Shown one piece after another: positions 1 through 64,000 of a DNA stretch of 64,000 bases. The stretch covers positions 14,818,001 to 14,882,000 of the forward strand of contig CM059449.1 of the NCBI GenBank assembly GCA_030390025.1, given 5' to 3'. Source of the DNA: Squalus acanthias. Lineage: Eukaryota. A program made the translations under genes and the position numbers. Under the pieces are notes generated by a model. It was not told where the DNA came from. It did no database searches and saw nothing but the letters and a program-made list of their open reading frames with translations. Numbering within the stretch: position 1 is the stretch's first letter; the number at the start of each line of letters is the position of its first letter.

Positions 1-118
1 CCTGTTTTTACTCTCTCTCCTTTCTTGAATAGCGGTGTTACATTTGTGACCTTCCAATCCACTGGGACCATTCCAGAATCTAGGGAATTTTGGAAGATCA
101 AAACCAATGCATCCACTT
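1..118 (-). mobile_element. CR1 LINE ORF2 fragment (runs off the window start)
   Basis: Antisense to the CR1 segment seen at 3200-3330 (LVxIFQNSLDSGxVPxDWK...PLFKKGxR). Confidence 0.8.
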
Positions 119-154
119 TTATCAGATAGACTAACAATGCCTTGTCCTGCAGTT

Positions 155-520
155 ATAAGAACATAAGAATTAGGAGCAGGAGTCGGCCATTCGGCCCCTC
201 GAGCCTGCTCCGCCATTCAATAAGATCATGGCTGATCATCGACCTCATCTCCACTTTCCTGCACTATCCCCATATCCCTTGATTCCCTTAATATTCCAAA
301 TTCTATCGATCTCTGTGTTGAATATACTCAACGACTGAGCATCACAGCCCTCTGAGGTAGAGAATTCCAAAGATTCACCACCCTCTGAGTGAAGAAATTT
401 CTCCTCATCTCAGTCATAAATGGCCGACCCTTTATCTGAGACTGTGACCCCTGGTTTTAGACTCCCCAGCCAGGGGAAACATCCTCCCTGCATCTACCCT
501 GTCAATTCCTGTAAGAATTT
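155..520 (-). mobile_element. 5'-truncated CR1 3' end
   Basis: (ataagaac)n tail, CR1 3'UTR and antisense RT C-terminus (FFTQRVVNLWNSLP). Confidence 0.9.
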
Positions 521-572
521 TGGATGGATGAATGGATAGATAGATAGATAGATAGATAGATCGATCGATCAT
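521..572. repeat. (GGAT)n/(AGAT)n microsatellite
   Basis: tggatggatgaatggatagatagatagatagatagatagatcgatcgatc. Confidence 0.9.
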
Positions 573-713
573 AGACAGTTTCAGTTGCATGCCTCCATAA
601 CGTGCAATGACGTATAATGCTGGAGGCTAACAGGCTAAATGGCTTGAAGATCAATGCTGTAATTCCACCAAACTACACGCAACCTTTTCGTCAGCTGTGG
701 CTGTACGAGGTCT

Positions 714-770
714 TCATTTTCCTTCACTGAAGTTCAATGTACAATATTGTACTTTCTCTACTTTACTTGT
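714..770 (-). CDS. ITIM-bearing terminal exon, copy 1 (TSKVEKVQYCTLNFSEGK*)
   Basis: Acceptor attttacttctcttcaaacag; ITIM VQYCTL; duplicate of 9369-9425. No upstream exons of its own were found, so it may be an orphan. Confidence 0.55.
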   Translation of the reverse strand, partial: TSKVEKVQYCTLNFSEGK

Positions 771-1524
771 CTGTTTGAAGAGAAGTAAAATACATTCATA
801 AATATATTATTAGGCAATGTCGACATAGAGCATCGCAAAACCAAATCGCAAATGCTCAAGCAAGTGCAGCGTTCTCATGTTATATTTCAAGGCTGCCCTT
901 TAAACTTTCAAACCCGCAGCCTGATGTGTTGAAACGGAATCCCAATTATCAGCGGCACTTGTTTTCTTTGCTGGCCGGTTGCTTGCAAGGGTTGTGACAG
1001 AACCAGAAAGGTACGTGCAAAGTCTCAGACTTATGAGCAGTACTGACCTCAGTCTCGATACAGTTCCGCAAACTGCCGGATGCAACTGATGCGAAAACGA
1101 AAGGTTATATATAAAACGCTGCAGACTGAAGGCCGCTGTAGTATTTTAAGAGTGATATTTGTATCCTAACGCATAGCCGACAGGAGGACAGAAAAACCGC
1201 CTTCACGTTAAATAGGTTACTCTGCGAGGCGCTGGGACAGGATTAATTGATCCATTGACGAGGACGTGCTTATGTCAAACACCCTTTATGTCTATAGAGC
1301 ACTGTAGAACTATCCTTCCAATAATACATGATGATATCACTAATAGAGATAAATGCGAAAGTATGAAATGTTGTGACAATACTGTACACATTTTATTAAT
1401 GACAAGTTAATAAGGAAGAGAGCAGTTTCGTTTAACCTTGACTCTTTCCGTGGTAGTACGTTATCTGCAGCGAAATTCAGAAGTGTTCAATTTCCACAAA
1501 TTTTGTTAGTTTCGGATGAGAGTA

Positions 1525-2325
1525 GGCATTCGGGCCATCGAGCTCTTCACTACTGGAAACCCGCAACGAACTGCCTCATCAATGACTTTATAATTGTTGC
1601 CTCCATTGCTCTATCAGGAAGATCATTGCAGGTATTAATCACTCTTTGTGTGAAGTGCTTCCTGGCAGCCATCCCGACTTGCCTTCTATCAGATGGACTG
1701 ACAATGCCTTGTCCTGCACTCATAAGAACATAAGAAATAGGAGCAGGAGTCGGCCATTCGGCCCCTCGAGCCTGCTCCGCCATTCAATAAGATCATGGTT
1801 GATCTTCTACCTCATCTCCACTTTCCTTTTATCCCTTGATTCCCTTAATATTCAAAAATCTATCCATCTCTGTCTTGAATATACTCAACGACTGAGCCTC
1901 CACAGCCCTCTGGGGTAGAGAATTCCAAAGATTCACCACCCTCTGAGTGAAGAAATTTCTCCTCATCTCAGTCCTAAATGGCCGACCCCTTATTCTGAGA
2001 CTGTGACCCCTGGTTCTAGGCTCTCCAGCCAGGGAAAACATCCTCTCCGCAACTACCCTAAAATAATTTTGTATGTTTCAATGAGATCACCTCTCATTCT
2101 TCTAAACTCTAGAGAATATAGGCCTATTCTCCTCAATCTCTCCTCATAGGACAATCCCCCCATCCCAGGAATTAGTCTGGTGAACCTTCGTTGCACTCCC
2201 TCTATGGTAAGTATATCCTTCCTTAGGTAAATCAAGGGATATGGGGATAGTGCAGGATAGTACTCATTGAATGATGGAGCAGGCTCGAAGGTCCAAATGG
2301 CCTACTCCTGCTCCTATTTCTTAAA
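1525..2325 (-). mobile_element. Nested CR1 fragments: old minus 3' end (1525-1718), younger minus CR1 (1722-2230), short plus-strand CR1 3'UTR (2231-2325)
   Basis: ORFs RKHFTQRVINTCNDLP, NFFTQRVVNLWNSLP and YLRKDILTIEGVQRRFTRLIPG; CR1 3'UTR motifs on both strands. Confidence 0.85.
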
Positions 2326-2832
2326 TTCCCGCATTCTCCCGCCACCATCAAGATAGGAGATCAAGTTGGGGTGAATTTTCACCTTTTTGCACCCGCAGTG
2401 CAAGTGAAAACCCATCCCCCACTCTGGTTCATCAGGGACTGTAGAGGGGAATATGAAGATCAACGTCAGGTGTGCTGTAAAATTAAATACTCACCTAGCG
2501 TGGTTACAATGCTGGGCTACCTGCATGCTGTAAGTTGATCTTCATAAATAAATAATTGATTTCACACAATGTGTTCCATTCGTGTAAGCTTCAATTACTG
2601 CAATAAAGTAGGAGGCTCAGTAAATATTTCTGAGGACTAAGGCAGGGGATGTGGATAAGATAGTCGACTGCGAAAATAAAGTGGCAAATGGAATTCAATG
2701 TCAATAAATATGAGGTGGTAACTTCTGGTAAAAAATGAATAAACATTGTGCAATAGCAACAACTTGGATTTAAATAGCGCCTTTAACATAAGAATACAAC
2801 CCTAGGCAATTTTCAGTAGTGGCAATTATCTC

Positions 2833-4900
2833 GGGAACGGTAGCATAGTGGTTATGTTACTGGGCTAGTAATCTGCCAAGGCCTGGACTAATGATCCTCA
2901 CACGACGTGAATTCAAATCCCACCTATGACAAGTGGGGAATTTAATTTCAGTTAATTGAATAAATCTGGAATAGAAAAGGTTGTATCACTAATGGTGACC
3001 ATGCAATAAGATTGCCATAAAAACCATCTGGTCAACTAATGTCCTTTAGGGTAGGAAAACTGCCATCCTTACCTGGTCTGGTCTATATGTGACTCCTAAA
3101 CCCACAGCAACGTGGTTGTCTCCTAACTACCCTCTGAAAGCTGATAAATCCCCAGGGCCTGATAATCTACATCCCAGTAGTACTAAAAGAGGTAGCCATG
3201 GAAATAGTGGATGCATTGGTTTTCATCTTCCAATATTCTATAGATTATGGAACAGTTCCTGCAGGTTGGAGGGTGGCAAATGTAATCCCACTATTTAAAA
3301 AAGGAGGGAGAGAGAAAACAGGGAACTACAGACCAGTTAGCCTAACGTCAGTAGTGGGGAAAATGCTAGAGTCTATTATAAAGGATGTGATAACAAGACA
3401 CTTAAAAATATCAACGGGATTAGACAAAGTCAACATGGATTTATTAAAGGGAAATCGCGTTTGACAAACCTACTTGAGTTTTTTTGAGGATGTAACTGGT
3501 AGAATAGATAAGGGAGAACCAGTGGATGTGGTGTATTTGGATTTTCAGAAGGCCTTTGATAAAGTCCCACATAAGAGGTTAAGGTTAGTGTGCAAAATTA
3601 AAGCACATGGGATGGGGGGTAATATACTGGCATGGATTGAAAATTGGTTAACAGACAGGAAACAGAGAGTAGGACCAAATGGGTCTTTTTCGGGGTGGCA
3701 GGTGGTGACTAGTGCGGTACCGCAGGGATCAGTGCTTGGGCCCCAGCTATTCACAATATATATCAATGATTTGGATGAGGGAACCAAATGTAATATTTCC
3801 AAGTTTGCTGATGACACGAAACTAGGTGGGATTGTGAGTTGTGAGGAGGATGTAAAGAAGCTTCAAGGCGATTTAGACAAGTTGAGTGAGTGGGAAAATA
3901 CATGGCAGATGCAGTATAATGTGGATAAATGTGAAGTTATCCACTTCGGTAGGAAAAACAGAAAGGCAGAGTATTATTTAAATGGTGATAGATTGGGAAA
4001 TGTTCATGTACAAAGGGACCTGGGTGTCCTTGTACACCAGTCACTGAAAGCAAACATGCAGGTGCAGCAAGCAGTTAGGAGGGCAAATGGTATGTTGGCC
4101 TTCATTGCAAGAAGATTTGAGTACAGGAGCAAGGATGTCTTACTACAGTTATACAGGGCCTTGGTGAGACCACACCTAGAGTACTGTGTGCAGTTTCGCT
4201 CTCCTTACCTAAGAAAGGATATACTTGCCATAAAGGGAGTGCAGCGAAGGTTCACCAGACTGATTCCTGGGATGGCAGGACTGTCGTATGAGGAGAGATT
4301 GGGTCGACTAGGCCTGTATTCACTAGAGTTTAGAAGAATGAGAGGGGATCTCATTGAAAGTATAACATTCTGACAGGACTAGACAGACTGGATGCAGGGA
4401 GGATGTTTCCCCTGGCTGGGGGGTCTAGAACGAGCGGTCACGGTCTCAGGATACGGGGTAGGACATTTAGGACTGAGATGAGGAGAAATGTCTTCACTCA
4501 GAGGGTGGTGAACCTGTGGAATTCTCTACCACAGAAGGCTGTGGAGGCCAAGTCACTGAATATATTTAAGAAGGAGATAGACACAAAAGTCAACAAGCGG
4601 TATGGGGAGAGAGCAGGAATATGGTATTGAGATAGAGGATCAGCCATGATCATATTGAATGGCGGAGCAGGCTTGAAGGGCCGAACGGCCGACTCCTGCT
4701 CCTATTTTTCTATGTTTCGAAATGGCCTAGCAAGCCACTCAGTTGTACACAACTGCCTAAAACCACTGTGGGAGTAACTTTATCACAAGCACTGCAATGG
4801 TTTAAGTGGTGGCTCACTGCCACTTTCTCAAGGGCAATTAGGGATGGCCAATAAATGTTGGCCTTGCCAATGACGCCCACATCCCAGGAACGAATTAAAA
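2833..4900 (+). mobile_element. tRNA-derived SINE (2833-3137 and 4719-4900) split by a CR1 insertion
   Basis: A box tagcatagtgg and B-box-like aattcaaatcc. The halves rejoin as ccctctgaaa|tggcctagcaag, and the same family is largely intact at 54818-55205. Confidence 0.8.
3138..4718 (+). mobile_element. CR1 LINE, 5'-truncated, RT domain plus 3'UTR, with frameshifts
   Basis: YRPVSLTS, YLDFQKAFDKVPH, VPQGSVLGP and FADDTKL motifs. Confidence 0.95.
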
Positions 4901-4904
4901 AAAA

Positions 4905-5222
4905 ATCAGACAAAAATAAACACTGATTAATAAGCAGGAGATATTAGAGGGTAACAGCTTGGTAAAAGTGGTGTGTTTTAAGGAGGACTTTGAAAGAGGA
5001 GGGGGTGGAGGGAGGAAATTCTTGTACAGAGGGTCCAGGTGGCTGGAGGCATGACTGCCACTGGTGGGCGAAGGGAGTGTGGGATGCTGAAGAGGCTACA
5101 GTTTGAGGAACACAGTACTCAGAGGCTTGTTGGGTTGAAAAAGATTACAAAGATGAAAAGCGACAAGGCTTTGAAACAATTTTAACACAATTAAGGGAAT
5201 TATAAATTCAAGGCATTGGACG
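4905..5222 (-). mobile_element. Old L2-like LINE 3' fragment (continues 2755-2825)
   Basis: aacaacttg..tta.atagcgcc tail at 2757 and degenerate purine-rich L2-type 3' region; family recognised from memory. Confidence 0.5.
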
Positions 5223-5244
5223 ACCAATGCCTTGTCCTACAGTT

Positions 5245-5595
5245 ATAAGAACATCAAAATTAGGAGCAGGTGTAGGCCATTCGGACCTTCAAGTCTGCGC
5301 TGCCATTCAATAAGATCATGGCTGATCTTCTACCTTATCTGCGCTATCCCCATATTCCTTAATACTCAAAAATCTATCTATCTCTCTCTTGAATATAATC
5401 AACGACTGCGCCTCCACAGCCCCTCTGGGGTAGAGAATTCCAAAGATTCACCACCCTCTGAGTGAAAACATTTCTCCTCATCTCAGTCCTAAATGGCCGA
5501 CCTCTTATTCTGAGAATGTGACCCCTGGTTCTAGACTCCCCAGCTAGGGGAAACATCCTCCCTGCATCTACCCTGTCACACCCTGTACGAATTAT
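5245..5595 (-). mobile_element. CR1 3' end (duplicate of 155-520)
   Basis: Same 3' junction and same 5' truncation point (ccctgtaxgaatt) as 155-520. Confidence 0.85.
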
Positions 5596-8238
5596 AGAGT
5601 CAGAGTCATAGAGTTATACAGCACAGAAAGAGGCCCTTCGGCCCATCGTGTCCGCGCCGGCCATCAAGCCCTGTCTGTTCTAATCCCATTTTCCAGCACT
5701 TGGTCCGTAGCCTTGTATGCTATGGCGTTTCAAGTGCTCATCTAAATGCTTCTTGAATGTTGTGAGGGTTCCTGCCTCTACCGCCCTTTCAGGCAGTGAG
5801 TTCCAGATTCCAACCACCCTCTGGGTGAAAAAGTTTTTCCTCAAATCCCCTCTAAACCTCCTGCCCCTTACCTTGAAACTATGCCCCCTGGTTATTGACC
5901 CCTCTACTAAGGGGAAAAGTTCCTTTCTATCTACCCTATCTATGCCCCTCATAATTTTGTACATCTCAATCAGGTGTACCCCCTCAGCCTTCTCTGCTCT
6001 AAGGAAAACAACCCCAGCCTGTCCAGTCTCTCTTCATAGCTGAAGCGCTGCAGCCCAGGTAAAATCCTGGTGAATCTCCTCTGCACCCTCTCCAATGCAA
6101 TCACATCCTTCCTGTAGTGTGGCGACCAGAACTGCACACAGTATTCCAGCTGTGGCCTAACTAGCGTTTTGTACAGCTCCATCATAACCTCCCTGCTCTT
6201 ATATTCTATTCCTCGGCTAATGAAGGCAAGTATCCCATATGCCTTTTTAACCACCTTATCTACCTGTCCTGCTGCCTTCAGGGATCTATGTACATGCACA
6301 GCAAGGTCCCTCTGATCCTCTGTCCTTCCTAGGGTCCTACCATTCATTGTGTATTCCCTTGCCTTGTTAGTCCTCCCAAAATGCATCACCTCACACTTTT
6401 CAGGGTTAAATTCCATTTGCCACTGTTCTGCCCATCTGACTAACCCGTCTATATCGTCCTGTAGCCTGAGGTTTCCCTCCTCGCTATTTACCACCCCACC
6501 AATTTTTGTGTCATCTACGAACTTACTGATCATACCTCCTACATTCATATCTAAATCATTAATGTACACTACAAACAGCAAAGGATCCAGCACCGATCCC
6601 TGCGGTAAACCACTGGACACAGGCTTCCAGACACAAAAACAACCTTCGACCATCACCCTCTGCCTCCTGCCACTAAGCCAATTTTGGATCCAATGTGTCA
6701 AGTTGCCCTGAATCCCATGGGCTCTTACCTTCTTGACCAGTCTCCCATGCAGGACTTTGTCAAAAGCCTTACTGAAGTCCATGTAGACCACATCAACTGC
6801 ACTAACCTCATCCACACATCTCGTTACCCCCTCGAAAAATCCAATCAAATTGGTCAGACATTATCTCCCCCTGACAAAGCCATGCTGACTATCCTTGATT
6901 AATCCTTGCCTCTCCAAGTGGAGACTAATTCTGTCCCTCAGAATTTTTTCTAATAATTTCCCTACCACTGATGTTAGGCTCACTGGCCTGTAATTCCCTG
7001 GTTTATCCCTACTACCCATCTTGAATAATGGTACTATGTTAGCTGTTCTCCAGTCCTCTGGCACCTCCCCTGTGGCCAGAGAGGTTCTGAAAATTTGTGT
7101 CAGAGCCCCTGCAATCTCCTCCCTTGCCTCACACAGCAGCATGGGATACATCTCGTCTGGGCCTGGGGATTTATCCACTTTTAAGCCCGCTAAAACCGCT
7201 AGTACCTCCTCCCTCTCAATACTAATTTGTTCAAGTATATCACAATCCCCCTGCTTGATTTCTATGCCTACATCGTCCTTCTCCATAATGAACACAGATG
7301 CAAAATATTCATTTAAAACCCCACCTACATCTTCTGGCTCTACACACAGATTGCCACTTTGGTCTCTAATGGGCCCTACTCTTTCCCTGGTTATCCTCTT
7401 GCCCTTCATATACTTATAAAACACCTTGGGATTTTCCTTTATTTTGCCTGCCAGTGTTATTTCATGCCCCCTCTTCGCTCTCCTAATTTCTTTTTTAAGT
7501 ACCCCCCTGCACTTTCTATACTCCTCTAGGGCTTCCACTGTTTTTAGTCCTTTGTATCTGCCAAAAGCATCCCTTTTATTCCTAATCCATTCTCGTATAT
7601 CCCTTGACATCCAGGGTTCCCTGGGCTTGTTGCTCCCACCCTTGACCTTTACGGGAACATGTTGCCATTGCACTCTCTGTTTTTCCTTTCTGAAAGACTC
7701 CCACTGCTCTGATGTGGATTTTCCTACAAGTAGCTGATCCCAGTCCACTTTGGCCAGATCCTGCCTTCTCATATTAAAATCGGCCTTCCCCCAATTTAGA
7801 ACCTTTATTTCCGGTTCATCTTTGTCCTTTTCCATGACTACCTTAAATCTCACCGAATTATGGTTACTGTCACCAAAATGCTCTCCTACTAACACTTCTA
7901 CCACTTGCCTGGCTACATTCCCTAGAATTAGGTCCAGTACCGCCCCCTCTCTTGTAGGACTTTCTACATGCTGGCTCAAAAAGCTCTCCTGGGATGCACT
8001 TTAAGAATTCCGCACCCTCTAAGCCTTTCACACTCTGACTATCCCAGTTAATATTGGGGAAGATGAAATCGCCTACTATTATTACCCTATTATTTCTACA
8101 CTTCTCTGAGATTTGCCTACATATCTGTTCCTCTATCTCCACCTGACTGTTTGGGGGCCTATAGTACACTCCCAGCAAAGTGCTTGCCCCCTTTTTGTTT
8201 TTAAGTTCTACCCATATGGCCTCATTAGAGGAACCTGC
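5596..8238 (-). mobile_element. CR1 LINE, 2.6 kb, APE endonuclease C-terminus plus RT, different subfamily
   Basis: ORFs 7870-8178 (GVYYRPP, GDFxFP), 6861-7979 (LDL, SxHN), 5970-6848 (RT), 5680-5964; (gagtcata)n tail; probable TSD gaattat. Confidence 0.95.
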
Positions 8239-8284
8239 AAAGAATTATGTATGGATGGATCTATTAATGGATGTATGGATGTAT

Positions 8285-9192
8285 TTCTGAGTCAATCAAG
8301 CGACCTCACAGAGTTCTTGGACAAGACACAAATAGGCAGCAGCCAGTATATTTGAGCAATAGATCAGATTTATTAAGCTTACAGCATAAGTAATATTTAA
8401 CATTAGGCGATGGTAAAATAAATAGCTCACAGCCCTTGGTCTCTGGAGCCTTTCAGACACAGGCAACATCATCGTAAGTCTGTTCCTTTCTTCACAATAA
8501 ATCTCTGTGTGAAGTTGTTCTTTGAGTATCGAGGTTTTAACCCTTTTCTTCCCAACAGTTCGTTTGGCAGTGTCTTTAACAAAATCATCTTCTTTAATTG
8601 GTTCTAATGGTCAAAATACCATTGTCACTCAGTTCAGGCTAGTAACCTGGCCACTCTTTTTCCAGTACTTTTCCCCTAACTCTGCCCCACTGTCTTGTTA
8701 TCTTGTTTATAGCTTTTCACCCCATTGCAATTTATCATAGCTCTTTCATTTCATGTCTCCCTGGTCCAAGGCCTTTATACCTAGGGCCCATATCAGCGCT
8801 ATTTCACTTGTCTTGAGGTATCCAGACTATCTCACTTTAATCTACCAGATAAATACCTTAACTTCCATGGTCTCTCTCATTTTATGTCCTTATACTAATT
8901 ATCCTTTAAATATTGTTGCAATTAGTTTTGTTAAGCGAACTCTAATTTCTACTTACCATTATAATATGTTATTTAACAATTTGACCTTCACTCGCAGGCT
9001 GTGGCTGTTTGTTATCAAAACTTAGTCAAAACTGCTTTTGACTGTCTTTGCAGCTGCATTCTGAACAAGTCTTAGCTTTTTAGTTACCCAGGAGTAATTA
9101 TGGGTAATATTATTTGGTCAATGGCTACACTTGAAGTTATACATATATGATTCTCGTCTACTAAATATCTTTAAATATCATCCTTTCCTACA
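8285..9192 (-). mobile_element. Probable solo LTR (ERV/Gypsy-type), 908 bp
   Basis: Minus strand starts TGTAGG; 4-bp direct flank gtat on both sides; AATAAA at 8369-8374 near the 3' end; absent from the duplicated copy near 520-575. The 3' terminus reads AA rather than the canonical CA. Confidence 0.55.
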
Positions 9193-9368
9193 GTATGTAT
9201 GTATGTATGTATGGATGAATGGACGGATGTCAGTTTCAGTTGCATGCCTCCATAACGTGCAATGACGTATAATGCTGGAGGCTAACATGCTAAATGGCTT
9301 GAAGATCAATGCTGCAATTCCACCAAACTACACGCAACCTTTTTGTCATCTGTGGATGAATGGGTTCT

Positions 9369-9425
9369 TCATTTTCCTTCATTGAAGTTCAATGTACAAT
9401 ATTGTACTTTCTCTACTTCATTTGT
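9369..9425 (-). CDS. ITIM-bearing terminal exon of an inhibitory-type receptor, copy 2 (TNEVEKVQYCTLNFNEGK*)
   Basis: Acceptor attttatttctcttgaaacag; phase-0 frame contains VQYCTL (V/I/L/S-x-Y-x-x-L/V). Near-identical copy at 714-770. Upstream partner exon not established. Confidence 0.6.
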   Translation of the reverse strand, partial: TNEVEKVQYCTLNFNEGK

Positions 9426-9658
9426 CTGTTTCAAGAGAAATAAAATGCATTAATAAATATATTAATTTCAAGAAAATCAAAATGTTGTTGTATTTGTTTT
9501 AGTCGAACAACATGATAAATATGTATTCATATAATAGAGATATTTATTGTGTATAGGCGCATTTCATGTCCAACTTCCTTTGTCACAGTTTTTCCTCAGA
9601 ACTTTATGTCAAATGTAGCATTGAAACTTTAAAATGAACATCCAACACTTATGGGTAT

Positions 9659-9945
9659 GTGTCAGCTGTGGCTCAGTTGGTAGCACACTCGCTCTGAGTC
9701 AGAAGCTGGTGGGTTCCAAATCCCACTCCAGGTGAGTTATCCCTGGTGTCCTGGGCCAATATTTATCCCTCAACCAATATAACAAAAACAGATTATCTGG
9801 TCATTCTCACATTGCTGTTTGTGGGAGCTTGCTGTGCGGAAATTGGCTGCTGCGTTTCTCTACATTACAATAGTGACCCCACTCAAAAAGTACTTCATTG
9901 GCTGATGGTCGTGAAAGGTGCTATATAAATGCAAGACTTTCTTTC
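9659..9945 (+). mobile_element. tRNA-derived Deu-SINE-like element (SacSINE1-like), internally deleted
   Basis: tggctcagttgg A box, ggttccaaatcc B box, 3' gctatataaatgcaag tail; same family as 16497-16952. Confidence 0.8.
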
Positions 9946-9984
9946 CAAACAGTTGCGTGGAATGGTGTAGTTCCCAGCACTGGT

Positions 9985-11822
9985 TACTAAGTAAGGTATG
10001 TGAAAAGGAAAAGACTGGCGAAGGTAAACGTAGGTCCTTTACAGTCAGAGACGGGAGAATTTATAATGGGGAATGAGGAAATGGTGAGAAATTAAATAAA
10101 TACTTTGTTTCTGTCTTCACGGAGGAAGACACAAAAAACCTCCCAGAAATACGAAAAAACCAAGGGTGTGGCGCGAATGAGGAACTTAAAGAAATTATTA
10201 TTAGTAAAAAAACAGAACTAGAAAAATTAATGGGACTAAAAGTTGATAAATCCCAAGGACTGGATGACCTACATCCCAGGGTTTTAAAGAGGTGGCCATT
10301 GGGATAGTGGACACATTGGTTGTCATCTTCCAAAATTCTATAGATTCTGGAACGGTTCCTGCAGATTGGAGGATAGCAAATGTATTTAAGAAAGGAGGGA
10401 GAGAGAAAACGGGAAACTGCAGACCTGTTAGCCTCACATCAGTAGTTGGGAAAATGCTGGAATCTATTATAAAGGATGCAATAACTGGGCACTTAGAAAC
10501 TAATAGTAAGATTGGGCAGAGTCAACATGGATTTATGAAAGGGAAATCCTGTTTGACAAACCTATTGGAGTTCTTTGAGGATGTAACTAGCGGAGTAGGC
10601 AAAGGGGAACCGGTAGGTGTGGTGTATTTGAATTTTCAGAAGACCTTCGATAAGGTCCCACACAAGAGGTTGGTGAACAAAATTAGGGCACATGGAATTG
10701 GGGGGAATATACTAGCATGGATTGAGAATTGGTTAACAGACAGAAAACAAAGTGTAGGGATAAACAGGTCTTTTCAGGATGGCAGGCTGTGACTAGTGGG
10801 GTACTGCAAGGATCGGTGCTTGGGCCCCAGCTATTCACAATCTATATCAATGATTTGGATGAGGGGACTAAGCGTAACATTTCCAAATTTGCTGATGACA
10901 CAAAGCTAGGTGGCAGTGTCAGCTGTGAAGAAGATGTGAAGAGGCTTCAAGGGGATCTCAACAGGCTCAGTGAGTGGGCGAGAACATGGCAGATGGAATA
11001 TAATGTGGATAAATGTGAAGTTATCCACTTTGGTAGAAAAAACAGAAAGGCAGAGTATTTCCTAAATGGTGAAAGATTGGGGAATGCAGATGCTCAAAGG
11101 GTCTTGGGTGTCCTGGTACATGAGTCACTGAAAGTGAATGTGCAGGTGCAGCAAACCATTAGGAATGCAAATGGTATGCTGGCCTTCATTACAAGAAGAT
11201 TTGAGTACAGGAGTAAAGAAGTCTTTCTCCAATTATATAGGGCCTTGGTGAGACCACACCTGGAGTACTGTGTACAATTTTGGTCTCCTTACCTAAGGAA
11301 GGATATACTTACCATAGAGGGAGTGCAACAAAGGTTTACGAGATTGATTCCTGGGATGGCGGAACTGTCGTATGAGAAGAGATTGAGTAAACTAGGCCTG
11401 TATTCTCTTGAATTCAGAAGAATGAGAGGGGATCTCATTGAAGCATACAAAATTATTGCAGGGCTTGATAGGATGGATGTTGGGAGAATGTTTCCCTTGG
11501 CTGGGGAGTCTAGAACCAAGGGCCACAGCCTCAGGATAAAGGGTAGGCCATTCAGGACTGAGATGAGAAGAAATTTCTTCACACAGAGGGTGGTGAATCT
11601 TTGGAATTCTCTACCCCAGAGGGCTGTGGAGGCTCAGTTATTGGGTATATTCAAAACAGAAGTCGACACATTTCTGACTAGTAAGGGCATCAAGGGATAT
11701 GGCGATAGGGCCGGTGAATAGAGTTGAGGCAGAAGATCAGCCATGATCTCATTGAATGACGGAGCAGGCTCGAAGGGCTGAATGGCCTACTCCTGCTCCT
11801 ATTTCTTATGTTCTTATGTTCT
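9985..11822 (+). mobile_element. CR1 LINE, 5'-truncated RT plus 3'UTR
   Basis: ORFs 10292-10792 and 10729-11721; (ttcttatg)n tail. Confidence 0.95.
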
Positions 11823-12389
11823 AACTCGATCTCTATCTTGTATGTAAGATATATATTCATCTACTGACCGTGGGCGGCGTCATGGGCAATTTACTAATCT
11901 TCTTTCAGTTTCTTAGCATCATGAAAATATATAATACGACAATAATATGTTTAGCATTTCATATAAATAACCCTGGATTGATTGATTATCAGAATTATTG
12001 CTATTAATAATAACATTTAATATCTATGTATTTTCTGGTGTTACAAATGCATTAATTGGTTTTAATTGGGAATGACAGAAACTAAAAAGACCCTGGGCTT
12101 TGATCATTGATCTGTTCTTTTAGCTGAGGTCGGTGGGGTGTAGCAGGACGGGTGCTACAATTGATCTTAGTAACCCTTGGCTAGGGAGGTGAGAAATCAG
12201 CCATAGTAGACTTAATCACTATCGGGTGCCTGTTGCAAAGTGCAACTGCAGTCAGGACAAGAAAGGGCTTCGCTCTGATGTTCATTACAGCTCTGAAACC
12301 CGACGACGCTCACTCTCCAGGCTCACATCTAACGAATCAACACTAGTGTACGGTGCCGATGGACAACTGGCACCTCTAGAACCATAATC

Positions 12390-12888
12390 TTCAGGTTCAC
12401 GAGGTTGATTCCTGAGATGAAGGGGTTGTCTTATGAGGAAAGGTTGAGCAGGCTTGTGCCTATACGCATTGGAGTTTAGAAGAATGAGAGGTGATCTTAT
12501 TGAAACATATAAGATTCTGAGGGGGCTTGACAGGGTAGATGCTAAGAGGATGTTTCCCCTTGTGGGGGAATCTAGAACTAGGGGGCATAGTTTCAGAATA
12601 AGGGGTCGCCCATTTAAAACGGAGATGAGGAGGAATTTCTTCTCTCAGATGGTCGTGAATCTTTGGAATTCTTTACCCCAGAGAGCTGTGGAGGCTGAGT
12701 CAGTGAATATATTCAAGGCGGAGATAGACAGATATTTGATCTACAGGGGAGTCAAGGGTTGTGGGGAACAGGCAGGAAATTGGAGTTGAGGCCAAGATCA
12801 GATCAGCCATAATCTCATTGAATGGCAGAGCAGGCTCGAGGGGCCGAATGGCCTACTCCTGCTCCTACTTCTTATGTTCTTATGTTCT
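12390..12888 (+). mobile_element. CR1 3' end
   Basis: ORF 12454-12789 plus 3'UTR and tail. Confidence 0.9.
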
Positions 12889-13630
12889 AAACCCAACAGG
12901 AATGCAGAAATGAATAAAGAAAGGTTTCAAAAAAATATATAGATGATTCTGTATTTTGATTGAAGCCTGAAATGCAGCCAAATTAAACTGCAGTGGTCAA
13001 CATTGGGAAGAAATTGGTACAGATAGTTTTGTAATTGAAAAAAGATTGTAACGGTAAATTATTCCAGAAGGCCATTGAATGGAAAAGGTTTATTCAGATT
13101 GACTTGAAGTCTGCTAATGAAATACTGCTGTTGATAATTTATGTATTGTAGCAATATTAGCTTTTGGCCTTTGTTTGTTAACTAAACAATTTTACAGTCG
13201 TGACCACTGTACGTTTGAACTGAGACTGACCCTAAGGCACTGGTAGGTTTTAATCTGAAGTAACCATCTTCTTAATGAGGAATCTTAATTAAGGACGTGC
13301 CATTGCACATTGGTTCATCAGTTTCAAGAAGCTCTAATCAATGACATGGATGCAAAGACAACAGTTAGTCTGAAAAAGGAAAACATCTGAGTAAATATTA
13401 TCGTTTTTAATTCGGGGTTGTGTAGCATGAGGGAATGAACTGCTGCCGAATGGCACAGAGTAAAAGACAAACTTATAATTAATCGTTTCGCTTGTTGAAA
13501 TAGCAATTATATGTAACAAGAGACCAATTATTGACAAGATAATGAACTGTGAAAAGTTATACTGATTTCGTTAGCCCAATAGAAAATAGCATGTTATAAG
13601 GACACCAATTTATTAATTGATGGTGTTGAT

Positions 13631-13757
13631 AAGAACATAAGAACATAAGAAATAGGAGCAGGAGTCGGCCATCCGGCCCCTCGAGCCTGCTCCGCCATTC
13701 AATAGGATCATGGCTGATCTTCTACCTCAACTCCACTTTCCTGCATTATCCCCATAT
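13631..13757 (-). mobile_element. CR1 3'UTR fragment
   Basis: (taagaaca)n tail and 3'UTR stem. Confidence 0.85.
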
Positions 13758-15651
13758 AGGTCAATTAGATTCATCTTATATGGAGTTGCATTTTTGGTAG
13801 AATCATGGTGTTCGGGTGAGAGAAGCATATTAAAAAAGTGACTGTTTGTAATGAGCATTGGAACTAGAAAGAGTTTGATCAAACTAAAATACTGAGCTCA
13901 GAGTTGTATTCCGTTTCAATCCCCATCCACCATGTGTGGTTGTAAGCATTATCTTTTAAGTGTATGTTTAAGTAATTTTACATATACTGTATGCTCAATA
14001 AATCTATGAACGCTTGACCTCGACGACTTAAGAAACTTTTTGATTTTGACGAATCGATTAAAAAAATCTAAGCACAAATAAAACCCATCATCCAACAGGT
14101 ATCATTGTGTTCAAGGACATATGCTCATGCATGCTCATTTGAGGTGTCAGGTACCTGATTGTCAACTCTGCACCGAGGTCCTTGGTCACCTTTATCTGTA
14201 TGAGGTGTAGAGGGGAGGAAAAGTAGAATGTTAGAAAGATCAGTGACCGGGAATCGCCACTCAGCACTTCCAGGCTCGCCCTCTTATGATTCTAACTCAT
14301 GCAGTCTAACATCCAACTGGGTATTATCACACAATTTAAAAAAACACAATTATAATATAGATATTATATCGATATACAAAAAGTAAACTGCTTATATTTA
14401 TAGGCAGTCCGGAGCAAGTGTCGTTTTCAGGTGAAGGGTGTAGAAGGCTGGAGAATATTTGGAGCCAGTTCCTGGAAATATAATTCAGTCGCATTCAGTA
14501 ATGCAATCTGACCATATATACTTTGATTTTATATTAGTACTTATAGTTAAATAGTAAAAATGACTACAATTTGGGAAGCTGAGATGAGCTGATTGGAGTA
14601 CAGGAATTCCCTGTAGTACTGGCGAGGCGCTGCGAGACGCAGAACTGAGGCGTGACCAGGCCACCACTGGTGGAAGCATGTAATTGCAGTGTGACAAGTG
14701 CATAGACCATTCTAAACGTGTGGAAATAGGAGTTTATAATTAGAAAACGTTGACCCAAAAGTGTGACAAATACGTGAAACAGAAAGTAATATTTTTCAAA
14801 TAGAAAGGGTATGCAGAGGTAATATATTAACAAATAGTGGATGAAACCATATGTCCATGTTTATGAAAACAACTGGGAACCTAAACTTGTACCGCTGAAA
14901 TGACACCGTCCCATCAGTGGTGGCGCTGTAACGCCTCAGTTTTGTATCTCCCAGTTCCTCAGACTGTACTTCAGAAATATATATTGTTCAAAATCTTATG
15001 TCTGGTCCATTTATCTCCCCTTTCTAACCCCACTTCAGCTGAAGAGTAAACTTGTTCTTGACTGCCCGTGTGTAACACCGCAGGCAATTAATTAGTAGAA
15101 CAGAATAAATATATATTTTAAAATATTTGAATATATTTGATTTAATATTAGTAAATTATTATTAAGTAAAATAATGGGGGGGGGGTTTCTTGTTGATTGT
15201 TTATAGTGAAATAGCAAACATGTTATATCGCAGGCATGCTTATATTTTCACAATAAATAACTAACAGTCAAAGTCACAATAAAACGGTGGAATGCAAACC
15301 ATTTTTCTTAAATTACGAGAATTACATTTGGGATTGTGAACAGTTACGGTGTTTGTGTAAAGAGTGATAAGCTTCATATATCCTCTTGAATGATTTCACT
15401 TTCCTATTTGAACATATGGGGAAATTAGGAGAATTAAAATGTGGCATCAAGAACAGGGAGAATCTTATCTTCCCTGTGACTGGTCTACCCCTACAGATCC
15501 CAGTGATGAGTCAGATTGGCTGATGAATCATCAACAGTCCCCTGGAGAGTGAAGACCAGCCTGCGCCACATGTAGAAACAATTATCAATTTGTTGTTGAA
15601 GTTTGTCATTAAAATAAGCTACTTGATCCACTGTGTTAACCTTGATAGTCA

Positions 15652-15972
15652 TAGGCACAAGTCAGGAGTGTGATGGAATACTCTCCACTTGCCTGGATGA
15701 GTGCAGCTCCAACAACACTCAAGAAGCTCGACACCATCCAGACAAAGCAGCCCACTTGATTGGCATCCCATCCACCACCTTAAATATTCACGCCCCCCAC
15801 CACCAGCGTACCGTGGCTGCAGTGTGCACCATCTACAAGATGCACTGCAGCAACTCACCAAGGCTCCTTCGGCAGTACCTCCCAAACCCGCAATCTCTTC
15901 CACCTAGAAGGACAAGGGCAGCAGGCGCATGGGAACATCACCACCTCCAAGTTCCACTTCAAGTCACACACC
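15652..15972 (+). mobile_element. LINE RT C-terminal fragment (CR1/L2-clade family distinct from the others)
   Basis: Reads AQVRSVMEYSPLAWMSAAPTTLKKLDTIQ..AAxLIG. Confidence 0.7.
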
Positions 15973-16113
15973 AACCCGAAAGGGTGACAGCGAAGGTGGC
16001 CAAATGCCACACGATTGGCATTTCATTAGAGTAAACACCAATCAGAATGCAGAAGTTGGGTGCAGTAACTTAATTGGGTCATAAGACGTCCAACCAATGC
16101 AGAGAAGTCTTAC

Positions 16114-16170
16114 CAACTTGTCGGTTGCGCCTCCACCATTGAATTTCCAGTTTAAACACTCAAAGCCTCG
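16114..16170 (-). other. Candidate 57-nt internal exon (phase 0-0, RGFECLNWKFNGGGATDKL)
   Basis: Acceptor ttatttctcgtcttatgttcag, donor TTG|gtaaga. Open only in phase 0, which matches the phase of the ITIM exon. No homology recognised. Confidence 0.25.
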
Positions 16171-16496
16171 CTGAACATAAGACGAGAAATAATCAGAGAT
16201 CAACATGAATGGTAAAAGTAGCACCGCTAAGAATCTTTTATAAATTTAAGGGGTAAGCTGATGAAGGCACGGCTGGAGATAGATCGCTCTGCAATAACAC
16301 CTCTTCAATTTAAACCAAGGGTTAAGGTGCATATCAGGTGATCCAGACAGTAGTTCAAACAATGAATCTGAGGAGTGATTCAAGGAATCCGCCCTATCAG
16401 TTATTTCTAAAGTTTGCAAAGCTGTGACCTCAAACATTTCTGGAAGGATGAGCAACAGATAGGAGGAACAGGTAAAACAAATATGACCAGTTCTTG

Positions 16497-16952
16497 TGTC
16501 AGCTGTGGATCAGTGGGTAGCACACTCGCCTCTGCGTCAGAAAGTTGTGGGTTCAAGTCCTACTCCAGGGAATGAAGTGCAAAAATCTAGACTGACACTT
16601 TCAGGGAATGCTGCACTGTTGGAGGTGCTGTCTTTCCAGATGAGCGGTTAAACCGAGGCCCCCTCTACCCTCTCAGGTGGACGTAAAAGATCCCATGGCA
16701 CTGTTTCGAAGAAGAGCAGGAGAATTCTCCCCGGTGCCCTGGCCAATATTTATCCCTCAGCCAACAAATACAAAAACAGATTATCTGTCATTATCACATT
16801 GCTGTTTGTGGGAGCTTGCTGTGCGCAAATTGGCTGCTGCATTTCCCACATTACAACAGTGACTACACTCCAAAAGTACTTCATTGGCTGTAAAGTGCTT
16901 TGAGATGTCCGGTGGTAATGAAAGGCGCTATATAAATGCAAGTCTTTTTCAT
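16497..16952 (+). mobile_element. Full-length Deu-SINE-like element
   Basis: A/B boxes (tggatcagtgg, ggttcaagtcc), core ggtggacgtaaaagatcccatggcact, tail gctatataaatgcaagtc. Confidence 0.85.
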
Positions 16953-18639
16953 TCAAGACTGCTTTTGGACGGGAATTTCCGACAGTTATGAGCGGGGCCT
17001 GGGGGGGAATAACGCCCAGTCAGTGCTGGTCCAACGTGAAACTTCGGAGGTTGGTTTTGTCGCTTAGCAACGTTTGGTGGGCGTCGAGAGCAGCTTAGCC
17101 CTTATTAGCGACGCTGGCAAATCTGACCACTGATACCAACACCACCACTGTAGTTTGTTAGCAACCGATGCAGCACGTAAACTAATGTTTAAAATGGTTA
17201 AAAAAAACACTTTGTTTTAAAATGCAAATAAAACGAATACATTTTCAATTGTTTAGGAAAATGAATTATTTTGCAAACATGCACTGTCAATCCAGAATTC
17301 AGGTCTCCACTCGCCGGCACTGTCTGAAGCAGGGTTTGAATCCTGCACCTTAAACTCAGAAGTAGGAACGGTGGCACTGGGCCAAAGGCTCGCTCCATAT
17401 ATCGCAAGTACCTGAGGTCGATGCACAGAACCTTAGAATTGCGGACTCGTTGACAGAAAGTCACAAATAGCCAATTTGTTTTTATCTCTACATCTCTTCA
17501 GAAGTTAGTTCTAGTTGGTGAGTTCTAAGTTGATAAACATCTGCAGTAATATGTCCACCATATAAAATGTCTACGTTTATTAAACATTTTCCTCTGAAAT
17601 TCATGGGATTTGGGCGTCGCTGTCAAGGCCAGCATTTATTGCCCATCCCTAATTGCCCTTGAGAAGGTGGTGGTGAGCCGCGGTGTACAACTGAGTAGCT
17701 TGCTCGGCCATTTCAGAGTCAACCAGATTGCATTCATAATGAATCATTAAGGAGCTAGTTAGATATCACCATCCAGCAAGTGCAGGGCACACCATGCACA
17801 CAAACTTTATTTTAAAGTGTAATTTGCAGAAGAAACGGTGAAACAATTTAACATGAGGTGGTGCAACGGAATGGAATGCAGACATGTCTGTTAAAATGAT
17901 CGGAACAAATTATATCTTGATGAGAGGTTGGTTTCAACACAACTTTTATTGAATAGAACATTGAGCTCTAAATATACCGTTTCATGTGCTGTATCGCTTC
18001 TGGGAAATCTCACTGCGTTCACATCAACTTTCATAGCATCATTAACTGATCTGACTGCAAGAACCTCAAAACTGTGGAGCTAACCTATCGCCTTGACTCT
18101 TTCCTTCCTCCTACAATGGACCAACATTTGAAGCTCATGCTTGGTTTACATGATCTTCTCGCCGACTGTACAAGCCTACTAGAATGTCGCACTGTAGACA
18201 TTTGGCCTTCCTGTAGATTGCTCAATACAAAAATTGCAAGCATTCTCCATCCTCTGGAGCTGATTAACGTGCAGGTACTTAAGAGTATTACCTCAGTTCA
18301 AAGGCCCCATAGCTGGACAAGGAGCGGCCAGTGTGCCTGTAGAAGAACAACACGTTCATATTGAAATGTAACAGCAACACAAACAAAGTGGACACTTTTT
18401 TTTCTCTGGACGAGAGTCACCGAATAAAGTAAAGATGTTATTATGAAGTAAAGAGATTAACTAGAAAAACTCCCCTGCACAGTCTAAACATACCAAATAT
18501 ATTAGGAGACGAACATTAAACCATTCGATCTAAGTACAGAAATTATGAACGAGGATTTATTTGTCAATGTGATGCACAATAAAGGGAACCTAAAGGTGGT
18601 ATTGGATCAGCTGAAAGGTTAATGGAAAAGAAGATAGTT

Positions 18640-19050
18640 GACAATTGTGATAATAATGGGAAAATTGCTTTTTTTTAGCTATGTTAAGAGTCTGTGGACC
18701 ATCAAAGGCGGCAGAGATGTTAAATGAGTACTTTGCATCAATCTTCACTCTTGAAGACAATGCTCAGCTAACAGCAATAAGTTGTGCTGGTAGCAGTAAA
18801 ATTGTTAATATTAAAATGGATGAGGATAGCGTGGACAGAGTAACGAAGCTTAAAATAGATCGGGCTGCCGGCCCAGATGAAATCCACCCGCAGGTCTTTG
18901 AAGAATTGGGGACCGGTGCGATGCCAGCTCCTTGCCTCCAGCTTTAATAGTTCCTTAGAGTCGGGGACTATTCCCTCAGACTGCAAGGATGCTAATATCG
19001 TTCCAATTTTTTTAAAAAAAGGCTGATAAAGCAGAGCCGGGTAACGAAAC
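18640..19050 (+). mobile_element. Old degenerate CR1 ORF2 fragment
   Basis: AEMLNEYFASIFT...KLKIDRAAGPDEIHP. Confidence 0.75.
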
Positions 19051-19741
19051 GCACGTCAGTATTGACTTCAGTCGGATGCTCGAAGGTATTCTCACGTTCT
19101 GCTGTTGGTGGCGTTCTGCCTTTCAGTAGTTCGTGTTTGGAGACACATTTCCATTTGTAGCTGTAGAATAAGTTACCGGTGGCAATCCACATAATGAAGA
19201 GGTAATCACGGGGCGATGCACTGCACACATGGCGTGTGATAGTGTGGGCGAGCCTCGCATGCAGGTGGGAAGCAGCTTAGCAGAAATAGGTGGGTGTACG
19301 GCCCGCTATTTTCCGTCTAATGCATGGGAAATCGAGGTGAAAGCCGCGTAGAGCCATCGAACACTCCCCCCCACTCACAGGTCTCTATACCGCGAGACAC
19401 GTGGTTTAGCATCAAGTTCTCCTTATTGTACTGTGGTTTATTTTGCACGGGATCCAGCATGCAATACACTCGGATTTTTCACACTCTATTAACTTGGGAC
19501 GTTTTACTATGCTGAATGCTCTATATAGATGTAAGTTGTTGTTACTGCACAGATAATTCTGATTTCCCTACCCGAAATACCGGGGGCTGGATGGTGGAAG
19601 TCTGTGGTAGTGTTTGAACAGTCCTCTTGGGGTTAGTGGAGCCGGAGAATATCGACCTCCTCTCATCAAACCCTTGCAGCCTCCCCGTGGAAATAAAAGC
19701 AATACTTTCAGTGTATCACATACCGGCTACTAATTTCGGGG

Positions 19742-19870
19742 GACAAAAGCAAAACACTGCGGAGGCTGGAAATCTGCAATAAAAACAGAAAATGCTGGAA
19801 ATACTCAGCAGGCCAGGCAGCATCTGTGGAGAGAGAAACAGAGTCAACGTTTCAGGTCGATGACCTTTCG
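19742..19870 (+). mobile_element. Penelope-like terminal repeat fragment; related copies at about 56210-56325 (+), 58843-58895 (-) and 59712-59822 (-)
   Basis: ctggaaatctg.aataaaaacagaaaatgctggaaatactcagcagg.caggcagcatctgtggagagagaaacagag recurs four times; family assigned from memory. Confidence 0.55.
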
Positions 19871-20976
19871 GGGTTATTCCCTCAGTGCTGGTCCTGTTTT
19901 TCCTGTCTGCGGGAAGTATTCAGGAAGCCACGAGCATACAGCTTTCGCCTACCGTGCTGTTGTCCTAAGAGATCACCAAACGCACCATCTTGTTACAGTG
20001 ATATACTTCACTTGTTTTTTTTTAATTGAAAAATCAATACGAAGGGCCAAGGAACGTAATACAGGAAACTTTCAAAGTTCAAAAAAGAGTTGAGAGAACA
20101 ATAACAATCAATAAGTCACGTCAGATGATTCAAAACTTGGGCTCTACCAGATTGTAGGTTGTAGGTGGAAGACAAGACTGGGGGACGTAGTTTGTTCCTG
20201 GGACTGACTTTTGGTCAGCCAACTGTCTAAGGTGCAGAGGTCCACCATCAAGCTGAAGAATCTACTAGCCAAACTAGAGAAATCCACACGATCAGGATTC
20301 TGTTTGCCCATTGAGGAGTGCACACTCTGGAACGCATTCTAATTACCCAAGTCCAACTTGGCAATAGCCAAGGTCTCGGGACCTTCAAGTGTGTGCAGGG
20401 GTGATGCTGTGCTAAGCCATCGGAAATCACACTCAAGCACAGAGCGATGACAAGCTTCTTGCTGACCATCCAACCAGATCCACCTTGTCCATTACTAAGA
20501 TGGTTAGCCGGGTTCCTGGACACAGTCGGTCGAGTCCCAACTCCCAGTGCCAGATCTGTCCCTCCAGCTTGAATGAATGAGCCAGGCTGCCCGCTCGTTC
20601 GTCAATAGTGTCCTGGTGTGCTACAGACCTGCCTGGGCCAGGTTTCGAAAATCGTCTCTGCCACATGCTCGGTTCCAATATTCCTGCGCAATTCATGTCA
20701 CCATGGAGGCACCACGAGGTCACAGAAACCTTCTTCGGAGGAGAATAATCACCATCTGCTCCTGAGAATGAATGAAACAATGTGTGATGGCTCTCGACAG
20801 CAACACAATGGGGGCAATTCTAACCCAATTCGTCCGTCGGGAAACTGACGGGATCGGATGCAACGCTGAGTAGGTCGGATGTCAATTTGTATTGACCTAA
20901 ATATGCATAATTACCATGAACTACGAAGAAAACCTTATATGAGAAATGGCCTAATTAGGCACAAAGCTTATAGTTT

Positions 20977-21605
20977 AGAGGACTGGAGTATAAAAGTAGG
21001 GAAGTCCTGTTACAACTGTACAGGGCGTTGGTGAGACCACACCTGGAGTACTGCGTACAGTTTTGGTCTCCTTATTTAAGGAAGGATATACTTGCATTGG
21101 AGGCAGTTCAGAGAAGGTTCACGAGGTTGATTCCGGAGATGAAGGGGTTGTCTTATGAAGAAAGGTTGAGCAGGTTGGGCCTATACTCATTGGAGTTTAG
21201 AAGAATGAGAGGGGTTCTTTTTGAAACATATAAGGTTCTGAAGGGGCTTGACAGGGTAGATGCAGAGAGGATGTTTCCCCTCGTGGGGGAATCTAGAACT
21301 AGGGGGCATAATTTCAGAATAAGGGGACACCCATTTAAATCGGAAATGAGGAGGAATTTCTTCTCTCAGAGGGTCGTGAATCTTTGGAATTCTCTTCCCC
21401 AGAGAGCTGTGGAGGCTGGGTCATTGAATATATTTAAGGTGGAGATAGACAGATTTTTGAACGATAAGGGAGTCAAGGGTTATGGGGAGCGGGCAGGGAA
21501 GTGGAGTTGAGGCCAAGATCAGATCAGCCATGATCTTATTGAATGGCGGAGCAGGCTCGAGGGGCCAAATGACCTACTCCTGCTCCTATGTCATATGTTC
21601 TAATG
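20977..21605 (+). mobile_element. CR1 3' end
   Basis: ORF 21028-21510 plus 3'UTR. Confidence 0.92.
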
Positions 21606-22209
21606 AATGCAGGTTTTAAGGGGTGTATAGAGAACAATGAAATGAAAATAAAACGGGCATTCATTATTTAGGTTTAATTGGATTTTAAGATATTTATGAC
21701 AATTAACAAATCATACTGTGTAAAAGTGCTTGCTACTTTTACTTCCATCCAGACGTGCTTGGAAATAGTATTGAGTTGCATCTAAACTTGGACTCTTATC
21801 AAATCGCTAGACTTTCTTCACTCCATGTCACACTTTTTCGTACTTAGGTTGCACATCATGTTTTAATATGTAGATCCCCGAATTAACAGTGGATTGAAAT
21901 ACTTAGCCAAATTGGCAATAGCCACTCTATGGGAATAAAACCTCCCTTACGTTTATCCTTTCGGCCACTTTTGCTTCCTGTTTCCGCTCTGCCTCCCAGA
22001 CTTTCTCAAGCCCCACACACTCCAGTTCCTGCTCTACCCTTTCCCGCTAGATCCCAGCTTGTTCTTATCAGACTCACGACCGCCATGAGACATACCATCG
22101 ACTACTCAGAGTCCCTCTACCACCAACTCAACTGCCTCCTTTCAATGTAGTCCTGCCTCTCCTCAGGCATTGTACCTCTCTCAAAAAACTGTCCCCGTCA
22201 TCCTCTTTC

Positions 22210-24217
22210 ACAAAAAGCCCTCTGGATGACGAAAGAGATAGAGAATATGATGAAGCAGAAAAAGAGCACGTATGACAGATGTCAGGTTGCAAATACAGCT
22301 GAGAATCAGGCTATATATCGAAAGGTCAGAGGAGAAGTGAAAAAGGAAATAAGAGGGGCAAAGAGAGGGTATGAGAATAGAATGGCAGCCAACATAAAAG
22401 GTAATCCAGAAGTCTTCTATAGGCATATAAATAGTAAAAGGGTAGTAAGAGGAGGGGTGGGGCCGATTAGAGACCAAAAAGGAGACCTACGCATGGAGGC
22501 AGAAGGTGTGGCTGAGGAACAAAACGAGTACTTTGCATCTGTCTCCACCAAGTAAGAGGATACTGCCATAGACATAGTGAAAGAGGAGGTAGTGGAGACA
22601 CTTGATAGGATAAAAATTGATAAAAAGGAGGTATTAGAAAGGCTGGCTGCACTTAAAGTAGATACATCACCAGGAGCGGATGGGATGCTATCTTGGATGC
22701 TGAGGGAATTGAGGGAGGAAATCGCGGAGGTACTGGCCATAATATTCTAATCCTCCTTGGATACAGAGGTGGTGCCAGAGAACTGGAGAATTGCAAATGT
22801 TACACCGTTGTTCAAAAAAGGGTGTAACGATAAACCCAGCAACTACAGGCCAGTCAGTTTGACCTCGGTAGTGGGGAAGCTTTTAGAAACAGTAATCGGG
22901 ACAAAATTAACAGTCACTTGGACAAGTATGGATTAATTAAGGAAAGCCAGCACGGATTTGTTAAAGGCAAATCGTGTTTAACTAACTTGATTGAGTTCTT
23001 TGATGAGGTAACAGAAAGGGTTGATGAGGGTGATGCGGTTGACGTAGTGTACATGGATTTCCAAAAGGCGTTCGACAAAGTGCCACATAATAGGCTTGCC
23101 AGCAAAGTTGAAGCCCATGGAATAAAAGGGATAGTGGCCCCATGGATACGGAATTGGCTAAGTGATAGGAAACAGAGAGTAGTGGTGAATGGTTGTTTTT
23201 CAGACTGGAGGAAGGTGTACAGTGGTGTTCCCCAGGGGTCGGTTCTAGGACCACTGCTTTTCTTGATATATATTAATGACTTGGACGTGGGTGTACAGGG
23301 CATAATTTCAAAATTTGCAGATGACACAAAACTTGGAAGTATAGTGAACAGTGAGGAGGAGAGTGATAGACTTCAGGAAGACATAGACAGGCTGGTGAAA
23401 TGGGAGATGTGGCAGATGAAATTTAATGCAGAAAAGTGTGAAGTGATACATTTTGGTAGAAAGAATGAGGAGAGAACATATAAACTAAATGGTACAATCC
23501 TGAAGGGTGTGCACGAAGAGAGAGACCTGGGGATATGTGTGCACAAATCGTTGAAGGTGGCAGGGCAGGTTGAGAAAGCAGTTAAAAAGGCTTACGGGAT
23601 CATGGGCTTCATAAATAGAGGTATAGAGTACAAAAGTGTGGAAATTATGATGAACCTGCATAAAACACTGGTTTGGCCCCAACTGGAGTACTGTGTCCAA
23701 TTCTGGGCACCAAACTTTAGGAAGGATGTGAAAGCCTTAGAGAGGGTGCATAAAAGATTTACGAGAATGGTTCCAGGAATGAGGGACTTCAGTCACGTTG
23801 ATAGACTGGAGAAGCTAGGGTTGTTCTCCTTGGAGCAGAGAAGGTTGAGAGGAGATTTGATAGAGATGTTCAAAATCATGAGGGGTCTGGACAGGGTAGA
23901 TAGAGAGAAACTGTTCCCATTGGCAGAAGGGTCGAGAACCAGAGGACACAGATTTAAGGTGATTGGCAAAAGAACCAAAGGCGACGTAAGAAAAAACTTC
24001 TTTACGCAGCGAGTGGTTAGGATCTGCAATGCACTGCCTGAAAGGGTGGTGGAGGCAGATTCAATCACGGCTTTCAAAAGGGAGTTGGATAAGTACCTGA
24101 AGGAAAAAAAATTGCAGGGCTACGGGGAGTGGGACTAGCTGAAGTGCTCTTGCAGAGAAGGCACAGGCTCGACGGGCCGAATGGCCTTCCTCCGTGCTAT
24201 AACCATTCTATGATTCT
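22210..24217 (+). mobile_element. CR1 LINE, 2 kb, inserted in an old L2 fragment (about 21950-22209 and 24290-24500)
   Basis: 406-aa RT ORF 22918-24138 and (attctatg)n tail; flanks show degenerate L2 RT sequence (TxLVKVTxDI). Confidence 0.93.
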
Positions 24218-24714
24218 AAGCCCAACTTGGATGTTTCTATCCGCTTCAGATATGCATCTAACTCTAAAGTTCTCATCCTGTCTAAGGTATCTAGACGCAT
24301 CTGAACACCTAACTCTCTAACCACCCCGTTTGCATCACTCATTCTGTCCTGCCCACACCACCAAGACTACCCTGGTGAAGGTCACCAGTGATATCCCATT
24401 GTGATTGTAGTCATGGTGCGATATCCTTCATCATCTGCAGCGATCAACATAGTTGATCATTATTTCGCCCATTGCCTCTCATCTGTGATTCACCCCTGCG
24501 GCACTGTCTATCTTAGTAACACTCCCAATGTAACGGTACTGATTCTCCAATATCCTTTCCTCCTGTTTCCCTATGGTCACCCCCAGCGAGTGGCAAATTT
24601 GGCAAAGGTCCATATTTTATTGGCTTCTTGTCCTCACGTGCATGCTAATACTCCATGACACCACCCACAAACATAGAGCCAACTTTCACATGCATTCTGA
24701 TGAGACCCAACGTT

Positions 24715-24937
24715 AATTCTCTACCCCAGAGGGCTGTGGAGGCTCAGTCGTTGAGTATATTCAAGACAGAGATCGATAGATTTTTGGATATTAAGGGAAT
24801 CAAGGGATATGGGGATAGTTCAGGAAAGTGGAGATGAGGTAGAAGATCAGCCAAGATCTTATTGAATGGCAGAGCAGGCTCGAAGGGCCAAATGGCCGAC
24901 TCCTGCTCCTATTTCTTATGTTCTTATGTTCTTATGT
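24715..24937 (+). mobile_element. CR1 3' end
   Basis: NSLPQRAVEAQSL..., 3'UTR and (ttcttatg)3 tail. Confidence 0.9.
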
Positions 24938-26144
24938 AATTACCCGCACTGCATGGCCATCCCATGCTGTCAGATGTACCTATTGGGCAACAAGTCCTGG
25001 ATGCCCCGGAACCCTCTGTAACTCAACATCAGCAAGATTGAAGCCACCCTGTTCGACCTCCACCAGAAAGTTGGCGCCCCGGGTTCTGGTCCTCTTTCCT
25101 GACTGTTCACGTGCCCCGAACCTCCAGGTGGGTAACTATGCAAAGCAAAGGAGATGTAACGTGAGATAACGCATCAAGGTCACAGTCACATAGGATATCA
25201 TTGGTAACGTTGAACCGAGCTGAACTCGAAACCCCACCTTACGTTCATGGGACTTAGGGGAGGGAGCACTACTTTGCACCTGACAGCGATTAGCTGGCAG
25301 GGTCGGTTATGATATTTAATGCACCCACCACCTCTCCCCCCTCAAATTAATACACCTTATAAATGGCACTGCTGCTTATCTCTAATGACGCCAGTGTTTT
25401 CCAGAGCGCTTCATTCACCCCCAACTCCGGCATCAATGACTATCGATATGATAATCTAATTCTTTGAAATCTATGAGATACTTTGTTTTGCGTTAATATT
25501 CCACAACAAAGGAAAACATCAATGATCAAACTTAAAACTGCTGTACAACGAACCTTAGTCATCACTCCAATTGAACAAATGCTGCGAATTCCTGAAATAT
25601 AATTGATGCAACATAATTAGTATTATGCAGCTTCATACAGTCTTGCTATGCAGTTGATTTCCCCCCTCCCTTTGTTTCCTTCTCGTTTTCTTTCAGGTTC
25701 TTGCTGGAATATACTTGCATGGACATCTCTCCAGTACCTAATCCAGACCATCATGCTTCTTGTATGAGGTCAGACAGTGAGGGAGAGTTAAGGCAGAGCC
25801 ATCATTTTTCTGCCCCAGTAGCTGGACTTATCGAACCCCCTGGGCTCGGACAAACCGCAGTTGGAGGCGGGGTGGGAGGGAGGGGAATGAGGCTCCACTT
25901 CGAACATGGGCGCCTCTACGCGCAATTTTCCTTTACTCTCTATGCCTAGGCGATCCAATAGTCCAAGGCACAAGAACAGGGACATCAGTCCATATATTTC
26001 GTTCCAGCAATTTAAAATCACCCAGGTTATAAAATCAGTGACTGATTTATTTGTGAAACAGTGTTTGTACTCTGCCTTCTCTTTGCTTTTATTGTTATCT
26101 TTGCAGTATTTCCGAGTTTTGTAATGTGATCTCTTATATGCTAG

Positions 26145-26548
26145 TCATAGAATCATTCAGGACAGAATGAGGCCATTCGGCCCATCGTGCCAGTGCCAGC
26201 TCTTTGACAGAGCTATCCAATTAATCCCACTCCCCGGCTCTTTGCTCACAGCCCTGCAATTTTTTCTTTCCAAGTATATATTGAATTCCCTTTTGAAAGT
26301 TACTGTTGAATCTGCTTTCACCACCCTTTCAGGCACTGCATTCCAGGTCGTAACAATTCGCTGAGAACAGAACAATCTTCTCACCTCCCCTGGCTTTTTT
26401 TTTGGCCAATTATCTTAAATCTGTGTCCTTTAGTTACCGACCCTCTAGCCAGTGGAAACAATTTCTCCCTATTAACTCTATCAAAAACCTTCATAATTTT
26501 GAACACCTCTATTAAATCTCCCTGTAACTTTCTTTGCTCCAAGGAGAT
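26145..26548 (-). mobile_element. CR1 3' end
   Basis: ORF 26157-26384 (QRIVTTWNAVPERVV). Confidence 0.85.
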
Positions 26549-26667
26549 TACTAATTAATTAATTACTAATGATCTCTAAGGAGATTATTAATCAATGAAC
26601 AAAAATCCTCCAGAAAACGATTAGAATGTCCCCTTAACTTTGGGTGTATGCATGCAGTGAGGACTAA

Positions 26668-26690
26668 TCAGAAAGGAAAATCTATGCAAG
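26668..26690 (-). CDS. Candidate terminal coding exon giving a short cytoplasmic tail (ACIDFPF*)
   Basis: T-rich acceptor tttttatttgttattttatattttag about 0.8 kb after the TM donor; phase-1 reading G|CT TGC ATA GAT TTT CCT TTC TGA. Minus-strand AATAAA at 26088-26093 and 26046-26051. Confidence 0.5.
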
Positions 26691-27501
26691 CTAAAATATA
26701 AAATAACAAATAAAAATTACGCTTGTGGCTGAGACATTCAAAAACTTGTGCTGTTTGTCTCAGGAATCAACAATGGAAATGCGTTCTTTCTCTCTTATTA
26801 GATGATGCTAGTAGTCTCTGCAATCCAAAGGTTGAGCCTAGTGTTCATACATTTCAACAGGTAAATGCTATTGCTCTATAGCTACGCAACTTTTGTTGTG
26901 TAGCCATCGAAGGGAGGACAAAATAGGTAAAATAGTCAACATGTAGACTCATGTTAACCTTAGTGTTTCAAATGTTTTAGATATTCCACAACATAAAATG
27001 ACTCATAAACTGATTTAAACATTAAATAACATAAAACGATTCCTAATTTGGCACTATGTTCTCAATGTGACCCAGACAGACTGTAAATATAGGCGATGTG
27101 GGCAATGGAAAAGTCACATCGAAACAACAGACAATTCTTCTGAGATAACAGCTGAAGTGCATTGTTTGAGGAGAAATAGAGTAGAGGAAGCTTCACCAAC
27201 AGTGATTTCAGGCTGAAATTACACCTGGACTGCTTAATGTGTTTGTCAGAAATTCCTTCCTCCGCTATTTTACCAAAGTGTTAACCCATGCTTTTTAAAC
27301 TGGATAACATCTCCACTAAAGTAGGGGCAAAGGAATTTCAGAGAAATGTGAACACATTCATGTGCCGTTATCCGATGGAGTGACTAGCGTTGTACTGCCC
27401 AGTGTTAACTTCTGCCACCTGGATGACGGCAAAATTCAGAGAAAACATTATCAATTCAAAACTTTAAGACTATATTCTCAATAGATATTGAATAATCTTA
27501 C

Positions 27502-27606
27502 CTCCCATTCTCCAGAAGAAAATGCCGATGATCACTGTGATGATAACCACACCTCTAACAATATACAGAATCGCGTTTGTGGTCAGATGAATCAAACTCG
27601 GTTTCT
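27502..27606 (-). CDS. Stalk/transmembrane exon of the NCR3-like gene with intramembrane Arg
   Basis: 105-nt phase 1-1 exon (acceptor ctaatag, donor GAG|gtaaga) encoding EKPSLIHLTTNAILYIVRGVVIITVIIGIFFWRMG. The hydrophobic span has an Arg near its outer end, as in NKp30, and is in frame with the V exon. Confidence 0.8.
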
Positions 27607-27738
27607 CTATTAGTCAACAACAACAACAACAACTTGTAATTATTCTTACTCTCTCTTCCCACTGCCTGTCTATGGGTTAGAAATTCAACTTAATCGGTAG
27701 CACAAAGCAGGCGATAACGAATTGGCAATGGGGAACAT

Positions 27739-28318
27739 GGGGCAATTTTAACTTCACCCACCGTCGGGAAATTGGTGGTATCGGATGCAAGGCTGGTCTT
27801 ACAGCCTGACTGAAGACAATGGAGAGTAATAAGAACATAAGAAATAGGAGCAGGAGTAGGCCATTTGGCCCTTCGAGCCTGCTCCGCCATTCAATAAGAT
27901 CATGGCTGATCTTCCACCTCAACTCCACTTTCCTGCCACATCCTCATATCCCTTGATTCCCTGAATATCCAAAAATCTATCGATCTCTGTCTTGAATATA
28001 CTCAACGACTGAGCTTCTACAGCCCTCTGGGGTAGAGAATTCCAAAGATTCACCACCCTCTGAGTGAAGAAATTCTCCTCATCTCAGTCCTAAATGGCCA
28101 ACCCCTTATTCTGAGACTGTGACCCCTGGTTCTAGACTCCCCAGCCAGGGGAAACATCCTCCCAGCATCTACCCTGACAAGCCCTGTAAGAATTTTATAT
28201 GTTTCAATGAGATCACCTCTCATTATTCTAAACTCGAAATATTGGGCGATGTTCAAACCTGGAGTTCCACCTGATCCCGTTGGTTTTCCGCCCGGCGGGG
28301 TAAGTTAACATTGCCCGA
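27739..28318. mobile_element. Palindromic MITE split by a minus-strand CR1 3' end (27830-28237)
   Basis: Inverted ends gggcaattttaactt...aagttaacattgccc with a CR1 in the middle. Confidence 0.65.
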
Positions 28319-28486
28319 AGTTGTCCCTTTTTTCAGTACTTGTCAATGGCTGACTATTTTCTAGTTTAAGCAATCTGATATGGTCTCGCACATACATGAG
28401 TTGCCACCTGCCCTTTATGTTATACGTGCGTAAAGCAAACAGTTTCCATTTTAACTGAACATATTTGTCGGTCAGCTGCCATAGCT

Positions 28487-30690
28487 GTCAGCTGTGGCTC
28501 AGTGGGTTGCACTCTTGCCTCTGAGTTCAGAAGGTTGAGCACAAAAATCTGGATTGACACTCCAGTGCAGTGCTGAGGGGATGCTGCACTGTTGGAGGAG
28601 CCATCTGTCGGATGAGACCTTATACCGAGATCCCGCCCGCTCTCTCAGGTGGACGTAAACGATCCCACGGCACTATTTCGAAGAAGAGCAGGGGAGTTAT
28701 CCCCGGTGTCCTGGCAGATATTTATCTCTCAATTAATAACAAAAACAGATTATCTGGTCATTATCACATTGCTGTTTGGGGCCTCAACTATTTACAATCT
28801 ATATTAATGACTTGGATGAAGGGACCGAATGTAATATAACCACATTTGCTGGTGGTACAAAGATAGGTGGGAAAGCAAATTGTGTGGAGGACGCAAAGAA
28901 TCTCCAAAGGGATATAAATAGGCTAAGTGAGTGGGCAAAAAGCTGGCAGATGGAGTTTAATGTGGGAAAATGCAAGGTTATCCACTTTGGTAGGAAAAAT
29001 AAAAAAGCAAATTATTATTTAAATGGAGGGAGATTACAAAATGCTGAGGTACAGAGGGATCTGGGGGTCCTTGTACATGAATCACAAAAAGTAAGCATGC
29101 AGGTACAGCAAGTAATTAGTAAGACAAATGGAGTGTTGGCCTTTATTGCAAAGGGAATGGAGTATAAAAGTAGGGAAGTCCTGTTACAACTGTACAGGGC
29201 GTTGGTGAGACCACACCTGGAGTACTGCGTAGTTTTGGTCTCCTTATTTAAGGAAGGATATACTTGCATTGGAGGCAGTTCAGAGAAGGTTCACGAGGTT
29301 CATTCCGGAGATGAAGGGGTTGTCTTATGAAGAAACGTTGAGCAGATTGGGCCTATACTCATTGGAGTTTAGAAGAATGAGAGGGGATCTTATGGAAACA
29401 TATAAGGTTCTGAAGGGGATTGACAGGGTAGATGTAGAAAGGATGTTTCCCCTCGTGGGGGAATCGAGAACTAGGGGGCATAATTTCAGAATAAGGGGAC
29501 ACCCATTTAAAACGGAAATGAGGTGGAATTTCTTCTCTCAGAGGGTCGTGCATCTTTGGAATTCTCTTCCCCAGAGAGCTGTGGAGTTTGGGTCATTGAA
29601 TATATTTAAGGTGGAGATAGACAGATTTTTGAAAGGTAAGGGAGTGAAGGGTTATGGGGAGCGGGCAGGGAAGCGGAGTTGAGGCCAAGATCAGATCAGC
29701 CATGATCTTATTGAATGGCGGAGCAGGCTCGAGGGGCCAAATGACCTACTCCTGCTCCTACGTCTTATGTTATGGGCCCAGAAATTAGGCTCCCTGGCTT
29801 CCCGCGGGTGCAAGGTTCCCGCGTGCACCTACCTACCACGCCTGCCGTTGATGTCTGGGCCCAAGGGGACTTCAGCTCCTGGGCCTCCTGCAGCTGCCGG
29901 CACGCAGTGCTTGTGTATCCCAGGGGCGTAGTTAGTGCGATGCGTCCCCTGAGATCACGTGGGCCATGGAGAGCCAATGGCAGCAGACCATCTTTCATTC
30001 ATAGATTTGACAGGAAGACCTGTCAAATCTATGAATTGAAATCGGCCCCAAAACAACACCTAAACTTAAAATAAATTTTTAAAAAATCACATTTTTAAAA
30101 TAACTATAAGTTAAAAAAATTAACTACTTTAAACAAAAATTTAAATTGTTGAAAAAATTAAAATACTTTTTAACAGTGCTAAAAATAAACTTACCTTTCT
30201 TTAAAGTATCTAAAAAAGATAAACCTGTTGAAATTTTTTTTAAGTTGTAATTAATTAGCCACTTACCTTGTTAAAAACGGGTCCTGCGCCTCCTTTTTAA
30301 AAGCGCAGCTTCTTCCGTACTTACCTTCCCGGAGAAACCTGAAAAAAAACCTAAGTTCGCTGCATGCGCGCAGCCTCTCCCACGCACGCGGTTCACCTCT
30401 GAACCGCTCCCTTCACGAGACCAGAAGTTCCGGTTTCCCGCGCATGCGCAGTGCATGCAGGAAACCGGCTCTTCAGGGGGCCTTACGGGTGAGTACACAG
30501 TGCGTACTCACCCGGCAAGTGCCGAATTTTTGGCCCATGATGTTCTAATGTTTGTGGGAGCTTGCTGAGTGCTAATTGGCTGCCGCTTTTCCTACATTAC
30601 AACAGAGACTACACTCCAAAAGTACTTCACTGGCTGTAAAGCGCTTTAAGACGTCCGTTCGTCGTGAAAGGTGCTATAAAAATGTAATTT
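28487..30690 (+). mobile_element. Deu-SINE-like element (28487-28777 and 30549-30690) interrupted by CR1 (28778-29770) and a MITE
   Basis: SINE halves rejoin as cacattgctgttt|gtgggagcttgctg; CR1 RT ORFs 28776-29682 lie between them. Confidence 0.85.
29772..30538. mobile_element. Non-autonomous DNA transposon (MITE), about 770 bp
   Basis: Imperfect TIRs atgggcccagaaattaggc / gccgaatttttggcccat; GC-rich arms, AT-rich core; sits in the CR1 tail. Confidence 0.65.
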
Positions 30691-30854
30691 TATATTTCAA
30701 AATGTTTCAACCAGAATGCCGGAATAGCTAAATTTTGTCACAGTACTGCACTATTTCAGTCTGTGCATAAGATCGCTCCTGACGTATATATGGAACAGAT
30801 GCAGGCTACTCTTTCAGTTTTAACAATACCAAATTAAACAGATTGAATTTGCAA

Positions 30855-31152
30855 CAGAGAAGCAGGCCGTTTGCTGTTTATGCTCCACACGAGCCTCCTG
30901 CCAACTCTCCTCATCTCAATCTATCAGCATATTCTTCCATTCCTTTCTATCTCAGCTGCTTATCTAGATTCCCCTTAGATGCATCTATGCTGTTCACCGC
31001 AACCACTCTATGTGGCAGCGAGTTACACATTCTAACCACTCTCTGGGTAAAGAAGTTTCTCCTGAATTCCCCATTGGAATTAGTAGTGACTATCTTATAT
31101 TTATGGTTCCTAGTTTAGGACCCACACACAAGTGGAAAAATCTTTTCTACGT
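30855..31152 (-). mobile_element. Older CR1 3' end abutting the minisatellite
   Basis: Antisense of RNFFTQRVVRM...LP; 3'UTR remnants. Confidence 0.75.
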
Positions 31153-31162
31153 TAAAACACGG

Positions 31163-34100
31163 ACCACCCAGTCCCAGAGGGGGAAAGGACAGTGTCTGAC
31201 CCACCGCACCACCCTGTCCCAGAGAGGTGAAAGGACAGTGTCTGACCCACTGCACCAACCAGTCCCAGAGGGGGAATGGACAGTGTCTGAACCACCGCAA
31301 CACCCAGTCCCAGAGGAGGAAAGGACAGTGTCTAACCCACTGCACCACCCAGTCCCAGAGGGTGAAAGGACAGTGTCTGACCCACTGCACCACACAGTCC
31401 CAGAGCGGGAAAGGACAGTGTCTGACCCACTGCACCACCCAGTCTCAGAGGGGAAAAGGACAGTGTCTGACCCACTGCACCGCCCAGTCCCAGAGGGGGA
31501 AAGGACAGTGTCTGACCCACTGCACCACCCAGTCCCAGAGGGGGAAAGGACAATGTCTGACCCACTGCACTACCCAGTCCCAGAGGGGGAAAGGACAGTG
31601 TCTGACCCACTGCACAACCCAGTCCAAGAGGGGGAAAGGACAGTGTCTGACCCACTGCACCACCCAGTCCCAGAGAGGGAAAGGACAGTGTCTGACCCAC
31701 TGCACCACCCAGTCCCAGCGGGGGAAAGGACATTGTCTGATGTACCGCAACACCCAGTCCCAGAGGGGGCAAGTAAAGTGTCTGACCCACTGCACCACCC
31801 TGTCCCAGAGGGGGAAAGGACAGTGTCTGACCCACCGTACTACCCAGTCTCAGAGGGGGAAAGGAGAGTGTCTGACCCACCGCACCACCCAGTCGCAGAG
31901 GGGGAAAGGACAGTGTCTGACCCACTGCACCACCCAGTCCCAGAGGGGGAAAGAACAGTGTCTGACCCACTGCACCACCCATTCGCAGAGGGGGAAAGGA
32001 CAGTGTCTGACCCACCGCACCACCCAGTCCAAGAGGGGGAAAGGACAGTGTCTGATCACCGCACCGCCCAGTCCCAGAGGGGGAAAGGACAGTGTCTGAC
32101 TCACTACACCGCCCAGTCCCAGTGGTGGAAAGGATAGTTTCTGACGCACTGCACAACCATATCCCAGAGGGGGAAAGGACAGTGTCTGACCCACTGCACC
32201 ACCCAGTCCCAGAGGGGGAAAGGACAGTGTCTGACCTACTGCACCACCCAGTCCCATGGGGTGAAAGGACAGTGTCTGACCCACCGCACCACCCAGTCCC
32301 AGAGGGTGAAGGGACAGTGTCTGACCCACTGCACCACCCAGTCCCAGAGGGGGAAAGGACAGTGTCTGACCCACTGCACCGCCCAGTCCCAGAGGGGTAA
32401 AGGACAGTGTCTGATCCACTGCACCACCCAGTCCCAGAGGGGGAAAGGACAGTTTCAGCCCTTCCGAACCAGCCAGTCCAAGAGTGTGAATGTAGAGTGT
32501 CTGTCACACTGCAACACCCTGTCTCAGAGGGGGAAAGGACAAAGTCTGACCCTCTCCACCACCCAGTCCCAGAGTGGGAAGAGACTGTGTCTGATCCACT
32601 GCACCACCCAATCTGAGAAGGTGAAAACACAGTGTTTGCCCCTCCGCACCAGGCAGTTCCAGTGGGGGAAAGGACAGTTTTTGACCCACTGCATCACCCA
32701 GTCCCAGAGGGGGAAAGGACAGTGTCTGTTGCACTGCACCACCCAGTCCCAGAGGGGGAATGGACAGTGTCTGACCCACTGCAACGCCCAGTCCCAGAGG
32801 GGGAAAGGACAGTGGCTGACCCACTGCACCGACAAGTACCAGAGAGTGAAAGGACAGTGTCTGACTCACTGCACCACCCAGTCCCAGAGGGGGAAAGGAC
32901 AGTGTCTGACCCACTGCACCACCCAGTCCCAGAGGGTGAAAGGACAGTGTCTGACCCACTACACCACCTAGTCCCAGAGGGGGAAAGGACAGTGTCTGAC
33001 CCACTGCACTGCCCAGTCCCAGAGGGGGAAAGGACAGTGTCTGACCCACTGCACAACCCAGTCCAAGAGGGGGAAAGGACAGTGTCTGACCCACTGCACC
33101 ACCCAGTCCCAGAGGGGGAAAGGACTGTGTTTGACCCACTGCACCACCCAGTCCCAGAGAGGGAAAGGACAGTGTCTGACCCACTGCACCACCCAGTCCC
33201 AGCGGGGGAAAGGACATTGTCTGACGTACCGCACCAGCCAGTCCAAGAGTGTGAATGTAGAGTGTCTGTCACACTGCAACACCCTGTCTCAGAGGGGGAA
33301 AGGACAAAGTCTGACCCTCTCCACCACCCAGTCCCAGAGTGGGAAGAGACTGTGTCTGATCCACTGCACCACCCAATCTGAGAAGGTGAAAACACAGTGT
33401 TTGCCCCTCCGCACCAGGCAGTTCCAGTGGGGGAAAGGACAGTTTTTGACCCACTGCACCACCCAGTCCCAGAGGGGGAAAGGACAGTGTCTGTTGCACT
33501 GCACCACCCAGTCCCAGAGGGGGAATGGACAGTGTCTGACCCACTGCAACGCCCAGTCCCAGAGGGGGAAAGGACAGTGGCTGACCCACTGCACCACCCA
33601 GTCCCAGAGAGGGAAAGGACAGTGTCTGACCCACTGCACCACCCAGTCCCAGCGGGGGAAAGGACATTGTCTGACGTACCGCAACACCCAGTCCCAGAGG
33701 GGGAAAGGACAGTGTCTGACCTACCGCAACACCCAGTCCCAGAGGGGGAAAGGACAGTGTCTGACACACTGCACCACCCAGTCCCAGAGGGGGAAAGGAA
33801 AGTGTCTGACCCACCGCACCACCCATTCCCAGAGGGGGAAAGGACAGTGTCTGACCCACTGCACCACCCAGTCCCAGAGGGGGAAAGGACAGTGTTTGCT
33901 CCACTGCACAACCATATCCCAGAGGGGGAAAGGACAGTGTCTGACCAACCGCACCACCCAGTCCCAGACGGGGAAATGACAGTGTCTGACCCACTGCACC
34001 GCTCAGTCCGAAATGGGGAAAGGGCAGTGTCTGACCCAGAGCACCGCCCAGTACCAGAGGGGGAAATGACAGTGTCTGTCCCACTGCACCGCCCAGTACC

Positions 34101-37100
34101 AGAGGGTGAAAGGACAGTGTCTGACTCACTGCACCACCCAGTCCCAGAGGGGGAAAGGACAGTGTCTGACCTACTGCACCACCCAGTCCCAGAGGGGGAA
34201 AGGACAGTTACTGACCTACTGCACCGCCCAGTCTCAGAGGGTAAAAGGACAGTGTCTGACCCAACGCACCACCCATTCCCAGAGGGGGAAAGGGCAGTGT
34301 CTGACCCACTGCTACAGACAGACCCAGAGGGAGAAAGGACTGTGTCTGACTAACTGCACCACCCAGTCCCAGCGGGGGAAAGGACATTGTCTGACCCACT
34401 GCGCCACCCAGTCCCAGAGGGGGCAAGTAAAGTGTCTGACCCACCGCACCACCCAGCCGCAGAGGGTGAAAGGACAGTGTCTGACCCACTGCACCATCCA
34501 GTCCCAGAGGGGGAAAGAACAGTGTCTGACCCACTGCACCACCCATTCGCAGAGGGGGAAAGGACAGTGTCTGACCCACCGCACCACCCATTCACAGAGG
34601 GGGAAAGGACAGTGTCTGACCCACCGCACCACCCAGTCCCAGAGGGGGAAAGGACAGTGTCTGATCACCGCACCGCCCAGTCCCCGAGGGGGAAAGGACC
34701 GTGTCTGACCCACCGCACTACCCAGTCCCAGAGGGTGAAAGTCCAGTGTCTGATCCACTGCACTACCCAGTCCCAGTGGGGGAAAGGATAGTTTCTGACG
34801 CACTGCACAACCATATCCCAGAGGGGGAAAGGACAGTGTCTGACCAATCGCACCACCCAGTCCCAGAGGGGGAAATGACAGTGTCTGACCCACTGCACCG
34901 CTCAGTCCGAAATGGGGAAAGGGCAGTGTCTGACCCAGAGCACCGCCCAGTACCAGAGGGGGAAAGGACAGTGTCAGTCCCACTGCACCGCCCAGTACCA
35001 GAGGGTGAAAGGACAGTGTCTGACCCACTGCACCACCCAGTCCCAGAGGGGGAAAGGACAATGTCTGACCCACTGCACTACCCAGTCCCAGAGGGGGAAA
35101 GGACAGTGTCTGACCCACTGCACAACCCAGTCCAAGAGGGGGAAAGGACAGTGTCTGACCCACTGCACCAGCCAGTCCCAGAGAGGGAAAGGACAGTGTC
35201 TGACCCACTGCACCACCCAGTCCCAGCGGGGGAAAGGACATTGTCTGATGTACCGCAACACCCAGTCCCAGAGGGGGCAAGTAAAGTGTCTGACCCACTG
35301 CACCACCCTGTCCCAGAGGGGGAAAGGACAGTGTCTGACCCACCGTACTACCCAGTCTCAGAGGGGGAAAGGTGAGTGTCTGACCCACCGCACCACCCAG
35401 TCGCAGAGGGGGAAAGGACAGTGTCTGACCCACTGCACCACCCAGTCCCAGAGGGGGAAAGAACAGTGTCTGACCCACTGCACCACCCATTCGCAGAGGG
35501 GGAAAGGACAGTGTCTGACCCACCGCACCACCCAGTCCAAGAGGGGGAAAGGACAGTGTCTGATCACCGCACCGCCCAGTCCCAGAGGGGGAAAGGACAG
35601 TGTCTGACTCACTACACCGCCCAGTCCCAGTGGTGGAAAGGATAGTTTCTGACGCACTGCACAACCATATCCCAGAGGGGGAAAGGACAGTGTCTGACCC
35701 ACTGCACCACCCAGTCCCAGAGGGGGAAAGGACAGTGTCTGACCTACTGCACCACCCAGTCCCATGGGGTGAAAGGACAGTGTCTGACCCACCGCACCAC
35801 CCAGTCCCAGAGGGTGAAGGGACAGTGTCTGACCCACTGCACCACCCAGTCCCAGAGGGGGAAAGGACAGTGTCTGACCCACTGCACCGCCCAGTCCCAG
35901 AGGGGTAAAGGACAGTGTCTGATCCACTGCACCACCCAGTCCCAGAGGGGGAAAGGACAGTTTCAGCCCTTCCGAACCAGCCAGTCCAAGAGTGTGAATG
36001 TAGAGTGTCTGTCACACTGCAACACCCTGTCTCAGAGGGGGAAAGGACAAAGTCTGACCCTCTCCACCACCCAGTCCCAGAGTGGGAAGAGACTGTGTCT
36101 GATCCACTGCACCACCCAATCTGAGAAGGTGAAAACACAGTGTTTGCCCCTCCGCACCAGGCAGTTCCAGTGGGGGAAAGGACAGTTTTTGACCCACTGC
36201 ACCACCCAGTCCCAGAGGGGGAAAGGACAGTGTCTGTTGCACTGCACCACCCAGTCCCAGAGGGGATATGGACAGTGTCTGACCCACTGCAACGCCCAGT
36301 CCCAGAGGGGGAAAGGACAGTGGCTGACCCACTGCACCGCCAAGTACCAGAGAGTGAAAGGACAGTGTCTGACTCACTGCACCACCCAGTCCCAGAGGGG
36401 GAAAGGACAGTGTCTGACCCACTGCACCACCCAGTCCCAGAGGGTGAAAGGACAGTGTGTGACCCACTACACCACCTAGTCCCAGAGGGGGAAAGGACAG
36501 TGTCTGACCCACTGCACTGCCCAGTCCCAGAGGGGGAAAGGACAGTGTCTGACCCACTGCACAACCCAGTCCAAGAGAGGGAAAGGACAGTGTCTGACCC
36601 ACTGCACCACCCAGTCCCAGAGGGGGAAAGGACTGTGTTTGACCCACTGCACCACCCAGTCCCAGAGAGGGAAAGGACAGTGTCTGACCCACTGCACCAC
36701 CCAGTCCCAGCGGGGGAAAGGACATTGTCTGACGTACCGCAACACCCAGTCCCAGAGGGGGAAAGGACAGTGTCTGACCTACCGCAACACCCAGTCCCAG
36801 AGGGGGAAAGGACAGTGTCTGACACACTGCACCACCCAGTCCCAGAGGGGGAAAGGACAGTGTCTGACCCACCGCACCACCCAATCCCAGAGGGGGAAAG
36901 GACAGTGTCTGACCCACTGCACCACCCAGTCCCAGAGGGGGAAAGGACAGTGTTTGCTCCACTGCACAACCATATCCCAGAGGGGGAAAGGACAGTGTCT
37001 GACCAACCGCACCACCCAGTCCCAGACGGGGAAATGACAGTGTCTGACCCACTGCACCGCTCAGTCCGAAATGGGGAAAGGGCAGTGTCTGACCCAGAGC

Positions 37101-40100
37101 ACCGCCCAGTACCAGAGGGGGAAATGACAGTGTCTGTCCCACTGCACCGCCCAGTACCAGAGGGTGAAAGGACAGTGTCTGACTCACTGCACCACCCAGT
37201 CCCAGAGGGGGAAAGGACAGTGTCTGACCTACTGCACCACCCAGTCCCAGAGGGGGAAAGGACAGTTACTGACCTACTGCACCGCCCAGTCCCAGAGGGT
37301 AAAAGGACAGTGTCTGACCCAACGCACCACCCATTCCCAGAGGGGGAAAGGGCAGTGTCTGACCCACTGCTACAGACAGACCCAGAGGGAGAAAGGACTG
37401 TGTCTGACTAACTGCACCACCCAGTCCCAGCGGGGGAAAGGACATTGTCTGACCCACTGCGCCACCCAGTCCCAGAGGGGGCAAGTAAAGTGTCTGACCC
37501 ACCGCACCACCCAGCCGCAGAGGGTGAAAGGACAGTGTCTGACCCACTGCACCATCCAGTCCCAGAGGGGGAAAGAACAGTGTCTGACCCACTGCACCAC
37601 CCATTCGCAGAGGGGGAAAGGACAGTGTCTGACCCACCGCACCACCCATTCACAGAGGGGGAAAGGACAGTGTCTGACCCACCGCACCACCCAGTCCCAG
37701 AGGGGGAAAGGACAGTGTCTGATCACCGCACCGCCCAGTCCCCGAGGGGGAAAGGACCGTGTCTGACCCACCGCACTACCCAGTCCCAGAGGGTGAAAGT
37801 CCAGTGTCTGATCCACTGCACTACCCAGTCCCAGTGGGGGAAAGGATAGTTTCTGACGCACTGCACAACCATATCCCAGAGGGGGAAAGGACAGTGTCTG
37901 ACCAATCGCACCACCCAGTCCCAGAGGGGGAAATGACAGTGTCTGACCCACTGCACCGCTCAGTCCGAAATGGGGAAAGGGCAGTGTCTGACCCAGAGCA
38001 CCGCCCAGTACCAGAGGGGGAAAGGACAGTGTCAGTCCCACTGCACCGCCCAGTACCAGAGGGTGAAAGGACAGTGTCTGACTCACTGCACCACCCAGTC
38101 CCAGAGGGGGAAAGGACAGTGTCTGACCCACTGCACCACCCAGTCCCAGAGGGTGAAAGGACAGTGTCTGACCCACTACAGCACCTAGTCCCAGAGGGGG
38201 AAAGGACAGTGTCTGACCCACTGCACCGCCCAGTCCCAGAGGGTGAAAGGGCAGTGTCTGACCCACTACACCACCTAGTCCCAGAGGGGGAAAGGACAGT
38301 GTCTGACCCACTGCACCGCCCAGTCCCAGAGGGTGAAAGGGCAGTGTCTGACCCACTACACCACCTAGTCCCAGAGGGGGAAAGGACAGTGTCTGACCCA
38401 CTGCACTGCCCAGTCCCAGAGGGGGAAAGGACAGTGTCTGACCCACTGCACCACCCAGTCCCAGAGGGGGAAAGGACTGTGTTTGACCCACTGCACCACC
38501 CAGTCCCAGAGAGGGAAAGGACAGTGTCTGACCCACTGCACCACCCAGTCCCAGCGGGGGAAAGGACATTGTCTGACGTACCGCAACACCCAGTCCCAGA
38601 GGGGGAAAGGACAGTGTCTGACCTACCGCAACACCCAGTCCCAGAGGGGGAAAGGACAGTGTCTGACACACTGCACCACCCAGTCCCAGAGGGGGAAAGG
38701 ACAGTGTCTGACCCACCGCACCACCCAATCCCAGAGGGGGAAAGGACAGTGTCTGACCCACTGCACCACCCAGTCCCAGAGGGGGAAAGGACAGTGTTTG
38801 CTCCACTGCACAAACATATCCCAGAGGGGGAAAGGACAGTGTCTGACCAACCGCACCACCCAGTCCCAGACGGGGAAATGACAGTGTCTGACCCACTGCA
38901 CCGCTCAGTCCGAAATGGGGAAAGGGCAGTGTCTGACCCAGAGCACCGCCCAGTACCAGAGGGGGAAATGACAGTGTCTGTCCCACTGCACCGCCCAGTA
39001 CCAGAGGGTGAAAGGACAGTGTCTGACCCACTGCACCATCCAGTCCCAGAGGGGGAAAGAACAGTGTCTGACCCACTGCACCACCCATTCCCAGAGGGGG
39101 AAAGGGCAGTGTCTGACCCACTGCTACAGACAGACCCAGAGGGAGAAAGGACTGTGTCTGACTAACTGCACCACCCAGTCCCAGCGGGGGAAAGGACATT
39201 GTCTGACCCACTGCGCCACCCAGTCCCAGAGGGGGCAAGTAAAGTGTCTGACCCACCGCACCACCCAGCCGCAGAGGGTGAAAGGACAGTGTCTGACCCA
39301 CTGCACCATCCAGTCCCAGAGGGGGAAAGAACAGTGTCTGACCCACTGCACCACCCATTCGCAGAGGGGGAAAGGACAGTGTCTGACCCACCGCACCACC
39401 CATTCACAGAGGGGGAAAGGACAGTGTCTGACCCACCGCACCACCCAGTCCCAGAGGGGGAAAGGACAGTGTCTGATCACCGCACCGCCCAGTCCCCGAG
39501 GGGGAAAGGACCGTGTCTGACCCACCGCACTACCCAGTCCCAGAGGGTGAAAGTCCAGTGTCTGATCCACTGCACTACCCAGTCCCAGTGGGGGAAAAGA
39601 TAGTTTCTGACGCACTGCACAACCATATCCCAGAGGGGGAAAGGACAGTGTCTGACCAATCGCACCACCCAGTCCCAGAGGGGGAAAGGACAGTGTCTGA
39701 CCTACTGCACCACCCAGTCCCAGAGGGGGAAAGGACAGTTACTGACCTACTGCACCGCCCAGTCCCAGAGGGTAAAAGGACAGTGTCTGACCCAACGCAC
39801 CACCCATTCCCAGAGGGGGAAAGGGCAGTGTCTGACCCACTGCTACAGACAGACCCAGAGGGAGAAAGGACTGTGTCTGACTAACTGCACCACCCAGTCC
39901 CAGCGGGGGAAAGGACATTGTCTGACCCACTGCGCCACCCAGTCCCAGAGGGGGCAAGTAAAGTGTCTGACCCACCGCACCACCCAGCCGCAGAGGGTGA
40001 AAGGACAGTGTCTGACCCACTGCACCATCCAGTCCCAGAGGGGGAAAGAACAGTGTCTGACCCACTGCACCACCCATTCGCAGAGGGGGAAAGGACAGTG

Positions 40101-43100
40101 TCTGACCCACCGCACCACCCATTCACAGAGGGGGAAAGGACAGTGTCTGACCCACCGCACCACCCAGTCCCAGAGGGGGAAAGGACAGTGTCTGATCACC
40201 GCACCGCCCAGTCCCCGAGGGGGAAAGGACCGTGTCTGACCCACCGCACTACCCAGTCCCAGAGGGTGAAAGTCCAGTGTCTGATCCACTGCACTACCCA
40301 GTCCCAGTGGGGGAAAGGATAGTTTCTGACGCACTGCACAACCATATCCCAGAGGGGGAAAGGACAGTGTCTGACCAATCGCACCACCCAGTCCCAGAGG
40401 GGGAAATGACAGTGTCTGACCCACTGCACCGCTCAGTCCGAAATGGGGAAAGGGCAGTGTCTGACCCAGAGCACCGCCCAGTACCAGAGGGGGAAAGGAC
40501 AGTGTCAGTCCCACTGCACCGCCCAGTACCAGAGGGTGAAAGGACAGTGTCTGACTCACTGCACCACCCAGTCCCAGAGGGGGAAAGGACAGTGTCTGAC
40601 CCACTGCACCACCCAGTCCCAGAGGGTGAAAGGACAGTGTCTGACCCACTACAGCACCTAGTCCCAGAGGGGGAAAGGACAGTGTCTGACCCACTGCACC
40701 GCCCAGTCCCAGAGGGTGAAAGGGCAGTGTCTGACCCACTACACCACCTAGTCCCAGAGGGGGAAAGGACAGTGTCTGACCCACTGCACCGCCCAGTCCC
40801 AGAGGGTGAAAGGGCAGTGTCTGACCCACTACACCACCTAGTCCCAGAGGGGGAAAGGACAGTGTCTGACCCACTGCAGTGCCCAGTCCCAGAGGGGGAA
40901 AGGACAGTGTCTGACCCACTGCACCACCCAGTCCCAGAGGGGGAAAGGACTGTGTTTGACCCACTGCACCACCCAGTCCCAGAGAGGGAAAGGACAGTGT
41001 CTGACCCACTGCACCACCCAGTCCCAGCGGGGGAAAGGACATTGTCTGACGTACCGCAACACCCAGTCCCAGAGGGGGAAAGGACAGTGTCTGACTTACC
41101 GCAACACCCAGTCCCAGAGGGGGAAAGGACAGTGTCTGACACACTGCACCACCCAGTCCCAGAGGGGGAAAGGACAGTGTCTGACCCACCGCACCACCCA
41201 ATCCCAGAGGGGGAAAGGACAGTGTCTGACCCACTGCACCACCCAGTCCCAGAGGGGGAAAGGACAGTGTTTGCTCCACTGCACAAACATATCCCAGAGG
41301 GGGAAAGGACAGTGTCTGACCAACCGCACCACCCAGTCCCAGACGGGGAAATGACAGTGTCTGACCCACTGCACCGCTCAGTCCGAAATGGGGAAAGGGC
41401 AGTGTCTGACCCAGAGCACCGCCCAGTACCAGAGGGGGAAAGGACAGTGTCAGTCCCACTGCACCGCCCAGTACCAGAGGGTGAAAGGACAGTGTCTGAC
41501 TCACTGCACCACCCAGTCTCAGAGGGGGAAAGGACAGTGTCTGACCCACTGCACCACCCAGTCCCAGAGGGGGAAAGGACAATGTCTGACCCACTGCACT
41601 ACCCAGTCCCAGAGGGGGAAAGGACAGTGTCTGACCCACTGCACAACCCAGTCCAAGAGGGGGAAAGGACAGTGTCTGACCCACTGCACCAGCCAGTCCC
41701 AGAGAGGGAAAGGACAGTGTCTGACCCACTGCACCACCCAGTCCCAGCGGGGGAAAGGACATTGTCTGATGTACCGCAACACCCAGTCCCAGAGGGGGCA
41801 AGTAAAGTGTCTGACCCACTGCACCACCCTGTCCCAGAGGGGGAAAGGACAGTGTCTGACCCACCGTACTACCCAGTCTCAGAGGGGGAAAGGAGAGTGT
41901 CTGACCCACCGCACCACCCAGTCGCAGAGGGGGAAAGGACAGTGTCTGACCCACTGCACCACCCAGTCCCAGAGGGGGAAAGAACAGTGTCTGACCCACT
42001 GCACCACCCATTCGCAGAGGGGGAAAGGACAGTGTCTGACCCACCGCACCACCCAGTCCAAGAGGGGGAAAGGACAGTGTCTGATCACCGCACCGCCCAG
42101 TCCCAGAGGGGGAAAGGACAGTGTCTGACTCACTACACCGCCCAGTCCCAGTGGTGGAAAGGATAGTTTCTGACGCACTGCACAACCATATCCCAGAGGG
42201 GGAAAGGACAGTGTCTGACCCACTGCACCACCCAGTCCCAGAGGGGGAAAGGACAGTGTCTGACCTACTGCACCACCCAGTCCCATGGGGTGAAAGGACA
42301 GTGTCTGACCCACCGCACCACCCAGTCCCAGAGGGTGAAGGGACAGTGTCTGACCCACTGCACCACCCAGTCCCAGAGGGGGAAAGGACAGTGTCTGACC
42401 CACTGCACCGCCCAGTCCCAGAGGGGTAAAGGACAGTGTCTGATCCACTGCACCACCCAGTCCCAGAGGGGGAAAGGACAGTTTCAGCCCTTCCGAACCA
42501 GCCAGTCCAAGAGTGTGAATGTAGAGTGTCTGTCACACTGCAACACCCTGTCTCAGAGGGGGAAAGGACAAAGTCTGACCCTCTCCACCACCCAGTCCCA
42601 GAGTGGGAAGAGACTGTGTCTGATCCACTGCACCACCCAATCTGAGAAGGTGAAAACACAGTGTTTGCCCCTCCGCACCAGGCAGTTCCAGTGGGGGAAA
42701 GGACAGTTTTTGACCCACTGCACCACCCAGTCCCAGAGGGGGAAAGGACAGTGTCTGTTGCACTGCACCACCCAGTCCCAGAGGGGGAATGGACAGTGTC
42801 TGACCCACTGCAACGCCCAGTCCCAGAGGGGGAAAGGACAGTGGCTGACCCACTGCACCGCCAAGTACCAGAGAGTGAAAGGACAGTGTCTGACTCACTG
42901 CACCACCCAGTCCCAGAGGGGGAAAGGACAGTGTCTGACCCACTGCACCACCCAGTCCCAGAGGGTGAAAGGACAGTGTGTGACCCACTACACCACCTAG
43001 TCCCAGAGGGGGAAAGGACAGTGTCTGACCCACTGCACTGCCCAGTCCCAGAGGGGGAAAGGACAGTGTCTGACCCACTGCACAACCCAGTCCAAGAGAG

Positions 43101-46100
43101 GGAAAGGACAGTGTCTGACCCACTGCACCACCCAGTCCCAGAGGGGGAAAGGACTGTGTTTGACCCACTGCACCACCCAGTCCCAGAGAGGGAAAGGACA
43201 GTGTCTGACCCACTGCACCACCCAGTCCCAGCGGGGGAAAGGACATTGTCTGACGTACCGCAACACCCAGTCCCAGAGGGGGAAAGGACAGTGTCTGACC
43301 TACCGCAACACCCAGTCCCAGAGGGGGAAAGGACAGTGTCTGACACACTGCACCACCCAGTCCCAGAGGGGGAAAGGACAGTGTCTGACCCACCGCACCA
43401 CCCAATCCCAGAGGGGGAAAGGACAGTGTCTGACCCACTGCACCACCCAGTCCCAGAGGGGGAAAGGACAGTGTTTGCTCCACTGCACAACCATATCCCA
43501 GAGGGGGAAAGGACAGTGTCTGACCAACCGCACCACCCAGTCCCAGACGGGGAAATGACAGTGTCTGACCCACTGCACCGCTCAGTCCGAAATGGGGAAA
43601 GGGCAGTGTCTGACCCAGAGCACCGCCCAGTACCAGAGGGGGAAATGACAGTGTCTGTCCCACTGCACCGCCCAGTACCAGAGGGTGAAAGGACAGTGTC
43701 TGACTCACTGCACCACCCAGTCCCAGAGGGGGAAAGGACAGTGTCTGACCTACTGCACCACCCAGTCCCAGAGGGGGAAAGGACAGTTACTGACCTACTG
43801 CACCGCCCAGTCCCAGAGGGTAAAAGGACAGTGTCTGACCCAACGCACCACCCATTCCCAGAGGGGGAAAGGGCAGTGTCTGACCCACTGCTACAGACAG
43901 ACCCAGAGGGAGAAAGGACTGTGTCTGACTAACTGCACCACCCAGTCCCAGCGGGGGAAAGGACATTGTCTGACCCACTGCGCCACCCAGTCCCAGAGGG
44001 GGCAAGTAAAGTGTCTGACCCACCGCACCACCCAGCCGCAGAGGGTGAAAGGACAGTGTCTGACCCACTGCACCATCCAGTCCCAGAGGGGGAAAGAACA
44101 GTGTCTGACCCACTGCACCACCCATTCGCAGAGGGGGAAAGGACAGTGTCTGACCCACCGCACCACCCATTCACAGAGGGGGAAAGGACAGTGTCTGACC
44201 CACCGCACCACCCAGTCCCAGAGGGGGAAAGGACAGTGTCTGATCACCGCACCGCCCAGTCCCCGAGGGGGAAAGGACCGTGTCTGACCCACCGCACTAC
44301 CCAGTCCCAGAGGGTGAAAGTCCAGTGTCTGATCCACTGCACTACCCAGTCCCAGTGGGGGAAAGGATAGTTTCTGACGCACTGCACAACCATATCCCAG
44401 AGGGGGAAAGGACAGTGTCTGACCAATCGCACCACCCAGTCCCAGAGGGGGAAATGACAGTGTCTGACCCACTGCACCGCTCAGTCCGAAATGGGGAAAG
44501 GGCAGTGTCTGACCCAGAGCACCGCCCAGTACCAGAGGGGGAAAGGACAGTGTCAGTCCCACTGCACCGCCCAGTACCAGAGGGTGAAAGGACAGTGTCT
44601 GACTCACTGCACCACCCAGTCCCAGAGGGGGAAAGGACAGTGTCTGACCCACTGCACCACCCAGTCCCAGAGGGTGAAAGGACAGTGTCTGACCCACTAC
44701 AGCACCTAGTCCCAGAGGGGGAAAGGACAGTGTCTGACCCACTGCACCGCCCAGTCCCAGAGGGTGAAAGGGCAGTGTCTGACCCACTACACCACCTAGT
44801 CCCAGAGGGGGAAAGGACAGTGTCTGACCCACTGCACTGCCCAGTCCCAGAGGGGGAAAGGACAGTGTCTGACCCACTGCACAACCCAGTCCAAGAGGGG
44901 GAAAGGACAGTGTCTGACCCACTGCACCACCCAGTCCCAGAGGGGGAAAGGACTGTGTTTGACCCACTGCACCACCCAGTCCCAGAGAGGGAAAGGACAG
45001 TGTCTGACCCACTGCACCACCCAGTCCCAGCGGGGGAAAGGACATTGTCTGACGTACCGCAACACCCAGTCCCAGAGGGGGAAAGGACAGTGTCTGACCT
45101 ACCGCAACACCCAGTCCCAGAGGGGGAAAGGACAGTGTCTGACACACTGCACCACCCAGTCCCAGAGGGGGAAAGGACAGTGTCTGACCCACCGCACCAC
45201 CCAATCCCAGAGGGGGAAAGGACAGTGTCTGACCCACTGCACCACCCAGTCCCAGAGGGGGAAAGGACAGTGTTTGCTCCACTGCACAACCATATCCCAG
45301 AGGGGGAAAGGACAGTGTCTGACCAACCGCACCACCCAGTCCCAGACGCGGAAATGACAGTGTCTGACCCACTGCACCGCTCAGTCCGAAATGGGGAAAG
45401 GGCAGTGTCTGACCCAGAGCACCGCCCAGTACCAGAGGGGGAAATGACAGTGTCTGTCCCACTGCACCGCCCAGTACCAGAGGGTGAAAGGACAGTGTCT
45501 GACTCACTGCACCACCCAGTCCCAGAGGGGGAAAGGACAGTGTCTGACCTACTGCACCACCCAGTCCCAGAGGGGGAAAGGACAGTTACTGACCTACTGC
45601 ACCGCCCAGTCCCAGAGGGTAAAAGGACAGTGTCTGACCCAACGCACCACCCATTCCCAGAGGGGGAAAGGGCAGTGTCTGACCCACTGCTACAGACAGA
45701 CCCAGAGGGAGAAAGGACTGTGTCTGACTAACTGCACCACCCAGTCCCAGCGGGGGAAAGGACATTGTCTGACCCACTGCGCCACCCAGTCCCAGAGGGG
45801 GCAAGTAAAGTGTCTGACCCACCGCACCACCCAGCCGCAGAGGGTGAAAGGACAGTGTCTGACCCACTGCACCATCCAGTCCCAGAGGGGGAAAGAACAG
45901 TGTCTGACCCACTGCACCACCCATTCGCAGAGGGGGAAAGGACAGTGTCTGACCCACCGCACCACCCATTCACAGAGGGGGAAAGGACAGTGTCTGACCC
46001 ACCGCACCACCCAGTCCCAGAGGGGGAAAGGACAGTGTCTGATCACCGCACCGCCCAGTCCCCGAGGGGGAAAGGACCGTGTCTGACCCACCGCACTACC

Positions 46101-49100
46101 CAGTCCCAGAGGGTGAAAGTCCAGTGTCTGATCCACTGCACTACCCAGTCCCAGTGGGGGAAAGGATAGTTTCTGACGCACTGCACAACCATATCCCAGA
46201 GGGGGAAAGGACAGTGTCTGACCAATCGCACCACCCAGTCCCAGAGGGGGAAATGACAGTGTCTGACCCACTGCACCGCTCAGTCCGAAATGGGGAAAGG
46301 GCAGTGTCTGACCCAGAGCACCGCCCAGTACCAGAGGGGGAAAGGACAGTGTCAGTCCCACTGCACCGCCCAGTACCAGAGGGTGAAAGGACAGTGTCTG
46401 ACTCACTGCACCACCCAGTCCCAGAGGGGGAAAGGACAGTGTCTGACCCACTGCACCACCCAGTCCCAGAGGGTGAAAGGACAGTGTCTGACCCACTACA
46501 GCACCTAGTCCCAGAGGGGGAAAGGACAGTGTCTGACCCACTGCACTGCCCAGTCCCAGAGGGGGAAAGGACAGTGTCTGACCCACTGCACAACCCAGTC
46601 CAAGAGGGGGAAAGGACAGTGTCTGACCCACTGCACCACCCAGTCCCAGAGGGGGAAAGGACTGTGTTTGACCCACTGCACCACCCAGTCCCAGAGAGGG
46701 AAAGGACAGTGTCTGACCCACTGCACCACCCAGTCCCAGCGGGGGAAAGGACATTGTCTGACGTACCGCAACACCCAGTCCCAGAGGGGGAAAGGACAGT
46801 GTCTGACCTACCGCAACACCCAGTCCCAGAGGGGGAAAGGACAGTGTCTGACACACTGCACCACCCAGTCCCAGAGGGGGAAAGGACAGTGTCTGACCCA
46901 CCGCACCACCCAATCCCAGAGGGGGAAAGGACAGTGTCTGACCCACTGCACCACCCAGTCCCAGAGGGGGAAATGACAGTGTTTGCTCCACTGCACAACC
47001 ATATCCCAGTGGGGGAAAGGACAGTGTCTGACCAACCGCACCACCCAGTCCCAGACGGGGAAATGACAGTGTCTGACCCACTGCACCGCTCAGTCCGAAA
47101 TGGGGAAAGGGCAGTGTCTGACCCAGAGCACCGCCCAGTACCAGAGGGGGAAATGACAGTGTCTGTCCCACTGCACCGCCCAGTACCAGAGGGTGAAAGG
47201 ACAGTGTCTGACTCACTGCACCACCCAGTCCCAGAGGGGGAAAGGACAGTGTCTGACCTACTGCACCACCCAGTCCCAGAGGGGGAAAGGACAGTTACTG
47301 ACCTACTGCACCGCCCAGTCCCAGAGGGTAAAAGGACAGTGTCTGACCCAACGCACCACCCATTCCCAGAGGGGGAAAGGGCAGTGTCTGACCCACTGCT
47401 ACAGACAGACCCAGAGGGAGAAAGGACTGTGTCTGACTAACTGCACCACCCAGTCCCAGCGGGGGAAAGGACATTGTCTGACCCACTGCGCCACCCAGTC
47501 CCAGAGGGGGCAAGTAAAGTGTCTGACCCACCGCACCACCCAGCCGCAGAGGGTGAAAGGACAGTGTCTGACCCACTGCACCATCCAGTCCCAGAGGGGG
47601 AAAGAACAGTGTCTGACCCACTGCACCACCCATTCGCAGAGGGGGAAAGGACAGTGTCTGACCCACCGCACCACCCATTCACAGAGGGGGAAAGGACAGT
47701 GTCTGACCCACCGCACCACCCAGTCCCAGAGGGGGAAAGGACAGTGTCTGATCACCGCACCGCCCAGTCCCCGAGGGGGAAAGGACCGTGTCTGACCCAC
47801 CGCACTACCCAGTCCCAGAGGGTGAAAGTCCAGTGTCTGATCCACTGCACTACCCAGTCCCAGTGGGGGAAAGGATAGTTTCTGACGCACTGCACAACCA
47901 TATCCCAGAGGGGGAAAGGACAGTGTCTGATCAATCGCACCACCCAGTCCCAGAGGGGGAAATGACAGTGTCTGACCCACTGCACCGCTCAGTCCGAAAT
48001 GGGGAAAGGGCAGTGTCTGACCCAGAGCACCGCCCAGTACCAGAGGGGGAAAGGACAGTGTCAGTCCCACTGCACCGCCCAGTACCAGAGGGTGAAAGGA
48101 CAGTGTCTGACTCACTGCACCACCCAGTCCCAGAGGGGGAAAGGACAGTGTCTGACCCACTGCACCACCCAGTCCCAGAGGGTGAAAGGACAGTGTCTGA
48201 CCCACTACAGCACCTAGTCCCAGAGGGGGAAAGGACAGTGTCTGACCCACTGCACCGCCCAGTCCCAGAGGGTGAAAGGGCAGTGTCTGACCCACGGCAC
48301 CACCCAGTCTCAGAGGGGGAAAGGACAGTGTCTGACCCACCGCACCACCCAGTCCCAGAGGGGGAAAGGACAGTGTCTGACCTACTGCACCACCCAGTCC
48401 CAGATGGGGAAAGGACATTGTCTGACCCACTGCACCGCACAGTCCCAGAGGGGGAAAGGACAGTGTCTGACCTACTGCACCACCCAGTCCCATGGGGTGA
48501 AAGGACAGTGTCTGACCCACTGCACCACCCAGTCCCAGAGGCGGAAAGGACAGTGTCTGACCCACTGCACCGCCCAGTCCCAGAGGGATAAAGGACAGTG
48601 TCTGATCCACTGCACCACCCAGTCCCAGAGGGGGAAAGGACAGTGTCAGCCCTTCCGCACCAGCCAGTCGAAGAGTGTGAATGTAGAGTGTCTGTCCCAC
48701 TGCAACACCCTGTCTCAGAGGGGGAAAGGACAAAGTCTGACCCTCTCCACCACCCAGTCCCAGAGTGGGAAGAGACTGTGTCTGATCCACTGCACCACCC
48801 AATCTGAGAAGGTGAAAACACATTGTTTGCCCCTCCGCACCAGGCAGTTCCAGTGGGGGAAAGGACAGTTTTTGACCCACTGCACCACCCAGTCCCAGAG
48901 GGGGAAAGGACAGTGTCTGTCGCACTGCACCACCCAGTCCCAGAGGGGGAATGGAGAGTGTCTGACCCACTGCACCGCCCAGTCCCAGAGGGGGAATGGA
49001 CAGTGTCTGACCCACTACAGCACCTAGTCCCAGAGGGGGAAAGGACAGTGTCTGACCCACTGCACCGCCCAGTCCCAGAGGGTGAAAGGACAGTGTCTGA

Positions 49101-50345
49101 CCCACGGCACCACCCAGTCTCAGAGGGGGAAAGGACAGTGTCTGACCTACTGCACCACCCAGTCCCATGGGGTGAAAGGACATTGTCTGACCCACTGCAC
49201 CGCCCAGTCCCAGAGGGGGAAAGGACAGTGTCTGACCCACCGAACTGCCCAGTCCCAGAGGGGGAAAGGACAGTGTCTGACCTACTGCACCACCCAGTCC
49301 CAGAGGGTGAAAGGACAGTGTCTGACCCACTACACCACCTAGTCCCAGAGGGGGAAAGGACAGTGTCTGACCCACTGCACCGCCCAGTCCCAGAGGGTGA
49401 AAGGACAGTGTCTGACCCACGGCACCACCCAGTCTCAGAGGGGGAAAGGACAGTGTCTGACCCACCGCACCACCCAGTCCCAGAGGGGGAAAGGACAGTG
49501 TCTGACCTACTGCACCACCCAGTCCCAGATGAGGAAAGGACATTGTCTGACCCACTGCTGCGCCCAGTCCCAGAGGGGGAAAGGACAGTGTCTGACCCAC
49601 TGCACCACCCAGTCCCAGAGGGGGAAAGGACAGTGTCTGACCTACTGCACCACCCAGTCCCATGGGGTGAAAGGACAGTGTCTGACCCACTGCACCACCC
49701 AGTCCCAGAGGGGGAAAGGACAGTGTCTGACCCACTGCACCGCCCAGTCCCAGAGGGATAAAGGACAGTGTCTGATCCACTGCACCACCCAGTCCCAGAG
49801 GGTGAAAGGACAGTGTCAGCCCTTCCGCACCAGCCAGTCCAAGAGTGTGAATGTAGAGTGTCTGTCACACTGCAACACCCTGTCTCAGAGGGGGAAAGGA
49901 CAAAGTCTGACCCTCTCCACCACCCAGTCCCAGAGTGGGAAGAGACTGTGTCTGATCCACTGCACCACCCAATCTGAGAAGGTGAAAACACAGTGTTTGC
50001 CCCTCCGCACCAGGCAGTTCCAGTGGGGGAAAGGACAGTTTTTGACCCACTGCACCACCCAGTCCCAGAGGGGGAAAGGACAGTGTCTGTCGCACTGCAC
50101 CACCCAGTCCCAGAGGGGGAATGGACAGTGTCTGACCCACTGCAACGCCCAGTCCCAGAGGGTGAAAGGGCAGTGTCTGACCCACTGCACCACCCAGTCC
50201 CAGAGGGGGAATGGACAGTGTCTGACCCACTGCAACGCCCAGTCCCAGAGTGTGAAAGGACAGAGTCTAACCCACTGCATCACCCAGTACCAGAGTGTGA
50301 AAGGACAGTGTCTGACCCACTGCACCACCCAGTCCCAGAGGGGAA
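31163..50345. repeat. 45-bp minisatellite, about 19.2 kb, about 426 units, with higher-order block structure
   Basis: Consensus CCCACTGCACCACCCAGTCCCAGAGGGGGAAAGGACAGTGTCTGA repeated throughout; variant-unit strings recur at fixed offsets. Confidence 0.99.
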
Positions 50346-50581
50346 AAGGCCTAACCTGTCGTACCGCCCTTTATGTGGTGTATAAAGTTCCAGTACATAA
50401 TATGCACATTGCACCAACCGGTCATTTACAGAAATGTACGGTTAGATTTTCATCTGCAACGGGCAGCCGATTCTTAACACAAATTTTACACTTCGGCAGT
50501 AAGTTGAAAAATATTCTTCAGTCAGTATATGGGTAATTACAATTGCAGTTCGATGATATCAGAGGCAGGCGAATCACTCAC

Positions 50582-50925
50582 CTCTCACAGTGAGATGCGT
50601 TCCGGCTCCGTATTCCTCGCCGAGTTGCATCAGTTTCACTTTGCAGTAATACACCCCGGAATCGTTCACACTCAGGTCCTTTAGTAGAATGGAAACGTCT
50701 CTGGTATGAAAAAAATCATCTTCTTGGGCGTGTGGATCCGGCTTCTGTACTCTGCTGTTCTGTTGGAGACTTCTGTTCCATTTCTGGTGTCCTTGTACCA
50801 GGTGTAAGACCCTATCGCCTTAGAGACGTTGGCTGTGTAGGTACAGGGGATGAGCACGGTCTCCCCTTCCACCGCCAGAATACAGGGCACCTTCTGAATA
50901 ACTGTGAACCTCTCAGCGTTAATCC
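50582..50925 (-). pseudogene. NCR3: Ig V(J)-type domain exon of an NCR3/NKp30-like receptor; 1-bp frameshift (true pseudogene or homopolymer/assembly error)
   Basis: Acceptor cctcgtttccag at 50926+ and donor GAG|gtgagt at 50576-50581; phase 1-1 exon of 344 nt (345 expected). Translation: (R)INAERFTVIQKVPCILAVEGETVLIPCTYTANVSKAIGSYTWYKDTRNGTEVSNRTAEYRSRIHTP/fs/FFHTRDVSILLKDLSVNDSGVYYCKVKLMQLGEEYGAGTHLTVR. B-strand Cys, C-strand Trp, DSGVYYC and J-like GxGT all lie in one exon. AIGSxTW, GxEVxNxTxExRxR and LGxxxGxGTxLxV match human NKp30 as recalled. The symbol indicates family, not proven orthology. Confidence 0.9.
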
Positions 50926-51113
50926 CTGGAAACGAGGAACGTTCATGCTACCTGAGTCGAATTTGTAACTTTGAGAGACAGTGCTGCTAAAACCGGTATG
51001 GAACGCCCGAACTTTCTATAACTTGACAACGATTGGAGTTTGAACAAGTGTGAACTTCTGAGCAACCATTGCTGATAATAAAGGGTGATTTTGCCTTGTT
51101 GCAAATTGTACTA

Positions 51114-51911
51114 CTGGGGTAGATTGTCAACTTGAAAAATCCATACCGGGCGGCAAATTTGCAATGCCAGATTTGCGCCCCGGCCGAAAGCTGAAATTCT
51201 ACCCTATAATTAACGTAATATCCCGGTTTGCTAGCCATTCTTTTAATGACGGATTAATCTGTGTTGTTGTTTTGCTAGCAGGTTAACACTTCAACAGTAC
51301 CGTTTACACAATATGCATGAGTGTACTCACATGCCCAGTTTTCCGGATTGCGCGGGGATAATTTTCAGGTTCACTGCTTGGTGGAGCGAATCCATCGCCT
51401 GTTGTAGAATGCGCCTGATTTTCATCCCGTTTTTGGGGTGAAATTGCTTTTGGGCGCCTGTTTTTCTTTCCCATTGACGTTAATGCTGAAGAAAATCGGG
51501 CGGATGTTAAAACTGGCTGTGATTTGCTACCGCCCATTTTGTGCTCCTGTCCAAGACCAATTTTACTCGTTTTATGTCAAAGCACGTGAAAATCAGGCAG
51601 TTTTCTGCAAGCAGTTTTATTCCCCGGGGGTAAATCTACACACAATATGATTTGCTTTTCAGTGTTATGATTTGATTAGGACATCAGAATAAAAAAAAGG
51701 ACAACTCTGATTGATATAAATGGCTACTGTCCATTTGATATCTTAGGGGTGAAATTGGACATGAGCGGCGATGCAATACAGGCGGAATCGCCCGTTTACC
51801 GCACACCTGATATTCAGTTCTATGGAACTGAATATCAGGAGGGATGAATAACGGGCAACCAATGCTTATCGTCTGTCTTGCATCGCCGGTTATGTCCAAT
51901 TTCACCCCCCA
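51114..51911. mobile_element. Cluster of short palindromic MITEs in the leader-V intron; best copy 51746-51910
   Basis: ggggtgaaattggacat...atgtccaatttcacccc with central perfect 15-bp IR cctgatattcagttc/gaactgaatatcagg; further ggggtaga..tctaccc pair at 51115-51204. Confidence 0.75.
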
Positions 51912-51948
51912 ATGTACCTGTGAGACAAGTAAAATGAATACACAGTTA

Positions 51949-52599
51949 GTCATAGAATCATAGAATATTTGCAGCACAGAAGGAGGCCATTCGGCCCGTC
52001 GAGCCCGTGCCGACTCTCTGCAAGAGCACTTCAGCTAGTCCCACACCCCCGCCCTTTCCCCGTAGCCCTGCAATTTTTTTTCCTTCAGGTACTTATCCAA
52101 TTCCCTCTTGAAAGCCAGGATTGAGTCTGCCTTCACCACCCTCTCAGGCAGTGCACTCCAGACCCTAACCACTCGCTGCTTAAAAAATATTTTCCTCATG
52201 TCACCTTTGGTTCTTTTGCCAATCACCTTAAATCTGTGTCCTCTGGTTCTCGACCCTTCTGCCAATGGGAACAGTTTCTCTCTATCTGCTCTGTCCAGAC
52301 CCCTCATGATTTTGAACACCTCTATCAAATCTCCTCTCAACCTTCTCTGCTCCAAGGAGAACAACCCCAGATTCTCCAGTCTGTCCACGTAAGTGAAGTT
52401 CCTCCTCCCTGGAATCGTTCTCATAAATCTTTTCTGCACCCTCTCTAAGGCCTTCACACCCTTCCTAAATTGTGACGCCCAGAATTGGACACAATACTCC
52501 AGTTGAGGCCGAACCAATGTTTTATAAAGGTTCATCATAACTCCCTTGCTCTTTATACTCTATGCTTCTATTTATGAAGCCCAGTATCCCGTATGCTTT
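51949..52599 (-). mobile_element. CR1 3' end
   Basis: ORF 52035-52538; (catagaat)n tail. Confidence 0.92.
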
Positions 52600-52712
52600 A
52601 GTCCTGAGTTCCAATAATTAATATACTGGCATATTAACAGTATTTCAAAATGATCGGTGGAAACATTCGGCTGCTAAATGAGGAATGGAAAAAAAATGAA
52701 GCATCTACTTAC

Positions 52713-52755
52713 TCGAGAGAGGAATTAATATCCATAGGATGCTGATTGGATTCAT
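52713..52755 (-). CDS. Leader (signal peptide) exon of the minus-strand NCR3-like gene; exon 52713-52760 includes 5 nt of 5'UTR
   Basis: Acceptor ctctttctctaattccattactgcag, then GAAGA-ATG, MNPISILWILIPLS + 1 nt, donor A|gtaagt. Phase 1 joins the V exon in frame to give MNPISILWILIPLSRINA-ERFTVIQ. Confidence 0.85.
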
Positions 52756-53100
52756 TCTTCCTGCAGTAATGGAATTAGAGAAAGAGGATGAAATAAATAG
52801 GCAAGACCAGAAAATAAGAAACTGCATTCTAACTATGGAGGTGCAAGTCATTCCTAATGTGTGCCCCTTCAATATACGTTTACCGAATATCAGGAGACCT
52901 ACTGAGTGTGAAACAGAAAAAATGAACGAGTTAGCGCAGAGCAGGCGCAGGGGAATGTGATGAGTCTGTTCTGTCTATTTTGAAATGTGATCTGCCCAGA
53001 ACCGAAATGATGTACTCGCTGGTTAATTCAAACAGCTAACATGTTGAAATCAAGCTTGCTAAAAATAAATAATTGCAGACCTACTTTACATTGATTCAGA

Positions 53101-53474
53101 GTGGGCGTAATTTTCACCTTCAACGCTTGCACCGTAAATTCTTGGGGGCGGGGATAATTTTCGCTCTGGGTGAGAGTGTGAAACGGGTGCTATCTAGTTG
53201 CCTCTCATTATACGCTCCCCTCCCATTGACTTCAATGAAAAGGCAAACCGGGTGTTGTGAATAATCGGCGGCTATTTCCATCTTGGCCATTTTACACGAT
53301 GGCCGAAAGTCTAAACAACCCCTGTGGAGCGGATTTTCCGCCCCCCATTCGAGAAACAGGCCGATTTTCATTCCCATTGCTATCAGTGGTAATGACTATC
53401 AGGCCGCTGCTGTAACGGACGCCTGATCCGCAAGGCCAGCTTTTGGCCAAGGTGTCAAGTTTAATATCTACCCT
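53101..53474. mobile_element. Degenerate nested MITEs
   Basis: gggcgtaattttc / ggggataattttc starts, cccattgacttcaatg hairpin core, atctaccc end. Confidence 0.45.
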
Positions 53475-53656
53475 ACTGACTCGGTCTGTGCGCCGGCCAT
53501 TGCAGTGGATCCCTGGGTGTGTGTGTCCATTTTTCAGAGCCTTTAGACTGCGTTTACTATGACACTTGCCCATTATAATTTCATATATATATCTCTAGTA
53601 AAGTGCTTTGTGCTGTAATGATTAAATGTTGTACTTCGCATTACGTTTTATTTTCT

Positions 53657-54230
53657 CTTGATGAGACCACACCTGGAATATTGTGTACAGTTTTGGTCTC
53701 TTTACCTAAGGAAGGATATACTTGCCATAGAGGGAGTGCAACAAAGGTTCACCAGGCTGGTTCCTGGGATGGGGAGATTGCCCTATGAGGAGAGATTGAG
53801 GAGACTAGGCCTATATTCTCTCGAGTTTAGAAGAATGAGAGGTGATCTCATTGAAACATATAAAATTCTTGCAGGACTTGACAGGGTAGATGCAGGGAGG
53901 ATGTTTCCTCAGCTGGGGAGTCTAGAACCAGGGGTCACAGTCTCAGGTTAAGTGGTCGGTATTTAGGACTGAGATGAGAAGACATTTCTTCACTGGGAGG
54001 GTGGTGAATCTTTGGAATTCTCTACCCCAGAGATCTGTGGATGTTCAGTCGTTGAGTGTATTCAAGACAGAGATCGATAGATTTTGGGACTCTGGGGGGA
54101 ATCAAGCAATATTGAGATCGGGCGGGAAAGTGGGGTTGAGGTGGAAGATCAACCATAATCTTATTGAATGGCGGAGCAGGTTCAAAGGGCCGAATGGCCG
54201 ACTCCTGCTGCTATGTCTTATGTTCTTGTA
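53657..54230 (+). mobile_element. CR1 3' end
   Basis: ORFs 53658-53951 and 53974-. Confidence 0.9.
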
Positions 54231-54817
54231 TTCATTCTTAAAAATTGACCTGGAGGAGAGTGATAGAAAGAAAAATAAAGGAGGTGAAACTGCAGTGGGG
54301 AGTCAAAGGAAAGGAATATCGGACGTGATGTATAAGGGACGGATATCTCCAGTTTTCCGCCCCCACGGCATCCTACCAATGTTACCGAGATAACACATTC
54401 ATTTTAAAAGTAGCATCCGTTGTTTTCGTGCAGGTATAAAGTACTTCAGATTTTAAATTAACCCGCCCCAGAACCGAGCGCGTTGAATTCGAACGCTGGG
54501 TTTACAACGGCCCGATTTTATGCTGTGGGTAAACTTGCAGAATCACGTATTTTCAACTTACTCTAATGCCAGAAGTTTACATACATAAACATATTCTGTG
54601 AAGCCGTTGTATATTTCATTGTTCGGCGCTCGCGTCCAAATACACGGGTGACAATGGTTGAAGGACCTCTTCGTAGTTCAATGGCATCTCTGAACAACAG
54701 ATGTAATCACTCTTGAGGTTGACTGCCGAGTGCTGAGAGAATGCCGTTGTTCAGATGAGACTTAGAAGCTATTATGATAAAACTGCGGGGATGGTATTCC
54801 TGCAAGAGTGAAATAAT

Positions 54818-55205
54818 AGGGTACAGTGGTTATATACTGGATTTACTAATCCGAGCGGCATGGACTAATGATCCGCAGACATGAAGTTCAAATCCCATCA
54901 CGGCAGCTGGGGAATTTAAATTCAGTTAATTGAATAAATCTGGAATCAAAAGCTAGTATCAGTAATGGTGACCATGTAACTACCGGATGGTCATAAAAAC
55001 CCATCTGGCTCACGGATGTCCTTTAGGGAAGGAAATCTGCCGTCCTTACCCGGTCTGGCCTATATGTGACTCCAGACCCACAGCAATGTAACTGCCCTCT
55101 GCGGTTCAAGTAGGCAGCTCACCACCACCTTCTCAAGGGCAATTAGGGATGGGCAATAAATGCCGGCCTTGCCAGCGACGTCCACATCCCATGGGCGAAT
55201 AAAAA
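54818..55205 (+). mobile_element. tRNA-derived SINE (family of 2833-4900)
   Basis: agttcaaatcc B box, shared body and caagggcaattagggatgggcaataaatg 3' end. Confidence 0.8.
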
Positions 55206-55432
55206 ATAAATCAAATGGCCATCCGGACTTTTAAACAGACCCAAGTCTCAATGGGGCACTTTTCACCTTGCACACCGAAAGCAGAACTATAGGTTATCAG
55301 AAATTAAATTAGAAATGAAACAACGGGTTGTCATTCAATGTGACTTGATAGCGGAAGGTAGTGTCTGTCATAAAAATCCAATTACTGGTTATAAGCAATT
55401 ATGGAATATCCTTGGAGACTTGCAGTGGGGAA

Positions 55433-55433
55433 T

Positions 55434-55467
<34 letters not shown>

Positions 55468-55468
55468 C
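55433..55468. repeat. (CA)n(TA)n microsatellite
   Basis: Direct reading. Confidence 0.9.
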
Positions 55469-56437
55469 TCCATATATCGTTTTATAATCTGGTTACTTGT
55501 CATTTTCTTCTCTGTGGAAATGTTACTTTTTTTTTACTGATTTTGCAATGTATACTTATTTTTATCATCACGATTTTCAGACCGTAATTGAAATGGACTT
55601 GCCATTAACGATGGGTGAGCTTCCGAGTGGAATACTGGAAGCCAGTAGCCTGGAATTATTGATAGTTGGATATTTTGGTTAAAGGATCTCAGGGCCTCCT
55701 TGAATGAGTGTGATTGGGTGGGGTCAGCCGCTTTCATCATTTGATATCTCTCTTGTGATGGAGTGAATTGTATTCACACTATGCTCGCAAGAGGTGGCTT
55801 AACTCAAAATGTTTCTTAGTTCTCGTAGTCAGTTCCCAAATGTTGAATTACTTACTAATTATTCACCTTGTAAATTACTTCAGTTAAATCGCTCAGAGGA
55901 TTGATATTCTACTTAAATAGAAGTAAGAATAGAATTATCGCCAATTAATCTTCATGGACCAAGAGCATCTAGTTTTTTTTTAAACTCTCGTGTTTATTTT
56001 TGCAGTGTGTCTCAGATATCAGATTTCCTGGAGATAAGTAGCTGGGTGCACAACCGTGAAACTTTGCACGTAGTTGCAGCTTTTATAGATTTTTTTTTCA
56101 GTTTGCAGTTGAATGCGGTTTTGCTACTGGAATATCTAAGGTTGCCAGCTAACGCTTGCAACTTTATCTTGTTTGCAAAATGACTTGTACAAAATACAGG
56201 GGAAAAAAAATCAAAATACTTTGCAGATGCTAGAAAGCTAAACGAAAAACAGAAATACTTGAATTACTGATCCGGCCAATCAGCATCGGTAGTGAAAATA
56301 GACAAGTTACCGTTTCAGTGTAGCACTTGATGAAAAGTAACATTTCAACGGAAATGGAAACCAGGCTGTGTCTATAACGGGCAACCGATCCGCCACGCCA
56401 TTTTTACGCCTGGGTGGTAAGTTGAAAATGAAAAAAG

Positions 56438-56891
56438 TAAGTCCTGCATTTATATAGCGCCTTTCACGACCACCAGACGTCCCAACGCGCTTTACAGCCA
56501 ATGAAGCACCTTTTTTGAAGTGTAGTCACTCTTGTAATGTGGGAAACACAGCAGCCAATTTGCGCACAGCAAGACCCCACTAACAGCAATGTGATAATGA
56601 CCAGATAATCTGTTTTTTGTTTTGTTGGTTGAGGGATAACTATTGGCCAGGGCACCGGGGATAACTCCTCCTGCTCTTCTTCGAAATTGTGCCATGGGAT
56701 CTTTTACGTCCACCTGAGGTTTAACGTCTCATCCAAAAGACTGCACCTCCGACAGTGCAGCACTCCCTCAGCACTGCACTGGAGTGTCGGCCTAGATTTT
56801 TGTGCTCAAGTCTCTGGAGTGGGATTTGAATCCACAAACTTTCATGACCCAGAAGGACGAGGGTGCTACCCACTGAGCCACGGCTGACACC
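56438..56891 (-). mobile_element. Full-length Deu-SINE-like element
   Basis: Reverse complement of the 16497-16952 family. Confidence 0.85.
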
Positions 56892-57635
56892 GTAATGCTG
56901 TAGTGGAAAGGGTCGCCAACATTATGCTCAAAACGCAATGTGCCAAAAATCGTTATTTTCAGGGGAAAAAAACATTTATTGTGCAAAGATTTACTTTGTG
57001 CCTCTGTAAAACATAAATAGGAAATATTCCCCATGGTGTAGTTTCAGGTTCATCGTAAATAGGCGTGAAGATTTCCTCTGCTCCATAAATTTAGAGAATA
57101 TCAAACCAGGGTTCTTTCCGAACATGGTCCAGATTTAACTAGAGATGCCCAGTACAGGAAGTCTTTCTCCACACATTTACCATGCGACTACATACAGAGG
57201 CCAGGAATATGATTCCAAACGCCCGAATTTGCCATCCAGCAAATTTCAACCCAATTTAAACAATCAAACATTAATGCAACACTGTTGTGGCACATTTACA
57301 GAGGCTGGCTAGTTCTGAGTTGCTTTGATGATGTTAGTTTGTTGGGAGAAACGTATTTATTGGAGTTGGCTTTGAACTTTATTGAGACCCGAAGTAATAT
57401 CTCGCTGTACAGATAAGTAACAATCTTTAACGGGCTATATCATTTGAAAACTTTGATTGAGTTTGCTTCTCTGTCAAGTCTCTCATCTAAGTTATCATTA
57501 CATTTTCAGTATAGACCGTTTGGTTTTCTGGTCCTGTACACATCTACGCTACTACTGTTGATTCATTATGCGAATCAGACATTAAACCTTGCAAGTTCAA
57601 AAATCAACAAATAAACAAACATAAACTTCACTCGC

Positions 57636-57773
57636 CTGTAATGGGTTGCAGACTGTTCTCTCCCCTCCAGAACCTGATGTGAGATCCAGAAGCCTGGTGG
57701 TATGAAAGTCTTCTCTGTCAGCTAGATGTGCAAAGTGTATTTGAGGAGGCTCAGTCCGGTTCATAGTGGGCAT
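57636..57773 (-). other. Candidate first (5'UTR) exon of the minus-strand gene with GC donor and a 46-codon uORF
   Basis: accATG...CAG|gcgagt. The leader exon has an acceptor and therefore needs an upstream exon, but other donors (e.g. about 54558, about 55850) are also possible. Confidence 0.25.
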
Positions 57774-58149
57774 GGTCCCACACTACGTAACTGGCATTAA
57801 TTCAGCGCTTCGCCTTACTTGAAAAGGTTAGCGAATGGTTCTTAATAAAAAGAAATAGTAAACGATTCTTGGAAATGCCCCATATTGTAATGTAAGTCTT
57901 TACTGTGGGTGCCTAAGATTCACAATGATTTCCACATTCTGTAGCATGAATTACATGCGCCGTCAATACAAATGGACTAGATTTATTCGGACTGAAATGT
58001 TGATTGGAACCAGACTAAGGGACAATGAGCGCTGCGATTATTAGCTTGGGTTGAACGCCTCTGCTTGAGATTAAACATGCGGCAATTTTCTTGAGAATCA
58101 ACTTCCAAACAGTGCAGTGGCTAACCTGAACTAAAGTTGGAAGATCGCT

Positions 58150-58700
58150 ACATAGGGACATGGGGGAACAGGAGTCGGCCATTCGGCCCCTCGAGCCTGT
58201 TCCGCCATTCAATTCGGTCATTGTTGATCGGTCCTCGACTCCATTTAACCACTTTTGACTCATATCCCTTGATTCTCTTATCTAAAATTCTGTCGAACCC
58301 AGTCTTGGGAAATTTCAATTGTCCCACCATTCACATCCTTCTGGGGAACGAGTTCCATCTTTCGACTACCCCTGGCGTGAAAAAGTGCTTCCTGATTTCA
58401 AGCCTAAATGGCTTAGCTTCAATTTTAATATTATCTCCATTGTTCTCCAACCCCCCCACCCCCAACCAGAGGAAATCGTTTCTCTGTATCTCTTAATTTA
58501 ACAGTTAAGATTAAATAAACACCCTAAAAACCTTGCCCTCTGCTGTGGTATCCTTCTCTTACTATTAATGCATCTCTGCATCTAACCTAGCTTTAAACAT
58601 CTCGGTCAAATCACCCCTCAACCTTCTAAACTCAATAGAATACACGCCAAGTGTAGGCAAACCGTCCTCATAATTTAACTCTTTAAGCCCTGGTTTCAGT
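58150..58700 (-). mobile_element. Older CR1 3' fragments
   Basis: 3'UTR ggccattcggcccctcgagcctg; GVYSIEFRRLRGDL. Confidence 0.75.
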
Positions 58701-59310
58701 ATTATAATCCTGTTACAGTCCTGAACAGTGACTATCATACGTGAACGGGGGCACCAGCACATCCGCGAAAATACTTCCTTTTGCACATAAATTAACTTTA
58801 AGGAATACTGGAAGCAGAAAAAAAACCATTGGAACCAGTTCTTAACGCTGTTTCTCTCTCTCCACAGATGCTGTCCGACCTGCTGAGTGTTTCCTCTTTT
58901 TAATTCGACCCATTAAGCCCGTTCCTTCCACGGATCAAATAAAGTCTGCCCGAGACTGGTCTGTATCGCGAGCACTTAATCGTAAGTTTACACTCATGTA
59001 GTTTACCAGGTAAAACACCATAGAAACCTTGTTTTCGGCTGTGGGATCCTTCTCTCACTTTTAATGTGAACCTGTTCATTCTTGGAATATTAAAATCATT
59101 ATTTCTGCTTATGTTTTGCCCGCAACTGTGGAAGTGTCGAGGGTTTATCTATGGGACCAATGGCACGCTATTTTCTGAACACAGCGGACAGTTGAAGGTA
59201 CAAGTGGGCTAATGTTATTAAGCTGTGGTGTGATGTTCAATGTGTTTTGCTTTTCCATTTGCCATCGTGTGCCACGTGAAAGAGAAGAGCGAGTAATCTG
59301 GTGCGAGCGT

Positions 59311-59450
59311 ATCAAGGGATCAAGGGATATGGGGAGAAAGCAGGGACAGGGTACTGAGTTTGGATGATCAGCCATGATCTCATCGAATGGCGGAGCAGGC
59401 TCGAGGGGCCGAATGGCCTACTCCTGCTCCTATCTTCTATGCTTCTATGA
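59311..59450 (+). mobile_element. CR1 3'UTR fragment
   Basis: gatcaagggatatgggg...ggcggagcaggctcgaggggccgaatggcc. Confidence 0.8.
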
Positions 59451-60202
59451 GCGTATTAAGTGTCAGTACCATAAAAATAGCGTCGCCAACCGAATCTCTC
59501 GGCTAACATTTGAAGCACTTACGGAGAGATTTCTAGGTTTGCTCGGACGTGCTGTGTGTGAGAGACATTTAAGGAAAGCAAGCGGGTTTCACCTTAACTA
59601 CATTTACATTCCGCAGCTGCCGTGCCGTTCAACTCATTGAACTCCGGATCATTAGTCCAGGCCGAGCTGGATGACTGGTCCAGTAACATAACCACGATGC
59701 GACCGTCCCCGTAACGTTAAGCTGTCTTTCTCTTTAAATGTTTACTGGTCCACTGGGCAATTGCCAGCACCTTTTTTTTTCTATTTCTTGTTCCAGATTT
59801 CCAGCATTAGCGAGTTTTCTTTATCCTTGGGAAATATGAAACGGGCGCGATTGCATTTCCCGTCCCATAATCTGGATGCTCACTGATATACGCACGGTAA
59901 TCCACAAAGCTCCGCCAGGACTGCCATCTCGCCGGTGTTTATAGCGGGATGGGTGTCTGCACTTGAGCTTCTTTAAGCCTATGGTTCAGAATCTGGCGAC
60001 GACGGAGATAGGAAAAATTCAAATCCGCAGAAACACCGACCATGTCTGAAGGTTCGCTGTGCCTGGAGTTCGCGTGATACTTTCCATTCCGTCACATCCT
60101 GTCGGTTTCAGCATTATAAAAGGATTGAATTGCAATCTTCTCCCATTCGTGGCCCGTGAATTATTTCATAAATAGTTTCATCGTCTTTACAACGCAGAAA
60201 GA

Positions 60203-60245
60203 ATGATTTCCAGTCTCATAATCTGGATCCTGACTCTTCCCTTTG
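60203..60245 (+). CDS. Leader exon of a second, divergently oriented NCR3-like paralogue; exon 60198-60245, rest of gene outside the window
   Basis: Acceptor tcgtctttacaacgcag, then AAAGA-ATG, MISSLIIWILTLPF + 1 nt, donor G|gtaagt. Same 48-nt exon, 43-nt coding length, phase and xWILxxP pattern as 52713-52760. Confidence 0.75.
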
Positions 60246-60849
60246 GTAAGTAGTTTTCAAATTGATTCACTTGTTCTAAAGCGGAACGCATGGCAACCCG
60301 CGAACTTTATTATGATTATACATGCTAGCGCCTTGGGATAGCAAAGGTCATTTTACCCCAGTAATTCATTACAGGGTGTAATTTTACCCCTTCAGTTTAG
60401 TCCTTTCCTTCCATTAAGTGTGGATCCGGTACATTGTCCAAGTGCCCATCATTTCCCTGACGAGCACAGACGAGTGAGTGACGAGATGTAGGCTTCATAG
60501 CCCAGCTTCATTGGTCTTCACGAGAGCTCCACACACTCTCACATCCGAGCAGAAGTCATTTAAACGAGCGGGGGTGGCGATTCTCCCTACTTTATCCCAC
60601 TGTTTCCGAGGTCAAATGTCCGTCTCTGGCAACAACCCAGATGAGAAGATCCAACTCAGCAAAGTTGGGGAGTTGATGTTGGGATCTTGTGATCTGTATG
60701 GTGCAGTGATGGGCTGCCATTACCAATTGATTCACGTTCCTGCGTTATCTACTTTGAATGCTGAATGAAATCACAGAATGATACAGCATAGAAGGAGGCC
60801 ATTCGGCCCATCGTGTCTGTGCCGGCTCTTTAACAGAGCTATCCAACTA

Positions 60850-61171
60850 GGGCAACACGGTGGCATAGTGGTTAGCACTGTTGCCTCACAGCGCCAGGGA
60901 CCCGGGTTCGAATCCGGCCCCGGGTGACTGTCTGTGTGGAGTTTGCACATTCTCCTCGTGCCTGCGTGGGTTTCTTCCGGGTGCTCCGGTTTCCTCCAAC
61001 AGTCCAAAGATATGCCGGTTAGGTTGATTTGGCTGTGATAAATTGACCCTTAGTGTTAGGGGGGATTAAATACATGGGGTTACGGGGATAGGGTGGGATA
61101 TGTGTCGGTGCAGGCTCGATGGGCCGAAATGGCCTCTATCTGCACTGTGGGGATTCTGTGATTCTGTGATA
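60850..61171 (+). mobile_element. HE1/V-SINE-like tRNA-derived SINE inserted in a minus-strand CR1 3' fragment (60771-61272)
   Basis: tggcatagtgg A box, ggttcgaatcc B box, V-core gtggagtttgcacattctc, CR1-like 3' end with (gattctgt)n tail. Confidence 0.88.
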
Positions 61172-61565
61172 GCCCCACTCCTCGGCTCTTTGCTTATAGC
61201 CCTGCAATTGTTTCTTTCCACGTATTTGTTCAATTTCCTTTTGAAAGTTACTATTGAATCTGCTTTCACCACCAATTATTTATCCAATGGGCGTACTAAC
61301 TCAAATTCAGTGCTATAGTAGCTCAATACTCAACTAACTCTTCTAAAATGTCAGTGGCCCTTAACCCAAAATAATGTTTTTGTTCCCTTTTCATTTCTTC
61401 AAGCAAAGCATGCACAACAAAAAAAAAACAATCACTCATGCCATTATCCCCTGCCAGTTAACAGAAAAAATTAGGGAACACCCACACCCATGATTGTGCG
61501 GTGCCCGCTTAATAAAGGTAATAAAATTGGAGCAGATTGTGTTTGAACCCAGTGAGAAAGATAGT

Positions 61566-61751
61566 GGGGGTAATTCTAATTTTTGGCGATAAGATAAAAC
61601 AGGCCATATCGGATGGACCGCCAGTTATACATCCCGCCGGATTTTCCGAAGTATTGACGCAAATGGAAAGGAAAATGTGAGAGGTGTATAACGGGCGTCA
61701 GATCCGATATTGCCTGTTTTATCCTATTGCAAAAAGTTAAAATTACCCCCA
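61566..61751. mobile_element. Palindromic MITE
   Basis: tgggggtaattctaattttt...aaaaagttaaaattaccccca with internal gataaaacaggc/gcctgttttatc arms. Confidence 0.8.
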
Positions 61752-61849
61752 GTATAGATAAAGTCAAGAGGAAACTGTATCATCGTTTTGCAACAAAAAA
61801 ACCCAAGCAAATGGGTGAGAGCGAGTTGTAAGCAAAACATTTCTTTAAC

Positions 61850-64000
61850 GATGGGAGTGAACATCGGGGTATAGATGTTTCAGTAAGAGTAGGGAAGTTG
61901 GTAAGAAAGGTGGAGGAGTAGCATTGTTAATCAAGGATAGTTTAACAGCGGCAGAAAGGCAGTTCGAGGGGGATCTGCCGTCTGAGGTAATATGGGCTGA
62001 AGTTAGAAATAGGAAAGGAGCGGTCACGTTGTTAGGAGTTTTCTACAGGCCCCCAAATAGTAATAAAGATGTGGAGGAAGAAATTGCAAAGCAGATTATG
62101 AATAGGTGTGGAGGTCACAGAGTAGTTGCCATGGGTGACTTCAACTTTCCAAATATTGATTGGAACCTTTATAGGTCAAACAGTTCGGATGGGATAGTTT
62201 TTGCACAGTGTGTGCAGGAGGGTTTCCTGACACAATATGTGGATAGGCCGACAAGAGGTGGGGCCACGTTGGATTTGGTACTGGGTAATGAACCGGGCCA
62301 AGTGTTTGATTTGTATGTGGGAGAGCACTTTGGAGATAGTGACCACAATTCGGTAACTTTCACTATTGCAATGGAGAGGGATAGGGCCATACGGCAGGGC
62401 AGGGTTTATAATTGGGGGAGGGGTAATTATGATGCGATTAGGCAAGAATTAGGGAGTATAAGATGGGAACAGAAACTATCAGGGAAAGGCACAAACGAAA
62501 AGTGGAGCTTTTTCATGGAGCAATTACTGCGTGTCCTTGATAGGTATGTCCCTGTCAGGCAGGGAGGAAATGGCCGAGTGAGAGAACCATGGTTCACAAA
62601 AGAGGTTGAATGTCTAGTCAAGAGGAAAAAGGAAGCGTATGTAAGGATGAGAAAACAAGGTTCAGTTGGGTCGATTGAGGGGTACAAGGTAGCAAGGAAT
62701 GAGCTAAAAAAAGAGCTTAGGAGAGCTAGGAGGGGGCATGAGAAGTCCTTGGCGGGTCGAATCAAGAAAAACCCCAAGGCTTTTTACTCTTATGTGAGAA
62801 ATAAAAGAATGACCAGGGTGAGGGTAGGGCCGGTCAAGGACAGTAGTGGGAACTTGTGCATGGAGTCAGAGGAGATAGGAGAGGTGATGAATGAATACTT
62901 TTCGTCAGTGTTCACCGAGGAGAGGGGCCATGTTCTTGAGGATGAGAGTGTGATAAAGGTGGATAGGCTGGATGTGGTAGATGTTCTGAGGGAAGATGTT
63001 TTAGCAATTTTGAAGAACCTGAGGGTCGATAAGTCCCCTGGGCCAGATGGGATATATCCTAGGATTCTTTGGGAGGCAAGGGAGGAGATTGCAGAGCCTC
63101 TGGCTTTGATCTTTGGGTCCTCACTCTCCACGGGGATGGTGCCAGAGGACTGGAGAGTGGCGAATGTTGTTCCTCTCTTCAAGAAAGGAAATAGGAATGA
63201 CCCTGGTAATTATAGGCCGGTTAGTCTTACTTCGGTGGTTGGTAAGATAATGGAAAAGGTCCTGAGGGATAGGATTTATGACCATTTGGAAAGGGGCAAC
63301 TTAATCAGGGATAGTCAACACGGATTCGTGAAGGGTAAGTCTTGCCTAACAAATTTGATTGAATTCTTTGAGGAGGTAACTAAGTGTGTAGATGAAGGTA
63401 GAGCAGTTGATGTCGTATACATGGATTTTAGTAAGGCGTTTGATAAGGTTCCCCATGGTCGTCTCATGAAGAAAGTAAGGAGTTGTGGGATAGAGGGAAA
63501 TTTGGCCGATTGGATAAGTAACTGGCTATCTCATAGAAGGCAGAGGGTGGTGGTGGATGGAACATTTTCGGACTGGAGACCAGTTACCAGCGGTGTGCCA
63601 CAGGGGTCGGTGCTGGGTCCTCTGCTGTTTGTGATTTTTATCAATGACTTGGAGGAGGGGACTGAAGGGTGGATCAGTAAATTTGCTGATGACACCAAGA
63701 TTGGTGGAGTAGTGGATGAGGTGGAGGGCAGTTGTAGGCTGCAAAGAGACATTGATAGGATGCAGAGCTGGGCCGAAAAATGGCAGATGGAATTTAACCC
63801 TGATAAGTGCGAGGTGATTCATTTTGGTAGGGCAAATGTGAATAAGGATTACAGGGTCAACGGCAGGGTTCTGAGGAACGTGGAGGAGCAGAGGGATCTG
63901 GGGGTTCATATCCACAGATCTCTGAAGGTTGCCACTCAAGTGGATAGAGCAGTAAAGAAGGCCTATGGTGTGTTGGCGTTTATTAACAGAGGGTTTGAGT
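61850..64000 (+). mobile_element. Young CR1 LINE, ORF2 (APE plus RT) apparently uninterrupted to the window end
   Basis: GGGVALLIK, GVFYRPP, GDFNFP, SDHN, YRPVSLTS and FADDTK; TAT at 61870 and TTT of FADD at 63682 are in the same frame, and the ORF track lists no terminated plus-strand ORF here. Confidence 0.93.

What the first reader, a model, noticed from the sequence alone, without database searches (positions are those of the whole stretch)
651..27606. Arg-TM activating receptor with same-strand ITIM tail exons downstream: switchable or paired receptor system
Seen: ITIM exons lie 18 kb and 27 kb downstream of the Arg-containing TM exon on the same strand, and no other V or TM exon was found in between. 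Known: receptors combining a charged TM and an ITIM exist (KIR2DL4, NKp44), and human NCR3 changes function through alternative last exons. Inference: either one gene chooses between a short activating tail and ITIM tails by alternative 3' exons, or the ITIM exons are relics of deleted inhibitory paralogues. Caveat: the TM exon ends in phase 1 and the ITIM frame starts in phase 0, so a linker exon of length 3n+2 is required, and I did not find one.
Basis: partly seen in the sequence, partly recalled or inferred. Interest (0 to 1): 0.8.

Follow-up and report, generated by a model that had tools for sequence, protein, structure and literature searches.

The report
Shark NKp30 gene, orphaned inhibitory tail
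A shark immune-receptor gene of the NKp30 family, with an activating-type membrane anchor and likely its own short ending, is followed by the headless but still in-frame tail of an inhibitory sister gene, likely a duplication leftover that could let the receptor borrow an off-switch.

Summary
The missing linker exists: 14195-14155, 41 nt (3n+2), splice sites intact. The gene ('B') is a single-V NKp30/NCR3-family gene in a cluster of at least 68 related V exons. Linker plus ITIM exons are an inverted, headless copy of the 3' end of the neighbouring inhibitory gene C (flanks 92-96% identical). In two other sharks such tails carry two ITIM exons in series, so the two copies are not alternatives, and they encode nearly the same peptide. 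A basking-shark orthologue points to B's own last exon at 25135 (nine residues, no tyrosine, AATAAA at 24621). Best reading (0.55): an activating receptor followed by the relic tail of a deleted inhibitory paralogue. A regulated switch between short tail and one-ITIM tail stays open (0.25); no RNA evidence was obtainable. B's V exon is frameshifted in this assembly but open in another sample.

The parts
52713..52755 (-). Gene B leader exon, ATG at 52755 to phase-1 donor
   Evidence: 82% identical over 39 nt to the leader of paralogue A
50582..50925 (-). Gene B single VJ-type V exon, NKp30-like; one base short at about 50724 in this assembly (frameshift)
   Evidence: a contig of run X1 has one extra base there and no other difference over 50637-50787
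31163..50349 (.). 45-bp satellite, 427 copies, in the V-TM intron of gene B
27502..27606 (-). Gene B stalk and transmembrane exon with Arg (27556-27554), strong phase-1 donor
   Evidence: 70% identical over 27 aa to Cetorhinus XP_078422539.1; single copy
24621..25135 (-). Likely native last exon of gene B: acceptor 25135, stop 25109-25107 (nine-residue tail, no Tyr), AATAAA at 24621; an exonised antisense piece of an old LINE
11823..15450 (-). Inverted copy of the TM-to-ITIM intron of gene C (window-scale 77466-81083), 151 substitutions in 3597 aligned bases
14155..14195 (-). Linker exon, 41 nt (3n+2), phase 1 to 0, identical to the linker of gene C, AG and GT intact
9369..9425 (-). First ITIM exon copy, 18 codons with VQYCTL, then TGA; lies in a 421-nt block 92% identical to C's last exon and flanks
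   Evidence: also held in run X1
714..770 (-). Second ITIM exon copy, same motif and stop, three private coding changes, no AATAAA/ATTAAA within 2 kb downstream
60203..60245 (+). Likely leader exon of inhibitory gene C, head to head with gene B; C's four V exons, uncharged TM, linker and two-ITIM last exon lie beyond the window end (window-scale 68.5-81.5 kb)

Best explanation
Gene B is a single-V NKp30-family gene with an arginine in its membrane anchor that likely ends at its own short last exon and likely signals as an activating receptor, while the linker and two ITIM exons further downstream are a headless inverted copy of neighbouring gene C's inhibitory tail, likely left by a deleted paralogue and likely not part of B's main transcript. 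Shown: the exon anatomy, the homology of the tail to gene C, the absence of any V or TM exon belonging to the tail, and the open frame from B's TM donor through linker into the first ITIM exon. Inferred: splicing of the TM donor to the exon at 25135 with polyadenylation near 24621; pairing of the Arg with an ITAM adaptor (CD3zeta or FcRgamma) as in human NKp30; loss of the paralogue's 5' half; at most minor read-through splicing into the orphan tail.
For: (1) Cetorhinus XP_078422539.1 has B's V (73/112 identical, more than to A1, A3, A4) and B's Arg-TM (70%). Its tail maps to 25126-24983: 44.7 bits against a maximum of 23.1 in 200 shuffles, and it is the best of 4 matches genome-wide, E 1.8e-4 against 0.3. 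(2) Acceptor at 25135, stop after nine residues, AATAAA at 24621, 10.4 kb before the linker. (3) The C-like block starts abruptly inside an intron, 204 nt past C's TM donor, with no V or TM remnant. (4) Two ITIM exons in series are the layout of one C-type tail in Heterodontus XP_067865381.1 and Carcharodon XP_041069025.1. (5) Linker identity is not beyond chance: P = 0.17 at the block's 4.2% divergence, and two longer identical runs lie in plain intron. (6) Of 40 listed relatives with a predicted TM segment, the seven with an Arg inside it (P0008, P0014, P0017, P0023, P0114, P0161, P0162 by my reading of the table, plus mammal-like P0119 and P0148) show no ITIM in the tail. (7) The 770 copy has three private coding changes and no polyA signal within 2 kb.
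Against: The orphan tail shows no decay where it would matter: acceptor, donor, frame and Tyr are intact. The 9425 exon has 0 private changes in codons 1-18 against 3 in the 10 codons after the stop (small numbers, not significant). It is 15/18 identical to Carcharodon's first ITIM exon but 13/18 to gene C's, although its flanks match C. Its stop falls where Carcharodon's last exon stops, so it need not be a lesion. Heterodontus XP_067865388 joins an A/B-clade V and uncharged TM to a C-type linker and ITIM exon, so tail capture has a precedent in this cluster. The Cetorhinus protein is an automatic gene model with a doubtful N-terminus. The 25135 exon is LINE-derived, and its long frame in Cetorhinus is shifted here.
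Confidence: 0.55

Rival explanations
1. Switchable receptor by tail capture. B's TM donor chooses between the near exon at 25135 (short activating tail) and the captured linker plus 9425 exon (Arg-TM with one ITIM), so alternative last exons change the signal, as in human NKp30a-c or NKp44-1 versus -2/-3.
For: All parts exist and are in frame. Heuristic acceptor scores of 25135, 14195 and 9425 are alike (3.8, 4.3, 4.3). No private coding change in the 9425 exon. ATTAAA/AATAAA lie 0.5-1.0 kb after its stop. Tail capture precedent in Heterodontus.
Against: A polyA signal lies 10.4 kb before the linker. C's own AATAAA (window-scale 81756) lies outside the copied block. Linker conservation is not significant.
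Confidence: 0.25
2. Constitutive dual-signal receptor. B always splices TM to linker to 9425 and works like KIR2DL4 (TM arginine plus one ITIM); the LINE-derived segment at 25135 is only intron.
For: The linker is the only open 3n+2 exon on that strand at the thresholds used. The 25135 segment is an old repeat whose long frame is not kept. The Cetorhinus tail may be an unsupported prediction.
Against: The orthologue's tail begins at the homologous acceptor right after the homologous donor. The C-like block looks like a truncated duplicate. None of the Arg-TM relatives listed has an ITIM.
Confidence: 0.12
3. Gene B is a dead or null gene here, or the juxtaposition is an assembly product, so neither tail matters.
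For: The V exon is frameshifted in this assembly. The TM acceptor is weak by my heuristic (0.5). The junction between B and the C-like block was not checked in other samples.
Against: A contig of run X1 has the frame open with no other difference. Three distinct ITIM-exon contigs are present in X1. There is no N in 264 kb around the locus. V and TM are conserved with Cetorhinus.
Confidence: 0.08

Closest known systems
NKp30/NCR3 family (human NCR3; nurse shark NCR3 subtypes, e.g. QTT61898.1 and QTT61904.1)
   Same: Single-exon VJ-type V domain whose paralogue A3 (89/113 identical to B) hits human NKp30 structures first, E 1.7e-17 against 2.9e-8 for the next family. Arg in the N-terminal part of the TM. 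Short motif-free tail predicted. Human NKp30 uses its TM Arg to bind CD3zeta/FcRgamma (PMC6514059, passages).
   Different: Here the family is a cluster of at least 68 V exons with multi-V and ITIM-bearing inhibitory members. B has an orphan ITIM tail downstream. Ligand and adaptor are untested.
KIR2DL4 and NKp44-1 (charged TM plus ITIM in one chain)
   Same: The in-frame TM-linker-9425 product would have a TM Arg and one ITIM, 32 tail residues. KIR signalling domains were reshuffled by recombination (PMC2213150, passages).
   Different: Different gene families. The product here is only a prediction. NKp44-1's ITIM did not recruit SHP-1/2 in one study cited in PMC6514059, so even a real isoform need not inhibit.
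Human NCR3 alternative exon-4 isoforms (NKp30a, b, c)
   Same: Same family; one TM donor with more than one candidate last exon (PMC6514059 and PMC12272517, passages).
   Different: The human last exons belong to one gene. Here the distal option is a copy of another gene's tail, 13-18 kb away, behind a polyA signal.
Paired-receptor clusters with birth-and-death turnover (KIR, Ly49; Siglec and CD300 pairs seen only in search listing)
   Same: Activating (Arg-TM: B, F) and inhibitory (uncharged TM, ITIM: C) relatives side by side, in both orientations, with partial duplicates. B's V is 83-89/113 identical to the V domains of gene A, whose TM has no Arg or Lys inside and whose tail has Tyr motifs.
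   Different: B's V is only 41-44 of about 109 identical to C's, so B would pair with A by ectodomain while the orphan tail comes from C.

Membership tests
NKp30/NCR3 family | Non-rearranging V domain with V and J strands in one exon | tested here: met
   One exon 50925-50582 with both cysteines and the G-x-G-T strand; Pfam V-set on both halves
NKp30/NCR3 family | Closer to NKp30 than to other Ig-superfamily V domains | tested here: met
   Tested with paralogue A3 (89/113 identical to B): the 4 best of 92 PDB matches are NKp30; the tree groups the cluster with named shark NCR3 proteins
NKp30/NCR3 family | Arginine in the transmembrane segment | tested here: met
   Codon 27556-27554, conserved in Cetorhinus
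NKp30/NCR3 family | Short cytoplasmic tail without signalling motif | tested here: inconclusive
   Predicted from the 25135 exon or from read-through; no cDNA
NKp30/NCR3 family | Association with CD3zeta/FcRgamma and binding to B7-H6 | not tested
   No complex prediction run; needs experiment
NKp30/NCR3 family | Linkage to the MHC | not tested
   No MHC genes were sought on this contig
KIR2DL4/NKp44-1-like dual-signal receptor (working type) | Charged TM residue and ITIM in the same polypeptide | tested here: inconclusive
   Frame open across TM, linker and 9425 exon; no transcript
KIR2DL4/NKp44-1-like dual-signal receptor (working type) | ITIM phosphorylated and recruiting SHP-1/2 | not testable with these tools
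   Motif matches the consensus only
Alternative-last-exon switch as in human NCR3 | Two or more last exons used from one TM donor | tested here: inconclusive
   Candidates at 25135 and 14195/9425; use not shown
Alternative-last-exon switch as in human NCR3 | The two ITIM exons give functionally different tails | tested here: not met
   15/18 identical, one ITIM each, same stop; serial in orthologues
Relic of a deleted inhibitory paralogue | Homology to an intact inhibitory gene's 3' end, with no own V or TM | tested here: met
Relic of a deleted inhibitory paralogue | Neutral decay of the coding parts | tested here: inconclusive
   770 copy 3 private coding changes; 9425 copy and linker none

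The most novel reading that the evidence does not exclude
An activating shark NKp30 has captured the inhibitory tail of a deleted sister gene and uses it as a regulated alternative last exon, so one gene flips between a pure activating receptor and an arginine-plus-ITIM receptor: an NKp30 on/off splice switch built by exon capture, independently of the human NKp30a-c system.
Probability: 0.25. Interest if true: 0.6.

Novelty: new member of a known kind. Interest (0 to 1): 0.35.

Why it matters
As most likely read, this is ordinary turnover in a paired-receptor cluster. It still shows that shark NKp30 is a large family with activating and ITIM-bearing inhibitory members and with tails moving between genes, unlike the single human gene. 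If the orphan tail is used, it would be a caught-in-the-act case of how a dual-signal or switchable NK receptor arises (tail capture rather than point mutation), in the family thought to be the oldest NK receptor. The exact junctions to test are now known, so one RT-PCR settles it.

Tried and rejected
RNA evidence. The run search listed no holder on record as RNA. Two runs guessed to be RNA of organism A (X21, X22) had no cover over the V exon, leader or 9425 exon. This is no evidence for or against expression. Run X5 did not cover the frameshift site.

Candidate exon at 51917-51760 resembling a V start: rejected, it is a palindromic repeat with further copies. A plus-strand exon-like piece at 26802-26860 was first taken for an inverted linker: it has no relative in the genome or in about 660 kb of the cluster and is not needed once 14195 was found. 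'Premature stop means pseudo-exon': dropped, because Carcharodon's last ITIM exon stops at the same codon. 'Linker under selection': not significant. Direct TM-to-9425 splicing: stops after two residues.

Homologue searches by word index were thin: 2 hits, 0 hits, and self only. The first tree lacked outside sequences through a pattern slip. The second lacks Cetorhinus, which was compared pairwise instead.

Papers: Kinlein 2021 (shark NCR3), Flajnik 2012 and Ohta 2015 are not held. Both look-ups in earlier scan findings were empty. No fold or complex prediction was run, as it would not decide the splicing question.

Full report
Setting. The window is G000:C26:14818001-14882000 of a 3.7-Gb genome. 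All close protein relatives found are from sharks and rays, so I call it a shark genome by inference. Coordinates outside the window are given on the window's scale. I read 100 kb on each side and 400 kb more of the cluster.

The observation. It holds on the minus strand. A 105-nt exon at 27606-27502 encodes a stalk and a hydrophobic segment with an arginine (27556-27554) and ends in a strong phase-1 donor. Two phase-0 exons at 9425 and 770 encode 18 residues with VQYCTL, then TGA. A profile of 30 family V domains finds only the V exon at 50925-50582 among 2177 six-frame segments, and seven family TM peptides find only the exon at 27.6 kb. The ITIM exon has 3 copies genome-wide by DNA and by protein search.

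The gene. Leader (52755-52713), one VJ-type V exon, a 19-kb 45-bp satellite and the Arg-TM exon make gene B. Its V exon lacks one base near 50724 in this assembly. A contig from run X1 has one extra base there and no other difference over 151 bases, so this is an assembly slip or a null allele. Paralogue A3 (89/113 identical to B) matches human NKp30 structures first (E 1.7e-17; next family 2.9e-8), and the tree places the cluster among named shark NCR3 proteins. A search with A3 gave 73 matches, 69 rows on C26 between 13.47 and 17.14 Mb. Two rows are halves of B's exon, five have stops, and only 150 of 381 candidates were scored, so 68 V exons is a lower bound. Neighbours: gene A (plus strand, -50.4 to about -10 kb; four V exons 86-91% identical to B's, TM without internal Arg or Lys, Tyr-motif tail). 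Gene C (plus strand, likely leader at 60203, four V exons, uncharged TM at 77146, linker at 78710, last exon at 81356 with two intact ITIMs). Gene F (Arg-TM and stop in one exon).

The missing linker. Window 11823-15450 is an inverted copy of C's intron 81083-77466 (151 substitutions in 3597 bases), and 9231-9651 copies C's 81549-81130 at 92%. Inside lies an exon at 14195-14155, 41 nt, identical to C's linker with both splice sites. It is 3n+2 long, and TM, linker and either ITIM exon read in one frame to a 32-residue tail with one ITIM. The block begins abruptly 204 nt after C's TM donor and carries no V or TM remnant: it is a headless tail. Three distinct ITIM-exon contigs in run X1 show that the copies are not an assembly duplication. 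The adjacency to B rests on this assembly alone.

What other sharks show. A search of 1.84 billion representatives (29 of the top 150 read) gave four informative proteins. Cetorhinus XP_078422539.1 is B's orthologue: V 73/112 identical, more than to A1, A3 or A4, and TM 70%. Its tail maps to 25126-24983, 2.4 kb below B's TM exon: 44.7 bits against at most 23.1 in 200 shuffles, best of 4 matches genome-wide. There is an acceptor at 25135. In this genome the phase-1 frame stops after nine residues without tyrosine, and AATAAA follows at 24621. The segment is an antisense piece of an old LINE and the Cetorhinus protein is an automatic model, so this is good positional evidence, not proof of use. 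Heterodontus XP_067865381.1 and Carcharodon XP_041069025.1 are C-type genes whose linker is followed by two ITIM exons in series, and Carcharodon's second stops after 18 residues like the window's. So the two window copies mirror one serial tail and are not rival endings. Heterodontus XP_067865388 joins an A/B-clade V and uncharged TM to a C-type linker and ITIM exon. That is both a precedent for tail capture and a candidate for the kind of gene that lost its head here.

Is the orphan tail maintained? The signals are mixed and weak. Linker identity has P = 0.17 at the block's divergence. The 9425 exon has 0 private changes in codons 1-18 and 3 in codons 20-29; the 770 copy has 3 and 4. The 9425 peptide is closer to Carcharodon's (15/18) than to gene C's (13/18). 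The exon differs from C more than its flank does (13/87 against 15/226, p = 0.005). This fits old exon variants with homogenised flanks, not simple decay of a young copy. In run X6 (organism B) one contig covers the exon with C-like flanks. 35 of its 38 differences are listed and none falls on the stop codon, a weak hint that the stop is older than this species. The 770 copy has no polyA signal within 2 kb; the 9425 copy has some 0.5-1.0 kb downstream. Splice scores are my own heuristic from recalled frequencies and serve only for ranking.

Mechanism. Most likely (0.55) B splices TM to 25135, ends near 24621 and signals through an ITAM adaptor by its arginine, as human NKp30 does (PMC6514059, passages), with the downstream tail a relic. 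A regulated choice between the short tail and the one-ITIM tail (0.25), a constitutive KIR2DL4-like receptor (0.12), and a dead gene or assembly product (0.08) remain. Exon anatomy, homology and frame are shown. Splicing, adaptor binding and ITIM function are inferred or untested.

Comparison and novelty. B meets the three sequence features of the NKp30/NCR3 family that I tested; ligand, adaptor and MHC linkage were not tested. Charged-TM-plus-ITIM receptors, recombined signalling domains (PMC2213150, passages) and tail-switching NKp30 isoforms (PMC6514059 and PMC12272517, passages) are known kinds. PMC12227049 and PMC10751288 (passages) mention shark NCR3 only as an MHC-linked VJ gene. Seven searches (listings and abstract starts) showed no paper on ITIM-bearing shark NKp30 or tail capture. 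However, the main shark NCR3 paper (Kinlein 2021; title seen in a reference list) and its supplements could not be read. From recall only, it describes eight divergent subtypes, and it may already cover inhibitory members. I therefore make no claim that these are unreported. Verdict: a real, well-defined arrangement, a new member of a known kind, interest 0.35, with a cheap decisive test and a one-in-four chance of a more interesting switch.

Noticed in passing
G000:C26:13.47-17.14 Mb: At least 68 NKp30-like V exons in one 3.7-Mb cluster (69 of 73 rows, 150 of 381 candidates scored), with several subfamilies in both orientations and five rows with stops. A very large expansion compared with the single human gene.
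   Followed up: partly
window 60203 (+) and window-scale 68.5-81.5 kb (L004, L005): Inhibitory gene C, four tandem V exons, starts inside the window head to head with gene B, 7.4 kb between start codons. Its last exon has Gly where the window copies have TGA and gains a second ITIM (VAYSLV) past the point where orthologues splice.
   Followed up: partly
window 31163-50349 and window-scale -39.8 to -31.5 kb: A 45-bp satellite fills the V-TM intron of gene B (427 copies). An array with apparently the same unit fills the V-TM intron of gene A (15-residue repeat), which fits common descent of A and B.
   Followed up: no
window 15407-about 15345 (-) and window-scale 77509 (+): A likely dead cytoplasmic exon in both gene C and its copy: it resembles the 21-residue exon after the TM in Heterodontus XP_067865381.1 but has AA in place of the acceptor AG.
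   Followed up: partly
window 26802-26860 (+): Single-copy, 59-nt open exon-like piece with good acceptor and donor on the strand opposite to gene B, 640 nt below its TM exon. It is the only such piece on that strand in 18 kb, with no relative found. Unexplained, may be chance.
   Followed up: partly
window 822-2230 and window-scale -2726 to -1984: Inverted 91% copies of the region upstream of gene D (93.7-95.5 kb) flank the 770 exon, so the duplicated segment ran beyond gene C's end and was partly repeated in tandem.
   Followed up: no
P0023 (Chiloscyllium plagiosum XP_043533794.1): C-type V domains with an Arg-bearing TM and short tail: an activating counterpart of the C type in another shark.
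   Followed up: no
window 51746-51940: Palindromic repeat element that mimics an exon with a V-like start; further copies at window-scale -27.3 kb and 68.3 kb.
   Followed up: yes

Follow-up and report, generated by a model that had tools for sequence, protein, structure and literature searches.

The 64,000-nucleotide stretch of Squalus acanthias DNA analyzed here (the window) carries on its minus strand four exons that together predict a small, single-domain immunoglobulin (Ig) receptor of the NCR3/NKp30 family (Table 1). Direct reading of the minus strand confirmed the canonical splice sites and the frame-corrected product of 171 residues that had been proposed in a preliminary description of the locus. 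Once the V exon is corrected by one base, all exon junctions are in phase 1, and the spliced frame, which as assembled meets a stop after 95 residues, extends to 171 residues with an N placed at the break. The predicted product has sequons at residues 47, 63, 69 and 102, cysteines at residues 29, 42, 109 and 166, and a transmembrane (TM) window with a mean hydropathy of 2.65, and each half of its V domain matches the Pfam V-set profile (E 7e-6 and 9e-8). Its signal peptide is weakly hydrophobic, with an arginine at the site where the inverted four-V gene that it faces has a glycine; the same neighbor contains a leader exon homologue of equal layout (82% over 39 nt). Since homologues of exons 1-3 were found elsewhere, these exons do not represent chance matches. 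The fourth exon of the proposed gene is less firmly placed, as it represents one of three or more possible short tails, is recognized by its splice signal, and has no homologue in the 264 kb searched. The AG acceptor of the leader exon implies an upstream untranslated exon, but none was located by homology to the four-V neighbor. Neither the TM nor the leader exon recurred in DNA searches of the genome, which does not by itself prove them unique, and a V-profile scan found no Ig exon between the V and TM exons, the V and J-like strand lying together in one germline exon. The extra cysteine noted earlier is indeed read in the assembled sequence, but none of the four closest paralogues has it, nor do contigs of three other organisms, and it is not confirmed by any locus-specific contig.

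Table 1. Features of the NCR3-family gene and associated repeats and exon copies, in window coordinates.
Feature	Position	Strand	Remarks
Leader exon	52760-52713	-	AG acceptor; 5 untranslated bases; ATG at 52755; donor GTAAGT; putative signal peptide
V exon, single VJ-type Ig, NCR3 family	50925-50582	-	344 nt; donor GTGAGT; V and J-like strand together
One-base loss, frame shift in assembly	50722..50725	-	Gap relative to 4/4 close paralogues; base present in contigs of other runs
Intron piece	50350..50581	-	86% identical to intron behind the neighbor's fourth V exon, up to common minisatellite insertion point
45-bp minisatellite, higher-order repeats	31163-50349	.	426.6 copies, 19.2 kb
Stalk/TM exon, mid-membrane arginine	27606-27502	-	105 nt; donor GTAAGA
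Predicted terminal coding exon	26690-26668	-	Splice signal and phase; short tail without tyrosine motif
Candidate alternative terminal exon in old dispersed repeat	25107..25135	-	Short motif-free tail; region matches basking-shark model tail, E 1.4e-8
ITIM-like terminal exon copy, phase 0, early stop	9369..9425	-	92% over 421 nt to last-exon region of gene at C26:14,899,130-549
Second ITIM-like terminal exon copy, same early stop	714..770	-	87% over 287 nt to gene at C26:14,899,130-549

The assignment of this gene to the NCR3 family, proposed at the outset, is supported by searches of solved structures, by a V-domain tree and, for the nearest paralogue, by a search with its fold. Human NCR3 was the only match below E 0.05 for the N-terminal half of the V domain among 177,635 PDB sequences (E 3e-7; next 0.054), and in the sequence search of solved structures with the closest intact paralogue NCR3 reached E 2e-17 as compared to 3e-8 for the next family. 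When the paralogue V4, which is 75% identical, served as a stand-in for the window V in a fold search, its AlphaFold model (pLDDT 91.5) retrieved NKp30 chains at ranks 1-4. Likewise, in a tree of 63 V-domain rows the window V grouped with mammalian and nurse-shark NCR3, apart (100/100) from an outgroup of 12 V rows of its own genome, which we take to be Ig/TCR-type from their motifs; the tree held no SIRP, CD8, NITR or CD28 rows. In addition, close relatives bear the database names NCR3 or NCR3-like (P0013, P0069, P0082). An origin of the V domain in another VJ-type family (SIRP, CD8, NITR, pIgR-like, TCR or Ig) might be argued from its C-terminal half, which taken alone matches scFv, TCR and VNAR as well as or better than NCR3, and from multi-V relatives that some databases call pIgR-like or SIRP-beta-like. 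However, NCR3 came first by wide margins in the full-length V searches and the fold search, and both the separation from Ig/TCR-type V domains in the tree and the names of the close relatives point the same way, so that we consider such an origin extremely improbable.

The missing base in the V exon is a loss in this assembly, and in the species the reading frame is likely unbroken. The extra base is present in locus-specific contigs of runs X2 (50528-50842; 2 substitutions and 1 gap relative to the window) and X3 (50637-50787; 0 substitutions and 1 gap), as well as in homologous contigs of runs X6, X7 and X11 from other organisms, and the base is carried by all contigs that bridge the site (two runs of organism A, three runs of other organisms). 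Alternatively, the assembled copy might be a real null allele or a young pseudogene with a truncated product, as occurs in birth-and-death receptor clusters. The frame is broken in the assembly, other V exons of the cluster are damaged (an internal stop in 3 of 46 matches, in addition to further copies with stops or frameshifts), and the sample in which the base is intact departs from the window sequence at numerous sites near the break, which suggests that it probably derives from another animal and that assembly error is not provable from it. Moreover, because X2 and X3 represent one sample and runs X5 and X10 do not cover the break, there is room for a null allele in the assembled animal. 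On the other hand, the loss falls in a short run of bases, a common site of error, exons 1-3 show no second lesion, and the branch of the window V in the tree is short (0.074). We therefore regard a null allele as unlikely, although with appreciable weight, and favor a frame that is intact in the species; the frameshift should not be read as gene loss. Contigs of run X10, which was taken as RNA by guess, carry over the V exon the diagnostic bases of the four-V neighbor and not those of the window gene. No transcripts of the latter were seen among the run contigs examined, its splicing thus being predicted, and the loose ends of read contigs contained no V-to-TM junction.

The V and TM exons are separated by a 23-kb intron, of which 19.2 kb consists of the 45-bp array and approximately 3.8 kb is free of it, and no other V exon was found between them. 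That both belong to one gene is supported by a basking-shark gene model (XP_078422539.1, P0014; listed as uncharacterized LOC144695539), which joins the same V subfamily (66% identity) to the same arginine-bearing TM (70%; 19 of 27 residues) and is followed by the same repeat-like sequence. Judged by these similarities, the basking-shark gene is likely the orthologue, although it is unnamed in the database. It should be noted that P0014 is a gene model as well, with a tail apparently read from a repeat. A word-index protein search at near length gave no match, and a search with P0014 returned only P0014, the method being insensitive. The four-V neighbor contains an array of the same minisatellite family in its V4-TM intron (188.5 copies, 8.5 kb), and a wrong link between the V and TM exons could have arisen if the assembly was misjoined at the two arrays or if a real inversion took place between them, with ectodomains and signaling modules swapped between the genes. 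The arrays of 19.2 and 8.5 kb are about 90% alike, mutually inverted and each situated in a V-TM intron, and reads may not span them. However, their unit catalogues are separate (5 types common to 109 and 50; longest exact match 94 nt), each array retains a distinctive pattern along its whole length and shows no chimeric junction, and other sharks and rays show the arginine TM with one V (P0014) and the other TM with several V domains (P0002, P0003, P0005), as assembled here. A wrong link is therefore quite improbable, and we retain the V and TM exons as parts of one gene. It is also conceivable, but in our opinion very improbable, that the inverted arrays act as recombination sites at which a crossover would flip both TM/tail modules and rewire the one-V and four-V ectodomains to activating and inhibitory ends. 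If true, such a crossover, in the germ line or in lymphocytes, would constitute a switch-like rearrangement in a non-rearranging VJ family, on a contig with MHC class I. The inverted geometry is observed, while the separate unit catalogues speak against frequent exchange. The array family is spread along the contig, and its sense strand contains no AGCT, which argues against a classical AID switch region.

The activating-type TM segment claimed in the preliminary description is supported by the arginine itself, which is also kept in basking-shark P0014. Genes of both zeta-family adaptors (CD3zeta and FcR-gamma) are present in the genome, where two PF11628 matches were found, both with the cysteine and the TM aspartate. 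Homology searches over 864 kb of the cluster yielded 14 TM exons, of which only that of this gene has a mid-membrane arginine. The gene is predicted to encode an activating receptor. For human NKp30, arginine-aspartate pairing with adaptors has been described (PMC6514059). By a comparable mechanism, the single V domain would bind a cell-surface ligand, probably a B7-family protein, and the TM arginine would pair with the aspartate of CD3zeta or FcR-gamma; the adaptor ITAMs would then signal, since the receptor's own predicted tail is without a motif. All three candidate tails are short, and the two spliced ones (the 26690 and 25135 exons) lack tyrosine. A longer tail with an ITIM, combined with a charged TM as in NKp44, could result from splicing to the exons at 9425 or 770, which have intact acceptors and are situated farther downstream on that strand without another V or TM exon intervening; in the Heterodontus model P0006 an exon of this kind is linked to this V subfamily. 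However, the phases do not fit, the ITIM-like exons being in phase 0 and the end of the TM exon in phase 1, and a phase-bridging exon was looked for and not found. Furthermore, the ITIM-like exons are recent copies of the last exon of another gene, duplicated together with its flanks, and both have the same early stop and no longer contain the second tyrosine. We consider an ITIM tail improbable and the exon at 9369..9425 probably an orphan duplicate, and prefer a short, motif-free tail.

The parallel with human NKp30 (NCR3, CD337) that had been drawn earlier holds for the domain layout and the TM arginine but less so for the ligand. Both receptors have one VJ-type Ig domain, a short stalk, a TM arginine and a tail without ITAM, the human features being taken from PMC6514059. 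In a by-eye alignment mapping, 4 of the 11 listed B7-H6 contact residues and 3 of the 4 mutationally tested ones are identical, whereas 7 of the 11 differ, including a change of Glu111 to Lys at a salt-bridge position, and binding of B7-H6 by the shark receptor is doubtful. Ile50, Gly51, Ser52, Phe85 and the Asn68 sequon are kept, while the Asn42 sequon has moved by two residues and a cysteine occupies the position of Glu26. Moreover, the human NCR3 gene is single, whereas the shark gene is part of a cluster that comprises dozens of V exons. The latter is in line with the multigene, non-rearranging VJ family of shark NCR3, of which eight nurse-shark accessions (MT914154-914161) are cited in PMC12227049. 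Nurse-shark QTT61904.1, likewise with a charged TM, is placed in one large clade with the window V, but it belongs to another subfamily with a TM lysine, which has counterparts in this genome at C26:13.60 and 13.67 Mb.

The inverted four-V neighbor has no basic TM residue and a long tail with tyrosine motifs, its TM and tail exons matching shark proteins with long tyrosine-bearing tails; its best motif, IQYAMI, is only ITIM-like. The window V is 75-79% identical to the V exons of this neighbor, with a dS of 0.069-0.091, as compared to 66% identity for the basking-shark arginine-TM gene. At the position of Gly51, V1-V3 of the neighbor have a tryptophan. The dN/dS of 1.5-1.6 between the window V and the neighbor's V exons derives from 5.5-7 synonymous differences, so that positive selection is not claimed. 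Together with the intron homology that ends at the minisatellite (Table 1), these similarities point to a probable transfer of the V exon from one gene to the other, through gene conversion or duplication of the exon, in a tract ending inside the minisatellite; they would also fit homogenization of the ectodomains at a time when the signaling ends had already diverged. In the AU test neither a clade of the window V with the basking-shark V (p 0.053) nor one with the neighbor's V domains (p 0.30) was rejected, and since the subfamily tree is unresolved as well, gene conversion is not proven by phylogeny. In paired receptors such as KIR2DS/2DL, Siglec-14/5 and PILR-beta/alpha, adjacent genes encode similar ectodomains with opposite signaling ends, and gene conversion keeps the ectodomains alike. 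The present genes differ from these in belonging to the NCR3 family, in combining one V with four V domains, in a large minisatellite, common to both genes, at which the homology tract ends, and in that opposite signaling is deduced from sequence only. The window gene and its neighbor are likely a paired activating/inhibitory couple, in which the four-V receptor would recognize an identical or related ligand and attenuate the signal.

At least 46 V exons were found around the gene, in agreement with its proposed membership in an NCR3 cluster, and the cluster is dominated by uncharged, ITIM-type genes. MHC class I is represented on the same contig by 16 of 50 matches (30.7-38.4 Mb, 16-24 Mb away), although the best-scoring ones are on other, small contigs. 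Shark NCR3 families have already been described; the cluster setting and the inverted neighbor with tyrosine motifs are new here. Our literature search, to whose scope Kinlein (2021), Flajnik (2012) and Ohta and Flajnik (2015) were external, returned no description of paired shark NCR3 genes, by which we do not claim their absence from print. In summary, we consider it quite probable that the window holds a four-exon NCR3/NKp30 gene that is likely intact in the species, predicted to be activating, and likely paired with an inhibitory neighbor of nearly identical ligand-binding domain. The analysis has thereby recovered a predicted activating receptor of the shark NKp30 family that appears to be unannotated. 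If the pairing is real, cartilaginous fish had in their NCR3 family a paired activating/inhibitory logic that has disappeared from the single NKp30 gene of mammals, and the two genes would provide a concrete test case for NK-like cell signaling in sharks.

Direct reading of the sequence verified the four minus-strand exons of the preliminary description, with AG/GT ends at the same positions (Table). As assembled, the frame of the splice product stops after 95 aa; with an N inserted at the break, a one-base loss in the V exon (50722-50725), it reaches the proposed length of 171 aa and includes all four N-glycosylation sequons described, as well as a TM with a mean hydropathy of 2.65 over 19 residues. 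Since the leader exon, like its counterpart in the neighbouring gene, starts at an acceptor five bases ahead of the ATG, a further untranslated exon upstream is likely from the sequence. The second intron spans 23 kb, of which 19.2 kb are a 45-bp minisatellite. Several further fragments in the window we take, from their motifs, to be LINE reverse transcriptase/endonuclease remnants.

Coordinates of features in the window and on contig CM059449.1 (C26; prefixed where contig positions are given)
Feature	Position	Remarks
Leader exon	52760-52713
V exon	50925-50582
TM exon	27606-27502
Exon 4	26690-26668
Array in V-TM intron of window gene	31163-50349	45-bp unit, higher-order repeat ~1.7-1.8 kb
Array in V-TM intron of neighbour	C26:14,778,036-14,786,513	45-bp unit, own higher-order repeat
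Neighbour gene (L002-L005, L037-L041)	C26:14,767,600-14,804,140	opposite strand, ~57 kb from window TM exon
Second four-V gene (L043, L044)	C26:14,886,536-14,899,469	head to head with window gene; TM uncharged; terminal exon with two tyrosine motifs
ITIM-like exons	9425 and 770	phase 0, early stop
Orphan copies of last exon of second four-V gene	9231-9651 and 523-809	inverted, early stop identical
Lysine-TM NCR3 genes	C26:13,598,787 and 13,672,853	nurse-shark QTT61904.1 type; the latter behind three tandem V exons
LINE-like fragments	3465-4373, 5970-8000, 10726-11721, 22834-24138, 28740-29330, 52035-52559	frames resemble reverse transcriptase/endonuclease

The window V has one base fewer than all four close paralogues. 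Sequencing runs X2 and X3, both from a single sample of organism A, gave contigs that are nearly identical to the window locus and have one extra base behind 50723, while those from X5 and X10 do not reach the break; in three other organisms (X6, X7 and X11), homologous contigs likewise show a base at 50722-50724. The presence of this base in both sets of contigs indicates that the intact V frame is ancestral and occurs in the species, in which the gene is probably intact. The X2/X3 sample has many differences from the window near the break and probably came from an animal other than the assembled one, and the contig data fit either of two origins of the missing base, which may be an assembly error or a null allele.

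Among named proteins, those of sharks and rays come closest. With the N-terminal 68 residues encoded by the V exon as query, the best matches were four human NCR3 chains (E 3e-7), with the next family at 0.054; the C-terminal half taken by itself does not discriminate between families. The closest intact paralogue matched NCR3 at 2e-17, ahead of pIgR (3e-8), TCR (8e-7) and SIRP (9e-6). Likewise, in a fold search with the modelled paralogue V4 (pLDDT 91.5), which is 75% identical to the window V and served as its stand-in, NKp30 chains ranked first to fourth and SIRP-alpha after them. In a maximum-likelihood tree of 63 V domains, left from 87 after 18 redundant rows of the outgroup and 6 others had been dropped, the window V fell into a 16-row elasmobranch subfamily (97/91) that nests in a clade with mammalian and nurse-shark NCR3, apart (100/100) from an outgroup of 12 Ig/TCR-type rows, with SIRP, CD8 and NITR rows absent. 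Searches and tree thus agree with the NCR3-type V domain first proposed, and the window gene is a genuine NCR3-family member. That such homologues are known from cartilaginous fish is borne out by eight nurse-shark accessions in the accessible text of PMC12227049, where NCR3 is a non-rearranging, MHC-linked VJ gene; NKp30 is described likewise in part of PMC10751288 and counted among joined-VJ receptors in an excerpt of PMC11599192. In the accessible portions of PMC3964593, PMC10450919, PMC12272517, PMC11302387 and PMC12863176 the topic appears only in reference lists or general text. Shark NCR3 genes are already known, and the window gene adds one more member. At two loci on G000:C29 (L122 and L129), IgH-type V frames continue through a J-like segment to a splice donor; these are apparently germline-joined VDJ genes.

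V-half matches occurred in at least 46 places (68 candidates scored, 3.7-Gb genome), every one on C26 at 13.59-17.13 Mb, which confirms membership of an NCR3 cluster. Within 864 kb, tblastn with 11 shark-homologue queries found ITIM-like terminal exons at 14 places and 14 TM exons, 10 uncharged, two with lysine, one with glutamate and one, that of the window gene, with the sole arginine; a hydropathy scan turned up a few more candidate TMs, of which one has an Arg near the outer border. Of 50 MHC class I matches, 16 lay on C26, at 30.7-38.4 Mb and 16-24 Mb from the window gene; alpha-2-like exons of MHC class I in that stretch number 16 or more. In another NCR3 subfamily, the two-V protein P0025 (Chiloscyllium XP_043533794.1) has a TM arginine in a comparable position, and its relative P0082 an uncharged TM and ITIM-like motifs; the two are possibly a second activating/inhibitory pair.

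Among 153 proteins the TM exon had one strong match (E 5e-10), basking-shark XP_078422539.1, which has a V of the same subfamily (66%) and shares 19 of 27 TM-region residues, arginine included. No further V exon was found between the window V and TM exons. The assignment of both exons to one gene therefore gains from a model in which the same V subfamily and TM are joined, while the junction itself stays predicted, by homology to this gene model and not from transcripts. The acceptor of exon 4 is good, yet no homologue of the exon was found; an alternative acceptor at 25135 lies within an old dispersed repeat, from which the basking-shark model also takes its tail, and would end the tail after nine codons, and if the TM exon is read on into the intron, the tail is again short. 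The ITIM-like exons of the window are copies, 92% and 87% identical, of the terminal exon of the second four-V gene (C26:14.886-14.899 Mb), and a search for an exon bridging the phase from the TM found none. Since all candidate ends are short and the ITIM-like exons are in phase 0 without a bridging exon, a short tail lacking signalling motifs, as originally described, is likely, exon 4 being its less certain part, and the gene is predicted to be of activating type. The genome has two zeta-family adaptor genes, both with TM Cys and Asp; an Arg-Asp adaptor mechanism is treated in the accessible text of PMC6514059.

NKp30 contacts with B7-H6, from a table in the accessible part of PMC3135353, were transferred by eye from window V/NCR3 alignments. 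Four residues (Ile50, Gly51, Ser52, Phe85) are unchanged, Leu86 and Leu113 conservatively replaced, and Val53, Leu80, Ser82, Glu111 and Gly114 unmatched, the salt-bridge residue Glu111 being Lys. The Asn68 sequon is retained and that of Asn42 displaced by two; both matter for binding by human NKp30, according to the accessible text of PMC7409301, which also assigns human Glu26 to the dimer interface in structure 3NOI. The extra Cys noted earlier, present in the assembled V, aligns with this Glu26, but four paralogues have Ser there and homologous contigs from X6, X7, X11 and X12 have the same base change, whereas the locus-specific contigs do not reach this site; the cysteine may be private to the assembled copy, or an error.

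The neighbour gene has a leader and four V exons in tandem; its TM carries a glutamate and its tail exons carry tyrosine motifs. Multi-V proteins of this kind occur in rays and sharks. Its V1-V3 have Trp in place of Gly51 of NKp30, and V4 retains Gly; an X12 contig (presumed RNA, organism B) joining V end to V start fits V-to-V splicing. The window V is 75-79% identical to these V exons, with dS of 0.069-0.091 (the protein comparison took V2-V4; V1 and V2 differ by two bases). The intron after V4 is 86% identical to that of the window gene and enters the same 45-bp array (188.5 copies in the neighbour) at the same point, and past the arrays matches are confined to common repeats. Other sharks have counterparts of both TM types, so the two signalling ends are old, in contrast to the closely similar V exons.

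The two arrays are mutually inverted and enclose both TM modules, so that a crossover between them would swap ectodomains. They have 5 unit types in common, of 109 and 50, and a longest exact match of 94 nt, with a chimeric junction seen in neither and AGCT absent from the sense strand of both; frequent array-mediated switching, like a mis-join of the assembly between the arrays, is therefore unlikely. With 40 of 411 candidates scored, members of the 45-bp family were also seen at many other sites of C26 (5.6-17.9 Mb) and on two small contigs, C350 and C984.

In paired receptors such as KIR, Siglec and PILR, ectodomains are kept alike by gene conversion, and the combination of old signalling ends with similar V exons fits this pattern. 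By analogy, the window gene and its neighbour are likely, though not proven, to be paired receptors, whose V exons may be kept alike in this way; against gene conversion count the unresolved subfamily tree and an AU test in which a joint group of the window and basking-shark V domains was not rejected (p 0.053). Of what the analysis adds to the NCR3 finding, this likely pairing with a four-V gene is of most interest.

What the first reader, a model, noticed from the sequence alone, without database searches (positions are those of the whole stretch)
52713..60245. Head-to-head pair of paralogous receptor genes revealed by twin leader exons
Seen: two 48-nt exons on opposite strands, 7.4 kb apart, each cag|xAAGA-ATG + 14 codons + 1 nt|gtaagt (MNPISILWILIPLS vs MISSLIIWILTLPF). 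Inference: a second NCR3-like gene is transcribed divergently, with its V exon beyond 64000. Both genes need upstream 5'UTR exons, so their promoters lie in the shared interval, which raises the possibility of a bidirectional or competing promoter. Bidirectional switch promoters are known for Ly49/KIR genes.
Basis: partly seen in the sequence, partly recalled or inferred. Interest (0 to 1): 0.7.

Follow-up and report, generated by a model that had tools for sequence, protein, structure and literature searches.

The report
Shark receptor pair, one gene broken
Two shark immune-receptor genes of the known NKp30 family sit back to back: one is intact and predicted to be an 'off-switch' receptor with four binding domains, the other is broken in this assembly and likely dead, so this looks like ordinary shuffling in a large gene cluster rather than a shared on/off promoter.

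Summary
Both 48-nt leader exons are real, and the predicted plus-strand gene exists. Gene B splices in silico to an intact 558-aa receptor: four tandem V exons starting 4.5 kb past the window, an uncharged TM and two ITIMs. Its partner, gene A, has a 1-nt frameshift in its V exon, runs into a 19-kb tandem array and has no TM exon that I could find. A and B are old NCR3 subtypes, not twins; A's close paralogue is gene X, about 90 kb further left. The pair lies in a cluster of at least 72 NCR3-like V exons, where 14 of 50 adjacent units are divergent against 12.7 expected by chance. The 7.4-kb interval shows no CpG island or opposed TATA pair, and B has its own TATA box. Ly49/KIR switches pit one gene against noncoding RNA. 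Expression is untested. Verdict: new members of a known family; switch promoter not supported. The scan has noted similar shark NCR3 clusters on other DNA.

The parts
52713..52760 (-). Gene A leader exon (MNPISILWILIPLS, phase 1)
   Evidence: subtype of gene X and horn shark P0010/P0011
50582..50925 (-). Gene A single VJ-type Ig exon, 344 nt, with a 1-nt deletion near 50724 relative to its paralogues; as assembled the product stops after 95 aa
   Evidence: contigs of related organisms carry the extra base
31163..50349 (.). 19.2-kb tandem array, 45-bp unit, 427 copies, in the intron after A's V exon; gene X has the same array at the same junction
11823..15450 (-). Inverted copy (94%) of gene B's post-TM intron, with an identical 41-nt cytoplasmic exon at 14195-14155; lacks the TM exon
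9306..9425 (-). Copy 1 of B's terminal exon: ITIM-like VQYCTL, then a TGA stop
651..770 (-). Copy 2 of B's terminal exon, same stop
52761..60197 (.). Interval between the leaders: GC 34-48% per 400-bp bin, 29% repeat-covered, no divergent TATA pair; one ETS motif at 57155
59853..59896 (+). Decayed copy of B's leader (27/39 nt, no ATG in frame), inside a possible 99-nt noncoding exon 59797-59896
   Evidence: exon status inferred from splice-like ends only
60115..60121 (+). TATAAAA 88 nt upstream of B's ATG: candidate proximal promoter
   Evidence: motif match only
60198..60245 (+). Gene B leader exon (MISSLIIWILTLPF, phase 1)
   Evidence: matches horn shark P0001 leader
60246..64000 (+). Start of gene B's leader-V intron. 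The rest of gene B lies beyond the window (C26 = 14818000 + coordinate): four open 339-nt VJ exons at 68522, 70333, 73058, 74107; uncharged TM exon 77146-77262; cytoplasmic exons 78710-78750 and 81356-81475 with ITIM-consensus motifs VQYSAL and VAYSLV

Best explanation
The two leaders belong to two anciently diverged shark NCR3/NKp30-family genes that likely came to sit back to back through inversions and duplications in a large receptor cluster: plus-strand gene B is intact and predicted to be an inhibitory receptor with four V domains, likely with its own promoter, while minus-strand gene A is frameshifted, lacks a detectable transmembrane exon and is likely a pseudogene. Shown: exon anatomy, B's open frame, A's lesions in this assembly, subtype relationships, cluster size, chance-level orientation. 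Inferred: B signals through ITIM-recruited phosphatases (established ITIM biology, recalled); all four V exons are spliced into one chain; A is not made as a membrane receptor; the promoters are separate.
For: B: 8 coding exons give a 558-aa ORF with one terminal stop; relatives in horn, white and cat shark have the same leader, uncharged TM and tyrosine motif. A: 1-nt deletion against X1, X3 and X4. No TM exon was found by tblastn or blastn over 80 kb downstream while X's TM was found as a positive control, and there is no second copy of X's TM genome-wide by DNA search. A's leader departs from residues shared by X, horn shark and catshark (IPLSR against AVFSG, AALIG, AVFLG). Tree: A with X and horn shark, catshark and Mobula proteins (100/99); B with horn, white and cat shark proteins (100/100). 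10 of 72 V exons are visibly broken. Divergent pairs 14 of 50, null mean 12.7, P=0.33.
Against: No transcript or start-site data, so separate promoters are not shown. A keeps an intact ATG and splice sites, and an A-like V exon with A's own upstream intron is present in 2 of 4 DNA runs of related organisms, so A was alive recently or is alive elsewhere. A 1-nt deletion could be an assembly error, and the TM loss lies at the end of a long tandem array, where assemblies can mis-join. Ly49's switch lies about 5 kb upstream of its mature promoter, so a distal element fits physically in 7.4 kb. The genome-wide protein search for an A-type TM and tail was insensitive: it missed X's own TM exon.
Confidence: 0.72

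Rival explanations
1. Gene A is intact in the animal (frameshift and TM loss are assembly or haplotype artefacts), so A and B are two working receptors back to back, each with its own promoter and perhaps a shared enhancer.
For: All 4 contigs that span the frameshift (one per run, 4 of 4 runs) have the extra base. Splice sites and ATG are intact. Horn shark has two single-V genes of this subtype with a TM, whose RefSeq numbers directly follow those of the B orthologue.
Against: Those contigs are only about 87-89% identical, so they come from relatives or paralogues. Two independent lesions would both have to be errors. No spare TM exon was found in the assembly. The leader looks drifted.
Confidence: 0.12
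2. Gene A makes a secreted decoy: its phase-1 V exon would splice in frame to the inverted copies of B's two cytoplasmic exons, giving a TM-less V domain with a short borrowed tail.
For: With X at the break, the four exons join in frame to a 161-aa product ending at a stop shared by both tail copies. The 41-nt exon copy is identical to B's. A horn shark gene model (P0010) also joins an A-type V and TM to B-type tail exons.
Against: Needs the frameshift to be false. The intron would be 36 kb. The inverted copy is about 94-96% identical in introns too, as a recent neutral duplicate would be. P0010 may be a chimeric prediction.
Confidence: 0.07
3. One bidirectional or competing promoter in the interval chooses between A and B, or between B and a noncoding A-strand RNA, giving variegated expression as in Ly49/KIR.
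For: Divergent layout. A probably needs an upstream exon. A dead gene A could still supply an 'off-state' RNA. One ETS-type motif near the middle and three RUNX motifs lie in the interval (consensus matches only).
Against: 7.4 kb apart, against under 1 kb for divergent promoters. No G/C-rich CpG island. No opposed TATA pair at 40-200 bp, although only 11% of simulated intervals have one, so this absence is weak. B has a proximal TATA. Orientation is at the chance rate.
Confidence: 0.06

Closest known systems
Elasmobranch NCR3-like receptors: horn shark XP_067865381, white shark XP_041069022, catshark XP_038673433 (gene B subtype)
   Same: V domain 76/70/61% identical, same leader type, uncharged TM, VQYxxL tail
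   Different: Those proteins have one V; B has four tandem V exons (91-96% nt including introns) and keeps a second ITIM tyrosine (VAYSLV) where white and cat shark have Cys
Horn shark XP_067865383-391 and XP_067865770-775, catshark XP_038671255, Mobula XP_062903899 (gene A/X subtype)
   Same: Same V clade and leader type; 1-3 V domains per protein, so multi-V forms already exist
   Different: A is frameshifted and has lost TM and tail in this assembly
Nurse shark NCR3 family (MT914154-914161; Kinlein et al. 2021)
   Same: Multigene, non-rearranging VJ-exon family; nurse shark P0017 groups with another subtype of this cluster
   Different: Eight accessions there against at least 72 V exons (about 53 units) here. 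The paper was not held; its content is recalled, not read
Human NKp30 (NCR3)
   Same: Top four PDB hits for the X/A-type V (E about 7e-15, next 1.6e-8); best single-domain hit for B's V
   Different: One V, Arg in the TM, activating through CD3zeta/FcRgamma; B has four V, no TM charge and ITIMs
Ly49 Pro1 and KIR probabilistic bidirectional switches
   Same: Sit upstream of NK-receptor genes in multigene clusters; Pro1 lies about 5 kb upstream
   Different: About 100-bp elements; the reverse transcript is noncoding, not a second receptor. No such element was found here

Membership tests
NCR3/NKp30 family | Unsplit V+J in one exon, ending in a G-x-G-T J motif, phase 1 on both sides | tested here: met
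NCR3/NKp30 family | Closest characterised relative is NKp30 / groups with annotated shark NCR3 | tested here: met
   for B's V, seven multi-domain antibody constructs outscore NKp30; the tree has no non-NCR3 outgroup
NCR3/NKp30 family | Linkage to the MHC | tested here: inconclusive
   16 of 50 class I domain matches lie on C26, 14-21 Mb from the cluster's end; the best-scoring ones are on small contigs; the class II search found nothing anywhere
NCR3/NKp30 family | Binds B7H6; expressed on NK or T cells | not testable with these tools
   no binding or expression data
Canonical activating NKp30 | Single V and charged Arg in the TM | tested here: not met
   B has four V and an uncharged TM; A has no TM found
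ITIM inhibitory receptor (gene B) | Uncharged TM plus cytoplasmic V/I/L-x-Y-x-x-L/V motifs in frame (consensus recalled) | tested here: met
   VQYSAL and VAYSLV in frame; phosphatase recruitment untested
Ly49/KIR probabilistic switch | About 100-bp element with opposed TATA boxes and competing factor sites | tested here: not met
   no divergent TATA pair at 40-200 bp; weak test, motif scan only
Ly49/KIR probabilistic switch | Sense versus noncoding antisense transcripts, mutually exclusive per allele | not testable with these tools
   no usable RNA data
Bidirectional head-to-head gene pair | Start sites within 1 kb, usually with a CpG island | tested here: inconclusive
   start sites unknown; leaders 7.4 kb apart; no bin above 48% GC

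The most novel reading that the evidence does not exclude
Gene A is alive as RNA: transcription leftwards from the shared interval splices its NKp30-like V exon onto an inverted copy of gene B's tail exons, giving either a secreted decoy or a noncoding off-state transcript that competes with the four-domain inhibitory receptor B. The same A-type-head, B-type-tail chimera appears in a horn shark gene model, so the two arms may have traded tails since before these sharks split. This would be the oldest vertebrate case of a switch that variegates NK-type receptors.
Probability: 0.08. Interest if true: 0.7.

Novelty: new member of a known kind. Interest (0 to 1): 0.3.

Why it matters
As found, it adds an intact, predicted inhibitory four-V NKp30-family receptor and shows that a shark can expand NCR3 to at least 72 V exons in 3.7 Mb, with apparently activating, inhibitory and dead members: a Ly49/KIR-like birth-and-death cluster built from an NK receptor that sharks share with humans. 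That is useful for NK-receptor evolution but fits expectation. If the switch or decoy reading held, it would make a real open question testable: how the earliest jawed vertebrates distribute NK receptors among cells.

Tried and rejected
RNA: no RNA holder was listed. Four guessed-RNA runs laid on B's V1-TM stretch had zero depth in the bins holding V2, V3, V4 and the TM exon and next to none over V1; they covered mainly repeats. This is no evidence either way. DNA runs were too distant (about 87-91% on the long pieces) to decide whether A's frameshift is real. Considered and rejected: that one inversion split a single gene, making A's leader the missing leader of gene X; X has its own leader at -50390. 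A and B as recent twins: rejected by the tree and by about 36% V identity. A 5'UTR exon shared by A and X: no non-repeat similarity upstream of the leader flanks. dN/dS of A against X (1.4-1.5) and among B's V exons (0.9-2.0) rests on 6 or fewer synonymous changes and is uninformative (the script stopped with an error before the leader comparison). The genome-wide protein search for an A-type tail missed its own positive control. The class II search found nothing. Gene orientation in other sharks could not be checked: no relatives' genomes are held. No fold or complex job was run. Kinlein 2021 was not held. Searches with the terms NCR3+shark+NKp30, NCR3+cartilaginous+nurse shark, NCR3+elasmobranch+MHC, NCR3/MHC/cartilaginous fish/synteny, NKp30/shark/expanded/B7H6 and NCR3/head-to-head/divergently transcribed/fish listed no paper on this locus or its promoters; I judged most rows by title and abstract start only.
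Full report
Observation. A loose leader pattern occurs 2 times in the window without its array, against 0.045 expected; 1 of 200 simulations reached 2. The two are 28/48 nt identical. The window is G000:C26:14818001-14882000 in a 3.7-Gb genome; all close protein relatives are from sharks and rays. Coordinates outside 1-64000 below continue the window's numbering. I read 100 kb to the left and 300 kb to the right.

Gene B (plus). Four 339-nt VJ exons lie at 68522, 70333, 73058 and 74107, all open with intact splice sites, followed by a TM exon (77146-77262), a 41-nt exon (78710) and a terminal exon (81356-81475). Joined in silico they give 558 aa with one terminal stop, an uncharged TM and two ITIM-consensus motifs, VQYSAL and VAYSLV. 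The three relatives found (3 of 117 candidates), from horn, white and cat shark, are 76, 70 and 61% identical in V and have one V each. The four V exons are recent tandem copies, 91-96% identical with their introns. That they form one four-domain chain is inferred; multi-V proteins of a sister subtype are annotated in horn shark, catshark and Mobula.

Gene A (minus). Its single V exon (50925-50582) is 344 nt and lacks one base near 50724 relative to its paralogues X1, X3 and X4; as assembled, translation stops after 95 aa. A 19.2-kb array of 45-bp units follows. The V exon, its 3' flank and the array junction match the fourth V exon of gene X, a four-V gene on the plus strand at -50390 to about -9700 (86% over 481 nt; 90% to X's other V exons). 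In X a shorter version of the array leads to a TM exon. In A the array ends in a LINE fragment and no TM exon was found over 80 kb, while X's was found; a genome-wide DNA search gave only X's own copy. Further along A's strand lie an inverted, TM-less copy of B's 3' end (94%, 15450-11823; 92%, 9651-9231) and a second terminal-exon copy (770-651), both with a stop just after the first ITIM. Against the pseudogene reading: in 4 of 4 DNA runs the one contig that spans the break has the extra base, and 2 of 4 runs (one study) hold A's own upstream intron at about 90%. But these contigs are 87-91% identical, so they are relatives or paralogues and cannot show whether the deletion is real in this animal.

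Relationship. In a maximum-likelihood tree of 42 V domains, A groups with X and horn shark, catshark and Mobula proteins (100/99), and B with horn, white and cat shark proteins (100/100). The third V of P0008 and of P0009 was missed by my extraction and left out; there is no outgroup. A and B are thus old subtypes. Human NKp30 gives the top four PDB hits for the X/A type and the best single-domain hit for B, behind seven antibody constructs.

Cluster. A search with B's V gave 70 matches (150 of 320 candidates scored), all on C26:13.47-17.14 Mb; a second query added 2 frameshifted exons (57 matches). So there are at least 72, of which 5 have stops, 3 match only in part (A among them) and 2 are split. 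Grouping the 70 by strand and a 6-kb rule gives 53 units (a heuristic that merges some genes); of 50 adjacent pairs under 500 kb, 14 are divergent, 14 convergent and 22 tandem. Shuffled strands give 12.7 divergent, P=0.33. Four other divergent leader pairs lie within the next 300 kb, 4.2-9.9 kb apart; they are largely copies of one another and include inverted blocks. Neighbours include Arg-TM, activating-looking genes (TM exons at 101243 and 154495) and double-ITIM genes. Class I domains lie on the same contig at 30.7-38.4 Mb (16 of 50 matches); MHC linkage proper is not shown.

The interval. It is 34-48% GC per 400-bp bin and 29% repeat-covered; CpG o/e is raised near each leader and at 54.4 kb, but there is no G/C-rich island. 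There is no divergent TATA pair at 40-200 bp, a weak negative since only 11% of simulations have one. B has TATAAAA 88 nt before its ATG. Of 11 leaders checked, 4 have a TATA-like box within 200 nt: B and three near-identical copies of another subtype that shares the cag+5nt+ATG layout, one of which has lost the cag. All of this is motif-level.

Comparison with Ly49/KIR. In PMC4222648 (abstract, overview and Ly49 section read) the Ly49 switch is about 100 bp with two TATA boxes, about 5 kb upstream, and its reverse transcript has no coding region; the KIR switch lies 60 bp before the start codon and makes an antisense RNA. PMC10887517 (passages) uses 1 kb for divergent promoters and notes CpG islands. 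Neither text, in the parts I read, describes a choice between two receptor genes. PMC6514059 (passages) gives NKp30's single V and TM arginine. PMC12227049 and PMC10751288 (passages) give NCR3 as an MHC-linked VJ gene, and the first lists eight nurse shark accessions. Kinlein 2021 was not held, so its gene maps and supplements, which I could not see, may already show this kind of arrangement. The ITIM consensus and CR1/LINE labels are recalled.

Mechanism and verdict. Most likely (0.72) B is a self-contained inhibitory receptor and A a decayed relative of X, back to back because the cluster is shuffled by inversion and duplication. Rivals: A intact (0.12), A as a secreted decoy using B's copied tail exons (0.07; the frame works with X at the break, and horn shark model P0010 has an A-type head on a B-type tail), and a true switch (0.06). 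Expression is untested. Earlier scan notes describe similar shark NCR3 clusters (none at this place); they are leads, not support. Novelty: new member of a known kind. Interest 0.3.

Noticed in passing
C26:13.47-17.14 Mb (window -1.35 Mb to +2.3 Mb): At least 72 NCR3-like V exons on one contig, far more than the eight nurse shark accessions; mixed Arg-TM, ITIM and broken members
   Followed up: partly
-50390 to about -9700 (L036-L041), plus strand: Gene X: leader, four V exons (V1-V3 in 98% identical 2.2-kb units), tandem array, TM with a central Glu also present in horn shark P0008, tail pieces with IQYAMI and DYGYDEL motifs
   Followed up: partly
window 31163-50349: 45-bp array with kb-scale higher-order repeats and long open frames in several phases; its paralogue in gene X sits at the same V-TM intron junction
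   Followed up: partly
window 59797-59896 (+): Decayed copy of B's leader inside a stretch with acceptor- and donor-like ends; could be a noncoding 5' exon
   Followed up: partly
191740-201672, 220927-227854, 273337-277495, 340822-345966: Repeated head-to-head cassettes, mostly an ITIM-type gene facing an MQTIHMW-leader gene whose TM and tail were not found nearby; better candidates for shared-enhancer tests than the A/B pair
   Followed up: partly
window 9306-9425 and 651-770 against 81356-81475: The tail copies read YCTL..EGK like white and cat shark orthologues, while B reads YSAL..ERK like horn shark P0010; horn shark P0001 has both in tandem. Suggests two old ITIM exon types or exchange between copies
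   Followed up: partly
65458-65865 and 67323-67728 (L002): 408-bp inverted repeat, 99% identical, in B's leader-V intron; possibly the ends of a young DNA transposon
   Followed up: no
window 57150-57170: ACAGGAAGT ETS motif near the middle of the interval in non-repeat sequence; candidate lymphoid element
   Followed up: no
216437-217330 (L017): Two V exons of one subtype only about 570 bp apart on the minus strand; the same doublet recurs at C26:15.19 and 15.53 Mb
   Followed up: no
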